Below are positions 1 to 64,000 of a stretch of 64,000 nucleotides of DNA, in pieces. Source of the DNA: Geosiphon pyriformis uo1 (taxonomy: Eukaryota > Fungi > Glomeromycota); assembly GCA_016748015.1 (NCBI GenBank), contig JAAOMT010000495.1, positions 20,446 through 84,445 of the forward strand. The letters run 5' to 3'. The notes under the pieces are model-generated. The model did not search any database. It was not told the origin of the DNA and saw only the letters and a list, made by a program, of their open reading frames with translations. The position numbers and the translations under genes are program-made. How positions within the stretch are numbered: position 1 is the stretch's first letter; every line of letters begins with the position of its first letter.

Positions 1-499
1 TAAACTTCTCATCTTCAGACGCTCGCTTTAACAGCCGATACATCTCGTAAAGTTTCCAAAACTTCTTTGGCAGTAGATTGATTCTCGGAATTGAATTCTA
101 AGTTTTAAAACAAAATAAAATTATTTATAAGTAAAAAATTATGCCTCGAAAATTTGAGTTTTCATATAGAAAAAAATGATTGACATAATTTAACATGATT
201 TTATAATTCATTTCAATTTAGAAATAAAGCCTTTATAATTAATGATACTTGGAATTAAATTGAAGCTAAAAAAAAACACAATATATTCACAATTTAATCA
301 AAAATTAACAATAACAGACAATTGGATTTACATTTAAAATCCTCATTTTTTAACCAATTTGCAAAATTAATTTTTTTAAAAAATTCAAAATTTGTTTCTA
401 ACTATTCTTAATTCTAAATGCAAGAATAATTTTTGATTCATGAAGGGTAAATTTTGTTTTCTAACTAAGAGATATGAACAAAAAGTCGGAAATAAGATT

Positions 500-3400
500 T
501 ATAAATGGTATTTAATCTATTTCAAAAAAATTTCAAAATTTCAAATAATTATTATATATTACTTTTTATTTTGTAAAATAATTAATATTAATTGTAATTA
601 AGAATTTTTTGAAATATTTTTTATTAATAAATTTAATAAATTAATAATTAGCATATAATTAAAATTATGCATTATTGATAGTTTCTTTTAAATAATTTTT
701 TTACGAAAATCAGTTTAAATTATTGTTATAAATAACACTTTTATTTTATAATAATTAAACTGACAAAATTTGATCTAAAAACAAAAACAAAAAATACTAA
801 AAATTATTATTGATAAAAGTAAAAGTTTTTTCTGCTGAATTTCTAATAAAATAAATATTAATTATGTAATTAAAATAATTAAGTGAAAAATAATTGAATA
901 AAAATAATTAACTAGAAAATAAAATTAATTAATTAAACAGTTTAATTATTTGAAAAAAAAATTAATTAAATAATTTTTAATTAAAAATGATATTGATAAT
1001 TCAAAAAAAAATAACTAAGAAAATAATAATCTAAAAAATATTTTTGATTAATTAAAAAAATAAAAGATTAACAAAAAAAGTATTATTAATTCTGAAAAAA
1101 CAAGAAAATAATTAAAACATAATTTATATATTTATAATATCTATATGTTTTTAAAAACCACCTTTTTTTATGTACATTAATAATATATTAAAAGAAAAAA
1201 TAGTTTTTTTCTAATTCACAAAAAAAAATTATAATACTATTTTTGTTTATTAAAACTGATTAACATGTCAAAACAGCTATAATAGCATCAAAAGATTTAA
1301 AATATATTATAATATATTGCTAAATACTAACAGATTTTAAAAACATTTTTAAAACTTCATTATAAATACTAAAAGCTATTATAAAATTAATTATAAATAT
1401 ATCTAAAAGCATATTATACAAAGCAATAACAGAAACAAAATCAGATATCAAAAATTTAACAATTTTAAAAGTAAAAAAAAGACAAAATTAGCAAACTCAG
1501 CTTAAAATACAGCATTCAAAAAAGCTTATAAAGCAAACTTTATACAACTTTATATTGTTTTTAAACACAAATTTAGTATTAATAAATTTATATATAAACT
1601 AAAATACAGTCTTAATAAAAAGTAATTTGATCTTAAAGAAAATATTAAGTATTAAAATAGTAGATACTTATTCAATAAATTTTTAATAACTAAAAATAAA
1701 TATCTAAGTATTACTAAAAGCAATATTAAAAAACAAAAAAAAATTAATTAACTTAGTTTCTATTTGATTAGTCTAATTATTAAGATTAGATAACTTGATA
1801 GATTAAATATTTAAAAATATGTTCAAAAACATAATTTATTTTATTTCCAAGACCAATAAAAATTAACCAAAAATTGACATATCAAAAAAGATAGTCAAGA
1901 GTTAATTTAGACGAAAAATAACCAATTTATTTCTATTGTTATTGCTTAAAACAAAAAACTTTTTCTTATTTATAGTTATAATAAAACTAAGTATTGTAAT
2001 TAATATTGATAATACAGAATTAAAAAAAAAGCCAAAAGAAATAGAAAAACTAAAAATTTATTTTTCACGAAAAAAAAATGCTTTAAGACACTAAAATTAA
2101 CAGAAATACCAAAAAAAAATTTTAGTATTTCAAAAAAGTTGGTATTAAACATAACAAAGATATAGAAAATTTAATTTTTAACTAGTTTAGTTTTTATGGT
2201 TATTTAAGCAGTAGTAAAAAAAAACCAAAAAAAAAACAATTGAGTTATTAACTCTTTATTAAAAACTCTAAGTCTCTTGAAAAAAACAAAGATTATGTCA
2301 GAACTAATTCAATTAGACTTTTTAAAAAACTTTAAAAGAAAACAAATTTCTAGTTAAAAATAAAAAAGATGCTTTTAAAACATTAAAAAATTATTTAATT
2401 ATAATTTTATTTAAAAAAAATATCTTTACAAAATACTATTAAGCAATTTTAATAATTATTAATATATTATTTAAAAAAACAGTATTATGATTTAAAAATT
2501 TAATAAAAATTATAAAAATAATATAAATTATTCAATTATAAAATATTACAGTTAGAATTTTAAAATAATAATAAAGTATATAGTAATAATTACTAAATAC
2601 TGTTAATAACTAATACTATTTTATAATTGTAGCAAATATTATATTATAATACCAATAAATGCTATTTAGAATATCAAATATAAAATATATAATGTGTTAT
2701 TTTATAAAACTACAAACATATAATGTTATTATAAAACAAAAACATAAACAATAGATAAAATAAAACAGAATATTTATAAATTTATCTATTGAAATTTTGA
2801 TGTTTTAAATAATATTATTTAAAAAACAAGCAAATTTTTAATTTTACTAAAAACAATACAAAATTGTTATAAATTATTAAAATTTCAAAAATAACAGAAT
2901 CACATTATTTTGTATAATATTCAAATTAATTAAATAATATTTTATTAATTATTAAAGTTTTTTAAATTGAATTTTTTAAATATAAGCTTATTGATATAAT
3001 TTATGTCTTATATTAATGGTTTTAGAATTTAATATCAGATATCAATTATATTTTTCAGTAAATATTTATTTAATATATTTTACAAAAATTAACAATTATA
3101 CAAATCAAAAAAAATAATAAAAAAATAAAAAAAAAATAAAAAAGTAGTTTTATTGTATTAATTTTTGCTTTAAATAAATTTTTGATCTGAATATAAATAT
3201 ATTTTTACAGCTTGAAAAAGTTTTGTTTATATATTTTTAAAAATAAATTAATAATTAAGTTATTAATCAAGTCAATATTACATCAATAACTATTTTTAAA
3301 AATAAAGTAATTAACTAATAACATTAATAATTAAAACATATAACTAATTATAACTAAGTAAATAAATAATACTAAAAATTAAAAGTTTTAATTATATTAT

Positions 3401-6400
3401 TATTTTTCCAAAAAAATTGAGCTTCAGCAAAATAAATTTATCTAAAAAAAGTTTTGAAGTTTTTATTTTAAAGCTAATTGATTGGTTGAAATTTTTAGCT
3501 AACAAAATATATAAAAGTTGTAATAATATTAGTTTTGTATTCTAGAGATCAAAATTTTATATAAGTATTTTAGTTTTTTTTGTAATAGTTAAAACTTTTA
3601 AAACATCTAAATATATAATATTTAAGATTTTTACTTGTATTTCTGAAGTTGTTTTCTTTAAAAGCTTTATATTTTCAATAACTTTATCAAGTCTTTGATA
3701 ATATTTTAGTTGTCTTTTATATAAAAATTTCTTATGGATAAGACTTTTTTTATTGTTTTTTTAAGTATGTAAAAAAGAAAAATGTTTTAACAGTTATGTA
3801 TTTAAATATATATTTCTCTATTTTATTGTCTTTTTGTGACAGTTTTTTGAAAGTTAATAACAGAGTTATTCTAATTTTATCTTTATTTATTATTTGTTTT
3901 CTAATTGTAAGCAAAACATTTGGGTAATTTTTTGTCCAATATTTGTAAATTGTAAAAAAGACGTTTTACATATTTTGATTGAAAAATATTTTTTAACGTT
4001 GATTGAAAATATTTTTTCATGTTGATTAAAAATATGTCTGTTTTAGGATTAAAATAACTTTTTTATAATTGGTTTAGTGTTTTATTAATAAATATTATAG
4101 ATATGATAACAACTGATAATTAATTGGGTTTTTTGTGAAATTTTTTTATTTATGTATTATAAACAAATTAATCATTAAATATTGTTCTATATTGGTTCTA
4201 TAAGATATAAAATCTATTATTTAATACTTTGTTAATTATAAATAATTTTTTCTATTAACTTAAAAATTTGTTATCAAAAATTTTGTCTTAATCTAATTGC
4301 TATTTAAGAACTAAATTACCAATACTTAAAGAAAGTGTTTTATATTTTTTTTTCTTAAGTCATTTTTAAAATGTTCTTATCTTTTTATAAACAATTATTT
4401 GAATTTTTATTAAAGAGTCTAATATTGTTTTAAGTTTTTGTTGTAAGATATTTTTATAATTAAGTTTAGTTATTTTTTCAAAAAAGTATTGTCTTAATAT
4501 TAGTTTCAATAAATAATATTGTCACATATTATAGAATAAATAAAAAAAGTTTATAGCCAGTTATTTTATTATTTACTGTTCTATAAACAAAGAGTATTAA
4601 GAACAAAATTTTGTTTTATAAATTTGTTTTTTTACTGGTTTTTTCTAAAGTTTTGCAAAGTGTTTAATTAAAATATTCTACTAATGTATTGATTTATGAA
4701 TGATAAAAGAAGAAAAATTTGTAATATATTTTAAGTTTCTTCAAAGTTTTTTATCAATGAGCTAAAAAATCTTTTTTTTTATTTGGAAGTAGTTTTTGAG
4801 AGCATCTATATTTACATATAAATTTTTCATAAATGAAGTTAACAATTAAAATAACTGTTTAATCTGATATAACTTTTGTTTTTATCTATTTTGTTAAGTA
4901 ATTTGTTGTTGTTATAATGTATCTATTTTTATTAGAGATAATTGTTAAAAATCTAACAACATTAATTCTAATTTTATCGAAAAGTTAATTAACAGAAATT
5001 ATATAAATGGTTTCTTTTTAATTGAACTTGTCTTTTTATTAATAGGTTTTACAAGTTTTAATATATATTCTGTTATATTTTTTTCTAAGATCAGTTAATA
5101 GTATCTTGTTAATGTCTTTTTGAATTGTTTTTGTTTTTCCAAAATGTTCTGCTAAAAATCTAGTATGCATACACTCAGCAGAAAAAAGTCATGGGACACT
5201 TTATTATTTCTTTAATAACTTTTTATTTTATTTAATACTTAATAACTAGTTGGTCTACTCTCCTTTTTAATATATTCTTCAATACGTTTAGATGCACTAG
5301 TAACAAAATTTAGATAATTATTTCGTGGAATTGCTTGCCATTTTTCTTGTAACACAATGAATAATTTGTGATTATTTTCAGGGCGTGGATTTCATTTTTT
5401 GAGCTGTTTTTGTAAATAATCCCATAAATGCTCTATTGGATTCAAATCAGGTGATTGTGCTGGCTATTTAGAAAGTAAATTGAGCCATCCAAGTCTTTCC
5501 TTTGAACTTTGAATTTTTGAATATTCATGTTTATCAAAAAAAATCCTGAAAAATTTTATGTTGATAAAAAAATGTAAAGTGTCCCATGACTTTTTTTTGC
5601 CGAGTGTATGATCTAATATTAGCATTTGACTACAATAGATTGGACTTTACTGTAAATTGTAAGTTTATAAAACTTATAATCAAAAAAAGTTTTGGCTTTT
5701 TTCAATCATTTATTTCCAACAATTATGGTATAATCTTTTACTTTTGATACTTTTATATTAGTTTTAATATACATATTATTAATTTGAATGAGAACAGTTT
5801 TGATAATTTCTAAATTTTTTTTTGTTTTTATGAATACTAGTTATAAGTTTAGCTAATAGTTTATTTACTTTTTTTTTAATTGTATCTAAAAAATACTGGG
5901 CTATAATATTGATTGATAGATCACTATTTAATATTAGATCTATAAAATATTCGGCTATTTGTGCTTTATAAATAAGAAAAATAACATTATTACTAAGAGC
6001 TAATATTGTTTATTAAAAATATTTGTTGTTTTTGTGCTGTTTTTTTTGGGTATTAAAAATTTTTGAAGATTTTTTCAGAATTATAGATAAGTTATATGCT
6101 AATCAATAATAATATAAGCAGATATTTCTATTAGATCTTTGATTATTGAATAGAAGTCTGATTTTTAAACTATTTTTGATGGTTTTAGCATTTTAACTTT
6201 AAAGTTTTATTTTGGTTATTAGATATTAAGTATTTGTATTAAAGTTCAGATTAAAATCAATTTTCTGTTTCTTAAATCTAATATAATTTGATAATTTACT
6301 ACTGTTTTTTGTAATTTTATGTTATCATTTGTTAAGTTAAAATTAAATAAAAGATTTTTTTTGGCTTGTATTTTTATTCTTAAAAAATACTTTTACCAGT

Positions 6401-9300
6401 TTAAAAACTAATATTCTATGGCTTTAATTAAAAAAATTTTCAAAGAAGTTTATATAAATCTGATTAGTATTTGAATTAAAAGCTTGATTATTATTGTTTT
6501 TATTATTTAATTGATTGTTGTTTCTTAGATTTGGGAAAAATATTGAAGAATTATTACAATTTTGTATTATATAATTAGTATTTTTATATCAATAACAAAC
6601 TGAAAAATTTTGGTCTTTAAGTTTCAGATTATATTAAGACTGTTAAGACTAATTATAATAAAATTAATATTAAAGTTTTTAAAATATTTGGTATTTTTGT
6701 ACTATTTTGGTTAATAGTTTTAAAAATCTGGTAAAGTTTGTTGTTAATTTATTTATTAATTGTTTATTAAGATCTTGAATATAAACAATAAATAATATAA
6801 CAGCTATTTGAAAAAAAAAAGCTAGAACAGTTATTAAAACAAAAACATGTTTTTTAAATGTATTTATTTTTTATTAATTAACTTATTTCTACTATTGTAT
6901 TTAATATGAAATTATTTTTAATAATAAAAAGAAACTATAAAGCATAAAATAAATTTATTTTTTTATTTAATTTTTTTTGTATTTACATATTTTATTAACT
7001 TTTGAATTGCTTTAATATATTTAGTAATTATTTTTCTGAGTCTTGTGCTTTTTTTAGTTTTATTTTCTATTTAAATATTAATATTGTGGTACAAAATTTT
7101 TTTAGATTAGGTGATAAAAGAAGTTGTATTTTGACTAGCATTTTTAAGTAATTATTGAATAATTTATTGAATTGTTTTTCTGATAGATTTTTGTATAAAT
7201 TATATAACAAAAAATTCTTAAAAGTATTTTTCAACTATTTAAAATTTATAATTGTTGTTATATTAATTTGCTATAGCAGTTTTTTTAAAGTTTTTAAGTC
7301 ATTTAATAAGGTCTTAAAAGTTTTTTTAAAACAAAAATAAAGAAAATATGTTTTAACAACTTAAAATAATCTGAATGTTTTAAAAAATTAATAATATATC
7401 TTTTTTATTTTAAGTTATAATAAGTGTTAATATACATAATAAAAAGTTTGAATTATTTAAAAAAAAGCTGTTTAATAGCTTTTTTTGTTTTCAGTTTTTA
7501 AAAAGTTTTTAATTTGTTGATATGTAATTATCTAATTGTAAATTTGTTGATTTATAATTTCAAATTTAAAGAGAAGTTGATTAAAAATAACTAAAAATAT
7601 TAATTGGTTAATATAATTATTTTTGGTTTTAAAATTTGTATTTATATTAAAAAATCATTTTTTTGTTAAAATTTATTTGTAATAGCAAAAAAAATTAAAC
7701 AGTATTAAAGTTAAATAAAAAGCCAAAAATATTAATTAAATATAATTTTTTATTTGTTATATAAATTGTTAAAAATAAAGTAAATTAAAAAATATTAAAA
7801 TTTCAGTTTTTATAAATATATAAACAATTTTTTTTTTATTTTTTGAATTTTTGAATTCAACAAATTTTTTATAAGTTTTTTAATTAATATATTTTTTTAA
7901 TTTATATTTGTTATTAGAATTTTTAATAATAATTTGCTAAAAATTTAATTTACAATTTAATTAATTATAAATTATATACATAACCAGTTAATTAGACTTA
8001 TATTAAAAATAATTTTTTTGTATTCATATTTTGTATTTATTTGTTAAATTTTATATTAAAAGTTTACAAATTCCAAAAACTGATAATTTACTTAAAGTAT
8101 TTTTATTTATTAAAGACTTAATAATATTAATATTTATTATTATTTAAAAAATATATGCCAAAAGTTTTTAAACATACTAATTACTATTTTATTAATATTT
8201 TTAATCCGTACTATAAATTTTAAATACAACAAACTAGATAGTATTTTAAATATATAAAATTTGATTAACAATTATTTAATAATATTCTTATTTAACTTTA
8301 ATAATTTTTATTTAATACAAATTTTTTAAAGTACCAGTTTAATAATAATATTATTAAAAAAATTTTAAAACTTGTAAATAATAATGACTTGTTTTTTTAT
8401 TACTTAATAAATTATAGCCCAATTACTATTTATGTACATAAAATTTAAAATTTTTATAATAAACACAGTTCATGTATTTTCTGTATGTGATCAGTTATTC
8501 ATAACTTATTTTTAACATAATTGATTATGTTCTTGAATAATTATATTATTAATTTTTAAAACTGTATCATTAAAAAAAAATTAATCAAATTTGTTTTTAA
8601 AAATGTTTTTTTAAACAATAATTTTCTTTTAATTTAACAAACAAAGAATTTTAATACTGATTTTTTATTATAATAAAAGCAAAGTTAACTACAACAAAAA
8701 TAAAAATAAAAATTATAACAAATTTTATAATTTTGAAAATTCAACAAATTTAATAAATTAAATTTTGGTGACAGCATTTAAAAAATTTTGAAATTAATAT
8801 TGTTTTTTAATAATTAATTTAATATTAATAAAACCATCTAAAAACTAAAAATACGATTTTAATATAAATTTATTTGATTTTAAACATACATTTAACACTT
8901 AAATAAAGATTACTTATTCAAAAAACTTTTAAAATATATTAATAATAATTTCAATAATACTAAGTTTAAAATTTTAAAAGAATTTTTTTTTAAAAATTAC
9001 AAAAATATTGCTGCTAAAATTAATGCCATTTTGAAAGTTGATATAAGATTAATAAAAAAAAACAGTAGTTCAGCTACTAGTTTGATATTAAAAGTCTTAA
9101 AACTTTTTGTGATAATATTAATAATATGAATAAAAAATAAAAGCAAAATAATAATAGAAAAATTGAAAAATAATAAAAAATAATTAAAAAATAATAAAAA
9201 ATAAATATTAAAATTAACAAACTTTATAATCAATTTTGATAAAAAAAAATTAAATAAAAAATAGTAATAATTTCAAAAATTTAATAAATAAAAGATTTTA
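500..9300. other. Extremely AT-rich, CpG-poor block, probably heavily decayed transposon DNA
   Basis: No credible ORFs (only low-complexity F/I/K/L/N frames); C and G visibly depleted relative to the gene array; hosts a younger Tc1 insertion. Ancestral element cannot be identified by eye. Confidence 0.5.
5172..5606 (-). mobile_element. Non-autonomous Tc1/mariner deletion derivative with 32-bp TIRs and TA target duplication
   Basis: Left TIR CACTCAGCAGAAAAAAGTCATGGGACACTTTA (5172-5203); right TIR reverse complement CACTCGGCAAAAAAAAGTCATGGGACACTTTA (5575-5606), 2 mismatches; TA on both sides; internal minus-strand frame K*PAQSPDLNPIEHLWDYLQKQL...WQAIP...RPTSY* is a Tc1 transposase C-terminus. 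Confidence 0.93.
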
Positions 9301-11960
9301 ATAACCAGTGTTGACAAACACGATTAAAAGTAACAGATTATGACAAAAAAGTTACTGTTTTCAAGCAATAGCTCTAAAATTTGAAATTGATGCACCAATT
9401 TTTTTATTTAAATATAATTTTTTCATCCAAAATCAATTTATAATTTTTGACAACCTTTACCAATTAAAATAATAATAATAATAATAATATATATTATAAT
9501 ATAAAGTATCTATTTATCGTTTTTCAAGTAAAAAAATTTCAAATTTTTTAATTGCAAGAAAAACCAATATATGATATATTTTCTTCGGATTGATAAAATC
9601 ATTTTTTAAAATTATTATATCTTGAAAAAATATCACATTACCTGTTCGAATATCTTGAACTTAATAAAAAAAACCATCAAGAAAATTTGTTTCTTTATAA
9701 CTATAATAGCAAATAAATAATCAATTTTAATTTTTAAAAAACCAAAAAAATATCATTCTTATTTTCATAAATTCTCTAAGTATTTTAAATGAATGAATGA
9801 ATTAATGAATAAATAAATAAATAAATAAATAAATAAATATTATTTTATTTTATTAAGATTACACAATTTTCAATGAAAAGATAGTCTTTGTCTTAAAAGT
9901 ATTAAAAGTTTAAATGAAAAAGGTTTGGAATTTAGATAAACGAATAAATTGAATTATGTGATATTTAACACTCAAAGGAATCAGATTAAAATAATTTGTG
10001 GCAATATTTATCAGTGTAACCAATTATCTTAAAATCAAAGTTTTCTCATGGATTTAATCGACCAAATCTTTACATATACGTCCTTGATTTTCATTGGATT
10101 CCCTTATGTGTGTTAAACTTATCGTTAAAAGCTGATTTAAAAAAGTTTTAAAAATAATTTTGGAGGCTAATGGAATGTTGAAACCTCTCAAAAAATTAAG
10201 ATTTTAAACAAAGAAAAAATTTTCTAAAATTTTCTCAGGCCAAAAAAGCAATTGGTCAATAAATCGATACTTATTCTCATCATTTTTGATCTGCTACTTT
10301 TTAATATTTTGTTACGATAATCGCTTTTTTTGATGATGAATTTTCCAGTTAACGAAAATCTCGTGAAATTAGCCATAAACTTATCTTTCGGATCTAAGTT
10401 GAGAATAATCAGATCGGAGGTCAAGTAACAAATGTGTTTTCCATTTTCCAAGTAAAAAAAAAAATTCAATATTTCTCCGACCCCCCCTTAATGTAACAGA
10501 TCTGAGTTACTACTATATTTTAGAGTTTCATAGAATGACGCCATTGATCTGAGGATATACAATGATTTGCTCCCTCCCAAAGTTTGTTTCTTTTTTTTTT
10601 CATTCAATTTTACTAAATAATATTTCGCACACTATTTAAAGTATTTGAAGCATGTTTAATATTTCCTCTTTTAAGCAAAATTTCAATATCCTTTAAGGTA
10701 CTAGATCAAAAATGTACTTTTTAAAATTTTACTTAGATTTCCCACGATTCTTCAAATTTTTCCGGTCAGTTTTGTAATGATTTATATTTCACAAGATTAA
10801 AATGAACTAACATATTGAATATTTGATTCAATTTCTGATTGAAATTTCTTGTTAACACAAAATACCGTGAGAATTGACACCGAGAAGAATATTAATTTTT
10901 ATTTTCTTTTACAAGTTTGGCTATTTTTATTTAATTCCTGATTTGATAATATTTGAGATGCATATCAGCAAATCTATTAAAGCTGGTTTATTCTGGAGCA
11001 AAAGGAGAAAATTTAATAATCTTTTAATCATTTCTTTTTATAGAAATCAATTTTGTGGGGTAAAGTTTTTCGATTATCCTTTTATTTATCAGGGATCAGA
11101 TATAATTGTTGATTGAATACAAAGACATCCTGATTGTGAGTTAAAAAAATTCTTTGTTTTCCCCGCGTCAATTTGTCAATTCAAAAATTTAAGGTGTTTT
11201 TTTTTTTTTTTTTTTTATGAACAAATCAATTAAGGAAATACATTTTTAGTAATAATTCAAAAAAAAAAATTTGATAGTACAATCAAAGTTTCTCATTTAA
11301 AAATTCCCGGAAAAAAATGTTCAGAAATAATTGTGGGAAAATTCAAAAAACTTTCTTTCAAAGTATTTTCTTTTATTAATCTGAAGCATCTTGGTATTAT
11401 TATTACCCTGCTTCAAAATAATCAACAGTTCAGCTTGAATACAGATCATTAATATAAATTTCATGATAAATTGAATTTACTAAATTCTAAAGGTGCATTT
11501 CTAAAAAAAAATTATGGGGCTTTGGGGGAATTTAACCTAATCAACGTTTATCAAAGATTTCTGTGATGAAAATGACGTACGCATTATCGATAAAAAACTT
11601 TTTATTCTTACCCACGGGAACGACGATATTATTATTATTATTATTTTTTATTATTTTCATGTTCTTTTAAAAATTCAGCAAAGCACTTTTAGTAATTCGA
11701 TAGAATAATCCTGAAGATCTCTAATTTAATACCAGATTTGTGATGAGATGTGAGAACAAATTAAATTTAAATTTACTTTCATATCAGATATAAAGAAATG
11801 ATGATCGAGATTGTAATTCTACTATTTCCCGGGTAAAAAGTTTTTGAAAAATAATTAATATAAAAAGAATTCTCATTCAAAAGGTACAAGTAGAGAGAAT
11901 AATTAAAGCTCAAATTGAATACATTTAGTACCATTATTATTATCTCCTTAAAAAACTACA

Positions 11961-12429
11961 ATGTCACGAGAAAAGTTTTACAAAGATTTCAATCCTGACC
12001 AAACCTTTCCTTTGATCAATTTTTTAAAAAAAATTTTAACAAAACCAAAGCTTCTTTTATTAATAACGATCTTGGGATTGTTTTTATTTATATCTAAAAA
12101 CTTGAATTCGAATTCAATAAAAAAGACACCATTTATCAAAAAAAGGAACGATATTGTAAATTCCGCTCTTGTAAGCAAATATGAAACAGAAGGTGGTCAA
12201 TTAGTGGCTATAAGTCAAATTCTAACGAGAACCAACACAAAAATTGTTGTCGACAATCCAAATATTTTAAGTCTTGTCCAAAAAATGTCCAACTTTGCAA
12301 ACATTCTTTACTGCTATCGATCTAAAGGAAGTGTACATTCATCAAACTCTTTGGAGGGCACTATGGGTAAGGTTTTGTGTCTCTCTGCTTTTTTTTTTCA
12401 CTTACTGAACGACAGAATATTAACAGTTC

Positions 12430-12464
<35 letters not shown>

Positions 12465-13416
12465 TTTTTTTCTAATTTCAGCGGATTACCTCGCATTTCC
12501 TAAATCAAGAGAACTTATAGCTTATTTTCGAGGCCAGGAAATGTCAGTAGAACAATGGAAAAATAGAAAAACTGATTTAGTTCCATACAAAAATGTCCCA
12601 GGGGCCTTAGTTGATAGTATTTGGGCGAGTAATTCACTCACTATTGAAGAAAAACTTGAGTCGAAAATTTTGAAAGTCGTTAAAGATTATGAGGGAGAGG
12701 GTGGGACGGTATACTTAACTGGTCACGGTATTGGTGGAGGTAATTATATTTAATTTATATTCTTAAACTATAAAATTTCACATGTAAATCTTAAATTTTC
12801 TGATTTTCTTTAATTTTTTCATATACTATTACTACTACTACTACTACTACTACTAGCTTATGCTGTGCTCGTTGCTCTACGCTTGCTTGAAGCATATGAA
12901 GAAGCTAAAGATCGTCCTTCAGCCCAAATCAACGTAAAATTCGCCGCCATCTCATTTGGTCAACCTCGTCTTGGAAATAAAAGATTCGTCGAATATTTAA
13001 ATCAAAAATTAACTGTATATCGTGTCACAAATATGGACGATTATTTCCCTCATTTTCCAAATTCAAATGAATCTGAACTCTCTGAACCAATGGTGCATCA
13101 CGATACAGAATATTGGATTTCAGATGACTGTGATTGCACCAATGAAGGATCTAATAACGACGAATTGCAACTATACGTATGTTCTCAGGTCAAAAATGGG
13201 GAGGAAAACTTTGTAGGTTTCAAGCAAATAATCATTTTTTTGTTTCTTTTAGTAATATTTTATGTCCTATTACTAAACATATTTTATTTCCTCTTCCAGG
13301 AATGTAATTTAGGGACAAAAGGATTAAACATAAGAGCCCATTATGGACCATACTTTGGAACAACATTTAGAGATTGCAGTAAATCTGGTAGCAAGAACAA
13401 AAAGTTCTTCCCATAA
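11961..13416 (+). CDS. Lipase class 3-like secreted protein, catalytic Ser to Gly (copy 1, 378 aa)
   Basis: Exons 11961-12366, 12482-12739, 12857-13212, 13300-13416. Hydrophobic N-terminus, ANILYC, IAYFRG, YLTGHGIGG/AYA, ISFGQPRLGN, RVTNMDDYFPHFP, HHDTEYWI, ECN, HYGPYFG. Confidence 0.9.
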
Positions 13417-14523
13417 TTATAATTTTTGAATTTTTCAATCGGTTTTTAACATTCTAGTTAGGGTCATTGTTTATAGACTATTTTAAGTATATTTTAGAAA
13501 ATTAGTTTCTGGAAATTTCTATATAGATTTTGAATGATTATATTTAAAAAGGGAATATTTTCCCCAAAAGTATATATATTTTTATTACCTAGCTCCGATA
13601 AATATCATAAACTTATTATTTGGTCTATTGACTTAAAAATAAACTCGATAATTTTTACCTGTCAATTATTAACAATATAGCTTTTAGGTTTTCTTGATAA
13701 TTATGAAATTTTCCAAATATAATTTTACATTTAATAAAAATATATAGCGTAATCATAAGCAAGTTTCAACAGCTAAAGAAAATACTTGAAAAAAAATCAT
13801 TATAATTTAAAAGGTTTAGAATTTTTTTTTTTGGTAAACATATACATTTTAAGATTATTTTATTTTAATGATTCTAAAAACAAATAAAGCAAATGGAAAA
13901 AAATAAAAAAATAACTTTACAGGTTTATGTAAATTTGAATTTTTAATAATAAAAATTATACGCTATTAATCTAAAATTGTTCATCATAAATGAATGATGT
14001 AATTTGAGAAAAATAGTCTTATATATATATGTATATATAAATATATCATGAAAGTTTATTGCATCATCATTTTTAGTTATGGTTTTTTGATTTTAAAAGG
14101 ATGTCCCAAGAAGTTAGGAAAAAAGATTTTTTTTAGAAAACTTTTTATACAATTACATTTTTAACCCATATTCTGGATTTATGTGAAAAGAGAGATAAGA
14201 AAGTTGAAGACCTAATAGTAAAAAAATGATTTAACAATATACTTCAAGAAAAAATCTCAAATTGAGGTTTTAGAATGATTTAGTGCTAGCATTATTGTAC
14301 ATAAATTATTTTATTAGCACATGATCATTGTTGCACTATTTCCTTGAGAATGCCGCTAGAAAAACCCGTTAAAAAAAAAAATAATGATTCGAACCTGTGT
14401 GTAATGTGTAATACCAAATAAGCACGGTGTACGCCGAAATGATCATCTTTTTTCCTATTTATAAAACAAATGCCTCTAAACAACCACTCTCTTCTCTAAA
14501 GCCACATTCTTCGAATATCTAAA

Positions 14524-16584
14524 ATGTTGACGACTGATGGAGCAAACCCTTTCGGTCAGGGAATCCCATTTCATCGAGGGAAACCAATTAAATTTTTACA
14601 TTTTGAGGATGGAAGAATAAAATTAAATCCAGATGCTATCGACATTTTAATGTCAATCGAAGGGAATATTGGAGTTGTTTCTGTCGGTAAGTAACCTGTT
14701 TTTACGAATCATCCATGTTGAATTTGGCCTAAAGTTTTATTGACCCTTGAATATCTTAAAGTGGGCAAAAAACACACTGGAAAATCTCACTTTGCAAATA
14801 TCTTGCATGGTCGTCACGATGGCTTTGAAATGGGTAGCAAATTAAAAGGAACAACTGAAGGTGTCTTCATGTGGGATACTCCATTTCAACATGAAGAAGG
14901 TTTGAAAGTCCTAGTTCTTGATTTCGAAGGCTTCGACGAAGATTCCTTATCAGAAACAACGGAGTGGCACAAAAAATTGTTCATTCTTGCATTATCTATT
15001 TCTACGAATATTGTATATACGGTCGACAAATTTCCAACATCCCACACTATCGACCAATTATTGGCGGCAAACAATTTGATGGAGATGATTTCAAAAGAAA
15101 ACGATGACAATTACAATGTTGATATTGGGAAGAGTTTGATTTTCTTATTGAAAGATTGTATTTTTGAGACAAATGAAATGAATGAATATTTCCAAGAAAA
15201 GCTCGACAAGAAATTGGCTGCAGATAGTAAGTTGGTAGTTTATTAACTCATCTTTCCCAAACTTGAATAAATTTTCAAACTAATAAATTGATTCTCAAAT
15301 TTAGGTTATAACTCATTCGCAGATACTTTTTCAGAAGTAGAAGTTTTTGGAATTCCGCCTCCAGGATTAGGTTTAGCTGACCTACGAAAAATGAATAAAG
15401 TTATGACTAATCGTTTCGATAAGGATTATATTGTCGCACTTACTAAAGCCGTCAACGGAGTTTTATCAAATATCGGTCAAAAAAATAACCCAGCCGAAGG
15501 AACTTCAGCCAAGAAATTTTTGGCTAGGATGGATCTCACCTTGAATTACCTAAATAATCAACTCCAACAAAAGATTTCTCCCATTATTCCTATTATTGAT
15601 TATGAGTTTACAAAAGATGTTGAAGCTATCTGGAATCAATTGATTGAGCCTGGATTACAGGAAGGAACTCCCTTTGTGAGTAATACATTTGATGTTTTGA
15701 AATTTATGTCGTTCTCTCTCTCTCTCCCTGATTATTATATAACTGGATTACTCGAATTTAGGAAAATGAATTTATTCTTAAGAACAAATTATTCGAATTC
15801 TACGCGGAATTAACCCAACTTGATCATGAAGATATTTTCGTTGTCGACAAATTATTTGCTAAGAAAGAGAAATTGGCAATACAAAGATGGAAATCATTTC
15901 TTCCCAAAAATCTTACGTGAGTCTAATTAGAAATTAGGTTCTCTGAATTCAATCATTTCACTGACTAGTAATAACATTCCAAACTTTAAAATTCTTTTAC
16001 TTCAGATGGATTGTAGATTTTAAAGTGAATTCTTCAGATTTTCGCGGTTTACCTTGGCCGGCACCTGGTTGGAAATGGGATAAAACTGATTTAAATCAGG
16101 ATCACGGTGGAAAATTTATTCACATTGGATATAAGTTGGCAAACGCTGATGATGATGAATACATATCTAAAAAGACAACTGGATTTTCTTGGTAAAATTT
16201 TTTGTCGTTATTTCAAAAATTAGTTATTCCATGAAAACTTCCTAATAATTAAATTTGTATTTTAGGAATCCGAAGGGGAAATTTTGGACTCATTCAGATT
16301 GTGTCACTGCTCTTTCATATCTTGCTTATGATGAACCGCTTACGACCAAACCATCTGGCTGGGACTTTTGGAGTCCTCAAGATTTATCTGAAGGGACTGG
16401 TGGAAAGTATATCTATCTAGTTTGGAATGTATGTGGTGACAAGCCTCCAGTTTTAGAAATCTATTTCGAATTTTCGGATGAAAGTAAGCCACCTGTTAAA
16501 GAAGGATGGATCGCAGCTGACCAAGATTTATGTGCTGGGTCAGGAGGAACGTTTCTTTGGGGATATTACCGTACTCTCGCTTGA
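14524..16584 (+). CDS. GBP/atlastin (GB1/RHD3-type) GTPase fused to a C-terminal MABP-like beta-prism (552 aa)
   Basis: Exons 14524-14686, 14762-15226, 15305-15675, 15762-15916, 16006-16191, 16266-16584 (1659 nt). KLNPDAIDILMSI, VVSVVGKKHTGKSHFAN (G1), GFEMGSKLKGTTEGVFMW (G2), LVLDFEG (G3), FLLKD (G4). C-terminal repeats DLNQDHGGKFIHIGY, DLSEGTGGKYIYLVW, DLCAGSGGTFLWGYY. Confidence 0.88.
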
Positions 16585-17039
16585 AAAAAGGTTTAATTTC
16601 CAAGGGTAGCAAACCAGATTTCCTCATTACATATAGCTTTTATGTTCGAAATGAATATCGAAATTAGTTTTTTTGTCATTTCGTTATTGTATTCTGAATA
16701 TCTTGAATTGAATTGCAACTTAAAAAGTGTGATTTAAAATTTCTATTAGCCATATTTTATTTCGTATAATGAATTTAAAAGTGATACAATAAAAAAATTT
16801 TGACTTGGGGAAATGGTCATCCAGATTTTCTATTGGCCTATTCAGAGCATCCCGTGACAAGATAACCAAAGGTTTATTTGAATTAAACATCTAATGTGAA
16901 TTTGTTTAAAATTTAATTTTTAGAAATAAACTAATTAACAATAAGCTAGCTATTTTGAATGAAATAAAAGTTGTTTAAAATGTATCCTCTTATCAAAGAA
17001 ACTAATTAAGCTTTTTTTATGATGGATTTACTAAGAAAT

Positions 17040-17320
17040 TTTTAATTTTTTACCTTGAAATTTCTTCAAAATGTTCATCTTTTTCATCAAAGTGTATCAT
17101 TCAAACATTCTTCAATAAGGGAAAATACAATTCAGCCATTCAAAATATTAATTATGAAAATGTCGTCATAAGGTTGACTATTAAAAGAATGGTTTCCTGT
17201 TGTTAAATTCTATAATAAACATCCCTAAACTATATCTATCACCAGCCATCGTTTTTTAAAACTTCTGATACAATGAATTTGTAAATTATTACAAATTTCA
17301 AGTATGGCAATAACAATGAA
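17040..17320 (-). pseudogene. Tyrosine-kinase-like (TKL) protein kinase remnant
   Basis: Frameshifted minus-strand fragments FIVSEVL (APE), GDRYSLGM (DIYSxG), LTTGNHSFNSQPYDDIFIINILNG, LIEECLN match kinase subdomains VIII-XI. Confidence 0.6.
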
Positions 17321-17728
17321 TAAATTATTTTAAAAATGAAAATTCTTGTGGTTAACCTTTTAACCAACTTAAAAAAACATGAGTTTTTATCAAAATTTTT
17401 TTTAAAACAAAAACAAAAATCTTTTTACTCTAAAATTAAACACAAACAAAATATTTTTAACAGATCAAAAAGCAAAGGTTTTTGTTGATAAATTTTAAAG
17501 ATAATGAAATCAAGTAACAGCAAATGTTATTTGAAGATATTATAAGAAAATGGAAAAAGGTTTTATCGTAAAAAATAAAAACAATTAAATATATACATTT
17601 AAATTAGCTTTATTTAAGATTTTCATATGTAAAAGTGTGTTTTTAAATATTTGGAATTAAAAGTATCTAAATTTTTTTAAGAGAACTGGATATTGATTAT
17701 TATATGCAAATAAGTTGATAATAATAGC

Positions 17729-17788
<60 letters not shown>
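17729..17788. repeat. (AAT)n microsatellite
   Basis: About 20 tandem AAT units; source of the spurious poly-Ile ORF 17657-17860. Confidence 0.95.
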
Positions 17789-17790
<2 letters not shown>

Positions 17791-18234
17791 TTTTTAATGT
17801 TATATATATATAGATATATATAAAAATTCTGTTATGTTTAATCAAATAATTGCTATACATACCCCAACAAATTATTCTCTGGATCCTATGGATTAAGATA
17901 TTGAGTCAATATTTATCAGCCGCAATTATTAATCAGTATGAATAAGATAATATGAATAAGATAGTTGGTCTTTTTGCCATTTATGGTTTTAAGTTAGGAT
18001 GATCTTTTTATCCGTTTATGAATTAACTCTATTCAGAATTTGAATCAAATTTATTTAATATTAACAGATTTTTAAATATTAATTTTGGGTTAAAATTTTT
18101 TATTAAGATTCATTAACTATTCATATATGACAATTAATATATATATTGTATAAAAAATTAATTTTGATTATTATTTTTATTTTTAAATTTTAATAATATT
18201 TTATGCAAATCTAATTTTTTTTAATATACAACAG

Positions 18235-18237
<3 letters not shown>

Positions 18238-18265
<28 letters not shown>
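18238..18265. repeat. (TA)n microsatellite
   Basis: Uninterrupted AT dinucleotide run. Confidence 0.9.
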
Positions 18266-18271
<6 letters not shown>

Positions 18272-19311
18272 GAGCAGAAAATTATTAAATTATAACACAC
18301 AATAAGAAATATTATAAGATAATTTTAATAAAGTTTTCTATAATAAAATTTAATTAATTTATTTTTTATTTAATTATTATCTAGCCATTATATATTTATT
18401 CATTTTTTATTTTAATTAAATTATCTGGTCATTTAAAGCTATATTATTCAAAAACTCATGTATTGAGATAGACTTTATCTGAACCTGACAAAAACTTTGG
18501 AAATTTGTAGCCTTCTCAAAAGTTTCATGGTCATTTATTTCTGACTTTGTGATAACAGTTATAAAAAAATCAAAGGTAGATGCACCAGATAATTGGTAAA
18601 CACTTTAAAAATTTTTCAAAAGAAACTTGGAAAGAGAAAAAAAAAAAAAGGTTAAATCATTTGGGTGTTAAAATATTGAAAATTTCACCAATACTAATTT
18701 TTCAATGAACTATTTGATTTTTAAAACTTTTGGATTCCTTATTAATACGATAATAATGTCATGGTTGCTAATAAATATTTTTTGAGAATAAATTTTTTTC
18801 GTTAGTGTCAAAAATCATTTAATTCTAAAAAAAAATTTATGAAATCGCTCACGTACAGTAAATAATCAATAAAATGGTAAGAACAGTGAATCCCAAACAT
18901 TAAAATGAATTGACGGGAAAAAGGGTTTTTACAATTAATATATTTTACAGTATTTTTAATTTCAAGATAAAGCTAAAAACCACAATTCATAGAAAAAAAA
19001 AATTTATAAATTCGTAAAAGACGAAAAAAAGTAATACCCAATTAAGAAATAAATAGGAAGCCATGTAATGTCATACTCTTGTTAGGCTCAAAATTTGAGG
19101 AAAGTAACAATTATTCGAGATTATTACTAAGGCAGAATAATTAAACTTTTGGTCTTTCCTATTTTCCTGAGTCATACAATAATAAATAGGAAACCCAGTT
19201 CGGACCGAGATTTTCCAATTTCTTTTTCAAGAGCTATTCGGATTACATTTATAATGATTTAAAAAATTAGAGGAACTTGATTTAATTATATTCTAAATCT
19301 GTATAACATTT

Positions 19312-20800
19312 TTATAAATTTCCACTTTCTATTGTATTTTGATTACAATCGTTGAAAAAAACCCCAAAATAAGGACCATAATGAGGTCTTTGATTAGATT
19401 GTTCGACTTCAGCCTCAGTCGTAGTGTTCAAATTGCATTGCTAAATTGAATAAATGGGTTTTAAATTTTATGTTGTCAAAAGCAAGCTTCTTTCAATATG
19501 TTGAGAAACCTACCCCGTTTTCACCACTATAAGCGCCTCTTTTGAATCCTGGACATTCATAGATAACATGCTTTCCATCAATAGTTGGCCCTCCAAGGGG
19601 CGTAGTCTTACAATTGCAATCTGGTTCAGCTATCCAATATTCAGTATCATGATGCCTATAGGACCCTTTAGCTAGAAAATCTCTTGGAATCCAATCGTTG
19701 GAATGGGTAATCCGAAATAATTTTGCTCTCAAAGGCCAAAATACCAAGTTCACCAATTCAGCAAAATTGTCATTGCCGATTCGTGGTGCACCAAAAGTTG
19801 CCACATAAACGCTAGACTCAAAAACAGGCCAATTTTTTCCCCATTTACCAGTTAAGAATTTTTTAAAGTACAATGCTGCCAAGAGTGCATAAGCTTATAG
19901 ATATAAATAGTCAAAAGAATTATGGGAAAAGTTTTGGGAAAATCAAATCCACAAAAGGCAATTAAAAATGTATTGGCCTGAAGTCAATCAAATTACCTCC
20001 CCCGATACCATGCCCGGTGAACCAGAACTGGGCTTTAGAAAACCAGCTATCTGGTTTTTTTTTCAAAAGTTTTTCAAATTTGGCTAGTATTGCAGACATC
20101 ATTTCTTTCACATGATGATCCCAAGAAGAATCAATTTCGCCTCTCATCAAACCACGACTAGGCGACGAGTAAGTGAATGTTGACATTCCCTTTGGTCTAT
20201 TTCGCCAGTTGATACGTGAATAATCTCTCCCACGAAAGTATGCAACTATAATATCCTGATTTTCTTTATCAGTCACGACATCAGCTAGAAATTCGGACGA
20301 TAAGATGAAAAAGATTTGAAATCACTTTACAATAATATATTGTATAAAATATTTTTCATACCACGAATATCCTCTTCAAGTGCTTGACTTCCCACATTAT
20401 TGCCAATACGACAATAAGCGTAATTAGCATATTTTGCCATTTTGGTGAGGATCTTTATCTTTGCCCGGTTACTGTAACGTCTTTTGACTGGGTATAGCAA
20501 ACCGTAATCTCGTGCTCTTTTAAAATTTTCAACCAATGAATTAACTTTTTCGGTGTAAATTTTCGTGCCAGTGATTATAAAGTGTTTTTCGTCATGATTA
20601 ATCGTAGTTTTAATATTAGACATGATAGTGAAATTCGTATCTTCACTTTTAATGTGTTTTCCATTTGACCAGTTTATTTCTTGTGCAGCAGGATAATAAG
20701 AATCTTTATGGGAATATGTGGTTGATAATATTTTTTTGAAAGCAACATCTTGGGAAGAGAAAAATATAAAATATAAAAAATATAAAAAATATATTATCAT
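19312..20800 (-). CDS. Lipase class 3-like secreted protein, Ser to Gly (copy 2, 411 aa)
   Basis: Exons 20800-20362, 20284-19997, 19893-19514, 19440-19312. AKYANYAYC, VAYFRG, FTGHGIGG/AYA, ATFGAPRIGN, RITHSNDWIP, HHDTEYWI, QCN, HYGPYFG. Confidence 0.9.
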
Positions 20801-21094
20801 TTCCAGAGAAAAAAATTTTATCTAGATTTCATCAAATTGTGTATTTCGTAATTCCACAGGTTTTTTTAGGCTAAAATTAATTTTATGTTTGCGTGTGTGT
20901 GTGTGAGTGAAGAATGTGATTTTTCGGAAACTCCTTTTGTTTTAAATGGCAAGCGTCAGAAAATTTTTGATCTGCATCAAGTATAGTTTTTAAAAATCTT
21001 GTCCTCATTACTTGGTGATTAATAAAAATACATTGATATCAGGTTCAAAATCATGACAATAAATATCCCACCTTCTTTTTTGCTAAATCACCTT

Positions 21095-21260
21095 TTTATA
21101 TTTACATCGTTAGCTTACGCAAGATCTTCGCTAAGACGTTACCGTCTGGCATTCGTCTCTACGATATTTCTTTCCTTTTTCCCCAACTTCCCAAAATGCC
21201 AAAAAAAAGGTTACCTCTACGCACGTGTCTCTAGCGCCAAGATAAAGAGCGAGATTCTTT
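21095..21260 (+). mobile_element. IS607-family serine recombinase (TnpA) relic
   Basis: KTLPSGIRLYDIS (21133-21171, end of MerR-like HTH, compare RTPSGxRRY) followed, after a frameshift in an A-run, by KKGYLYARVSSAK (catalytic YARVSS, 21218-21241). Confidence 0.65.
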
Positions 21261-22848
21261 AGTATTTTTTCCATATTCGCAAGTAATTTAATCTCTTTTT
21301 GACCAGGCAAGACTCTCGTTTTCATAATGTAATTTCAAAAAAATTTTGTACAAATTTTTTGCATACCCCTGTTTAAATAATAAGCATAAAGTTTTTGTTT
21401 TCACTCTTTTTGACCTCCAGTTATTTCGAAAAGCTCTACTTTACTATTAATAAATGTTTAACAAAAAGTTCTTGGAAAAATTAAATTTTAAAATAATCTT
21501 GTGTAAAGTTCAATAAAGGATCAAAATATTTTTTTATATAGCAAATGCATTATATTATGTATTAGGTGTTTTGTTTTCTATTTTCATGAATTGGGTTTTT
21601 TTTTTTTGGTAAAAACACGAAGTTTGGCAAAATGTAACCCTTCAAATTTTTTTGTAACATCTAAATTTTTTTTGAGAGCTTTCAAAAATTATTAATTTAA
21701 GTATAAAAATAATCTGCGTGACTTATAAACAAAGAAAAATTACTGGATAAGTTTTATGCTATATAACGTTATTCACTTGTTTAATTTAATTCTTTTAATA
21801 TCATGCCAAGCTTTTACGAGCTATAATTATAATCTCAGCTTGATCGCAATTGAAAAGAAATTTCTACTGTATAGCGTTGAGTACATTACTGATCTGAAAT
21901 ACAAGGTAGTTATAAAAACATTTTTTACGATGAATTGATTACGCAATTAAAATCACAGAAAAAACAGCGGAAAAGGCGAATAGTTATTGCCCACATGAGT
22001 AGTTTCAGTTAGACTTGACATTTTTATTATGAAATTTCAATTTTTTTTTTCATATTTTAATATTCCTGAAATTTTTTCATACATGATTAAAAAAACTAAA
22101 ATATTCATAATAATAATTTAAGAATTTTTAATTTTTCATAAAAAACTGGTACATAATTCTGAACGAATATAGGGTACAAATTGGGAAATGAGTTTTTATA
22201 CATATCTTGATCAAACCTCAAGAATATATTTCACAGCAATCTAATACATTTATAATGAATAATTATTTAAATTAAATAAAAATCAATATATATATATATA
22301 TATACATATATTTGGATATTTGGATATTTAAAGAATAAGCTTTGAAAAAAAAATTTTTTATCAAGTTATTTTATAAAAACAGTTTTAGGTAAATTTATTT
22401 ATAATAATATAATTAAATTTTCATTAAAAATACTATAAATTTTTTGTAATGCTCTTTTTAATTATATATTTTTAGTTTTAAAATTAATTTCAGAGAAAAA
22501 TATTAAACTAATTATTTATTGAAAAACATGTCAAAATGAGTCTGTTAAACATTTTTAAATATGTTCAAAATTCTAAATTTGTACTCCCTCTAAAAAAAAT
22601 GGAGTTCCATCACTTTAAAATCATATATATCAAAATTATTATGAAAAAGAATCAAATGCAATTCCAAAAATTCTGAATTGTTTACAACTTAAAATTTTAA
22701 TAATTAAAAATAAAGCAAGCTATAACCCTTGTACATGAATTTTGAAGAAAATTCTTATAAAAGAGAGTTGAATTTAATTTTATGAATTAGATATTCGTAA
22801 ACCTTAAAAGGTTTGAATCATAAGAGATAAAAAAAATATGTTTATCCA

Positions 22849-24332
22849 TTATTCTGGCCAGAAAGCGTTGAATGGAAGTTCATCCATATATTCCCAACAC
22901 ACATTCATCATAATTCCAAAGTAAGGACCATAATGTGCCGCTAACCCTTGGTCTTCAGTTCCTTTCTGTCCTGCGTTGCATTGCTATGTAAAGAAAATTC
23001 AAAAATATATTTCAGTCAAGCATTTTTTTTTTCAATGAATATCTAATGAAACTTTTGTTATACCTTATTTTCACCACTATACTTTCTTAGAGAGGATTCA
23101 TCTCCGGGACAGGAATATAAAGGGTATTCACCAACTAATTCTTGAAATGGATACATGACCTGATCCTTTTGACTGCAATCACAAAAAGGATAAGAAATCC
23201 AAAATTCACGCTCTTGATGTTCCAAAAATTCCGAAGGATGATTGAAGACTGGAAAATGAGGGTGATAATCATTTGTATGGGTTACCCGAACAATTCGAAG
23301 TTTCTTATTGGCTAATCTGGCCAAAGAACTAGATAAAACTCGTGGTTGACCAAATGTTGCTACGAGTACGTCAATTTTACTATTTACTTCGGAATATTGA
23401 GTTTTGAATGCTAAAGCTGCGAGAGTTGCGTATGCTTGATGGGGAAAAAAAAAATCTAATGATCAATAATGAAGATGGACACTTTTATAATAAAATTATT
23501 ATTATTCTTATTCTTATTATTCTTATTATTTTTATTTTTATTTTTATTATTATTATTATTATTATTATCATTACCACCACCAGCACCATGTCCTGTAAAT
23601 ATAACATTGGTCGATTTTCGGATATCCACGCCTCCAAACAAAAGATTCAAATAAATTTCAATTCTTTGAAATAGTTCTGGCTTTATTACTTGAAAATGGT
23701 GGTGAAACTCTGAATCAACTGCCATATTTCGCACAGGTTCTCCAAAAGTATAATTATTTGCAGGAATAAGTTGAGTATGCCTTTCTTTCCATTGTGAAAA
23801 TGACAATTCTGGTCCTTTGAAGTAGGTAATAATTTCTCTTTGTTGAACATCTATAAAACTATCAGCTTTTTTGGAAAATAAATAGAGACTTACAAAGGTT
23901 AAATTATCATAATTATTTTTAAAATTCTCAATCATTAAATTTGAAAATTTTTAACTCCCTACCAACCACTCCAGGGATGTGATGAGCTAAATTATTAATT
24001 AATGTGCTTGGAAAATTTTTTGATAAGAATCTACCAAATGCGTTATTTTTTGAACAGTACGCGAAATTTGAATAATGTGCAAATCTTTTCAATTCTCTTA
24101 TTATCTCTGGACTTGTAATTTGATATTTAACAGGGGAAAAGTTATTGGCATTTGTTTGTGGTACAGAATTTTGTAGTTTAATTGAGTCAAAAATAAAATA
24201 TTTTTCAAGGAAACTGGTGGAAGCTAATATCAGTTTTGGGCTTTGGATTGAATTACTCTTTACAAAATTGAATATGAAGAGAAAAAGACATATTATTACT
24301 GTGAAGAGATGTAGTAAGGTTTTAATCATCAT
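22849..24332 (-). CDS. Lipase class 3-like secreted protein, Ser to Gly (copy 3, 388 aa)
   Basis: Exons 24332-23963, 23865-23575, 23434-23064, 22983-22849. Signal peptide, AHYSNFAYC, ITYFKGP, FTGHGAGG/AYA, ATFGQPRV, RVTHTNDYHPHFP, HQEREFWI, QCN, HYGPYFG. Confidence 0.9.
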
Positions 24333-24924
24333 TTTCCTTAAAACTAGATTTTCAACCAGTATTATTTGGGTTGTAAAGAGAAAGATTATGAAAATTTCCG
24401 GCCTATACTTGAATACTATATCTTTTAGATAAAAGCAATGACTAAAATTAGATATGTTTTTATTTTCAGAATGGTTGTTGTGTATTTATATTTATTAATT
24501 GAGTTAATTAATCAGAAATTGGGATTAAAGGCGACAAACATACCGGGTGAGATAAGACCACGCTTAAATATTTTGTGCAGTGATTAAAATAACAATTTTA
24601 AAGTTTAGGACTTTTCACTATTAACTCGATATCCTTGAAAAAAAAATTACATTTTTTAAAAAGAAGCTTTAAACATTGATAAATCTTGGGAAGAATGAAT
24701 ATAATGTACAAACTGCTAATACAGAATTATGAGGATTTTCTCAAGATCTTGAAAATTTTTTTGAAATACTAAAAACCTTAAAATTGCACGTGGGTGCTTA
24801 TCTTTAATAACAAAAGACATTTATTTTTGTTCAATTTATTATTTAATTAAAGAGCGAGTTGAAAATTCGAAAAATTTATTAACAAATAGGTCTCCAAAAA
24901 GATTTTTGTTGTAAAAATGTTCAA

Positions 24925-25065
24925 GAAAGAGGTGAAAATTGCGCATATTATTAGACGGTCAGCTACTTGTGTTAAATGTTGTTTTAAATTATTAGAAGTC
25001 AAAGGGCTAAAACCTACAAGCATTGGACCAAAGAAGATTGGCGGTGTGTTCTTTGGACAGAAAAA
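24925..25065 (+). mobile_element. Tc1/mariner transposase fragment
   Basis: KIAHIIRRSATCVK (HTH-like) and RAKTYKHWTKEDWRCVLWTE (compare WAxxHxxWTxEDWxxVLWSDE upstream of the first catalytic D); no TIRs found. Confidence 0.7.
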
Positions 25066-26200
25066 TTGTCAATAACCACTGATTCGTATGAAAAATTTTG
25101 TTTATCGTGACATTAAATTGAGCTTTACCACCCTGAATAACGGTTAAAAGTTGGGCGTAAATCTATCATAGTATGAGGGATGTGCCTTCTCACGTATGTC
25201 TGTATAACTGGTGGAAGTATATGCAAAACCGAAACTCACAAACAGGAGCTGACTTGAATGAGGTAGTTTTGGAATGCTATAATAATTCCTCAATTTATTG
25301 ATTCGATCCCAAAACGTATTAAAGAAGTTATAAAATAAAGGATTATACACTTTTGTTTTCAATAATAAAGTGATATAAATAATGACTCAAAGTTCCTTGT
25401 GCTTCGGATTAACTGTATCTTTTATTTACAATGCAACAACTAAAAATGGGTGATTTTCTGATTTTTACGAAAAATATTTTATTATACATGTAATTGGTTG
25501 ACAATTAACCAAGTATAATAAAATTTACTATCTATCCATTTTCGGTTTAATTAGAGTTACTATGTTAGTGAAAATAATCGTTATCATTGTTATCTTTAAA
25601 TGTATTTTTATAATGAGAAAATATAAACAAAAACCTGTTGCATTTTTATCCCACGACAAATTCTTGATAAACTCTATGAAATTTTTTCCTTTTTTTGAAA
25701 CAAGTTTTTTTTTTTTTCAAATATTTATCGCTAAACTCTCGAGCATTTTTAAAAGAAAAAAAAAATATTTACCTTATTTGAAATTAAATCAAAGGTAAAA
25801 TAAACATTAAAAAATTTTGATTATTGATTTAACTTTTGTAATTCGCTAGTCTATACACTTAAGTCTTTAGAATTTCGGATAATCATAATCTTTTATGACC
25901 TCTCTAAATAGAAATAAAAATTGTAGTAAAAGAAAAACCTTTAGAAAAGTCTTTCAGAAAATTTTGATTTATAATATATTTCGAATTCATACTATCAGAT
26001 TTTAGTAATGTTATGAAAATATCTACGTTACAGAAAGAAAGTGATTGCTTTGATATTATTTTATTAATGTTCTTTTATTTAAGAAAAGGTAAAATTTTAG
26101 ATTTGGAATACAATTTGCAACGAAAAATATTTTTTTTTCTTCACAAATCAAAAAATAACATTCATTAATTAATTCATTCATTCATTAAAAAAATTTAAAA

Positions 26201-27526
26201 ATGGAAATCCTTTCAAAATTTCTTTGGTTAATTCACTTGATTTTCATGATAGTTTTTTCATCAAATTTAATATCAAAAACATTCGAAACCTCCTCCCTAT
26301 TTAAAATATCTAAACAAATAAAATATGAACAAAATTTTCGACAAAATACGACATCACTCTTTTTCAAAAAAAAAATTATCATGGAATAAAAAGCATAAAA
26401 AAAGACCAAAATTTTTTATTTATAGATAAAAGGAGCTTGGGAAAGTTGGAAATCAATGATAAAGCCATAATCAAAATGTTAACTACTATGGCTGAATATG
26501 CTAATTTGGCTTATTGTTCAGAAACTAACAAATTTGGTGAACTTGGTATCAAAGATGCTTTTGGTATGAATAAAATATTGAGAGTTTAAATAAACATTTA
26601 TCATTCATATTTATCAAAATCTAATTTTGAAATAATAATTTTAGTTAACATTATTCAACACTTGGAAAGCAAAGAAATAATTTGTTATTTCAAAGGATTG
26701 CATTTCTCACGTGAGGAGTTGAGCAATAGAGTTCCTAACTTCTCCGGTTATAGAACTAGGAGTGGCTATGTGGATACTGAATGGATGGGCCATTCAATCA
26801 AAATTGCAAAATTGATTATGAAGAAAATTCTGGATTTCTTGATAAAGACTCCTGGAATTCATAAAAAAGTTTATTTTACTGGGCATGGCGTGGGCGGCGG
26901 TTAGATTAACTAAAAATTTGGATTTTTAATTTGATTTTTAGATTTAATGAAAATTGTAAATCAAATCATTTTATAATTTTCAGTATATGCGGTATTAGCC
27001 GGTCTCTATATACTAGAATCGTATTACGAAAAAGTTCTACCAGAACTTTCCAAACCGTTGATAGTCGAATTTCTTGCCATTACTTTCGGACAACCACGAA
27101 TTGGGACAAGTCAATTTGCATGTCTCATTAATAAGAGGTTGAAAGTTTATCGAGTAACGATTTATAATGATTATTTTCCCCATTTTCCAATTGGGAATGA
27201 TAAAATGATTGAAGTTCATCATGATACAGAGTATTGGATTTCCGAAGAAGATTGCTATTGCTCTAATCAGATTGAAGGAAATAGTCAATTAAAGTATCAA
27301 TCCAAAATTTATGAATGTTTGAACGATAATGGGCAACTGTTTGAAAAAAAGGAAAAAGAAAATTTGGTAAAAATACTCTTTTTCTAGTAAATTAATTTTG
27401 AATGATTCAAGCTTGGCTAAAATTTTTTTTGAATTTGAGTAGAAAGGTAATTTGGGAACGGACGGATTAGGTGAATTAGTCCATTTTGGGCCATATTTCG
27501 GTACCACATTTAACGTGTGTCATTAA
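26201..27526 (+). CDS. Lipase class 3-like protein, Ser to Gly (copy 4), with a one-base frameshift in exon 1 (sequencing error or young pseudogene)
   Basis: Exons 26201-26563, 26645-26899, 26984-27366, 27443-27526. One extra A in the A10 run 26366-26375 restores the frame to AEYANLAYC. FTGHGVGG/VYA, ITFGQPRIG, HHDTEYWI, HFGPYFG; conserved last-exon Cys is Gly (KGN). Confidence 0.8.
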
Positions 27527-28149
27527 TAATGTCCTCATGAATAACTTTTTTTGAATATTTAATTTTTGTAATTAATGCGAGCTGAGGATTTATCCGAATT
27601 TGTATCTCATCGCCTCTTTTGGTAACTAGTAATGTACGGGAAATTCAATCATAATAGTCTCAGCTTTTAGAAATAACCAGTGAACTCAAAACTGAATAAA
27701 TAATATTTTTCTAGACAAATTTTAATAAATTGCTATAAAATATTTTTCCAACTCATATTCTCAGCTATAATATTTTTTGAAAGTCAGAAATTGGAAGCTT
27801 GTAAAATATTTTGAGAAATTCTAACCTCAAAATATTTCAGCAGCGAATGAATTTGAAAAAGAAATTCTTTAGCAATAATTTCGTGAATCAATTGTCGTTT
27901 AACAGCAAATTAACCAAGGATACATTTGATATGTTATGAAAATTAATCCGAAATATTAAATTTAAAATTTTTTTGATAACTTTTACTAATGAATATTAAT
28001 AAACTTCTCTATTGATCTTTTAATTTTACCTAAAAATAGTTTATAATTCAAAAAGCTTTATAAAACTCTAGATGAGAATTAGTGCTAAAAAGAAAATAAA
28101 CCAAATTTCTTTATCCTTTCAATGGGTGTTTATACATGAACTTGAATAT

Positions 28150-28760
28150 TACTCAACTGATTTCTATGATTACAATTTCAAAGAGATAATTGTTTATTTC
28201 AAACCAGAATCTTTAAATCTTCAACAATGGGAACAGAGTCCAATTTCTTTGATTCCTTTACTCTTGGGAAAAGCAGAACAAAAAACAGTTTTCATTGATT
28301 AGGAACTGGATCCGAATATAGAATCAATAATAATAGTGACATTTTTAAAATGATTAAACGGCTAAGAAAGGTCAGGTGCCAGTACCATTGCGATTATCAG
28401 AAGTTAATGATAAGGTGTTTATATTGGTGATGGTGAAAATTTATGGTTATATCAAAATTGTAAATCATTATTAATATCTTTCGTAGCATACAGTGATAGC
28501 CGGATGCCTATACATGCTTCAGTAACTTTTCGGCTCTCCAAATGAAATAAACACTTTTTTGGCAACCAAAAATTAGGCTGAAAATCCTGTATGTTTTTTA
28601 AATTTTTATTTTTTCTAAATTCTTACAAATTTGGAAATATGCTGAAATATCGTAAACTCTAATTTTTAGAATTGTAATAAAGCTCAATCATATTTTTCAG
28701 ATCAAAATTTAACCACGTTTGGGGATCGTGAAACGGGAATGGAATCCATCCTAAACGAAA
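28150..28760 (+). pseudogene. Degraded Lipase_3-like pseudogene
   Basis: DFYDYNFKEIIVYFKPESLNLQQWEQ (exon-2-like), then broken remnants tag|CATAC (AY), (F)WQPKIR / GQPK-like, ENP|gtatg, ag|NCNKAQS, with stops and deletions. Confidence 0.7.
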
Positions 28761-29713
28761 TTTGCTTTAGATTTTTGTGTGTAAAGTTTTTTGAATACAA
28801 TTTTCGATATGATTAACACATTTTAAAATATGTATTCTAGTCATGCATTTATTAATTGTAATCAATTTTGGTTGATCAATTTAATATCAAATTTAAAAAT
28901 AAATATGATAATCTGTAATTTTTACACTATCTTGTACATGTATTTTAAAACTATCAAATAACCTTTTCGAAATAATATTTGCTTAATAAAAAAGATAAGT
29001 TCATGCTGTAACCAACTATTCTAAATTTATTAATTAGTTTGAAATAAATTTTAGTTCTGTATAGTTAATATATAATAAATGAAAATTTAAAAAGATTTAA
29101 TGTTAAAAGTTATCATGTCCTAAAAAATGCAAATAGCTTTTTCTCTGACAATTTTTATTTTCTCATCAATTAATTCATAAATAGGAAATTTAAACATTTA
29201 TTGTAAAAAGTTTGGCTAAATTTTTAAAAAAATACTTTGAAAATCTTTGGTTATTTCAATATTTTGATTTAATCGTCCCAATCTTTACTTGCGACTTTTT
29301 AATATTTGTTTACTTCAGATTTTAATTTCCTTCTACTTTTCAATTTTTTTTTAGGGCCTTTATACACTCATTTCTTTGTAAATTGAAAAATTTAAACTAT
29401 TTATCAAGTAAATCTCGCGCTTGAGTGTCGAGGAGACCAATCTTTGCACACTGCTTTGTCAGAAATTCAGCAAGATTTCCATGGCATTTAATTATGTTTT
29501 CAAGGATTTTGCATAAGAAAGGCCCTTATTTAGAAGATCTTCTTATTGGCTGTTTAAGATTTTGGTATAAAATCCAAAAATGGCAGTTCGCGTGATAATA
29601 CAAAAATAAATACATAAATAAGTTTGATTTTGGCGGATTTCTTACTTATCTCGAAACATTATAAATTGTCAACAAAAAATTAGGAACCCAAGTTATGGTG
29701 TTTGAAGAGCATA

Positions 29714-31145
29714 ATGAATTCTTTTAAAGATTTTGCCATGAAAACTTTCAAATTTTTATCAAGAAAAGAAATTATCGTTTCGTTATTTATATACTTTACA
29801 TTTCACTTTTGGTCACATGAAAATTCTAAAGGCTGGATAGTTTCTCATAAAGCTCTAAAAATTCAATATCTCTTTTTACAAGATGGAAATCTCACTTTTC
29901 CTATCGTAGTTGATCGGAAAAATCAAATTAGAGTTCCTTTCCAATTCAAACAAACCACCAAACGATCTCAATCGCTTCCTAAAACTTTACTAGATCCTGA
30001 AAAATCTTTTTTCGGTCTTTATAAAGTGTTGGCATACTATGCAAATGATGCCTATTGCAATTTAGAAAATGGATTTATAAACGGTTTGATTCTTTTAGAA
30101 TAAAACATTTGATTTAGGTCAAAAACTATTTTTTGCTATTTATCTTAAATTTTTACTCTTCAGTCGAATTCGGATCTTTCTCAAGTCCAAGCCTTAATAC
30201 GGCTCTCGTTGTGTACTTTGCAGGACCAGTAATTATTTGAAATTTCCTGAAATATTATGTCAGAATTAAATTCACTAAATAGGAATTTCTTGACTTTTTT
30301 TTAGAAAAGAAAAAAAAATTCTTGGCGCACTGAAATTGATAGACAAATTTTATTTCAAGTGAAAGGCTTCCCAACATTTGACGATAATGCCCGTGTTAAT
30401 AAACCATTCTTGGAAATTATTGAATCCGTGTTTCCCAGAATTTTAGAAAATATTCGGGAATTTTTAAAAAAAGATCCAAGGATGACGCAAATTTGGTTCA
30501 CTGGGCATGCTATTGGTGGAGGTTGTGAAACTAGGAATTTTTTTTAGTTTCTATAAGTAAAAATCTGAAATATTTTTATATTTCTAAAAATATCAGCATA
30601 TGCCTCAATCGCTGGTATCCTATGGACTATTCAAAGATATGGGATTTATAAATCGAAGTTATGGCCTGAAATAGATCTGAATAAAATTGGTCACCATCTT
30701 ATCACATTTGGAGCTCCGAGAATTGGGAACAGCCGATTCAGTAGATTTGCAAATAAAGCGATTAGACATTATCGCATAACCCATGGAAATGACCATGTCC
30801 CACACTTTCCTTCGGATTCATTAGAGTGGAACCACTTTGGAGTAGAAATCTGGATTGAGCCATTAGAAAATTGCAATTGTCTCGATGATGATGTTAATTT
30901 TCATCCATATTCCTATTGGGACTGTAATAATCAATTACTTGAACGGACCCAAAGACAAATATGGCTTGAGAAATTGACTAGTGAGAATATGGTAAGTTTT
31001 ATCCAAAGAAAATTTTTAAAACCGATAAAATTTGAAAGAATTTTCTCTTTAGGAGTGTAATAAAGGGCAATCAATCATCAACGTTCCAGATGATTTGTTC
31101 CATGATGGGCCTTATTTCGACATTAGAATGGGTGTTTGTAGTTAA
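29714..31145 (+). CDS. Lipase class 3-like protein, Ser to Ala (copy 5, 379 aa)
   Basis: Exons 29714-30083, 30164-30228, 30305-30521, 30597-30991, 31053-31145. AYYANDAYC, VVYFAGP, FTGHAIGG/AYA, ITFGAPRIGN, RITHGNDHVPHFP, HFGVEIWI, ECN, HDGPYF. Exon 4 is missed by the ORF track. Confidence 0.9.
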
Positions 31146-33376
31146 GTCATTTAGAAATTCTTGAAATTAAAATATTGACTTTATTTTTCAGATGAGTAAC
31201 AGACCATCCAATAATGCGCGCAATTTTACTATATAAAATTTGTTTTTTAATATATTGTTTTTGGCGACCCATTTATGTATACATTTCGAATTTTAAATTC
31301 GTTCTTTTATTAAATAATAAATTAATCAAAGACGAGTCTCTTGTTATCAAAAATAACCATGCAGGTCTAATTTTAAGGTTTTTGGCATTATTACAGTGTT
31401 AAGAAATCTTCCTAATTTTATGTTAATTGTGGCTTAAATTTGCTATTTTAAAACATAAAATTTTATATTTTTAAGCGTTGGAATTGGTTTTAAGAAAATT
31501 ATTAGTAAGCAAGAATTATTTTTTAAATGTGTTACCTTAAAATATTTATTTTTTGAAAATATTAATAATAGTTAAAATTATTAAAGTTTTTCCACTTTGA
31601 AACCACTGATAAAATAAAGAAGATTGAAATAAAAGAGTCTCTATTTATATTCTATTTGATGCTGCTGTTCACTCACTATTAAAAAAAATTAGCCTAAAAA
31701 TGAATTTTAAACCATATCATATTATCAAATCCTTTTTTTGGTACACATATCGTCCTTTTATTTTTAATATAACTTTCATTAATTGATAAGTAGTTATTTT
31801 GAAAAAAAGTAGTGTTTAAAAAAAATTTTAAAAGATAATGTAAATGAATTGATGAAAGTTTTTATTATTTTTAAAATAGACTTGAATTAAATAGACAATA
31901 AAAATTTTAATCAAATTGTTGTTAAAAAATGGTTTTAAAAATGTATACCAAAGTATGATTAAGTTTTTTGTGACAAAAAATGCGTGCAACTTTTTTTATC
32001 ATAAATGAAAAAATAGATTTTTAACAATTTCATAAGAAACAATATTTTTATATTATAACCCACAATAATAAATTAATAAAAAATAAAGTCAAAAAATATT
32101 AAAATATTAAAAAAAAAAGCTGTTTAATATATAATTGAACAAATTTTTATTAAAGCTTTTAAAAATTTTATTTAAATATTTATTAAAAAAGTCAATAATA
32201 AAAATAAAAATTTAATCAATGATTGAATTAATAATCAAGTTAACAATCAATTTTAATGGTTAATAAATGATTGATATAAATTCAAAAAATTACAACATTA
32301 GTTTTTAAGAACAACACAATTTAACAATTCAAAGATATATTTTAGAAAACAATTTAAAACTATACATCATTTATGAGGAGAAAGACATAGTAATTTGGAC
32401 ATTAAAAAATGGATTTTAAATTTCATAATAATTGCGTTTGGTTTTATATCGTAAATAATAAATTAAAAAACTTTCAGTCTGGTACAGAAGTAAGTGGACA
32501 AAAAATTATACAGAACTTTAAAAAAAAACAAACCTATTGTGGTTGTTGCTATTTGAAATGACATGTTTTAAAAGATTTAAAAAGTTTACTTTTCAACAAG
32601 CCTTTTATATTTTTTTGGTTGTTTTTCTATATTCTCATATCATCCAGATAAGGAAAAAATGATGAAAGAAAAGCCAAAGATTTGGCTAAGTGCCCAGTTG
32701 TATTTTAAAAGACTTCTAAAAAGACCAAAAATAAATAATAAATGTTGTTGACTTGCTAAAAATATTTTTCTCTGTGTTATAGTTTGTGAAAATAAATTTG
32801 ACTCATCAAATATATGAGGTTTATAGAAAAATATTAAACAATAAATATATTATTATAATTAAAAATCAAAGTTAATGTAGAGTCTGTAAATTATAAAGTT
32901 TTTACCAATTAAATCTTAGGGATAAAAATGCATGTACTATTTATAAAAAAATTAGTTGATGATTTAATTATTAAAATAACTTCTCTCTTATAATTTAGTC
33001 TTGAAGCTGTGTTGTATGCTTTGTGCATCTGCTCACACATAGTATACAGTCAGGATAGTCTCTATTATCCTAACAACCAATTCCGATGTTCTGAAATTTG
33101 GCAGGTGGCATAATCTTTAATTATTGAAGATGGACATTATTCACAAAAATAGTAGAGTTGTTAAGTCTTAATCATCTACCAAAGTTAAAGAAGTCAGGTA
33201 GAGAAAAACTACGCAAAATAAATTTCTAATCAACGGAAGCAAGCAAAGCTAAAAATTCTACATATAGTGTAAATAAATGCTAGTTTTTAATTAGAACTAG
33301 AATATAAAATGGCAGCAAGAGGGTAATTAACTAACTTGATATAATACTATTCTTCACTATAACTACTACCTTTATA

Positions 33377-33540
33377 ATGCTCTTCTTTCTAGTTCTTGGT
33401 GATGACACTTCTGACAACATTTTCAAAGTCGAAATCAAAAAGGAAAATTCAGGAAGAAAGCCAAAGAAAATTATCAAAAAAATTGCCTTTTTAGATCATA
33501 TTGCCATGAACGAACTCGTACTCTAAAGATTAACATTTCT
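33377..33540 (+). pseudogene. Crinkler (CRN) effector N-terminal ubiquitin-like header remnant
   Basis: MLFFLVLGDDTSDNIFKVEIKKENSGRKPKKIIKKIAFLDHIAMNELVL* matches the fungal CRN header pattern LFCLVxG...FxVxI...LKxxIK...D.IDAxxLxLW; the conserved W is a TAA stop. Confidence 0.65.
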
Positions 33541-33937
33541 ACCAGAAAGGAAAGAAAATACTTTGACTCAAAATCTTTTTCTATTGTGAATTTTAGCACA
33601 AAGAATTTAATTCATCATTAAAAATCTCAATAATTATCACCAATGCATATAATAATTTAACTCTTTTTAGTAGTTTTTTGGCGAACAAAATTCAATTTTG
33701 AAAACCTCTTTGGACAAGATATGTGATATGTGATCGGAAATTTTTTTTTCAAAAAGAGGTTAAAAATCATATTTTTCTATGATTTAATTTGTTTATTTTG
33801 TTTAAATAAATAGTCTAAAAAAAACCCCCATTTAAGCTCGATCTATAGGATTTTTTGTTTATTAGATGTTCAAAAAAATTATAAATACATGTAATACGCA
33901 CAAAACTCTTTTTTATAATTATTAAAAACTTAGAAAA

Positions 33938-35122
33938 ATGGCTTCTTTTAATAATCAAATATCATTCAAGGTCGATTTTCTGAGAAAATTAAATATTATT
34001 TTCGCAATTTTTATGGCATCAGTTTTTTATTTTTTGATTCATGAAAATCATAGCAGTTGGATAGCCTCTAAAATAATTCAAAAGTATAGAAAACCAGATA
34101 TAAACTACACCTCATCCACTACTATGATTAATTGGATAAATCAAAATGATATCCCAGTAAAAATTGATCAAACCAAAAAGCGGTCACAATCACAACATAA
34201 AAGCCGAATTTCATCTAATAGTGTTGAGTTAAATATCTCCTCGTATATTGCATTCATAATAAATGCTCTGGACTGCCTCGGTCTAAATAATGTCGGCTCA
34301 AGAGTGCCTGGTTTAGAAATAAAAGGTTTTTAAATTCCTAAAAAAAAAATAGTTTTTAAGTGAAGGTTTTATAAAAAAAACTAACATACATCTTTTTTAA
34401 AAAATACTGTTCATTAGTGGAAATTCAATTCTACTTACATTCACCAAGTTATAGCGCTTTAATCATAATGTTTGCAGCACCAGTAAATTATTTCAATCTC
34501 TTTAATTTTTTAATCAAATAAAATTTTGAGATAATAATGCTTCTTTATTTATATTAGAAATTAACGAAAACACAATGGGCTTCTAGAAACTCAAGACAAG
34601 TGCCACTTCAGTTGAACAATGGTCTAAAGTTTAACGAAAAAATTCGTGTAGACTCACAATTATTGAAAGATGTGAATTTATTATTCCCTATTTTAGTTCA
34701 ACGTATTAAATCTTATTTAAAGAAATTTTCAAAAGTAACTAAATTGAGTGATGTTATATTTACGGGTCATGGTCTTGGTGGAGGTTCGTTTTTAAAAAAT
34801 TATCTATTTTTAAAAGTTTAAAGTGAGAATTATTTATTTTTTTAACATTAAATTTTTTTTAACTATAAACTTGTATATATAAGCATATGCCTGTATTGCT
34901 GCATTTATGTGGGCATTTGAAAGATTTGATATCATAATGAATAATCTTTGGCCGGATATTAATTTAAACGGAATAGGCCAGGGTATTTATACTTATGGAG
35001 CTCCGAGAGTTGGAAATAGGTACCTTAGCTTTATCCTCAACCAAGCAATCGTTCATCGCCGTATTACCCATGGAAATGATCATGTCCCGCACTTTCCTTC
35101 TTCTTCTTCTTTTTCTTCCTCT

Positions 35123-35154
<32 letters not shown>

Positions 35155-35590
35155 TTCTTCTTCTTCTTCTTCTTCTTCTTCTTCTTCTTCTTCTTCTTCT
35201 TCAACGGAGTGGACACATTTTGGTACTGAAATTTGGATTGAGCCATTGAGTAATTGTGACTGTCCTGATGACCCAAATACGTATTGGGATTGTAATTTTT
35301 CTGAGTTGTCTTTATTTCATAAAGAAGCATGGGCCGATTCGCAGTATTCTGAAGAGAATATGGTTAGTATTAATATCTATATTGAATTAAGAACTTTTCG
35401 ATAAAGGTGTTAAAAAATTAGATTTTTATTTTAGGGGTGTAATGCTGGTCAATCAATTAACGAAGTTCCGAACAAATTATTTCATAATGGGCCTTATTTT
35501 GGGGTTGAAATGGGCAATTGCGAATCAATCAGTAAGTTAGGGAATTTTGAAGAAGCTCTAAAAAATTATCGAAATAGAGATAATAATTAG
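33938..35590 (+). CDS. Lipase class 3-like protein, Ser to Gly, with poly-Ser insertion (copy 6, 437 aa)
   Basis: Exons 33938-34325, 34418-34482, 34558-34783, 34884-35362, 35435-35590. FTGHGLGG/AYA, YTYGAPRVGN, RITHGNDHVPHFP, HFGTEIWIEP, GCN, HNGPYFG; close paralogue of copy 5. Confidence 0.9.
35099..35203 (+). repeat. Coding (TCT)n microsatellite encoding a poly-Ser tract
   Basis: 35 in-frame codons (34 Ser, 1 Phe) between HFP and TEW in exon 4 of copy 6. Confidence 0.95.
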
Positions 35591-36109
35591 CAGTCAATAT
35601 ATATTTTTTGCTATAAATTCATTAATTTATTTCTATTTCGTGAATATTTTTACTTGAGTAGAAAAAAGTGCCTTTTTTCTTAAAAATATAGGAAATCGTT
35701 TTCTTTTTTCACTTGAAGGGATATTTTTTTTACAAAACTATGTCAAAAACCTGTCAATATAAAATAAATTTAAAAGTTTAGAATTAAATTTTATTAATTG
35801 ATGTGAATTAATTTAATAATTTTTTATTTTGTAAAAATGCAAAATAATTAACTTTATTAAAATTAATTTTCAGTTTATGTTTCAGTGAGAAAATTTTAAG
35901 TTTTAAAATGAATTTTATTTATTCTGTTTAATGTTTTTGAAATTTAACTTTTTTAAGATTCATACATAATAAATTATAGTAATGAATAGTGCTTTTGGGA
36001 TGGGGCAATGTATTTTAGATCATGAATATATAAGATTTATCAGTGGTATAGAAACAATTAATAAAATTTTACTTAAAGAAAGAAATTGATACATTAAAGC
36101 TTATAATGT

Positions 36110-36560
36110 AAATTTTCACCAAGTGTATTATTATCCAAGTTCCAAAATATGGATGAAAGCCTAAGTACGGTTCGTTTTTACTACCTATTTTGTGACCTTT
36201 TGTCTTTTAAGTCAAAGCATTTTAAATAAATAAAATTTTCACCTGATTGTGTTATTATAGTTTTAGGAATAAATTGATCTTTGTCAGTCAAACTCAGATT
36301 TATAAATTATTTAATTCAACATTTATTTTGATAATTACAACAACATAACAAAACAACTTAATATCTCAAATATCAAAAAAAAATATTTCACCTATTAAAG
36401 ACAATATAAATTCTTCAGAGACTCAAAAATATAATTATAATACTCTCACTCTCGCACAAAAAAATTAAACTTTGTAAAATTAAAAAATTAATCCATCACT
36501 TTTAATTTCTGGGTACATAATGCTTCAAAAGTTAGCAATTTTGCTCAGTTTATAAATATT
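36110..36560 (-). pseudogene. Highly decayed Lipase_3-like remnant
   Basis: Minus-strand motifs in the expected order: LLTFEALC (TFGAPR via transitions), QSGENF, HPYFGTW. Confidence 0.45.
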
Positions 36561-39296
36561 AACTATTTTTAAAGAACTCAAAGATGTTATTGGTTTCAAA
36601 AAACACTACAATATTAAAATGTGGGGAATCAAAAAATGCTTTTTAAATAATTTATCACAATTTAGTGTAAAAATTTTTGAAAATGCTGAAAAAATTGTAA
36701 TAAAAAGTAAAATAAGTCGAAAAAAGAGATAAATTCATTAATTTTAAACAGTTAAATTTATTACTCTTTGGTTTTTTATTAATTATTAATATTAATATTA
36801 TTTTTAATTATCTTATTTATTATTTTTTACATTTAAAATATAAGGAAAGAAATTTAGCAGAACCTTTCTTAAAAAAAGGTCAAGAATGTCTTTTTTCTGA
36901 CAATTAATCAAACAATAGAAAACACTTTACTTGTTCTAATTATCAGATTAAAAGAGATTATTTTAATTCAAGGAATAATTTTACCTGTTTCCAGTGAGAA
37001 GAGTATAATTATTTTTGTGTATAGTTTTTTGTAAATAAAAATTAGAATGAAAATATCAAATCTATAATTTTTATAATATAGATTTAAGTAACAATAATAA
37101 TTTTGATTAATTTGAAAATCACTCATTTTAATAGCCACACTGATTATCATGTAATTTAAAAACTTTGTAAACCAAAAATAAAATTGGATTAAGAAAATTC
37201 ATCATGTATATAGTGTATGTACTTTGTTTTGAGTCAATAAAAAAAACTAACTTGGTCGGTCAAGTGAGCGCAAATGAACTATTTTTATATTTAAAATTTA
37301 TAAAAGCATTAATATTATGAATATTTATTAAAAATGATTAAATCATATATTATTTAATGAAAACACTTCTTTTTACATATTAATTGATTAAATAAAATTT
37401 AGTATATTTAAATGTTTTACAGTTAATTTATATTTTAAAATTATTTTTAATTTTTAAATTAAATATTTTTGCCATATTAATTAAATTTTGTAAGAAATAT
37501 TTTGTATATAAAACTGGTGTAAGTGAATTTTTATTAATAAATAAGTGGAAAAATAAAATGTTACTTTTTATTTTACATGTTAAAATTAATAATGTTTTAC
37601 TATAATTGTTTAACCTAATAAATTGAATATCATTAAAATTTTATCTATAATTTTAATTAATATTTTAGTAATCGTTGTGCTATAATATTATGTCAATAAT
37701 TTGCAAGATATGAATCTATCCCACACATTTTTGTGAAAATCAATATTTAAAAATATTTGGTTATAAAGTAATATAAAATTGTTTTTGTAATAATTATAAG
37801 CTATGCATATTGAGTAAAAGTTTATGATTATTGTTTTAAAATATGAAATTAATCTAAAAGTTTATTTTTAAGTTCTGAGTATTTGGAACATGCACCAATA
37901 TTAAGTTGTTGAATATAAAGTATTATATGTATTAAATTTTTTTTAGTTTTTTCCAATTATAAATTTGTTTACGTTGTTTGTATGCTATCTTTATTTTATT
38001 AATTTAATACAATTTTTCATTTTTTATGAATATTTTTTCAATGGTTTTTTATATATATTTTTCGTTTGTTTTACATTAAAGTTTACTTATAATATTTTTT
38101 GTATATATCATTTCTTAAACATAAAATTTAATTTTAGAAATAAGGTTTTTGAATAAAAATTTGACTATTTTAAGCAATGCAAATAGCATTTTGATCCAAA
38201 TTACATTTTTTATATATGCAAAAATATAAAATTATTATTTTAAAAAATTTTCAATTTAACTGATTTAAAAAAAAAGAGACATTATTATAGTAGCAAAAAT
38301 TACCAAAAAGTATTTATAAAAAAAAACGATGTTTTATGAATAACCAAAAAATTTAAAGTATTGGAAGTTACATTATTCAAAAATAAAGAATTTTGAATTG
38401 ATAAAATTATTTACCAATCACTTATATTTTTTTCACTTTGCAAAAAAATTAAAGAATTTTTTAATTTCTGTAACCAATAAAAAATAAATAAATGTGTATG
38501 GTGTATAGCATTTTTGTTAAGCAGTTAAAGATTGAACTATTATGTGGTCAAATTAGATTTTTTTGGTTTGGTTTTTATATTTTCATTTTTTTTGTTTCAA
38601 TAGCTGATGTGATTTATTAAAAGAATTAGAAAAGTATGTCACCTTTATTTCTAAGAACTGAGAGGAAAAGATTTTGGGTTTCAAGAAGACAATAATTTTA
38701 TTCATATTACAAAAGGTTTTTTTCAAAATGCGTACAACTTCTGTCATTGCCAGCTTAAAGTCCTAATTTGAAATGTTTAAGCCTTTATAAAAGTGAAACT
38801 AAAGTTTTGGAAATCTTAACAATCAAGCTTATATATATATATATATATATATATTGAAGGAATAATTTTATTTTTACTTTCACTAGAATTAGTTTATTTT
38901 TGCGGGTATAAATATATAATAGATTAAAAAATCTCAAGAATTTCATGATAAATTTCGTTCGTTATTTACAAAAAAAAAATGAATTTATTGACTTGCAATT
39001 TACTATCTATGGAAATATTTGATAACTATACATTTTAAATACTTAACAGTTTATCCGGTTATATTACTTTTAATATAGAGTTAACTAATACTTTATTTAG
39101 ATTTCAGTTAGGGAATTATATTGCAATGGGAATATATAAATATTGAGATCGCCAATATCTCGGAAATCTTCAAAATTCCATCTAATGGTTGAAAATTTCA
39201 AGTTAATAAATTATAGTACTCGAATAATCAACAGGTCTTTCTCTAAATAGATATTGAAATATCTTTTTTTTTTTCGCAAGAAATTTAGTGGGCGTA

Positions 39297-40758
39297 ATGA
39301 TTTTCAATCACTTTTGGGAAAAAAAGAAAGAGTTCTTTGCAAGACAAATTATATTTCTTCTCATCCTTATTCTAGCTACTCTCGAAATCCTTATCAATGA
39401 AGTTGAAAAATATTACATAGTCAAAGTAAAATTACCTGAAAATAAGTTAACTTGGTCAAATAATCAAGACTTTTCTTATTTCTGGCCAGAAACACTCCAA
39501 AATAATAAGACTTTGAATAAACGTGAATTAATAGCAGCTGGCCCTTCAAGAGGTTTTGGTGGTAGCTCTAAAAAAAAATTCCCTCCTAAAACACTAGTTA
39601 CAGATCCAGAGATTATAAATTTATTAAAAACGATGGCGTTCTGGGCAAATATACCGTATTGCACTCCTGACCAGAAGCTTGCAAAAAATTCTTTAGGATT
39701 AATTTGTAAGAAATATTTTTTTCAAGTTTGTAATTATTTAATTTAAGAAAAAAACTATTTTCAATGGTTAAACTTTCATATTAAAAATTTTTTTTCTGAT
39801 GGAAAGTTGATATTTCACTACAAATGATAGGAAAAAAGGAAGGAATAGTAATATATTTCCGTGGTGAGTTTTGTAAAACTTCTCATTGAATTCACTATAA
39901 TTCCAGCTTCAATATTTTTTTCTTCAAATTAAGGACCTGAACTTACTAGAAAGCAATGGAATGATAGAAAATTTAATTTAGACTCGGATCGTAAAAAAAA
40001 TTCTTGGCCAGTAGATTCTCAATGGTATGAAGTGATCAAAGGAACCATGGAAGCATTGTCAAAGCGAATTGTACACCTTAGTTCCGAACTTACTGGCGAT
40101 ACGGTGTTCACATATTTTACAGGCCATGGAATAGGAGGAGGTAATGTTATATTTAAATTTGTGCAAATATAATAAAGTAAAATTAATTTTTATGTTTTTT
40201 GGATTATAGCATATGCTCTATATATAGGTCTTTTATCTGCACTACTGGTGGAAAAAAATACAGTACATAGAATAGCGCTCGTTGGTAAAAAAATGGATGT
40301 CACAGTTGTTACATTTGGACAACCAAGAGCGGGAAATTTTGAATTTGCACAGCGTGCCAATACTTACATGAGGTCAAAATTTTTCAAAATTTATCGTGTG
40401 ACTCATTCAAATGATCATGTGCCACAGCGACCATATTTAGAGTCAACTTCAAAGCCTTGGTTGCATACCGATCGAGAATATTGGATTTCATTGAATTGTG
40501 ATTGTTCGCAAAAAAAAGAGCCTGAATATGAACTTTTTCAATGTCCAGGATATTCTAATGCTGATTTTGAAAAATACGGAGAAAATAAGGTAATTCTATC
40601 AAGTTATTATTTTTCGAAAGTTTGACTTTATATTTATTTTATGATAACTTTAATAGGAATGTAATCTTGGTACTGACGGTGCAAGTAACACGGCTAATTA
40701 TGGACCATACTTTGGAATTACTTTTGGAAAATGCGATGAGTTTTTTGAATTGAATTGA
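39297..40758 (+). CDS. Lipase class 3-like protein, Ser to Gly and His to Asn (copy 7, 384 aa)
   Basis: Exons 39297-39705, 39807-39863, 39934-40140, 40210-40589, 40657-40758. AFWANIPYC, VIYFRGP, FTGHGIGG/AYA, VTFGQPRAGN, RVTHSNDHVP, HTDREYWI, ECN, ANYGPYFG. Confidence 0.9.
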
Positions 40759-41298
40759 TTGGTCTTAAAGTCAAGTATTATAGAATTATGCCGAATTGCT
40801 AATAACTCATATAAGTTAATTTTTAGATATAAAAAATACAAACTAGTTGCAACACTCCTGTAATTTACTATTGAATAAAAGCAAAAATTAAAGTCGGATT
40901 TGAATTTCTCTATAAAGATTATAACAATCATTATGATTGAAACTTTATTTAATATCTATTATAGAGTAAATTTATTGAAAAAACTTAATACTTTAACAAA
41001 TAGTCTAAAATATTATCTCATAATTGTAAGTTTTAAGAGTAATCTGGACCTATAAATCCTGGTCAATCTGATTATCTAGGAATCCATAAATAAATAGTTC
41101 AATAATAATTTTTGATCACGATACTAGGGAAGCCTTTCTTAAGTTGATGCGACCAATTTTTTGCTCATATCAATGACTCTTATGAAGTTTATACGATTGG
41201 ATATGGGTTAAGTGATATGACCGATAGTTTGCTTTTATAATGACAATTCCTCTCAATCAATATTAAATATTATCTGACTTTCAATGTTTAACTAGTCC

Positions 41299-42455
41299 GT
41301 GAAAATTCTAAAACCTAAAATTCTCAACGTTTACAAATTTAGAATGCTTAATATTGGAAATGAAAATTTTGCAAAGCATACAGCAAACTGCTTAGACTTG
41401 AATGATTATAGTATTTCGGTTGACAGTTTAAGTGAAAAACCTCGGAATAAAAATAAGCTGGATAAGAATTTCTCAGAAGGTTCATTCCCTATCATTAGAA
41501 CATGAATTATCAAGCGACTTGACGGGTAGCCCGAATAATGATTCCTTTGAAATATTATTTTATAAAGGTGAAGAATCACACAATTTTTTTTAGTATTTAG
41601 GCTCTGTTATTTGATAGGAGTTTTTTGTAAGTCTTTGTCCACGGTATTTTATTTGAAATTTTTCTTGTCTAAAAATCAGTTCACCAAATTCAGTGACCAG
41701 CAAATGAACGAGAAAAAGATTTTCACAAGTCAATTTATTCCCAATGTAAATAATGCCTTTGTTCACGAACTTACTTATAAGACCTTCTTAATATCCCAGA
41801 AGGAGATTTTAATAAAGTTAAAGCAACTTTTTGGCAAGGATTTGGCACCCAATTTTCACTTTTAAAGTCATAGCATTGATGCTGATATAAAATTATTAAC
41901 TTGCACTTGTTGTTTTCTTGGTTTAACTTTGCACTGTAAATACTTTTAGTAAATTTTTTTGGCTCCATTATATGCTTTTATTAGCCGCATTAACCACAAT
42001 GAGAACATTCAAATATGCAAAAATTGGGAGTTTTTACATTCGGCCAATATCGTACTGGAAATTGGGCTTTTGCATACTATATCAATACTCTAATTGGACG
42101 AAAAAAACTAATGATTTACAGGATTACGCAACGTTTTGACAGGATAGTGCAGTGGCAACCATGGATAATTAATAGAAAATATAAGCATCATGCATTAGAA
42201 TAATTCATCGTTAGCTCAAATATCATCAATTTCTGCTATAATGAAGAGAAAATGAAAGAGAATTGTGTATGTTAAATTTTATACATAATGTTAGATGGTT
42301 TTACAGTAAAAAAAAATATATTTTTATCATTTCCGACTTTTTTATAGACCTGTTCGCTAAATTCTAATCCTAATTATTCAATTAAACATTCTGAGTATTC
42401 TAACATACACAATGGTCCATATTATGGACTAATGATGGGGCAATTGCAAATAATT
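41299..42455 (+). pseudogene. Lipase_3 pseudogene retaining the nucleophile Ser codon
   Basis: NFAKHTANCLDLN; FHF*SHSIDA (41854-41883); FTFGQYRTGN; RITQRFD; HHALE*; last exon TCS...HNGPYYG. In-frame stops and a lost splice donor. Confidence 0.8.
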
Positions 42456-45400
42456 TTTAGCATCCCTAAAAGTTAAAACTGGTCTAATAATATTATTATT
42501 ACATGTTAAAATAACAAGGTAAAAAATAGCAGAGAGAGTAATAATAAAATTAAATAAGAAATAAAGAAAGCAAATTGAATATTTTAATTAAGGGAATAAA
42601 TTTTGGGATATCAAAAAAAAATAAAAGCATAGGTTATAAATGTCACATAATATAATTTTATTATTTTAACGGCAAATCTTAAAATTTAATATTAATTTTG
42701 TTTTATTCAAAATCATTTCTCAAATAAAAATTATAGAAATATTTCTCAAGTTAATTTTAATAATACAATTTTCAAAGAAAAAAAGATTAATTATTTTGTT
42801 TATAAGACTAAAAAAAAAAGAAAATGTTTCGGAGTTTAATATCATCAATTTGTGAAATATAAATTATTAAAGAATAAATTTGATTACTAAACAATTGAAT
42901 TATTAAGATTAAGTCTAATTTATTGTGTTTAAAAAATACTCTTAGAGGTGAATTTGAATTATGTGTAAAATAAGAAAACTTTGTAAATTCATTCTAATAA
43001 ATTTATGAGTTTTTCACTTTTAAAATTTATATAAACATCTAAAATATATCTATTAAAGGAGTTAAATTTATTTGCTCTTTCTTCGAATTCCTCCAATTCA
43101 AGTGAACTGAAATTGACACCCATCTCTTCTGCTTTTCGCGCAAAAATAAAACCATCAGAAAATATAAATTTAAACGATAATTGAATGCTATAGAATTCAC
43201 AAAAATCTATTATCTGTAACTTTCAAATTACTTTCTTTAAAGGTAATTTTCTTGATTAGAATATTTTTTCGTGTAAATAATGAATATTAATATAAAACTG
43301 GAGTAAAAATTCAATTATTTTAATTTTCCTGCTTTCGAATCTTTTTCCCTCAATTTATGGGCGCTTTTAAAAAATTGTTTTTTACCTCTTTTTCTGCAAT
43401 TTTAGATTTTCTATTCATTGAGAAATACCATTTTTCATATTTTTTTTCTAATAACAGAATTGCAACTATAAAACTGATGGAAGTGGGAAATCAGCTCACT
43501 ATAGCCCATATTTTCAGAATTTGCGTCTACACCTTCCTTTTAAACGATCAAACATATCTCCCAAAAGATTTTCAGCAGATTTATTTTAATAAAAATGTGA
43601 ACTATGAAAATTCGGATGGTAAGATATCTACGCCAAAGAATTAAAATTAAGAAATTCTAGATTAACTAAAATTATTGATTTTTTGTAATGATTTATTTAA
43701 TATAAAAAATTTAATAATCGCAAAATGGATAGTCAAAATTTTTATACTATTAAGAAAAATTTATTAAATAAAGGAATTTAATTCATATTTTAACAGCAGT
43801 CCATTTTAATTTTATGAAGATCAATGAGATTCAAAATAGATTTAAAAAGTGGTATTGGAAATTTCTTAAAATGATTTTCTAATTATTTTTGAAAAATGAA
43901 CATTATTTGAACATTATTTTTATAAAATTATTATAATTTAACATGATCAATGTAATACCAAATTGAGGATTTGTAGTGTTAACAATGGCAAAAATATAAA
44001 GTATTGGTGTAATAGATTATAATATGTTTTACCAATCAATAAAAAATTATTTTTTTAAAATAAAAATTATTTCAAAATTTAAAATGATGATTGGTAAAGT
44101 AAAAAAAGTTTACAATGTATTGTCTTCTTCTGGTATATATACCATAAATAATGATTTTTTAAATGCATTTTTTTGAAACCAATTACAAAGGAAAAATTTT
44201 ATAAAAGGTGGTAATTTTAAAAAAAATAATAATTTACATGATTTATTTACTATTTATAGATCAATTACAATATATAACAAATCAATATTTTATAATAATT
44301 ATTAATCAATCTTTATAATATTTTTTTTATAAAACTGTTATATTTGATTTAATTTTTTTTCTAATTTATTCATATATAAATATTTTTGAATTAAAATTAA
44401 TCTTATTTTTTTGGTTAATGAAAATAATTTTGAATTAAAAAATTATTTAGAATGCCATTAAACATTTTTAATTAAAGAATATACTAGAACTTTCAAGCTT
44501 AAAGCCAAAGAATGATTAAAATTTTTATGAATTTTCGCTTAAATGGGCCATTATAGTTTGCAGAAATACATTCAGCTGACAAAGATTAACAAGAATTTAA
44601 AGTTTATAAAAGGTTTTACTTAGGTAATCAATATCTTTAGTTTGTGTAGATAAAATGAAATTTTCAAACGTGTTAAAATCAATACTTAGTTCACTTACTC
44701 AAACTTTGAACCATATTAAGAATTTGATTAACATAAATTTGTACCATGTGAAACAATAAATAATAGTAACCAATGATGAATCATGGGAAAACAATTCCAT
44801 CATAAGAAAGAAAGAAAGAAAGAAAGAAAGTAATCGATAAACCTTTATCGTTTCACATTTTACCATTCAAATTTTAAACATGTATTTTAACAAACTGTTT
44901 TGGGTCCGAAAGTAGCGAGGATCCTAAAATTATTCCGCTGTGATAAATATTTATTTTATCAATTTTATCAATTTCATCCATTGAAATTGGAATCATATGG
45001 CCAAAAAAACCGTGAATTGTACCACCGATCTTTTTTTTTAAGTTACTTTAATCAAATAAAGCAAAATCAATACTTAATAAACCCCCGAAAATTTACCTTG
45101 AATTATCTTGAATTTAGAACGACGTAATTTGTTTTTGGAGTGGGAGGGAAGGGAAAAATTTCTTGATTCGAACAAAATCTAAATAATTTCTGATTCTTTG
45201 AATCGAAAGGTCCAAATATATATCTGTCATCATTATAAAAATTTAGTCTTAATTTGAAGAATGATTGTATGGTCAGTAAAAATTGCGAAATTCTAATAGG
45301 AAAAATTTCCCATAAATACAATATTCCCGAGCTTGAAAACGATTTAAAATATCGTCTCCTATCTGTTGGGATATAAATTTTTTGTAAACAAACAATTTTC

Positions 45401-45661
45401 CTATACCATTATCACAGGAAATTAAAAAAGCAAAATTCTTTTCTTGATAAAAGTTTTTGTTTGTAATTCCTTAATAAACGGGGTGAATCTGTATACATAA
45501 ATAGATATCAAAGGATCGATCAAAATAGTTTCTAGGTGTTTCTAAACTTTTCTTCATAAAAACAAACTTAAAGAGATTATAACATTTTAAAAAGAATTAG
45601 AAAATTTCGAGGAGTTTTTTTTTTTTTTTTTTTTTTTTCACACAGCAATAACACATTGATC

Positions 45662-47337
45662 ATGAAATATTTTTTGATTGACTCTTTATCTTTTCTTAAA
45701 AATCTTGCTGATTCTTTACTATTGAATTCAAATTTAATTGTTGAAAAGGGTCAAAATTTTAATCGATATAATTATTTTAAAAAAATTATTTTGATTCTCA
45801 TAATAGGTATAATATGGTTAAATCTAATAATAAAACTTCAAAAGAATACAACCACCGAGACGACACCTTTTAACGAATATCTTTCACGAACGAAAACCCG
45901 AATACAAGGCATTAATCCCCAGAACTCGTTAATAAATAATCAAATTGAGCATTTCCTAAAAAATCGAACATTGAAAAATGGAGAGAGAGCAAATCTAAAA
46001 ATCGTTACAAAACCTTCTTACAGAAAAATTAAACGTTCTTTAAAAATATTGCCGATTAGTAATACTGAAACTTTAAGATTTTTAAGGAAATACGCTCAAT
46101 TCGCTAATCTTCCATATTGTCGTGAAAATAATCAAGTCGGTATTCATGCTCAAAGACGAGATGTAATAGGTAAAAAGATCAATCCATCCATCAATCAATC
46201 AATCAATCAATCAATTAAATGACTGCAATGAGTTATTTAATCATTTCGATTACTGATTTCATTGATGAATAAATATTTTTTTTTAGCTGATGTTTTTATG
46301 AATGAGCAGACGTATGAGATTGTGGCGTACTTTAGAGGTTATTATTTTTAATAGGCTCAAAAAAGTTGAATTTTTGAGGGTTTGATTTGGAAATAAAATT
46401 TTTGAAAAAATTTAGGTGAATTCTTGACTGAAGCTCAATGGCAAGCAAGAATCAGTCGTGTCACAACCTTGGTCTCAACTTATCCAGAAGATATGGTCAC
46501 CTTAGTTGATAAATATTGGATCGAACATGTTAATGCAATGACACCATCTTTATTAGAAAGAATTCGAGAACTTTTAAAGCTTGTCAAAGAAAAGCATGGT
46601 GGTTTTGACAAGAGAATACCCATCAGTTTTACTGGGCATGGAATTGGTGGTGGTAAGCAGTTTAATGATTTCTTATCAAACTTTAAAAGATTTAAATAAA
46701 TAAATGTAATATTTAAAAATGTTTTTTTTTTATGTTTTCAGCCTATGCAGTATTATCAGCATTAAGGTTTAACCAAGCAATACATACAACAAATGGTTGG
46801 CCTGTAAATTTAATTAGCATTAACACAGTCACTTTTGGTGAACCACGTATTGGAGATGAGTCATTTGCAAAACGCGTAAATAGAGAATTAAATGTTTTTC
46901 GCGTAACTCACACAAATGACTACTTTCCACACTATCCAAAGGGAGGATTTCGTCATCACGACATCGAATATTGGTTCTCTGACCAAGATTGCAATTGCTC
47001 TCATGCTGAAGATTCTCAGATTAAGGTGTTAAAATGTACTGGCGATGGTGGACCAAATGGTGAAAGCGGTGAAAATCCGGTAATTATTCCCAAAAGCTCT
47101 TTTGATTTTCTTTTTCAAGTTTTCGAACGCTTCTTTTAAGAGTGATATATATATATATGTTTTTTCTTTCTTGATTATTAGAATTGTAATTTAGGACAAG
47201 AAAGTACGAAAGAAAATGCTAGAGCACATATTGGACCTTATTTTGATATTGTTATAGGGAGCTGCGAAATAACAAATAATTTACCATTCAGTTTATACTT
47301 TTTAGAAGATAAAATGATACCTCTTCATGTTAATTAA
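45662..47337 (+). CDS. Lipase class 3-like protein, Ser to Gly (copy 8, 429 aa)
   Basis: Exons 45662-46169, 46287-46337, 46416-46652, 46742-47079, 47182-47337. Internal hydrophobic anchor, AQFANLPYC, VAYFRGE, FTGHGIGG/AYA, VTFGEPRIG, RVTHTNDYFPHYP, HHDIEYWF, NCN, HIGPYF. Confidence 0.9.
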
Positions 47338-47918
47338 AGTAGAAATATAATGTTAATGGAATAAATATAATGTTAAAACAAAAAATATAATGGGAATGCG
47401 TTGAAAGAAATTTGGCCGATTAAATCCTTATGATGATCTATACTATAAACTCAATCAGAATTTTATTTTGAAAGAATGTAGATATTCACTTAAAATAGTT
47501 AAAATTAGTGGTTGCCCCTTTTTAAATTTTTAGTTTGTGGGTAACACTTAAAAATACATGTAGAACCACAATTATCTCCTTGTTTTTCTTAAATATTATT
47601 TCTTGCAGCTCTATTAAAGTAAAAGTTTTATATTAATTAATTATGATAAAATATATATGTATACAAAGAATAAATTCGATAATTTTATAATTAATCTTTA
47701 ACATTTAAATTGTCGCTAGATAAAAGTAAATAATCCCAATAATTTAAATACATGAGGTATAAATTAACCTTATTAAAGTATTCACAACTCTCACTGCAAG
47801 ATGATAATGAAATTTATTTATATGAAAAAAGGGTTTTTTACTATATTAATAGAATTTTTTCGCTATAAATAGATAAAAATTTAAAAGAAAATCTAAATCG
47901 CGAAATAAAAAAGTATCA

Positions 47919-48092
47919 ATGATGAATTCTAATTTTTCTTCTTTTACAACTAATAATAACTCCCAAATTTTCCGAAATTTGATAAAATTGTTGTTTTTGG
48001 TGATTCAAATTCAAGTAAGGAATGAACATCAAAAAATACATTAGTAGTGGTAAGAAATGATTTTTCAAAAAAATTTGATTTATTATTCAAAA

Positions 48093-48133
<41 letters not shown>

Positions 48134-48651
48134 ATAAATAATTTTTCCCTTTTTTTTTTCAGCCATGGTTAACAATTAATGATTACTACTTTACTGACTT
48201 TAAAGTGGAACCATATGATGTTGTAATGCATATGGTTTTATCCTGGGAAAAACTCTATGAAGCTGGTATCCGAAACTTTTTACTTCCAACTAATTTCGAT
48301 TTAGTCTCTCAACCGGCATACAAAGCTTCTTCACAATCTTTTATCAAAAACCTTGATGAAATTACGAGAAAAGATATTTCTATTTTCAAAATTGAAGCTC
48401 AAAAATTTAAGGATAATCATAAGGATACCAAAATTTATATATTTGAGACGGCGGAATTTTTTAATCGATTAATGTCTACCCTAGTATCCCTTGATTCAGA
48501 ATATAATATTAGAGACGAATGTGTTATTTCTGACGATAATACTCTACACGTTAACCCAAATACTAAAAAACATTTTTTCTTTGACGCTTATCATCCTGAA
48601 ACTAGAATTCATGCTGCCCTTGCCCTTGGCTTCGCATTTGCTCTTTGTTAA
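47919..48651 (+). pseudogene. GDSL/SGNH hydrolase (CE16-like acetylesterase), truncated and frameshifted
   Basis: FDKIVVFGDSNS (block I, 47978-48013), WLTINDYY (block III), KLYEAGIRNFLL, FFFDAYHP (block V). Block II is absent and the signal-peptide-like segment is out of frame with block I. Confidence 0.75.
48093..48131. repeat. (ATT)n microsatellite in the GDSL intron
   Basis: Tandem ATT units. Confidence 0.9.
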
Positions 48652-49175
48652 TTGTAACAAAAATAATAATTATGAATAAATTTAGGAAAATATTTTCAGA
48701 ATGATTTAAATTTTTAAATATATTTTCGTATACAATTGAACCAGGGAATCTTTAAACTTGTAAATGTTCATTTTTTGATTTATAACATATCATGTCTATC
48801 CTAAAATTTGTGTGTACTCGACTAGGAGAAAGTATCAGCAGTTTCAAGAAACATAATCCAATTAAAGACATTATTCCTCGATATGCAATTTACATTTGAT
48901 TCGCGTCTAAAATTACCATATTTATTTTTAAGGTTTGATTCTTGAGGAAAAAAGTAAATGGGAGTCGATAATCGTTATCTTAATCTATATCTCATCAAAT
49001 GAAATGAATCTAATCGATTAACAAGAAATACATGTCCATTTTTTATATAGATCTTTTTAGATAATCTTCCCAAAGATAATGTAATTTAATAATCTCAAAA
49101 ATCATTAAATTCTTTACAAAGTTATTAATTTTTAAGCACAACACACAAATTTTGAAGAATCAAATTAATTCTAAT

Positions 49176-50621
49176 ATGGTTTATTGTTCATCAAAAAGAA
49201 AATTAGCTACCCAAATTTTAACAAAGATATATAAAAAAAGATATAGACAAAAACATTTTCTATTGATATTTTTTTTATTTTTTACCATCATAAAATCAGC
49301 TCATGAAGAAGATAAAAGAAAAGAAAAAAATTGGCTGGTCAAACCATATTTTTTAATATCTAGAGGAAAAGCGAAATTTCAATCAAACTCATTCAAAAAC
49401 ATTCTTGATAGAGAAAATTCTTATTCATCTCCTTTTCACCATAAAATTTCTGAAAGATTTAAAAGAAATCTTCCAAGCTATGTGACAAACATACCCATGC
49501 CTAAATCACTAGTGACAGATCCATTGCTATTAAAATTTTTTAAAAGGACTGCAATTTACGCAAATATACCTTATTGCAATAATGCTAATGAAATTGGTCA
49601 AGAACATGAAGACGTTATTGGTTGGTCACAAAACTATTTGATCATCATCTTTCATATTTTATCTTTGTTCATTCCTTAATACTAATTTCTCGTATTTTTT
49701 TCTTTTTTAGCCGATATTTTTAAAAATGAAAATACTGGAGAAATTGTGGCTTATTTCCGAGGACCACAAATAACAGTTGGAAAAAAAGTCACAAAAGCAT
49801 CCAGGGTTGAACTTTTCTCCGAAACGCGCCCTATTTCTTTCAGCATTGATTCAATATTGACAAAGGCCCTTTCTGAAACAATAATTACGAGAATGATTGA
49901 TAAAATTTCTCTTTTAAGTAAAAATCAAACAAAAATAACAACAGGAACAGCAACCAATGAATCAATCAAAGTTTACATGACTGGTCATGGAATAGGAGGA
50001 GGTGAGAATAAATGTGATTTTTAGAAAAGTGAAATAAAACCTTTATAAAATCAAATTAAGTTTAAAATCTAAAATTTTAAGGTTATGCAGCGTTATTGGG
50101 AATTATAATGGGCGCAAATATAAACGTCGACAAATATGCTAAAATGAAATTCGATTTCCGTCCACTTTATATCTATATTGTAACTTTTGGTCAATCGCGT
50201 ATTGGTGATAAGCAATTAGCAAGCTTAGCGAATCGGATGGGTCATTGGAATCCTTTTTTTAAAATCTATCGTGTGACTAATTCCAATGATTTTGCTCCAC
50301 ACCAGCCAAGTTTCACAGAGGAAGGTGCCAAATTAATACATTTTGGAAAAGAATATTGGATCTCGGATTCTTGTAATTGTACAAATTTTTACGTTTGCCC
50401 TGGTGATTATTTACTTGGTGAAGTTCCCTATGGGGAGAGTGAGGTGAAATCAAAAGTAAAAATTTTCAGTCTCATTTTTATTTTCTTTTTACAAAATTTT
50501 TTTATATTTTTATATTTTTTGACAGGAATGCAATTTAAGCACCGATGGTTTAGGCTTTAATGAACATTTCGGTCCCTACTTTGGTACAACATTTGGAGAT
50601 TGTTCTAATTTTTCCTTATAA
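49176..50621 (+). CDS. Lipase class 3-like protein, Ser to Gly (copy 9, 397 aa)
   Basis: Exons 49176-49620, 49711-50001, 50082-50443, 50526-50621. AIYANIPYC, VAYFRGP, MTGHGIGG/GYA, VTFGQSRIG, RVTNSNDFAPH, HFGKEYWI, ECN, HFGPYFG. Confidence 0.9.
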
Positions 50622-52549
50622 AAATAGTAATCTTCTTATTGGAGATATCTTAATCCCAATGCATTAATATATAATATTAGGAAGCATTACCTTCTCTGGA
50701 AGTTTTTACCAACCCATTAAAATACCCAGAAACACAGTTTTTCTTTTCCCATACTTCCTTTTCAAAATTATAGTTTGGCAATTTCAGTTTGTATTGCGGT
50801 GATTATTTACAGGGTTAAGGTGCATTAAGTAAGAGAATTAATAGATGAAAAGATAAAATGCGTGACAAAAGGAATAAATGAGAGTTGTGGGATACCAAAA
50901 AAAAACATTTATGCATCGATCTTTTCTGCAAGGGGGTTGGTAACGCAACAAAATTTTGCTGATAGTGTTACTACCATTACTTTTGAAAAGACTGCACGAT
51001 TCACAAAAATTTTATTATACTTGAAAATTCGGAAAATGAGATTATAATTTAAATGTAAAGTTTATGTTTTATATTAGAATTAATGAATCATGAATTTTAT
51101 CATTCTTGTATATCATTTAAATTTAATTAAAAGGTATTATGCATTATTATTTATTTTTTAAGTAAGTAATCTCATAATTTAATTTGAGATTAAATTAATA
51201 ATAATAATAATAATAAATTATTCATAACAAAATTAAAAAAATTCTTTTAAATACGCTACAAGTTATCAATAGTGAAAACCACTCTTTGAAAATTTTAAAT
51301 GAATTGAATATTAAACAAAATGAGCTCATGAGGTCTTTGTTTTTTTATCTATTAGGATTAAAAAAAATTATTGATCTTTGAATGAGTATAAAAAGGAATT
51401 AAAACTTATGATAAAATATTCACATATCAAAAATTTTAAAAAAAGCAGAATTGAATGCCAAAAAACTTATGACTGGTTTCATAAAAAAATTATAAAAATT
51501 ATAAAAGATGGCTCTCTCTTACCTAGATTAATTAACATTGACGTACTTTATACAAATTTTTTATCACTAGAAAATATTAAAACCAGCTCATAAGCTCATT
51601 TACAATATCACTTTTTTATTGATTTTAACAAAGAAATTGGATTGGCTATCAATTGGAACCCTTTAGATATCTTCAAAAGTCGTTTTATAACCATAGCTTG
51701 TGAAGTCTCAAATAAATCCAAGTTATCTAATTAAAATACAACGATGTACACAATGGAATCGTGCTTATTAATATTTGCAACTTTTAAGATTATAAAATAA
51801 CTTTAAAAAAGAAATGTCCTTGACCATTTTGGATCAAACCATTAGTTTTAAGCAATTTAAAAGATATTTTCTATTTCTCTTTCTCTTTCTATTTCTTTGG
51901 CAAGATTTAAATTAAGCAACCTTTTTGATTCTGAAAATATATTGATAATTTTTATTTGTCCTTTTGCCTTTTTAGACTTACTGTTTTCTTATGATCGAGA
52001 ACTCTTAAAAACATTAAAAGACGTAATATGATGTTAATTCCTATCACCTCTTGCTTTGTGAGATCTTTTTTCAATATGTTAAGACGGACCATTTGTTGTC
52101 AAATAGCATATTAAAACAAATTAGTTAAATTTGTCCAACTAAGAGAAGTTGAATTTAGATATATTGAAAATATTTTAAAAACTTCAAACTTAGTGGAAGA
52201 TGACAAAATTGAAGATCTTAAGTGAAATAAATTGTAAATTGTAAATGACAAAAAATTTAGGATTACATTATAATATTTCCAATGAACAAAAAAAAGAGAA
52301 AATTGTTTAATATCCTAAAGAAAATTTGATCTTGATAATAAATAAAAACTTATGATCAATTTCAATGTTAAAATTATAACATTTAAAAATATGAAACATT
52401 CAATTTACAAGTAAATAAAAAATAACAAGGTGTTGTTATCTAGCAAAACAAAAAACATTTAATTAAGACTTTAGTTGTTAAATTTATTCATGTAATTAAT
52501 TATTAGAAATTCTATAAATTTTACATTAACTGCTAGTATAACTCAAAGT

Positions 52550-55500
52550 CAAAAAAAAAGTTCTTATTACGTGTACATCCCACAAGAATTTTCGGAATAA
52601 ATAAAATCTTTGTTTTGACTTTCTAACTTCAATATGATTTAATATAATAAAGTTTTACCAATCTATGCTCTAGTGAGATAATATCAATAATTTCTGATTA
52701 AATTCAATAATCAGATCATCAAAATTACTATTTGTATATATTTGTTCCCCCTCCCCCCAATGCGCAGCATACAGCCTTTTTATTATCTTCAAATTAAAAT
52801 CGGATAATCTCTTGTTTGTTTATTCTCATGATCTCTAAGAAGAGCTTAAGATAAATCTTTGATTATTTGGTTGGTTTTACTTTAATTTACCCTTTTAATC
52901 AGCCATTTTCCCCTTTAAAAAGCAAAATTCTTTTACAAATCTTAAAAATGAACTTTAAAAGCTCCATTCTTTTATACCATTTAACGCATCGAATAAGAGG
53001 GGATAAGTGTAATCAGCAAACTCTTTTCTTTAGAATTTTCATGGTTTTTATTGCATTTTTAGCCTTTACTGGGTATTCTAATAATGCAACACCTATATTA
53101 AACGGTAACCTAAATAATACCCAAGTGGATCCAACGTATTTCTTTCCAGATATTGGCAGTATCACAGATTCTTTTATAAGTGAAGTTCTCGCATTAGATA
53201 TCAATAAAAATGATAAGGCTTATCAAAGCCAGATTTTTGCGAAAACTACCGATGGCCTTGGATCCATCAACGTTGACCAAGTCCAGAATTCTCCAAGTGA
53301 TCCAAACAACGATTTAATCACTATTATTGCTGACGATGATTCATCCCTTGAAATTCCTAACGATGATCAATTCACTGGAATTAACGATCAATTTGCAACA
53401 AATACATTAAGTTCAATGGATTCGAGTTTACCAACTTTAGAGAATGAACCCGACAAAGAGCTAGGGCCAGAGCTTCCTCCCCTAGGATTTGATATTAATA
53501 CGGAACTAGAAACTAGAGAACCTGTAGTAAATTCTAATTCATTTACTAGCAACTTCGGAGATCTCTTCCGAAATAATTGGGACAAAGAAAAAATTACAGT
53601 CGAAAGTTGGAGTGATACTGCCAAACACATCAAATTTAATGCCAGATTAGCAAATGCAGCTTACTGTAATAATTCCAAGGTGTCAATTCGGTATTTTGGT
53701 AAATTGAATTTCACATCTTTTCTTCTTACACTTCTCACAAAAAAATTTTCTTGACAATTTTTTTATCTCTTAGATAATCATAATTCTGAGGCACAAATTC
53801 TTTTTGCTGCGTTTGCTGGTGTTGGATTTGAGTTGCGGAACTTTGTAGAAACCAAAGATATAGCTCAAGTGCAATATCCTTTTTGGGATGATGAAAAGCT
53901 TTATCATCAAAAATATTATCCTTCTGGATGGGACAAACAAAAGGTTCACAAAGGAATTTATAACCTATGGCGACCAGCACAGGAAAAATTTATAGAAAAA
54001 ATGGAATCTATGTCTGAATTGAATAATGCCATTATTCAGTTGGTTGGGCATGGACTTGGTGGAGGTACCACATCAGAAATTCTCATATTTTTCAAATAAT
54101 TCTTATCAAAACTATTTCTCACCCTTGAAATATTGATTTGCAAAAGCATATGCCTTATTTGCGGGGTTGGCCTTTCTATCAAAGCATGAAGACCGAAAGA
54201 TGACAATTTATACTTTTGGAGAACCAAGACTAGGAAACAAGCACTTTGCTGGACTTATCAACAATCTAATCAAAGAAAAACGACTTGATGTTTTCCGAGG
54301 AACAACACCCGGTGATCCAATCATTCATTGGCCAAATTTACCCAATTTAGATTTTATAGCCGATTCAAAAGGTCAAATCCCATCGAATATTCGCTACCAG
54401 CATCATCAAAAGGAGTTTATGTATGTGTCAGAAACAGATAGATTATATGAATGTAAAATTCCTACATCAGGAGAAGAAAACAAAGTAAGCATTTTTTTTC
54501 TACTAGTATTTCGATTGATGTTTACTCTAATATAATCTTATTCTTGAACTCCACTATTTTTCTATAATATTAAGGACTGTGCNNNNNNNNNNNNNNNNNN
54601 NNCAAAAAAAAAGTTCTTATTACGTGTACATCCCACAAGAATTTTCGGAATAAATAAAATCTTTGTTTTGACTTTCTAACTTCAATATGATTTAATATAA
54701 TAAAGTTTTACCAATCTATGCTCTAGTGAGATAATATCAATAATTTCTGATTAAATTCAATAATCAGATCATCAAAATTACTATTTGTATATATTTGTTC
54801 CCCCTCCCCCCAATGCGCAGCATACAGCCTTTTTATTATCTTCAAATTAAAATCGGATAATCTCTTGTTTGTTTATTCTCATGATCTCTAAGAAGAGCTT
54901 AAGATAAATCTTTGATTATTTGGTTGGTTTTACTTTAATTTACCCTTTTAATCAGCCATTTTCCCCTTTAAAAAGCAAAATTCTTTTACAAATCTTAAAA
55001 ATGAACTTTAAAAGCTCCATTCTTTTATACCATTTAACGCATCGAATAAGAGGGGATAAGTGTAATCAGCAAACTCTTTTCTTTAGAATTTTCATGGTTT
55101 TTATTGCATTTTTAGCCTTTACTGGGTATTCTAATAATGCAACACCTATATTAAACGGTAACCTAAATAATACCCAAGTGGATCCAACGTATTTCTTTCC
55201 AGATATTGGCAGTATCACAGATTCTTTTATAAGTGAAGTTCTCGCATTAGATATCAATAAAAATGATAAGGCTTATCAAAGCCAGATTTTTGCGAAAACT
55301 ACCGATGGCCTTGGATCCATCAACGTTGACCAAGTCCAGAATTCTCCAAGTGATCCAAACAACGATTTAATCACTATTATTGCTGACGATGATTCATCCC
55401 TTGAAATTCCTAACGATGATCAATTCACTGGAATTAACGATCAATTTGCAACAAATACATTAAGTTCAATGGATTCGAGTTTACCAACTTTAGAGAATGA

Positions 55501-56635
55501 ACCCGACAAAGAGCTAGGGCCAGAGCTTCCTCCCCTAGGATTTGATATTAATACGGAACTAGAAACTAGAGAACCTGTAGTAAATTCTAATTCATTTACT
55601 AGCAACTTCGGAGATCTCTTCCGAAATAATTGGGACAAAGAAAAAATTACAGTCGAAAGTTGGAGTGATACTGCCAAACACATCAAATTTAATGCCAGAT
55701 TAGCAAATGCAGCTTACTGTAATAATTCCAAGGTGTCAATTCGGTATTTTGGTAAATTGAATTTCACATCTTTTCTTCTTACACTTCTCACAAAAAAATT
55801 TTCTTGACAATTTTTTTATCTCTTAGATAATCATAATTCTGAGGCACAAATTCTTTTTGCTGCGTTTGCTGGTGTTGGATTTGAGTTGCGGAACTTTGTA
55901 GAAACCAAAGATATAGCTCAAGTGCAATATCCTTTTTGGGATGATGAAAAGCTTTATCATCAAAAATATTATCCTTCTGGATGGGACAAACAAAAGGTTC
56001 ACAAAGGAATTTATAACCTATGGCGACCAGCACAGGAAAAATTTATAGAAAAAATGGAATCTATGTCTGAATTGAATAATGCCATTATTCAGTTGGTTGG
56101 GCATGGACTTGGTGGAGGTACCACATCAGAAATTCTCATATTTTTCAAATAATTCTTATCAAAACTATTTCTCACCCTTGAAATATTGATTTGCAAAAGC
56201 ATATGCCTTATTTGCGGGGTTGGCCTTTCTATCAAAGCATGAAGACCGAAAGATGACAATTTATACTTTTGGAGAACCAAGACTAGGAAACAAGCACTTT
56301 GCTGGACTTATCAACAATCTAATCAAAGAAAAACGACTTGATGTTTTCCGAGGAACAACACCCGGTGATCCAATCATTCATTGGCCAAATTTACCCAATT
56401 TAGATTTTATAGCCGATTCAAAAGGTCAAATCCCATCGAATATTCGCTACCAGCATCATCAAAAGGAGTTTATGTATGTGTCAGAAACAGATAGATTATA
56501 TGAATGTAAAATTCCTACATCAGGAGAAGAAAACAAAGTAAGCATTTTTTTTCTACTAGTATTTCGATTGATGTTTACTCTAATATAATCTTATTCTTGA
56601 ACTCCACTATTTTTCTATAATATTAAGGACTGTGC
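52550..56635 (+). repeat. Apparently identical 2033-bp direct duplication separated only by an N gap
   Basis: 52550-54582 matches 54603-56635 (offset 2053); all ORF translations are identical; N run at 54583-54602. Confidence 0.9.
52948..54582 (+). CDS. Duplicate of copy 10, truncated at the gap (probably an assembly artefact)
   Basis: Exons 52948-53698, 53774-54064, 54147-54484, and 54575 to the gap; same sequence as the gene at 55001-56747. Confidence 0.55.
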
Positions 56636-56747
56636 AATATCTGAACCACTTGGTGCATTTGAAAAACATTCAGGACCTTATTTTGGAATCAAAATGGGAA
56701 CATGCCAAGAATTGGTGAAGGATGCAGGACTTCAGGAAACTCATTAG
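55001..56747 (+). CDS. Lipase class 3-like protein with long acidic pro-region, Ser to Gly (copy 10, 499 aa)
   Basis: Exons 55001-55751, 55827-56117, 56200-56537, 56628-56747. ARLANAAYC, AAFAG, KVHKGIY, LVGHGLGG/AYA, IYTFGEPRLGN, PGDPIIHWP, YQHHQKE, DCA, HSGPYFG. Confidence 0.9.
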
Positions 56748-58699
56748 AAAAAAGGTTTTACATATTTACTTAATTGAAATTGTGCAACCTATTTCACAAT
56801 ATTAATATTTTACTAGCTAACGTGAGTTTTTTAAAATTTGCCGATGATGAATTAAAAAATTGTGATTTTGGAATGTAACATCTAATATTTTATTTCCAAT
56901 ATATATGTGAACTGATATGATTAGGACACTATGGGGTCTTTAAAGCTTTAATATTAGATTCTCAATCTTCCAAATTTAAAAGCAATATTTTTTTTCTTAT
57001 CTCCTAATTGGAAAACTGGAGATAAATTTCAAACACCCTTTTTTTCCGAATTTATTTTGGTTTCTTTTTTTTCTTTACAAACATAATAACATCATCACAA
57101 CAGCATGAATAAAATGTTTTTAAAACAATGTAACTAACCTTTTGTCACATTACCAAGTAAATCCAAATAATAAAAATCGTTAACCCCGAAGAGTTACCAC
57201 ATTTTCCGAAATTAAATAATCTACTTTTCGTGAGATTAGAAGATCACGAGGCTAAAATCAAGTGTTTTACATCACTTAATGATATTATAGAAGGAAATTT
57301 TACGCTCAAAAATTAATTTTGGTCTCACACAAAAGGAAATAAATACATGTAATATATAAATGTGATGAGAAAATTTTTCTTGCTTTATAAAAATAAGTAA
57401 AAGATATTAATTATTCTCAGGATCGACTTGGCGATATTTAAAAAGAATAACCTGGGCTTTGGTTAGGGTTTTGGCACTTAATAGGAAACACTTTTGAACT
57501 TTTTGTTTTGTTTTGTTTTGTTTTGTTTTGTTTTGATTTCTTTAAAAAGACTGATTTTAAAAAAAATATGTATGTTGATCAGTTCGAGCTTTTCAATTTT
57601 CTCGATATTTTATTGAATAAGATATTATGTAATAGAATTTTCAAAAGCAAAAATTTTTTAAAGGTGTTGTCTCTACCTAATCCTAGAATTCTTTAGGCAA
57701 GATATATCAAAGAATTTGACTCAAAAGTAGGAGGTAAGATATTTAAAGTCGTATTTAGACTTATTATTCGAACGAACATTGCATATACATGTATAACGAG
57801 CTGATTCCCCTTATAATAGAAATAATAAGGTAATTATTTTCACAAAATTCATCTAGTTTTCTGATGATTGAGAAAGATACTCGCTGCTATCTATGTTTTA
57901 GCAACAAAAATATTAATATCGCTTCTTCAAATTTGCAGCATAGATGTATCATTGTTTCATTAATACTTCCTTTCAAGGTTTTTTAAAAAAGTCAGCAAAA
58001 GAGATGGTTTTCCCCAGACAATTGATATTGGTTTGCTATTCTTTCATGACTACTTGCGTTTCAGCTCAAGAATATCCAAATTAAACTCACCTCTATTATT
58101 GTAAATATCGCCGTAGAGATACTTTTGAACATGCAGAACGTGTAGGAAAATGTGTCATCTAGCCCAAAGGGAGAATTTTATTTGTGAAAACACTAAAATT
58201 AGGCTTCATTGCAATATTATAGTTTTATTAGGCTTATAATGATATGTACCCTTTTAATTATATTTCTCTTATTTAGAAGTCCAAATGTTCAATCGTCTAA
58301 TTATGTATGGTGTGCAAAGCAAGAATTACATGGCTATAAACTGTGTCAATTTGCTTTCTTAAGATAAAAACATTCAAAATTCAAAAATAAGGAAGAAACC
58401 TGCATTTATCGCAAAGGCACATTTCTTATAGGTCAAATAATGTTGACATTTTTACAAATTTGGTAATTTTTCTGCTTTGCTTTCAAAAGAGAAGTTTATG
58501 ATCAAAGTTGTCAATACACTATTCTCATGACTAATTGAGTCCAAAGTGGAACAATTTTTGATGCATTATATAGCAAAGCTTTTATTTATATCTTTATAAT
58601 AAAAATACACTACACATCTCAATAGATTGCAACATAGTTTTAACTCTAAATCATTATAGATGGATATTTATTTGTCACATTTGCAATTAGTTATTTACT

Positions 58700-61600
58700 T
58701 CTTTACTACTTTTGTAGTATTTATAAAAAACAGCAAAATAAATTGAAAGTAGAAAAAAAGACTAATACTTTCAATAAATTAATATTTAGTCTTCTATCAC
58801 ATTTCATGGTATTAAAATTGTTAATTCTAACGAAGAAATAGTTCAACCTAAAATTGTTCAGATCTTGAATTTAGAAATCTAACCTGACAGAATTCGAATG
58901 TAAAAAAAAACGATGTTATTAATTGAAAAAAACTGAATTTATTCTTTAAATTTTAATTTTTTTGAAAAATCAGCAACTATAATTTAAAACTGATAACATT
59001 AATTAAATTACTTACTTATTTAATCTGTTCATTTGTTAAATTTTTCTTGTTTGATTTTTATTGTTGTATATAACTATTTTTTGTGCTTTTGTAAAATTGT
59101 TAAAATTTATCTTGTTATTTATTGTATAAACAATTACATATTCTTTGTTAAAAAAAACTAAATAATATATTCAAGTTTATTTTAACAGTAATACAAAACA
59201 ATTTAAAAAATATTTTTTTACTTTATCTGATTTGTTATTCAGTTAAACAATAATCTAGTAAATAATTTTAAAATTTCTGAAATGGTTTTTTAATAAACAT
59301 ATAGTTAAAACTTATTTAGTCTATTCTATATAATTTTTTAATTAAGCTTATTTTAAAACCAATTCTAAAAAGAAAAACAATTATATGAATTATTTATTTA
59401 TTTATTTAGTTATAATTAATTTTAAAACTTTTTTATTTTTAAACTATTTTTAAGCACATTAAATACTTTATCAAAAAACTGTTAATTAAATAATAATAAA
59501 TATAAGTTTTAAATTTTTAAACAATACTTTTAAAATTCTTTATTTATATAATTATTTCAAAATTTATTTTTGATTTCAAAATAAAATATGAACTAAAAAT
59601 AATGTATTCAAGATTCTAACAAAATTTTATTAAATATGAAAAATTTATTTGAAATTTTTTAAACAAATGAACACTAAAATAATTAGATTAATAAATAAAA
59701 AAAATAATTTTTTTATTTTATGTTTTTTGGTTTTAAAAAATTAATAAATGTATTTTAAAAATATAATTTACTAATTGTTTTTATTTTTGCTTTTTTTTTA
59801 CCAATATTTATTATTTTTTTACAAAATTTAAATAAACAATTAATAAATAAATTAACTGCCAATTTTGTTTATCTTCTAAAATTATTGATTTAAGCTATAT
59901 GTAAAAAACCAAAAACTTAAAAATTCCAAATATAGACTTCAGTATAACCAACAAAAAAAACTGTTTTATAATTTTTAATAACAAAATTATAAGATTATAA
60001 AATTATTTTTAGTACTTTAATTACTAAGTTTTTTAAAATTTTCAAAATTGTTAAAATTTCTTCATTTAATAATTAATAAAATAATAGTTTTTTTGTTATT
60101 ATTATTTATTTTATTTTAGATTTTATTATAAACTTTGTAAGTTTATTATTTTTTATAAAAAACTTGTTAAACTAGTTTTTACAATATTTATTAATAATAA
60201 CGAGCTTTTAAATTATGTTAAAGCTAATTAATATTAACAAAAATATTATTATTATTTAAAAATATTTTTGTTTTAAAAGTGTTTTTTGTTTTTCTTTTTA
60301 TAATTGAAAAAAGTTATTTTCTGCATTTTTGTAATTTTTTCAATTGTTATACATGTAAAAATTAGTAATTTTTGTTTTTAATTTATTATAATATTGTATA
60401 GAAATTAAGAAATATTTTATTTATAGGTTATTTTTTTGTTATATGTGTATTGTTTAGTTTATTAAAAAAATTTTGCATTGAAAAATATATTAGTTTCTGT
60501 TTTTTGAAGAGTTATAATTAATATAAAAAGATATATTTTGTGTAAAAATTCAAATTTAGATTATTTTCAAGTTAAATAATTTTACTTTTAATAATTATAA
60601 TAAAAAATATATATTATAAAAATATATATCTAAAAAAAATAGATATGTTATATATTTTTAAAATAATATTAATACAATCAATTTTTTACTTTTTAAACAA
60701 TAAATGCATAACGTATTTGATTTATTACAAAAATTGAGAACTAATTAGTTTAATTTTGAAAAAATAAAACAAATATAATTTATAATAGCTAAACAGAAAA
60801 AATTCTTTACAAAAAAAAATTTTTGATTTGAATTATCTCAATTGTATTGATTCTGCTAAAATAAAAAAAATACAAAAGCTTAAATAAATTTAAAGAAATT
60901 TTAATTTTTTAAATTAGTTTTACATTATTAAAATTTTGTTAAAGAATTTTTAACCAAAATTTTTTAAAATTTAACTTGTTATTAAACCAATTTTGAAACA
61001 ATGTAATTTAAATTAATCTTTACATTAATACAAGTTTTCGAATTAAATAATGTTTTATTTTAAAAATAGAAGCAATAAAGAATACACTATTATTTAATTA
61101 AGCAAAAGTTTTTTTCTTTATAAAAATATTTAATTATTAAACAAAAGTGCTTTATAATAATTGGTTTACTAATTATTAGTGAAAATATTTTTTGGATGCA
61201 AAATTTACTTTTATGATTAATTATTAAGTCTTAATCTGGCTGTACAATAAAAAAACTTAAATATTGACAAATTATTTGCGAAATAATTTACTTAAACAAT
61301 TATAATTATAAATCATAACATTATAAAAACAAATTATTAAAATACTAATGTTTTTTAATTTCATAATTTAATAAAAACAATAAAATAAAAAAATACATAT
61401 ATAATTATAAAATAATTAATTTAAATTTTAATAAACATAAATGTTTTTATACTAATAAAAAATAAACCCATATTGTAAATATATCTAAATACTAAATACA
61501 AGAACAAAAAATTAACATAAAAAAAGTAAAAATGATAATAAAAAATAATAAAAAACAAAAACATTGAAAATTTTTTACAGAATATTATAAAAATATGTAT

Positions 61601-62925
61601 ATAATTAAAGTATTTAAATATTACAAATATATACAAATTGTTTTAAATGATAATTAATCAAAAAAAAGTTTTTTGTAGGAATTTATAATTAATAAAAAGT
61701 TTAATAAAATATAAAATAATTATATTATTTTTATTCTTTGTATTAATAAATTTTTTTTAAAGTTTTTTGTATTAAATTAAAATTTGCTAATTTGTTATAA
61801 TATATTATTGTTAATTTTAAAATTTTCAAAGTATTTAAAACTGCTTTTATTTGTTAATTAATTTAATACAAAAACAGTAAAATTTTTTTTGTTTCTTATA
61901 ATATTTATAAACTTAAGTTAATTATTTTTTATTTGATTGTATTATTTTGAAATTATAATATAATTATTTTGCTTTTAAGTTTTTTAAGTCTGAATATTAT
62001 TAAAATTTATATAATTGTTATTTTAATTTAAAAATTTTATGAATACAACTAAATTTGATAAAAAATTTTTAAATATAAATATTGCTATAAATTTTAAATT
62101 TTAAATTATTTTATTTTAATATTTTGTTAAGTTTTTTTACTGTTTAAAATTACTGTAAATTAATTTGTTGATTTGGTTTTTAATATTAATATTTATTATA
62201 AGTTAGTTTTTTAAAAACTTAATTGTAAAAATTATTTAATTTATAAAATTTATAATTGGTTTTTAAGTTGTTTTAATTATTATTTTTTGGGAATTAAAAA
62301 AGTTTTTATTATAAAATTAAATTTTTAAATCTTATTATTAAAAACATTAATTAAAACTTTAATAAAATAATATTTAAAATATTTAAATTTAAAAATAAAC
62401 TTGGTATTATTTTATTATATAATAATAATAATAATATAATCAATAAAAAATTAATTTTTTATGTTTAACTTAAAGTAATTTTAATAAGTTTTGTAAAAAT
62501 GGAAATATATATAAAAAGTCTAATATTATATTATATTAACAAATTATAAAATTAAAATACAGTATATTATAAATTAAAATTAACAAAATCAGAGTTTATA
62601 TTAATATTAATAAATTTGTTAAAAATTTGAATTAAAAAATTATAATATATAAATTTGTTACATACTTTGAAAATATAAACAAAAATGTAAATACCATATT
62701 TAAAATTTAGCACTTTTAATTATAATTAAATTTAAAATATTTATTAATTTTTAAGTATATCTAAATAATTACAGTTGTAATATTTTTTTTAATATATAAA
62801 TTATATTAAATATATGTAAAAACTATTATGAAATAAAATGTGCTTTTATTATAAAAATAAGAAATAAAAATTAAAAAATTATTTTGGTATTTTAAATAAA
62901 AAAACTTTCAAATAATTTGAATATT
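58700..62925. other. Extremely AT-rich decayed repeat block
   Basis: No credible ORFs, near absence of CG dinucleotides; sharp compositional change at the Harbinger terminus near 62929. Confidence 0.5.
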
Positions 62926-63070
62926 ATTAGAGAGTTTGCGCTACAATGATTTCTTTGTAAATTTACTTCTAGCAGTCCCAAAGGAATTCCTTGTAAAACA
63001 GAGTTTGCGCTACAATGATTTTCCTTGTAAATTTATTTCTGCAATTGGCTAGTGATGTCACGTAATTTTA

Positions 63071-63623
63071 ATGCAAACGCGTATCAAATCTCACCATATG
63101 GAGTCCGAGAACTTGACTTTTGACAGCCTGCGAATGGCTACACTTCTGCTACTACTTCATAAGCGTCAACAGCAACTGGCCATAACAATGAAGACAATAT
63201 TTGAACCTGAACGTCCATTGATTCCCAATACGAGACTTGATCTAAATGCACTTGATGAGGGAACGTGTGTAGCATTTTTCCGGTATGAAGATTAAAGTTT
63301 TATATGATTAATGTGACAATAATGTTTTGAAAAGTATATTGAAGACAACGGCTTATAGATTCAACAAAACACAGATAGAACAACTTGTTGAACACTTCCG
63401 AATTCCATCATTTATCATTACAGAAAATCGTTTGCGGGCAACTGGAGTTGATTNNNNNNNNNNNNNNNNNNNNTATAAAAAAAATCAAAAGGTTTTTCTT
63501 CAACCTGTAGGTCGCATATATATTATTGCTGCACTTCTTGCTAATTGCCATACGTGTGTTTATGGAAGTCAGACAAGTATATATTTTAATTGTACTCCTA
63601 CTCTAGAAGCATATATACACTAA
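63071..63623 (+). CDS. Harbinger/PIF (DDE_Tnp_4, HARBI1-like) transposase, core hidden by an assembly gap
   Basis: RLDLNALDEGTCVAFFR|intron 63283-63358|FNKTQIEQLVEHFRIP; after the N gap (63454-63473) LQPVGRIYIIAALLANCHTCVYGSQTSIYFNCTPTLEAYIH, typical of fungal/oomycete HARBI1-like C-termini. Confidence 0.75.
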
Positions 63624-63658
63624 TTTTTATACACTAATTTTTATACACTAATTTTTAT
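63617..63658. repeat. Three tandem copies of 14-bp ACACTAATTTTTAT
   Basis: Units at 63617-63630, 63631-63644 and 63645-63658. Confidence 0.95.
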
Positions 63659-64000
63659 GCTCTAAACTACGCAATTGTAACTCCAATTCCAAAATCTTTA
63701 TACGCTGTTCATTCTCCTTTTGACGTGCCTCTATTTCCATCTCACGTAATTTTATCTCTTTCTCTTTCCATTTATTGTCATATTCTAATTTTTCCTTCTG
63801 TAACTGTAAATCCTTTTCACGATATTCTCTTTCCAAGATTAAACGTTCTTGAGAATCTTTCTGTGCTTGCTCAGTTGCTGATACGAGTTGTGTAATTGAC
63901 TTGGTTATTACCTGACCTTCCATGATAGTGGTTCGGATAAAATCAGCTTTGGATTCACCTCGACGACGTTTTCTGATGCCTGAATTACCACTTTCCTTCT
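63648..64000 (-). CDS. C-terminal coiled-coil part of Harbinger ORF2 (presumed Myb/SANT-like protein), partial
   Basis: Open frame from the window edge, including a basic IRKRRRG patch, then an E/K/R/Q-rich coiled coil ending LELELQLRSLEHKN*; convergent with the transposase. The Myb domain itself is not visible. Confidence 0.6.
   Translation of the reverse strand, partial: KESGNSGIRKRRRGESKADFIRTTIMEGQVITKSITQLVSATEQAQKDSQERLILEREYREKDLQLQKEKLEYDNKWKEKEIKLREMEIEARQKENEQRIKILELELQLRSLEHKN

Follow-up and report, generated by a model that had tools for sequence, protein, structure and literature searches.

The window analysed here, a 64,000-nucleotide stretch of the Geosiphon pyriformis genome, carries ten distinct, neighbouring genes of the class-3 lipase fold, nine of them intact and one (gene 4) frameshifted. 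From sequence comparisons, we give a probability of about 0.58 to the reading that their products are secreted non-catalytic binding proteins belonging to a Geosiphon-specific radiation of about 440 loci, which would have arisen from a fungal class-3 lipase. The array genes lack the cutting residues yet selection keeps the family, and binding is therefore more likely than digestion.

Catalytic residues and gene models of the array

In the Rhizomucor lipase, the oxyanion hole is formed by Ser82 and Leu145 (PMC9266812). Residue mapping to this enzyme (sequence similarity, E 7e-11) places G110 at Ser144 and Q46 at Ser82. Over the ten array genes, the Ser144 position is occupied by Gly in nine, by Ala in one and by Ser in none, and the oxyanion position by Ser or Thr in none and by Pro, which has no backbone NH to donate, in five. 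The original prediction had listed ten GHGxG or GHAxG motifs in place of GHSxG, together with ten altered oxyanion triplets; the motifs were recovered in position and in letter, and all the triplets, given below gene by gene, proved correct. The triad Asp is found in 10/10 genes and the triad His in 9/10 (Asn in gene 7), in keeping with the claim that nine copies retain the former and most the latter. This His sits in H-x-G-P-Y-F, a motif common to the canonical Geosiphon lipase (locus L004). Compared with active class-3 lipases, the array genes possess the Asp and the His and lack the nucleophile Ser and RG[S/T]. These observations support the earlier claim that classical serine-hydrolase chemistry has been lost in the array proteins, the elbow and oxyanion positions being both changed. 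It should be noted that the strained nucleophile elbow tolerates Gly best of all residues, so the elbow Gly need not be functional.

Exon 3 matches the Pfam family Lipase_3 (PF01764) with an E value of 1.3e-9, and the AlphaFold model of gene 1 (pLDDT 87) has its best Foldseek matches among fungal class-3 lipases and feruloyl esterase A. Searches of the ESM Atlas returned generic Lipase_3 clusters and nothing more specific. The EP domain of EDS1/PAD4/SAG101 is absent from the array models, which stop shortly past GPYF and have a hydrophobic leader instead. Such a leader is detected by hydropathy in 10/10 genes and, together with the enrichment of KR sites described below, it bears out the proposed secretion as a probable one; the array proteins are probably exported.

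Gene 1 (NCBI G9A89_008625; 11961..13416, + strand; 379 aa; RGQ, GHGIG, Asp and His present) comprises exons 11961-12366, 12482-12739, 12857-13212 and 13300-13416; its GHGIG starts at 12721 (+), with the elbow codon GGT at 12727-12729, and its hydrophobic segment covers residues 31-45. Two intact four-exon genes follow on the opposite strand, gene 2 (G9A89_008627; 19312..20800, -; 412 aa; RGR, GHGIG at 20015-) and gene 3 (22849..24332, -; 389 aa; KGP, GHGAG at 23593-). Gene 4 (26201..27526, +; KGL, GHGVG at 26881+) has open domain exons, and its exon 1 is one base short in a homopolymer T5-C-A10 run near 26359-26377, the frameshift being either a real break or a sequencing error. Genes 5 to 8 are intact, with five exons each and an additional intron in or adjoining the oxyanion triplet: gene 5 (29714..31145, +; 380 aa; AGP, GHAIG at 30503+, elbow Ala), gene 6 (33938..35590, +; 438 aa; AAP, GHGLG at 34765+), which contains a poly-Ser expansion encoded by an in-frame (TCT)n at 35114-35200, gene 7 (39297..40758, +; 385 aa; RGP, GHGIG at 40122+) and gene 8 (45662..47337, +; 430 aa; RGE, GHGIG at 46634+). 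Gene 9 (49176..50621, +; about 398 aa; RGP, GHGIG at 49983+) is intact with four exons; gene 10 (55001..56747, +; 500 aa; AGV, GHGLG at 56099+), also intact, bears a long acidic stalk.

The nine models predicted to be intact translate without stops through GT..AG introns of 61-140 nt. In all ten genes, GG and a phase-1 intron come after the elbow motif, the elbow codon lying within the exon, and the elbow codons (GGT in genes 1-3, GGC in gene 4, GCT in gene 5, GGT in gene 6 and GGA in genes 7-10) confirm that the Gly codon varies among copies. Two further conservation claims held for most genes only: for TFGxPR, gene 1 has SFGQPR, gene 6 has TYGAPR and gene 9 has TFGQSR, and the cysteines are incomplete in gene 10, without the CxC pair, and in gene 4, without the first exon-4 Cys.

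Degraded copies lie between these genes. An eleventh copy at 41500..42450 (+) carries stops and frameshifts; its elbow, at 41866, reads S-H-S-I-D-A and the intron donor is lost. Its Ser codon (AGC) can be read in more than one way, since G-to-A decay of the same kind has hit the Gly codons on either side. An orphan exon-4 remnant (CN...AHYSPYF) was found at 43455..43514 (+) by tblastn (E 3e-4), and a weak exon 2-like fragment (YFKP..., W) at 28070..28300 (+), recognised by eye only, gave no tblastn match. A second GHGLG gene at 54046 was discarded, since the segment 52550..54582 (+) equals 54603-56635 with 100% identity over 2,033 bp. A 20-N assembly gap (54583..54602) separates the two copies, the left one ending at the gap, 8 bases into exon 4. 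Contig overlaps left unmerged give this pattern; the duplicate is most likely an assembly artefact, and the two copies were therefore counted as one gene.

The genome-wide family and the selection acting on it

A Lipase_3 domain expansion in Geosiphon pyriformis has reportedly been noted earlier. Tabulating the nucleophile across the genome, as the original prediction had proposed, gave about 440 family motif sites with Gly in 72%, Ala in 9% and Ser in 11%, the Ser being missing at nearly nine in ten. The real motif patterns had 54-320 genome matches against 1-3 for reversed control patterns. The sampling covered 20 genome loci and left out 34 of the 54 sites, mostly Ser, of one motif listing. 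In several copies the Ser seems to have been regained secondarily; the sister gene of gene 6 (locus L003) has Ser back at the elbow with the oxyanion triplet still AGP. The array genes are distributed over several distant clades, gene 5 belonging to a multi-copy Ala clade and gene 10 being of an early-branching type in which VHKG is kept, and the array is a sample of the genome-wide family rather than a unit.

At the oxyanion Ser82 position, 89 serine-less domains have Ser or Thr in three and Pro in 38, Lys being also often seen, and the elbow residues of the family further include Asp, Arg, Phe and others. The pocket positions W88, F111, L145, P177, V205, L208 and P209 stay 89-99% hydrophobic, and the I204 position turns mainly aromatic. 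Asp is present in 146/147 Gly domains (99%) and His in 108/123 (conservation 85-88%), with Asn replacing His in about 10% of intact members, gene 7 among them. This retention of Asp and His is equally compatible with a dyad catalyst. D91 becomes R or K in 65% of the family and H108 becomes D or E in 80%; with R in place of D91 and D in place of H108, the network of lid and oxyanion hole has been rewired. The lid Trp and an R/D pair are kept across clades, both occurring in 107/172 domains, and the family domains have gained a CxC pair and extra Cys. Lid positions L92 and F94 are mostly polar and variable; this partial loss of the hydrophobic lid face counts against ordinary lipid-interface binding. 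The dipeptide KR occurs in 22/41 stalk windows against 9.4 after shuffling (0 of 2000 shuffles), with no enrichment of RK, KK or RR in the same windows; it is enriched at the level of the family, yet only about half of the members have it.

Among the matches listed (word-based searches; HMMER, best 150), all named serine-less relatives come from Geosiphon and none was found outside it, four non-Geosiphon matches that were checked being ordinary GHSLG lipases. The queries of these searches were individual exons or database proteins. Ambispora or Paraglomus may harbour weaker serine-less relatives.

The family core evolves at a dN/dS of 0.10-0.23 and the whole domain at 0.36-0.50, with bootstrap intervals below 1. 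In a neutral simulation at 0.1 substitutions per site, the probability of finding no stop was <0.002. These values substantiate the suggestion that nucleophile loss is old and has been maintained under purifying selection, and the substitution patterns show that such selection preserves the fold as well as the buried pair of Asp and His and the hydrophobic pocket inside. The array pairs are mostly saturated at synonymous sites, and no site class with dN/dS >1 was detected among the few unsaturated pairs. Measured against intron divergence, the variable positions (0.5-0.7) evolve at nearly the neutral rate, and diversifying selection is therefore unsupported. Decaying pseudogenes are contradicted by the dN/dS values, the open frames and the gene 1 transcript; this label applies only to the 41500-42450 copy and the fragments.

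A proposed binding role and competing explanations

A non-catalytic binding protein of this kind would enter the secretory path through its N-terminal hydrophobic segment, and a Kex2-type protease may cut the stalk at KR in about half of the members, releasing the domain. In the groove that once took the acyl chain, the disulfide-rich domain could then hold an amphipathic ligand without hydrolysing it, and the lid, rim and loops, which change fast, would presumably determine the specificity. This mode would resemble that of a trapped S-to-A lipase mutant or of neuroligin, in a carrier, scavenger or recognition protein acting either beyond the hypha or in the space that surrounds the cyanobacterial partner. 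That the ligand is an acyl lipid, a glycolipid or another bacterial surface molecule is a guess, as is the link to Nostoc.

The proteins might instead be non-catalytic with an irrelevant pocket, their surfaces acting as adhesion or coat proteins, as protein-binding receptors, or as decoys for lipase inhibitors or antimicrobial proteins. Most variation falls at surface and lid positions, the added cysteines suit a stable extracellular scaffold, folding alone could retain Asp, His and the pocket floor, and neuroligins operate so (PMC12931606). A pocket lining that stays hydrophobic, with an aromatic residue mainly at I204, and the lid Trp and R/D pair conserved across clades speak against this explanation, which we hold to be an appreciable but minor prospect. 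Another possibility is a different chemistry, in which the His-Asp dyad would serve as general base on water or substrate (in a lyase, a dehydratase, a cofactor-free oxygenase or slow hydrolysis) and Gly would make room at the elbow. The strong conservation of Asp and His fits such an enzyme, and the alpha/beta-hydrolase fold offers precedents for His-Asp dyads that work without forming a covalent serine intermediate, namely the HOD/QDO dioxygenases and the hydroxynitrile lyases. However, the Asn found in place of His, the frequent Pro or Lys at the oxyanion position and the range of residues accepted at the elbow, Ala and Ser included, make it unlikely, and hundreds of fast-diverging copies would be odd for a single reaction.

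It is more doubtful still that the family merely reflects birth and death under weak selection, with mostly redundant copies lacking a specific ligand. The array does contain decayed copies and fragments, variable positions are near neutral and repeats make up 64% of the genome (PMC9453076), but 9/10 full-length copies retain open frames and splice sites despite saturated synonymous distances, the core is constrained, gene 1 is expressed and the KR signal is retained. The ORF-survival and dN/dS tests largely refute this explanation. Active lipases produced by restoring Ser in RNA or through another splice form have almost no chance of being the answer. The intron does begin 10 bases past the elbow codon, but that codon lies inside the exon, the oxyanion residue is lost too and GGA cannot become a Ser codon by one change. 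Moreover, gene 1 is transcribed and spliced, and its contigs from two studies (runs X2 and X3) have zero differences from the genome and still code Gly at the elbow. For gene 1, editing or alternative splicing back to Ser is ruled out by these contigs, in line with the expectation that transcripts would not restore it.

Related proteins, novelty and annotation

The closest known proteins are the fungal class-3 lipases (PF01764; Rhizomucor miehei 1TGL/4TGL, Thermomyces, Aspergillus niger feruloyl esterase A 1UZA), which have the fold (Foldseek E 1e-13, TM about 0.7), the lid Trp, the G-H-x-x-G elbow, GxPR, the triad Asp/His and the leader plus pro-region organisation in common with the Geosiphon proteins. 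The latter differ in Ser144 (Gly/Ala), Ser82 (Pro, Lys, Gln or other), Asp91 (Arg), His108 (Asp), the polar lid L92/F94, the CxC insert and the presence of about 440 loci in a single genome. Plant EDS1, PAD4 and SAG101 have a lipase-like domain whose structural family is shared with the Geosiphon proteins (Foldseek 4NFU_B, E 5e-7; 7XDD_A, E 8e-7); the triad is missing from SAG101, and the data on EDS1 speak for binding rather than hydrolysis (10.1101/2021.12.15.472806). These plant proteins are intracellular heterodimers with an EP domain and few copies, whereas a leader is present, and the EP domain absent, in the Geosiphon proteins, which keep both Asp and His. Neuroligins, whose extracellular alpha/beta-hydrolase domain lacks the catalytic serine and has a binding role (PMC12931606), are similar by analogy, not kinship: they come from another fold branch and are membrane proteins of type I, having few paralogues and a protein ligand that is known. 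The known serine-less alpha/beta-hydrolases form small families. Insect yolk proteins and NDRG proteins are likewise lipase- or hydrolase-fold pseudoenzymes without nucleophile, the yolk proteins being thought to carry lipophilic ligands; they belong to other families and kingdoms and have no large lineage-specific radiation.

A search of the literature other than the genome paper found no paper on serine loss in the Geosiphon lipase family. The radiation of about 440 loci recasts the Geosiphon "lipase expansion" as probably a binding or recognition repertoire and not added lipid digestion. Geosiphon pyriformis houses Nostoc cyanobacteria and is, to our knowledge, the sole fungus-cyanobacterium endosymbiosis of its kind. 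Among the matches listed, the radiation is seen only in this Nostoc-housing Glomeromycotina lineage, and its members are therefore concrete, expressible candidates for partner recognition and keeping. Tentatively, and with much doubt, several hundred secreted variable pattern-binders might serve to recognise cyanobacterial surface lipids or glycolipids, to sort them or to shield them, and so form the molecular basis of partner recognition and upkeep.

Database proteins in which the domain appears fused to a receptor kinase or GPCR (P0161 kinase, P0074 7TM, P0039, P0050 and P0085) were rejected: their partners all differ, and in P0161 the kinase is N-terminal with no transmembrane segment between. 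Fusion proteins were not accepted as evidence, as NCBI models in the window demonstrably merge neighbours (P0001, P0015, P0156). The misannotation anticipated for this family does occur, Pfam calling Lipase_3 and NCBI models fusing or truncating array genes, and Pfam counts and NCBI models are both misleading here.

Catalytic residues, transcription and selection of the array genes

The serine-free elbow motifs listed in the original prediction, ten distinct ones, were all recovered exactly by a six-frame scan of the array (window 11961-56747, genes 2 and 3 on the (-) strand), and its whole list of oxyanion triplets matches the models of all ten genes. The array proteins belong to the Lipase_3 fold family and fail two of the features that define active class-3 lipases, the elbow serine and the oxyanion serine or threonine. 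Pairwise alignment with the Rhizomucor lipase, whose oxyanion-hole residues are Ser82 and Leu145 (PMC9266812), places the glycine of gene 1 on Ser144 and the glutamine of its RGQ on Ser82. As had been claimed, the triad aspartate is kept (10/10 genes) and the histidine mostly so (9/10), and the copies are strongly divergent, with a median pairwise domain identity of 33% (range 24-44%). Nine of the ten models are open (379-500 aa, GT..AG introns), in agreement with the nine intact genes proposed; in gene 4, a homopolymer in exon 1 is one base short, perhaps through an error of sequencing. As a cluster the array is old and mixed: two of its members are inverted, and its genes are spread over several distant clades.

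Contigs from two runs of two studies, one labelled as DNA, join the exons of gene 1, and likewise those of the adjacent GTPase gene, without introns and are therefore transcript assemblies, a single 1,322-nt contig spanning 4/4 exons of gene 1. Transcripts restoring the serine had been named as one of the results that would overturn the prediction; no difference between contig and genome is listed for gene 1, so that its message encodes GHGIGG, and rescue at the RNA level is extremely improbable. This check covered gene 1 within the array, and contig depth gives no basis for ranking expression.

For unsaturated pairs, dN/dS was 0.36-0.50 with bootstrap intervals below 1. Values were 0.10-0.23 at family-conserved sites, 0.5-0.7 at variable sites, a split that is partly circular, and 0.4-0.6 in the leader-stalk; dN/dS of these three classes detected no diversifying selection. 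Given that the introns of gene 6 and of L003, a family locus elsewhere in the genome, are 76-96% identical, NG86 may overstate dS, and variable positions may therefore be near neutral. Fourfold sites are saturated in most array pairs, and in a neutral simulation the reading frame was destroyed by 0.1 substitutions per site. The array genes are maintained as proteins, and both the bootstrap intervals and the survival of frames through fourfold saturation, as compared with the neutral simulation, uphold the idea of an old loss held under purifying selection. That these are redundant, weakly selected copies, a reading to be set beside the possibly near-neutral variable positions and the surviving frames, is very unlikely.

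The family across the Geosiphon genome

The genome scanned comprised 128.3 Mb in 792 contigs (published assembly: 795 scaffolds totalling 129 Mb, the largest of them 2,733.9 kb; PMC9453076). A search with exact patterns (G-H-x-x-G-[GA] and then an intron donor; Val and CGN-Arg left out) detected about 440 elbow sites, pseudogenes and possible assembly duplicates included: 320 Gly, 41 Ala, 49 Ser, 14 Asp/Glu and ~19 others. Reversed control patterns gave 1-3 genome matches. A near-identical 21-mer reading GHGGGA recurs at C337:729, C337:7836, C339:26548, C513:34062 and C546:571463 (contig:position in the Geosiphon genome, G000); this is probably a repeat that does not belong to the family and raises the Gly count by ~5%. 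All four Gly codons are used at the elbow, and of the 49 Ser codons 40 have the form AGY, a single step away from GGY. In a decayed family copy of the array (41500-42450), G-to-A changes cluster at the elbow (41866-41884), where they affect two Gly codons as well as the splice donor; this may reflect a mutational bias that would also account for the AGY excess among Ser regains. Elbow Asp (11 sites) and Cys (3 sites) were also found by the genome-wide patterns, each one change from a Gly codon; both residues are nucleophiles in other alpha/beta-hydrolases.

The majority of the best 150 matches among 1.84 billion proteins read GHG or GHA, and among the matches listed, all serine-less proteins with a visible source are from Geosiphon. 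The four non-Geosiphon matches checked (Panaeolus, Pseudolycoriella, Massospora and Coemansia) all proved to be ordinary lipases with GHSLG. As far as these searches reach, this supports a serine-less family that would be specific to Geosiphon, of which the window is one more sample. NCBI models P0001, P0015, P0156, P0161, P0074, P0039 and P0050 join family neighbours together or with unrelated genes, and public models of family members often lack the leader exon; domain-fusion claims drawn from this annotation are unsafe.

In a FastTree phylogeny of 201 domains rooted on the lipases of those four genera, the first Geosiphon branch is the canonical lipase L004 (RGT, VH, GHSLG), followed by a grade with the VH mark and without the CxC insert, which includes gene 10, and then by a large radiation with VD and CxC. 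Ser forms are dispersed, requiring 18 parsimony changes when the elbow column is left out. Several nest with strong local support: gene 6 has L003 as its sister (0.96), a Gly protein is the sister of another Ser locus, L009 (0.99), and a TCA-coded Ser pair is nested in an Ala clade (0.995). L003, though Ser-bearing, retains AGP at the oxyanion triplet, and RG[S/T] occurs in only one of 20 Ser-bearing domains examined. The nesting and these triplets suggest an early loss of the oxyanion residue and a secondary origin of many Ser copies, which would probably be inactive as well. This order of events is tentative because the deep branches are long and weakly supported. Gene 6 also carries an in-frame (TCT)29 expansion (35114-35200) encoding a poly-Ser loop, where its sister L003 has only three Ser.

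Protein anatomy and possible function

All ten proteins have a hydrophobic segment within the first 60 residues (15-mer hydropathy 1.7-3.1, the basis on which signal peptides were judged), often behind a basic stretch, and in all ten models a variable stalk and then the domain follow. Of 41 family members, 22 have KR 18-48 residues ahead of the Y-C motif, where shuffles matched for composition give 9.4, whereas RK, KK and RR are not enriched; this KR-only pattern would fit Kex2 processing. The AlphaFold model of the gene 1 domain (pLDDT 87, short lid helix at 50-55) is closest in structure to feruloyl esterase A and Rhizomucor lipase. Relative to the acyl-pocket residues listed for the latter (PMC9266812), positions W88, F111, L145, P177, V205, L208 and P209 remain hydrophobic in the family alignment, and I204 is mainly Tyr, Phe, His or Trp. 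L92 and F94 have turned polar and variable, R/K takes the place of D91 and D/E that of H108; the lid is the least reliable part of this alignment.

The serine-less array proteins lack both nucleophile and oxyanion residue, conserve fold and pocket floor, are under selection and, for gene 1, are transcribed. We favour, with a probability of about 0.58, proteins that would be exported via the leader, cleaved at KR in many members, and capture a ligand in the old groove without hydrolysing it. A function through the surface, as adhesin or decoy, is a lesser possibility, to be weighed with the polar lid positions and the hydrophobic pocket. Catalysis by a His-Asp dyad seems doubtful. Among Gly domains Asp is present in 146/147 and His in 108/123. 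A function of the elbow Gly itself need not be assumed: Gly fits the strained elbow more easily than any other residue, and the position also accepts Ala, Ser and others.

What the original prediction observed stands, the loss of both residues included; its interpretation is partly supported, the "lipid-binding" label and the link to a symbiotic interface being hypotheses. Geosiphon pyriformis bladders house Nostoc punctiforme (PMC1853082). If the non-catalytic reading is right, the array proteins would resemble in working mode, without being members of either group, the neuroligins, which have no catalytic serine and a binding role (PMC12931606), and the EDS1 family with its lipase-like domains (10.1101/2021.12.15.472806). 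No paper describing serine loss in Geosiphon lipases was found in a search that did not reach Malar et al. 2021, in which a lipase expansion is reportedly described. The kind is already known; what is new is the scale and the single-lineage range.

Other features of the window

Gene 1 is 100% identical to G. pyriformis G9A89_008625. Positions 52550-54582 and 54603-56635 are identical across 2,033 bp; the left copy stops at a gap, 8 bases inside exon 4, after which the sequence resumes from the start of the stretch. All other array gene pairs show at most 44% protein identity. The duplicate, counted as one gene, is most likely an unmerged contig overlap. A second, 20-N gap (63454-63473), near the end of the window, is surrounded by short open frames with raised GC (63056-63998) and no Pfam match. 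A family remnant lies at 43455 and a putative one at 28070, and an intergenic pair of 203-bp inverted repeats (24765-24967 and 31195-31389, 72% identity) flanks genes 4 and 5.

The GTPase gene (14524-16584, + strand), which lies within the array, is intact, of GBP/atlastin type (Pfam GBP, E 2e-14), and has six exons; transcript contigs confirm 5/5 of its introns, sequencing run X3 differing at three bases. Its C-terminus carries three DLxxxxGGxxIxL-like repeats with no Pfam match, presumably resembling an MABP beta-prism. Between genes 8 and 9 (~47980-48650, + strand) lies a GDSL/SGNH-hydrolase-like remnant or short gene with a VFGDS and an FFDAYHP block, which weakly matches solved SGNH proteins (E 0.012).

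Follow-up and report, generated by a model that had tools for sequence, protein, structure and literature searches.

Our analyses of a 64,000-nucleotide stretch of the Geosiphon pyriformis uo1 genome (the window) have identified a gene on the forward strand at positions 14524-16584, in which a GBP-type GTPase appears to be joined to a C-terminal beta-prism of the MABP/MACPF type. As read from the sequence, the gene consists of six exons with GT..AG borders (1659 nt; 552 codons and a TGA stop; Table 1), and the exon translations are an exact match to a 552 aa protein in the NCBI database (P0001; 'hypothetical protein G9A89_008626 [Geosiphon pyriformis]'). The whole-protein analyses were carried out on this database entry and the exons were searched singly. 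In the public annotation, G9A89_008626 is a hypothetical protein with a GBP domain only.

Expression of the gene was assessed from cDNA-like contigs of one public sequencing run, the only one containing the stretch. Introns 1, 2, 3, and 5 are removed exactly in these spliced contigs and intron coverage is absent; the GT donor of exon 1 at 14687, both borders of exon 2 and, in one contig, the borders of exon 3 are confirmed in this manner. The contig coverage of exon 4 spans 15762-15858 only, its GT donor at 15917 being read from the sequence, and the assignment of exon 5 is based on a contig running from 16014, the family alignment, and the structure model. In the first contig record, 12 non-genomic letters ending in GGGG precede position 14498. 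Both halves of the gene, GTPase and prism, are expressed. The six-exon, 552 aa frame put forward in an earlier note on this DNA is upheld by the canonical borders, the identity to the NCBI protein and the four introns confirmed by contigs. The same note placed the gene in a pseudo-lipase array, and the window does contain 11 class-3-lipase-like copies across 12.7-56 kb, which have TGHGxGGG or TGHAxGGG in place of the expected nucleophile Ser.

Table 1. Features of the gene in the window and the parts of the protein assigned to them.
Feature	Position	Strand	Description
5' UTR	14498..14523	+	cDNA contig record 1 begins at 14498, 26 nt upstream of ATG
Exon 1	14524..14686	+	aa 1-54 + 1 nt; ATG at 14524; GBP-domain N-terminal strand-helix up to P-loop
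Exon 2	14762..15226	+	aa 55-210; G-domain core: P-loop GKKHTGKS, switch I Thr86, DFEG 108-111, LLKD
Exon 3	15305..15675	+	aa 210-333; end of G domain (~aa 265) and first helices of stalk remnant
Exon 4	15762..15916	+	aa 334-385; last helices of short helical region
Intron 4	15917..16005	+	89 nt, phase 2, GT..AG; exactly at GTPase/beta-prism boundary
Exon 5	16006..16191	+	aa 385-447; beta-prism repeat one (DLN) with clade-specific Lys/aromatic-rich insertion
Exon 6	16266..16584	+	aa 447-552 and TGA; beta-prism repeats two and three (DLS, DLC)
3' UTR	16585..16634	+	at least 50 nt; cDNA contig record 2 reaches 16634

The N-terminal GTPase Domain

The N-terminal portion of the protein was recognized from the outset as a GBP-type G domain, and sequence searches agree with this assignment. 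The whole protein matches Pfam PF02263 with an E value of 8.7e-22 (78 bits; curated cut-off, 21.1), the match covering residues 30-265 and profile positions 2-258 of 264, and human GBP1 structures match P0001 at E 1.6e-18. Exon 2 alone matches both PF02263 (E 5e-14) and structures of human GBP1/2/5 (~1e-10 to 1e-11). The original label of 'GBP/atlastin' was too broad and is narrowed here to GBP, because the RHD3/Sey1 Pfam model (RHD3_GTPase) reaches 25.4 bits, short of its cut-off (42.4), and no atlastin structure was matched. Membership in the atlastin/Sey1 group, considered as a separate candidate, was rejected on these results together with the absence of a hydrophobic segment.

The GTP-binding motifs are, as judged from the alignments, intact. 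The P-loop GxxxxGKS is located at residues 56-63, switch I Thr86 aligns with Thr75 of human GBP1, and the P-loop, Thr86, and the residues D108/E110/G111 of the DFEG motif are invariant among fungal relatives. The G4 motif, (T/L)(L/V)RD, reads LLKD here vs. LLRD in fungal relatives, the Asp being kept and the Arg changed to Lys, in a region where the pairwise alignment to GBP1 is unreliable. The arginine finger of human GBP1 (Arg48) aligns with His59, and human GBP1 Ser73 aligns with a Gly. The arginine-finger position is Gln or His in Ambispora, whereas the Arg is kept in all of the conventional Glomeromycotina relatives and in the Geosiphon paralog. Because both of these GBP1 residues are replaced, cooperative hydrolysis may be weak or absent, and the loss of the GBP1-type arginine finger suggests altered hydrolysis kinetics.

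The G domain is followed by ~120 residues (266-385) that are mostly helical in a low-confidence full-length model, and a Pfam scan of the protein found no match to PF02841, the GBP C-terminal helical domain. The full-length AF2 model, built from a 13-sequence alignment, has a pLDDT of 58.5 (<50 at the C-terminus); its poor quality is due to most alignment rows being without the prism, and it was left out of the fold search and of the reading of the domain arrangement. A predicted complex of two copies of residues 15-300 received a score of 0.08, a value that neither favors nor disfavors dimerization.

The C-terminal Beta-prism

Three repeats of the G(W)xxxxxDL type, as described in the earlier note, are located at GWKWDKTDLNQDHGGKFIHIGY, GWDFWSPQDLSEGTGGKYIYLVW, and GWIAADQDLCAGSGGTFLWGYY, although the second has six residues rather than five between GW and DL. 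These repeats are far beyond chance, since the family profile aligns with each of the three repeats in the beta-prism of Mpf2Ba1 at E 1.2e-30; exon 6 alone also matches this prism in a PDB sequence search (E 2.9e-4). Pfam had been expected to report a GBP domain at the N-terminus, which it did, and a MABP domain at the C-terminus, where neither PF10240 (MABP/MVB12) nor PF22356 (MACPF_b-prism) gave a match on exon 5, exon 6, residues 385-552 or the whole protein, even at E 0.1. Relatives match PF10240 or PF22356 and bear the UniRef name 'MABP domain-containing'. With the direct Pfam scans empty, the prism family was assigned via the PDB sequence search, the family profile, and the structure model.

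The AF2 model of residues 386-552 (pLDDT 88.3) is an all-beta, three-repeat prism. Its four top-ranked Foldseek matches comprise two of Mpf2Ba1, one of Plu-MACPF (2qp2), and one of the MVB12B MABP domain (3tow), for which the VIA Z scores are 19.4 (8b6u), 14.3, and 11.3, respectively, with matches spanning model residues 1-168 (127-144 residues aligned) and the next unrelated chains scoring <5; the P2 domain of MPEG1/perforin-2 is a weak match (Z 4.9). On the evidence of this model, residues 386-552 are a type-I beta-prism of the MABP/MACPF type, in agreement with the fold predicted earlier for the C-terminus. In MACPF-type prisms three DLN motifs coordinate a central metal ion (PMC10344926); the corresponding motifs here read DLN, DLS, and DLC, retaining Asp and Leu in three of three cases and Asn in one of three. 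The prism is acidic (pI 4.85) and contains 11 Trp in 167 residues.

Distribution and Conservation of the Fused Architecture

In searches of 5.8 and 1.84 billion proteins, the fused architecture was found in Geosiphon and two Ambispora species only. One ortholog was recovered per Ambispora species (P0151 and P0152), these proteins cover 99-100% of the Geosiphon protein, and the whole architecture as well as the intron positions are conserved in both. A search of the Geosiphon genome itself yielded no second copy of the prism exons and one conventional G-domain paralog only. Between Geosiphon and Ambispora, sequence identity is 72% in the prism, 44-47% in the G domain, and 32-36% in the helical part; the prism is conserved more strongly than the GTPase.

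Published MABP architectures (PMC2881412) do not include the pairing of a GBP domain with such a prism, and literature searches for GBP with MABP, for GBP in Glomeromycota, and for fungal GBP domain architectures found nothing relevant. The combination of a GBP domain with a MABP/MACPF-type prism is real, we found no description of it in the literature, and the initial impression of an architecture unfamiliar from characterized proteins agrees with these searches.

Proposed Membrane Targeting and Possible Cellular Roles

The usual anchors, a CaaX box or a transmembrane hairpin, had been reported as absent from the protein, and this is the case: the C-terminus (...YYRTLA) has no CaaX box and no transmembrane segment is predicted, the maximum Kyte-Doolittle value over a 19-residue window being 1.53. 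Among the conventional GBP-like proteins of Glomeromycotina, at least some have a CaaX-like CQIL or a hydrophobic tail at the C-terminus, which lends circumstantial support to the suggestion in the earlier note that the MABP module replaces a membrane anchor; the membrane-binding part of that suggestion derives from the fold, and the acidity of the prism does not favor it. Lipid binding by the MABP/MACPF-type prism fold has been described (PMC6753088, PMC10344926), and the MVB12B MABP domain is credited in these sources with a basic loop for acidic lipids. The acidic, Trp-rich prism of Geosiphon contrasts with this basic loop, an observation that counts against a lipid anchor.

The reading that we favor, with a probability of about 0.6, is that the locus is an expressed nuclear gene encoding a cytosolic GBP-family GTPase, in which the distal stalk and the lipid anchor have been replaced by a targeting prism of the MABP/MACPF type. 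Relative to conventional GBPs, the distal part of the helical stalk and the C-terminal lipid anchor would have given way to a type-I beta-prism carried on two exons of its own. The prism is proposed as a targeting module because the same fold acts in this way in ESCRT-I MVB12B, MPEG1, and MACPF toxins; it would recruit the GTPase to a membrane or to some other surface rich in lipid, upon which GTP binding could then drive self-association of the G domains, as in GBP1 and atlastin. Targeting of membranes by the prism can thus reasonably be inferred by analogy, and a lipid-binding fold probably takes the place of the usual membrane anchor.

With regard to the process served, MABP domains in eukaryotic cytosolic proteins are tied to trafficking (viz. 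ESCRT-I MVB12, DENND4/Crag, VPS13, and a Sec7 fusion; PMC2881412), and atlastins, the nearest relatives of GBPs in the dynamin superfamily, fuse ER membranes (PMC8565484). The gene is also single-copy in the search of the Geosiphon genome, with one ortholog recovered from each Ambispora species and a highly conserved prism, a pattern that is nearer to purifying selection than to arms-race diversification. It is therefore quite conceivable, if short of an even chance, that the protein is a housekeeping endomembrane GTPase that tethers or remodels endosomes or vacuoles, with no part in immunity or symbiont control. However, limitation to one fungal order would be unusual for core trafficking machinery, and Geosiphon also retains a conventional GBP-like paralog.

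The prism could instead be a sensor of some ligand (a glycan, a bacterial surface molecule or a protein), with the GTPase reporting or acting on the binding. Beta-prism folds also include lectins, such as that of Vibrio cholerae cytolysin (PMC5825169), and an acidic prism with so many Trp residues fits sugar stacking better than electrostatic binding of acidic lipids. In addition, no receptor has so far been named for the Mpf2Ba1 prism (PMC10344926), and conservation within the protein is highest in the prism, as would be expected of a specific ligand site. We nevertheless consider a ligand sensor rather unlikely, as the structurally nearest domains (the MVB12B MABP, the MPEG1 MABP at Z 4.9 only, and the C-terminal prisms of MACPF proteins) are described as membrane- or lipid-binding and no lectin beta-prism is present among the structural matches (Foldseek, VIA).

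An immune role for the fusion is speculation, as are control of endosymbionts and a functional link to the flanking pseudo-lipases. In the most explicit form of the immune reading, which we regard as unlikely, the protein would be an Archaeosporales-specific GTPase of cell-autonomous defense or symbiont surveillance, whose prism recognizes the membrane of intracellular bacteria or of their compartment, on which the GBP domain assembles a coat; the target might be, in Geosiphon, the symbiosome of Nostoc, or else endobacteria related to Mycoplasma. Such a system, if real, would parallel in a fungus the GBP coat of animals but be built with another targeting device.

Integrity and Origin of the Fusion Gene

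The GTPase and the prism meet at intron 4, the sole intron that is not bridged by cDNA contigs of the one public run, with zero contig depth in the bin 15896-15979. The contigs end at 15858 and resume at 16014, the junction between them being uncovered, retention of the intron leads to an immediate TGA that ends the GTPase frame, and related fungi have stand-alone MABP proteins. On this account, gene prediction might have erroneously fused two neighboring genes, one for a GTPase and one for a stand-alone MABP protein, in each of the three species, but we consider this very improbable. Exons 5 and 6 are devoid of any in-frame Met, none occurring after residue 285; the gap between the two parts is only 89 nt, which leaves no space for a terminator and a promoter; and the second cDNA contig does not extend into intron 4. 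The frame is moreover open across the phase-2 junction, with conserved residues on either side of it in the three species (KN.. before and.IVDFKVNSSDFRG after), and both Ambispora orthologs have introns at the same five positions, the domain joint included. The joint is thus indirectly supported by the lack of Met in exons 5 and 6, the 89-nt intron, and the position of the Ambispora intron. The coding sequence supports the GTPase and the beta-prism as parts of one gene, and the earlier proposal, in which a short helical region links a GBP-type G domain to a C-terminal prism of the MABP/MACPF type within a single gene, stands, with indirect support at the joint.

In the phylogenetic tree, the fused prisms form a clade (support 96/89) with stand-alone prisms of Cetraspora and Jimgerdemannia; they group with the stand-alone prisms of other Mucoromycota, apart from the Nostoc homologs, and a DLC third repeat is common to this fungal subgroup. 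Exon shuffling in an ancestor common to Geosiphonaceae and Ambisporaceae probably gave rise to the fusion, with a stand-alone fungal MABP gene as its putative source. Gain of the prism by horizontal transfer from the Nostoc endosymbiont or another bacterium is highly improbable and a Nostoc origin was rejected on tree placement: the Nostoc proteins P0007, which is plasmid-encoded, and P0010 rank with the better sequence matches (36-37% identity), but P0010 falls in a separate group of the tree, the DLC repeat marks the fungal subgroup, and the fusion is present also in Ambispora, whose species are not known to host Nostoc.

GBPs are central to animal cell-autonomous immunity and have immune relatives in plants, whereas fungal GBPs are, to our knowledge, essentially unstudied. 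The fusion gene indicates that the membrane-targeting end of the GBP family is modular, the stalk tip and lipid anchor having apparently been exchanged, in one early-diverging group of mycorrhizal fungi, for a beta-prism of the fold that engages membranes in ESCRT-I, perforin-2, and bacterial MACPF toxins. It offers a compact test system in which a GBP-type GTPase would be tethered by a protein lipid-binding domain vs. a prenyl group, and, since its host fungi live with intracellular bacteria, it may reasonably serve as a starting point in the search for fungal machinery that deals with such bacteria.

Comparison with Known Systems

The vertebrate GBPs (human GBP1/2/5) share with the Geosiphon fusion a full-length, N-terminal GBP-type G domain followed by helices, as reflected in the Pfam score of 78 bits and the E value of 1.6e-18 to GBP1 structures, and the motifs P-loop GxxxxGKS, switch I Thr, DxEG, and a G4 ending in Asp. 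They differ from it in having ~300 residues of middle and effector helices, compared with ~120 helical residues and no PF02841 match here, and, in a subset, a CaaX box, in place of which the fusion has a C-terminal beta-prism; Arg48 and Ser73 of human GBP1 correspond to His59 and Gly. The conventional Glomeromycotina GBP-like proteins (e.g. P0153-P0159 and the Geosiphon paralog at G000:C708:794718-795137) belong to the same G-domain subfamily (34-40% identity) and share an N-terminal FG.GIP..G.PI motif and alignable first stalk helices. Unlike the fusion, they retain the Arg of the P-loop (G[SA][YF]RRGKS) and LLRD, and they have a long helical C-terminal region, none of them bearing a beta-prism.

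Atlastin and Sey1-RHD3 proteins share a branch of the dynamin superfamily with the fusion and have a G domain attached to a membrane-association device, which in their case consists of transmembrane hairpins that are absent here. The RHD3_GTPase score of the Geosiphon protein is below cut-off. For the prism, the MVB12B MABP domain (3tow) is the same three-fold type-I beta-prism (Z 11.3 over 127/152 residues) in a eukaryotic cytosolic protein, a setting similar to that of the Geosiphon fusion; its sequence identity is ~9%, its model PF10240 has no direct match on the Geosiphon protein, and its described lipid-binding loop is basic whereas the Geosiphon prism is acidic. The P2 domain of MPEG1/perforin-2 has the same fold, with a weak match (Z 4.9). 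Sequence and structure both point to the prisms of bacterial MACPF toxins (Mpf2Ba1, 8b6u/8b6v; Plu-MACPF, 2qp2; PF22356) as the best match, and the repeat signature GW...DLN.G.GG..IYL is shared with them. The Geosiphon prism differs from these in the replacement of two of the three metal-ligand Asn residues by Ser and Cys, in an insertion of 25-30 residues after repeat 1, and in its partner domain, which is a secreted pore-former in the toxins and a cytosolic GTPase in Geosiphon.

Gene structure and transcription

The GBP-prism gene (14524-16584, plus strand; contig C618 of the 128 Mb Geosiphon genome, G000) consists of six exons with a coding length of 1659 nt, corresponding to 552 codons and a stop. 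The translations of all exons align without mismatches to the 552 aa database protein P0001 (hypothetical protein G9A89_008626 [Geosiphon pyriformis]), which was recovered by a query with exon 6 alone; exon-level searches used single exons and whole-protein analyses used this database entry. Expression data came from one public run sharing 63% of the words of the window, whose record type is ambiguous but which behaves as cDNA, because its contigs cover none of the introns. One cDNA-like contig (1134 nt) spans 14498-15858 with introns 1, 2, and 3 removed exactly at the predicted GT..AG borders, and a second (547 nt) spans 16014-16634 with intron 5 removed; both halves of the gene are therefore transcribed and spliced. 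The six-exon, 552 aa frame proposed in the earlier note is thus borne out. The 5' end lies about 26 nt upstream of the ATG, and the 3' UTR measures at least 50 nt. The contig at 14498 is preceded by 12 non-genomic letters ending in GGGG, which may derive from a template-switch adaptor and mark 14498 as a true transcript start. The contigs differ from the window at three single bases, which indicates that they stem from a different allele or isolate.

Positions of the exons, G domain motifs, and lipase-like copies
Feature	Position	Strand	Remark
Exon 1	14524-14686	+	canonical GT..AG borders
Exon 2	14762-15226	+	canonical GT..AG borders
Exon 3	15305-15675	+	canonical GT..AG borders
Exon 4	15762-15916	+	canonical GT..AG borders
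Exon 5	16006-16191	+	canonical GT..AG borders
Exon 6	16266-16584	+	canonical GT..AG borders; ends in TGA
P-loop			GKKHTGKS, present
Switch I Thr	Thr86		present
G3	residues 108-111		DFEG, present
G4			LLKD; Asp retained, Lys in place of relatives' Arg
GBP1 Arg48 (arginine finger) equivalent	His59		replaced; Gln or His in Ambispora
GBP1 Ser73 equivalent			Gly, replaced
Lipase-like motif sites	12721, 19995, 23573, 26881, 30503, 34765, 40122, 46634, 49983, 54046, 56099		

The contigs bracket the joint of exons 4 and 5, singled out in the earlier note, without crossing it (66 nt of mRNA lie outside their coverage), as would also be seen if the GTPase and the prism were two separate genes; this is, however, very improbable, because residues 286-552 contain no Met and exons 5-6 hence offer no in-frame ATG for a stand-alone prism, the 89 nt, phase 2 intron 4 is too short to accommodate both a gene terminus and the next gene's promoter, the orthologs P0151 (Ambispora leptoticha, 586 aa, 49% identity) and P0152 (A. 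gerdemannii, 636 aa, 47%) span 99-100% of the protein, the junction sequence (...KN.. before and.IVDFKVNSSDFRGLPWP... after the joint) is kept in all three species, and the Ambispora gene models share the same five intron positions, including that at the domain joint.

The GTPase domain

The Pfam GBP model (PF02263) matches residues 30-265 over essentially its whole length (78 bits against a cut-off of 21.1), in the N-terminal position that had been anticipated, whereas the RHD3/Sey1 model scores under its cut-off on P0001. Among solved structures, human GBP1, GBP2, and GBP5 are closest (E 1.6e-18 at best), and the G domain matches include no atlastin structure. Of the "GBP/atlastin" assignment initially made, the GBP part consequently stands and the atlastin part does not.

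The fungal relatives all retain the P-loop, Thr86, and D108/E110/G111. All conventional Glomeromycotina GBP-like proteins (i.e., relatives without the prism) have the P-loop G[SA][YF]RRGKS. A second GBP-like gene of Geosiphon (G000:C708:794718-795137, minus strand; locus L003) is of this conventional type, with P-loop GAFRRGKS, G4 LLLRD, a helical domain downstream, and a G domain sharing 39% identity with that of the studied protein. As judged by comparison of these motifs, nucleotide binding by the studied protein would be expected and GBP1-style cooperative hydrolysis appears doubtful. P0152 carries a repetitive acidic insertion in its G domain (roughly residues 200-260, EEL/RESF/DEN-type units) that is absent from the other two orthologs. 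The G domain is followed by about 120 mostly helical residues (full-length model, low confidence), which can be aligned to the beginning of the stalk in conventional relatives; PF02841 has no match on P0001.

The C-terminal beta-prism

Pfam's own models, scanned against the exons and the protein, left the prism of P0001 unmatched, which is presumably why its public annotation is GBP only; the proposed C-terminal MABP domain was thus missed by Pfam but recovered by profile comparison. Searched on its own, exon 6 hits the C-terminal prism of Mpf2Ba1, an insecticidal MACPF protein (E 2.9e-4). In 1.84 billion representatives searched exhaustively with phmmer, 234 relatives were identified, and an alignment of 40 of these (A2) has matches to each of the three repeats in the Mpf2Ba1 prism (E 1.2e-30). 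The AlphaFold2 model of residues 385-552 made with this alignment is all-beta (mean pLDDT 88.3, pTM 0.83), and its best four PDB matches in Foldseek are Mpf2Ba1 (twice), Plu-MACPF (2qp2), and the MABP domain of human MVB12B (3tow), with VIA-align Z values of 19.4, 14.3, and 11.3, respectively; the perforin-2 P2 domain scores 4.9 and no unrelated chain scores higher. The MABP-type prism recognized in the earlier note is confirmed by these comparisons.

The wider family numbers over 660 short proteins, found in fish, actinomycetes, cyanobacteria, a chytrid, and a sponge; many are named "MABP domain-containing protein" in UniRef or have a PF10240 match. The repeat cores of the studied prism are DLN, DLS, and DLC; in Mpf2Ba1 an axial Mg2+ is coordinated by the three DLN motifs (PMC10344926). 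A Lys/Phe/Trp-rich insertion of 25-30 residues after repeat 1, common to Geosiphon and Ambispora, is the sole low-confidence part of the prism model and a candidate surface loop.

Distribution and origin of the fusion

The prism family has many other partners (viz. astacin proteases, PI-PLC and GDPD phosphodiesterases, a calcineurin-like phosphoesterase, MACPF, a trypsin-like domain, and unknown secreted domains), and the prism is therefore a promiscuous targeting module. Its fusion to a GBP domain was found in Geosiphon and the two Ambispora species only (prism-restricted search of 304-966 aa proteins, 84 candidates sharing short words), and no GBP domain was detected in other prism relatives among the listed matches scanned. 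In a maximum-likelihood tree the three fused prisms fall in a clade (support 96/89) that also holds stand-alone prisms (Cetraspora pellucida, Jimgerdemannia flammicorona) together with a group of secreted proteins; the DLC third repeat is common to all members. The sister group of the fused prism (P0015, P0023, and P0036, about 460-470 aa; P0022; P0029) has a C-terminal DLC-type prism; P0015, P0023, and P0036 have a hydrophobic, signal-peptide-like N-terminus, the roughly 300-residue N-terminal domain is unmatched in Pfam, and P0022 has a borderline match to the pore-complex protein Aeg-L (9uj0; E 0.0011). These proteins may be pore-formers.

Prisms of MABP type, 36-37% identical to the fungal prism, also occur in Nostoc (P0007, from a plasmid of Nostoc sp. 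UHCC 0302, and P0010, Nostoc sp.), the genus of Geosiphon's symbiont; a gift of the prism by the cyanobacterial symbiont was rejected, as P0010 falls outside the fused-prism clade in this tree. On the simplest account, exon shuffling joined a stand-alone MABP gene of fungal origin to a GBP gene in an ancestor shared by Geosiphonaceae and Ambisporaceae. Between Geosiphon and Ambispora, identity is 72% in the prism, 44-47% in the G domain, and 32-36% in the helical part; hence, the prism is the most constrained part of the protein.

Genomic neighborhood

The gene lies between copies 1 and 2 of an array of 11 class-3-lipase-like copies (12721-56119), and flanking ORFs are matched by Pfam Lipase_3. 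The nucleophile Ser of the normal GHSxG motif is replaced by Gly in 10 of the copies (TGHGxGGG) and by Ala in the other (TGHAIGGG); by sequence, the array is apparently a large tandem family of dead lipases, in agreement with the "pseudo-lipase array" first described. The copies at 54046-54066 and 56099-56119, about 2 kb apart, have an identical 25-residue motif context, suggestive of a tandem duplication in the very recent past. G+C content is extremely low (12-20%) at 1-10000 and 58001-62000, compared with about 27% both for the window overall and for its genic part. Upstream of the A. gerdemannii ortholog lies a GDSL lipase (L005:872-2241), which belongs to a different lipase family, and the parallel may be coincidence; no neighbors were called on the short A. 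leptoticha contig. The compared neighborhoods show no sign of a functional link between the gene and lipases, neighborhood being weak evidence in eukaryotes.

Significance and possible role

The published survey of MABP architectures (viz. MVB12, DENND4/Crag, VPS13, Sec7, DUB, PNGase, MACPF, and solo forms) includes no dynamin-superfamily GTPase (PMC2881412), and full-text searches of incomplete coverage found no literature pairing GBP with MABP or on Glomeromycota GBPs, consistent with the initial remark that this architecture was not known from characterized proteins. The gene is thus a real, expressed, lineage-restricted architecture built from two known modules.

Passages of the literature describe lipid binding by the MABP fold in MVB12B and MPEG1, and the prism of MACPF toxins is their membrane-proximal domain (PMC6753088; PMC10344926; PMC2881412). 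On the best reading, suggested by the fold, the prism would bring the GTPase to a membrane or a surface rich in lipid, on which G domains could associate in a GTP-dependent manner and build an assembly. The single copy in the own-genome search and the strong conservation lean slightly toward ordinary endomembrane traffic rather than defence, whereas the restriction to one order and the coexisting conventional paralog lean toward a specialized role. That the ligand is a glycan or something else other than a membrane is a live alternative, with which the acidic (pI 4.85), Trp-rich character of the prism is consistent. The finding would be far more interesting if the protein proved to sit on bacterial or symbiosome membranes.

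P0001 has no signal peptide, hydrophobic segment (maximum KD19 1.53), or CaaX box, the lack of a CaaX box and TM hairpin having been correctly noted before, and for this reason the protein should be cytosolic. The conventional protein P0156 of Acaulospora morrowiae ends in the CaaX-like CQIL, which resembles the CNIL box of human GBP2, and P0158 (Acaulospora colombiana) and P0159 (Paraglomus brasilianum) have hydrophobic C-terminal tails (KD19 1.9-2.1); together these termini suggest a family of fungal GBPs that is still unstudied and varies in its membrane anchors. Whereas these conventional Glomeromycotina proteins carry membrane devices at their C-terminal end, the studied protein carries the prism at the same end.
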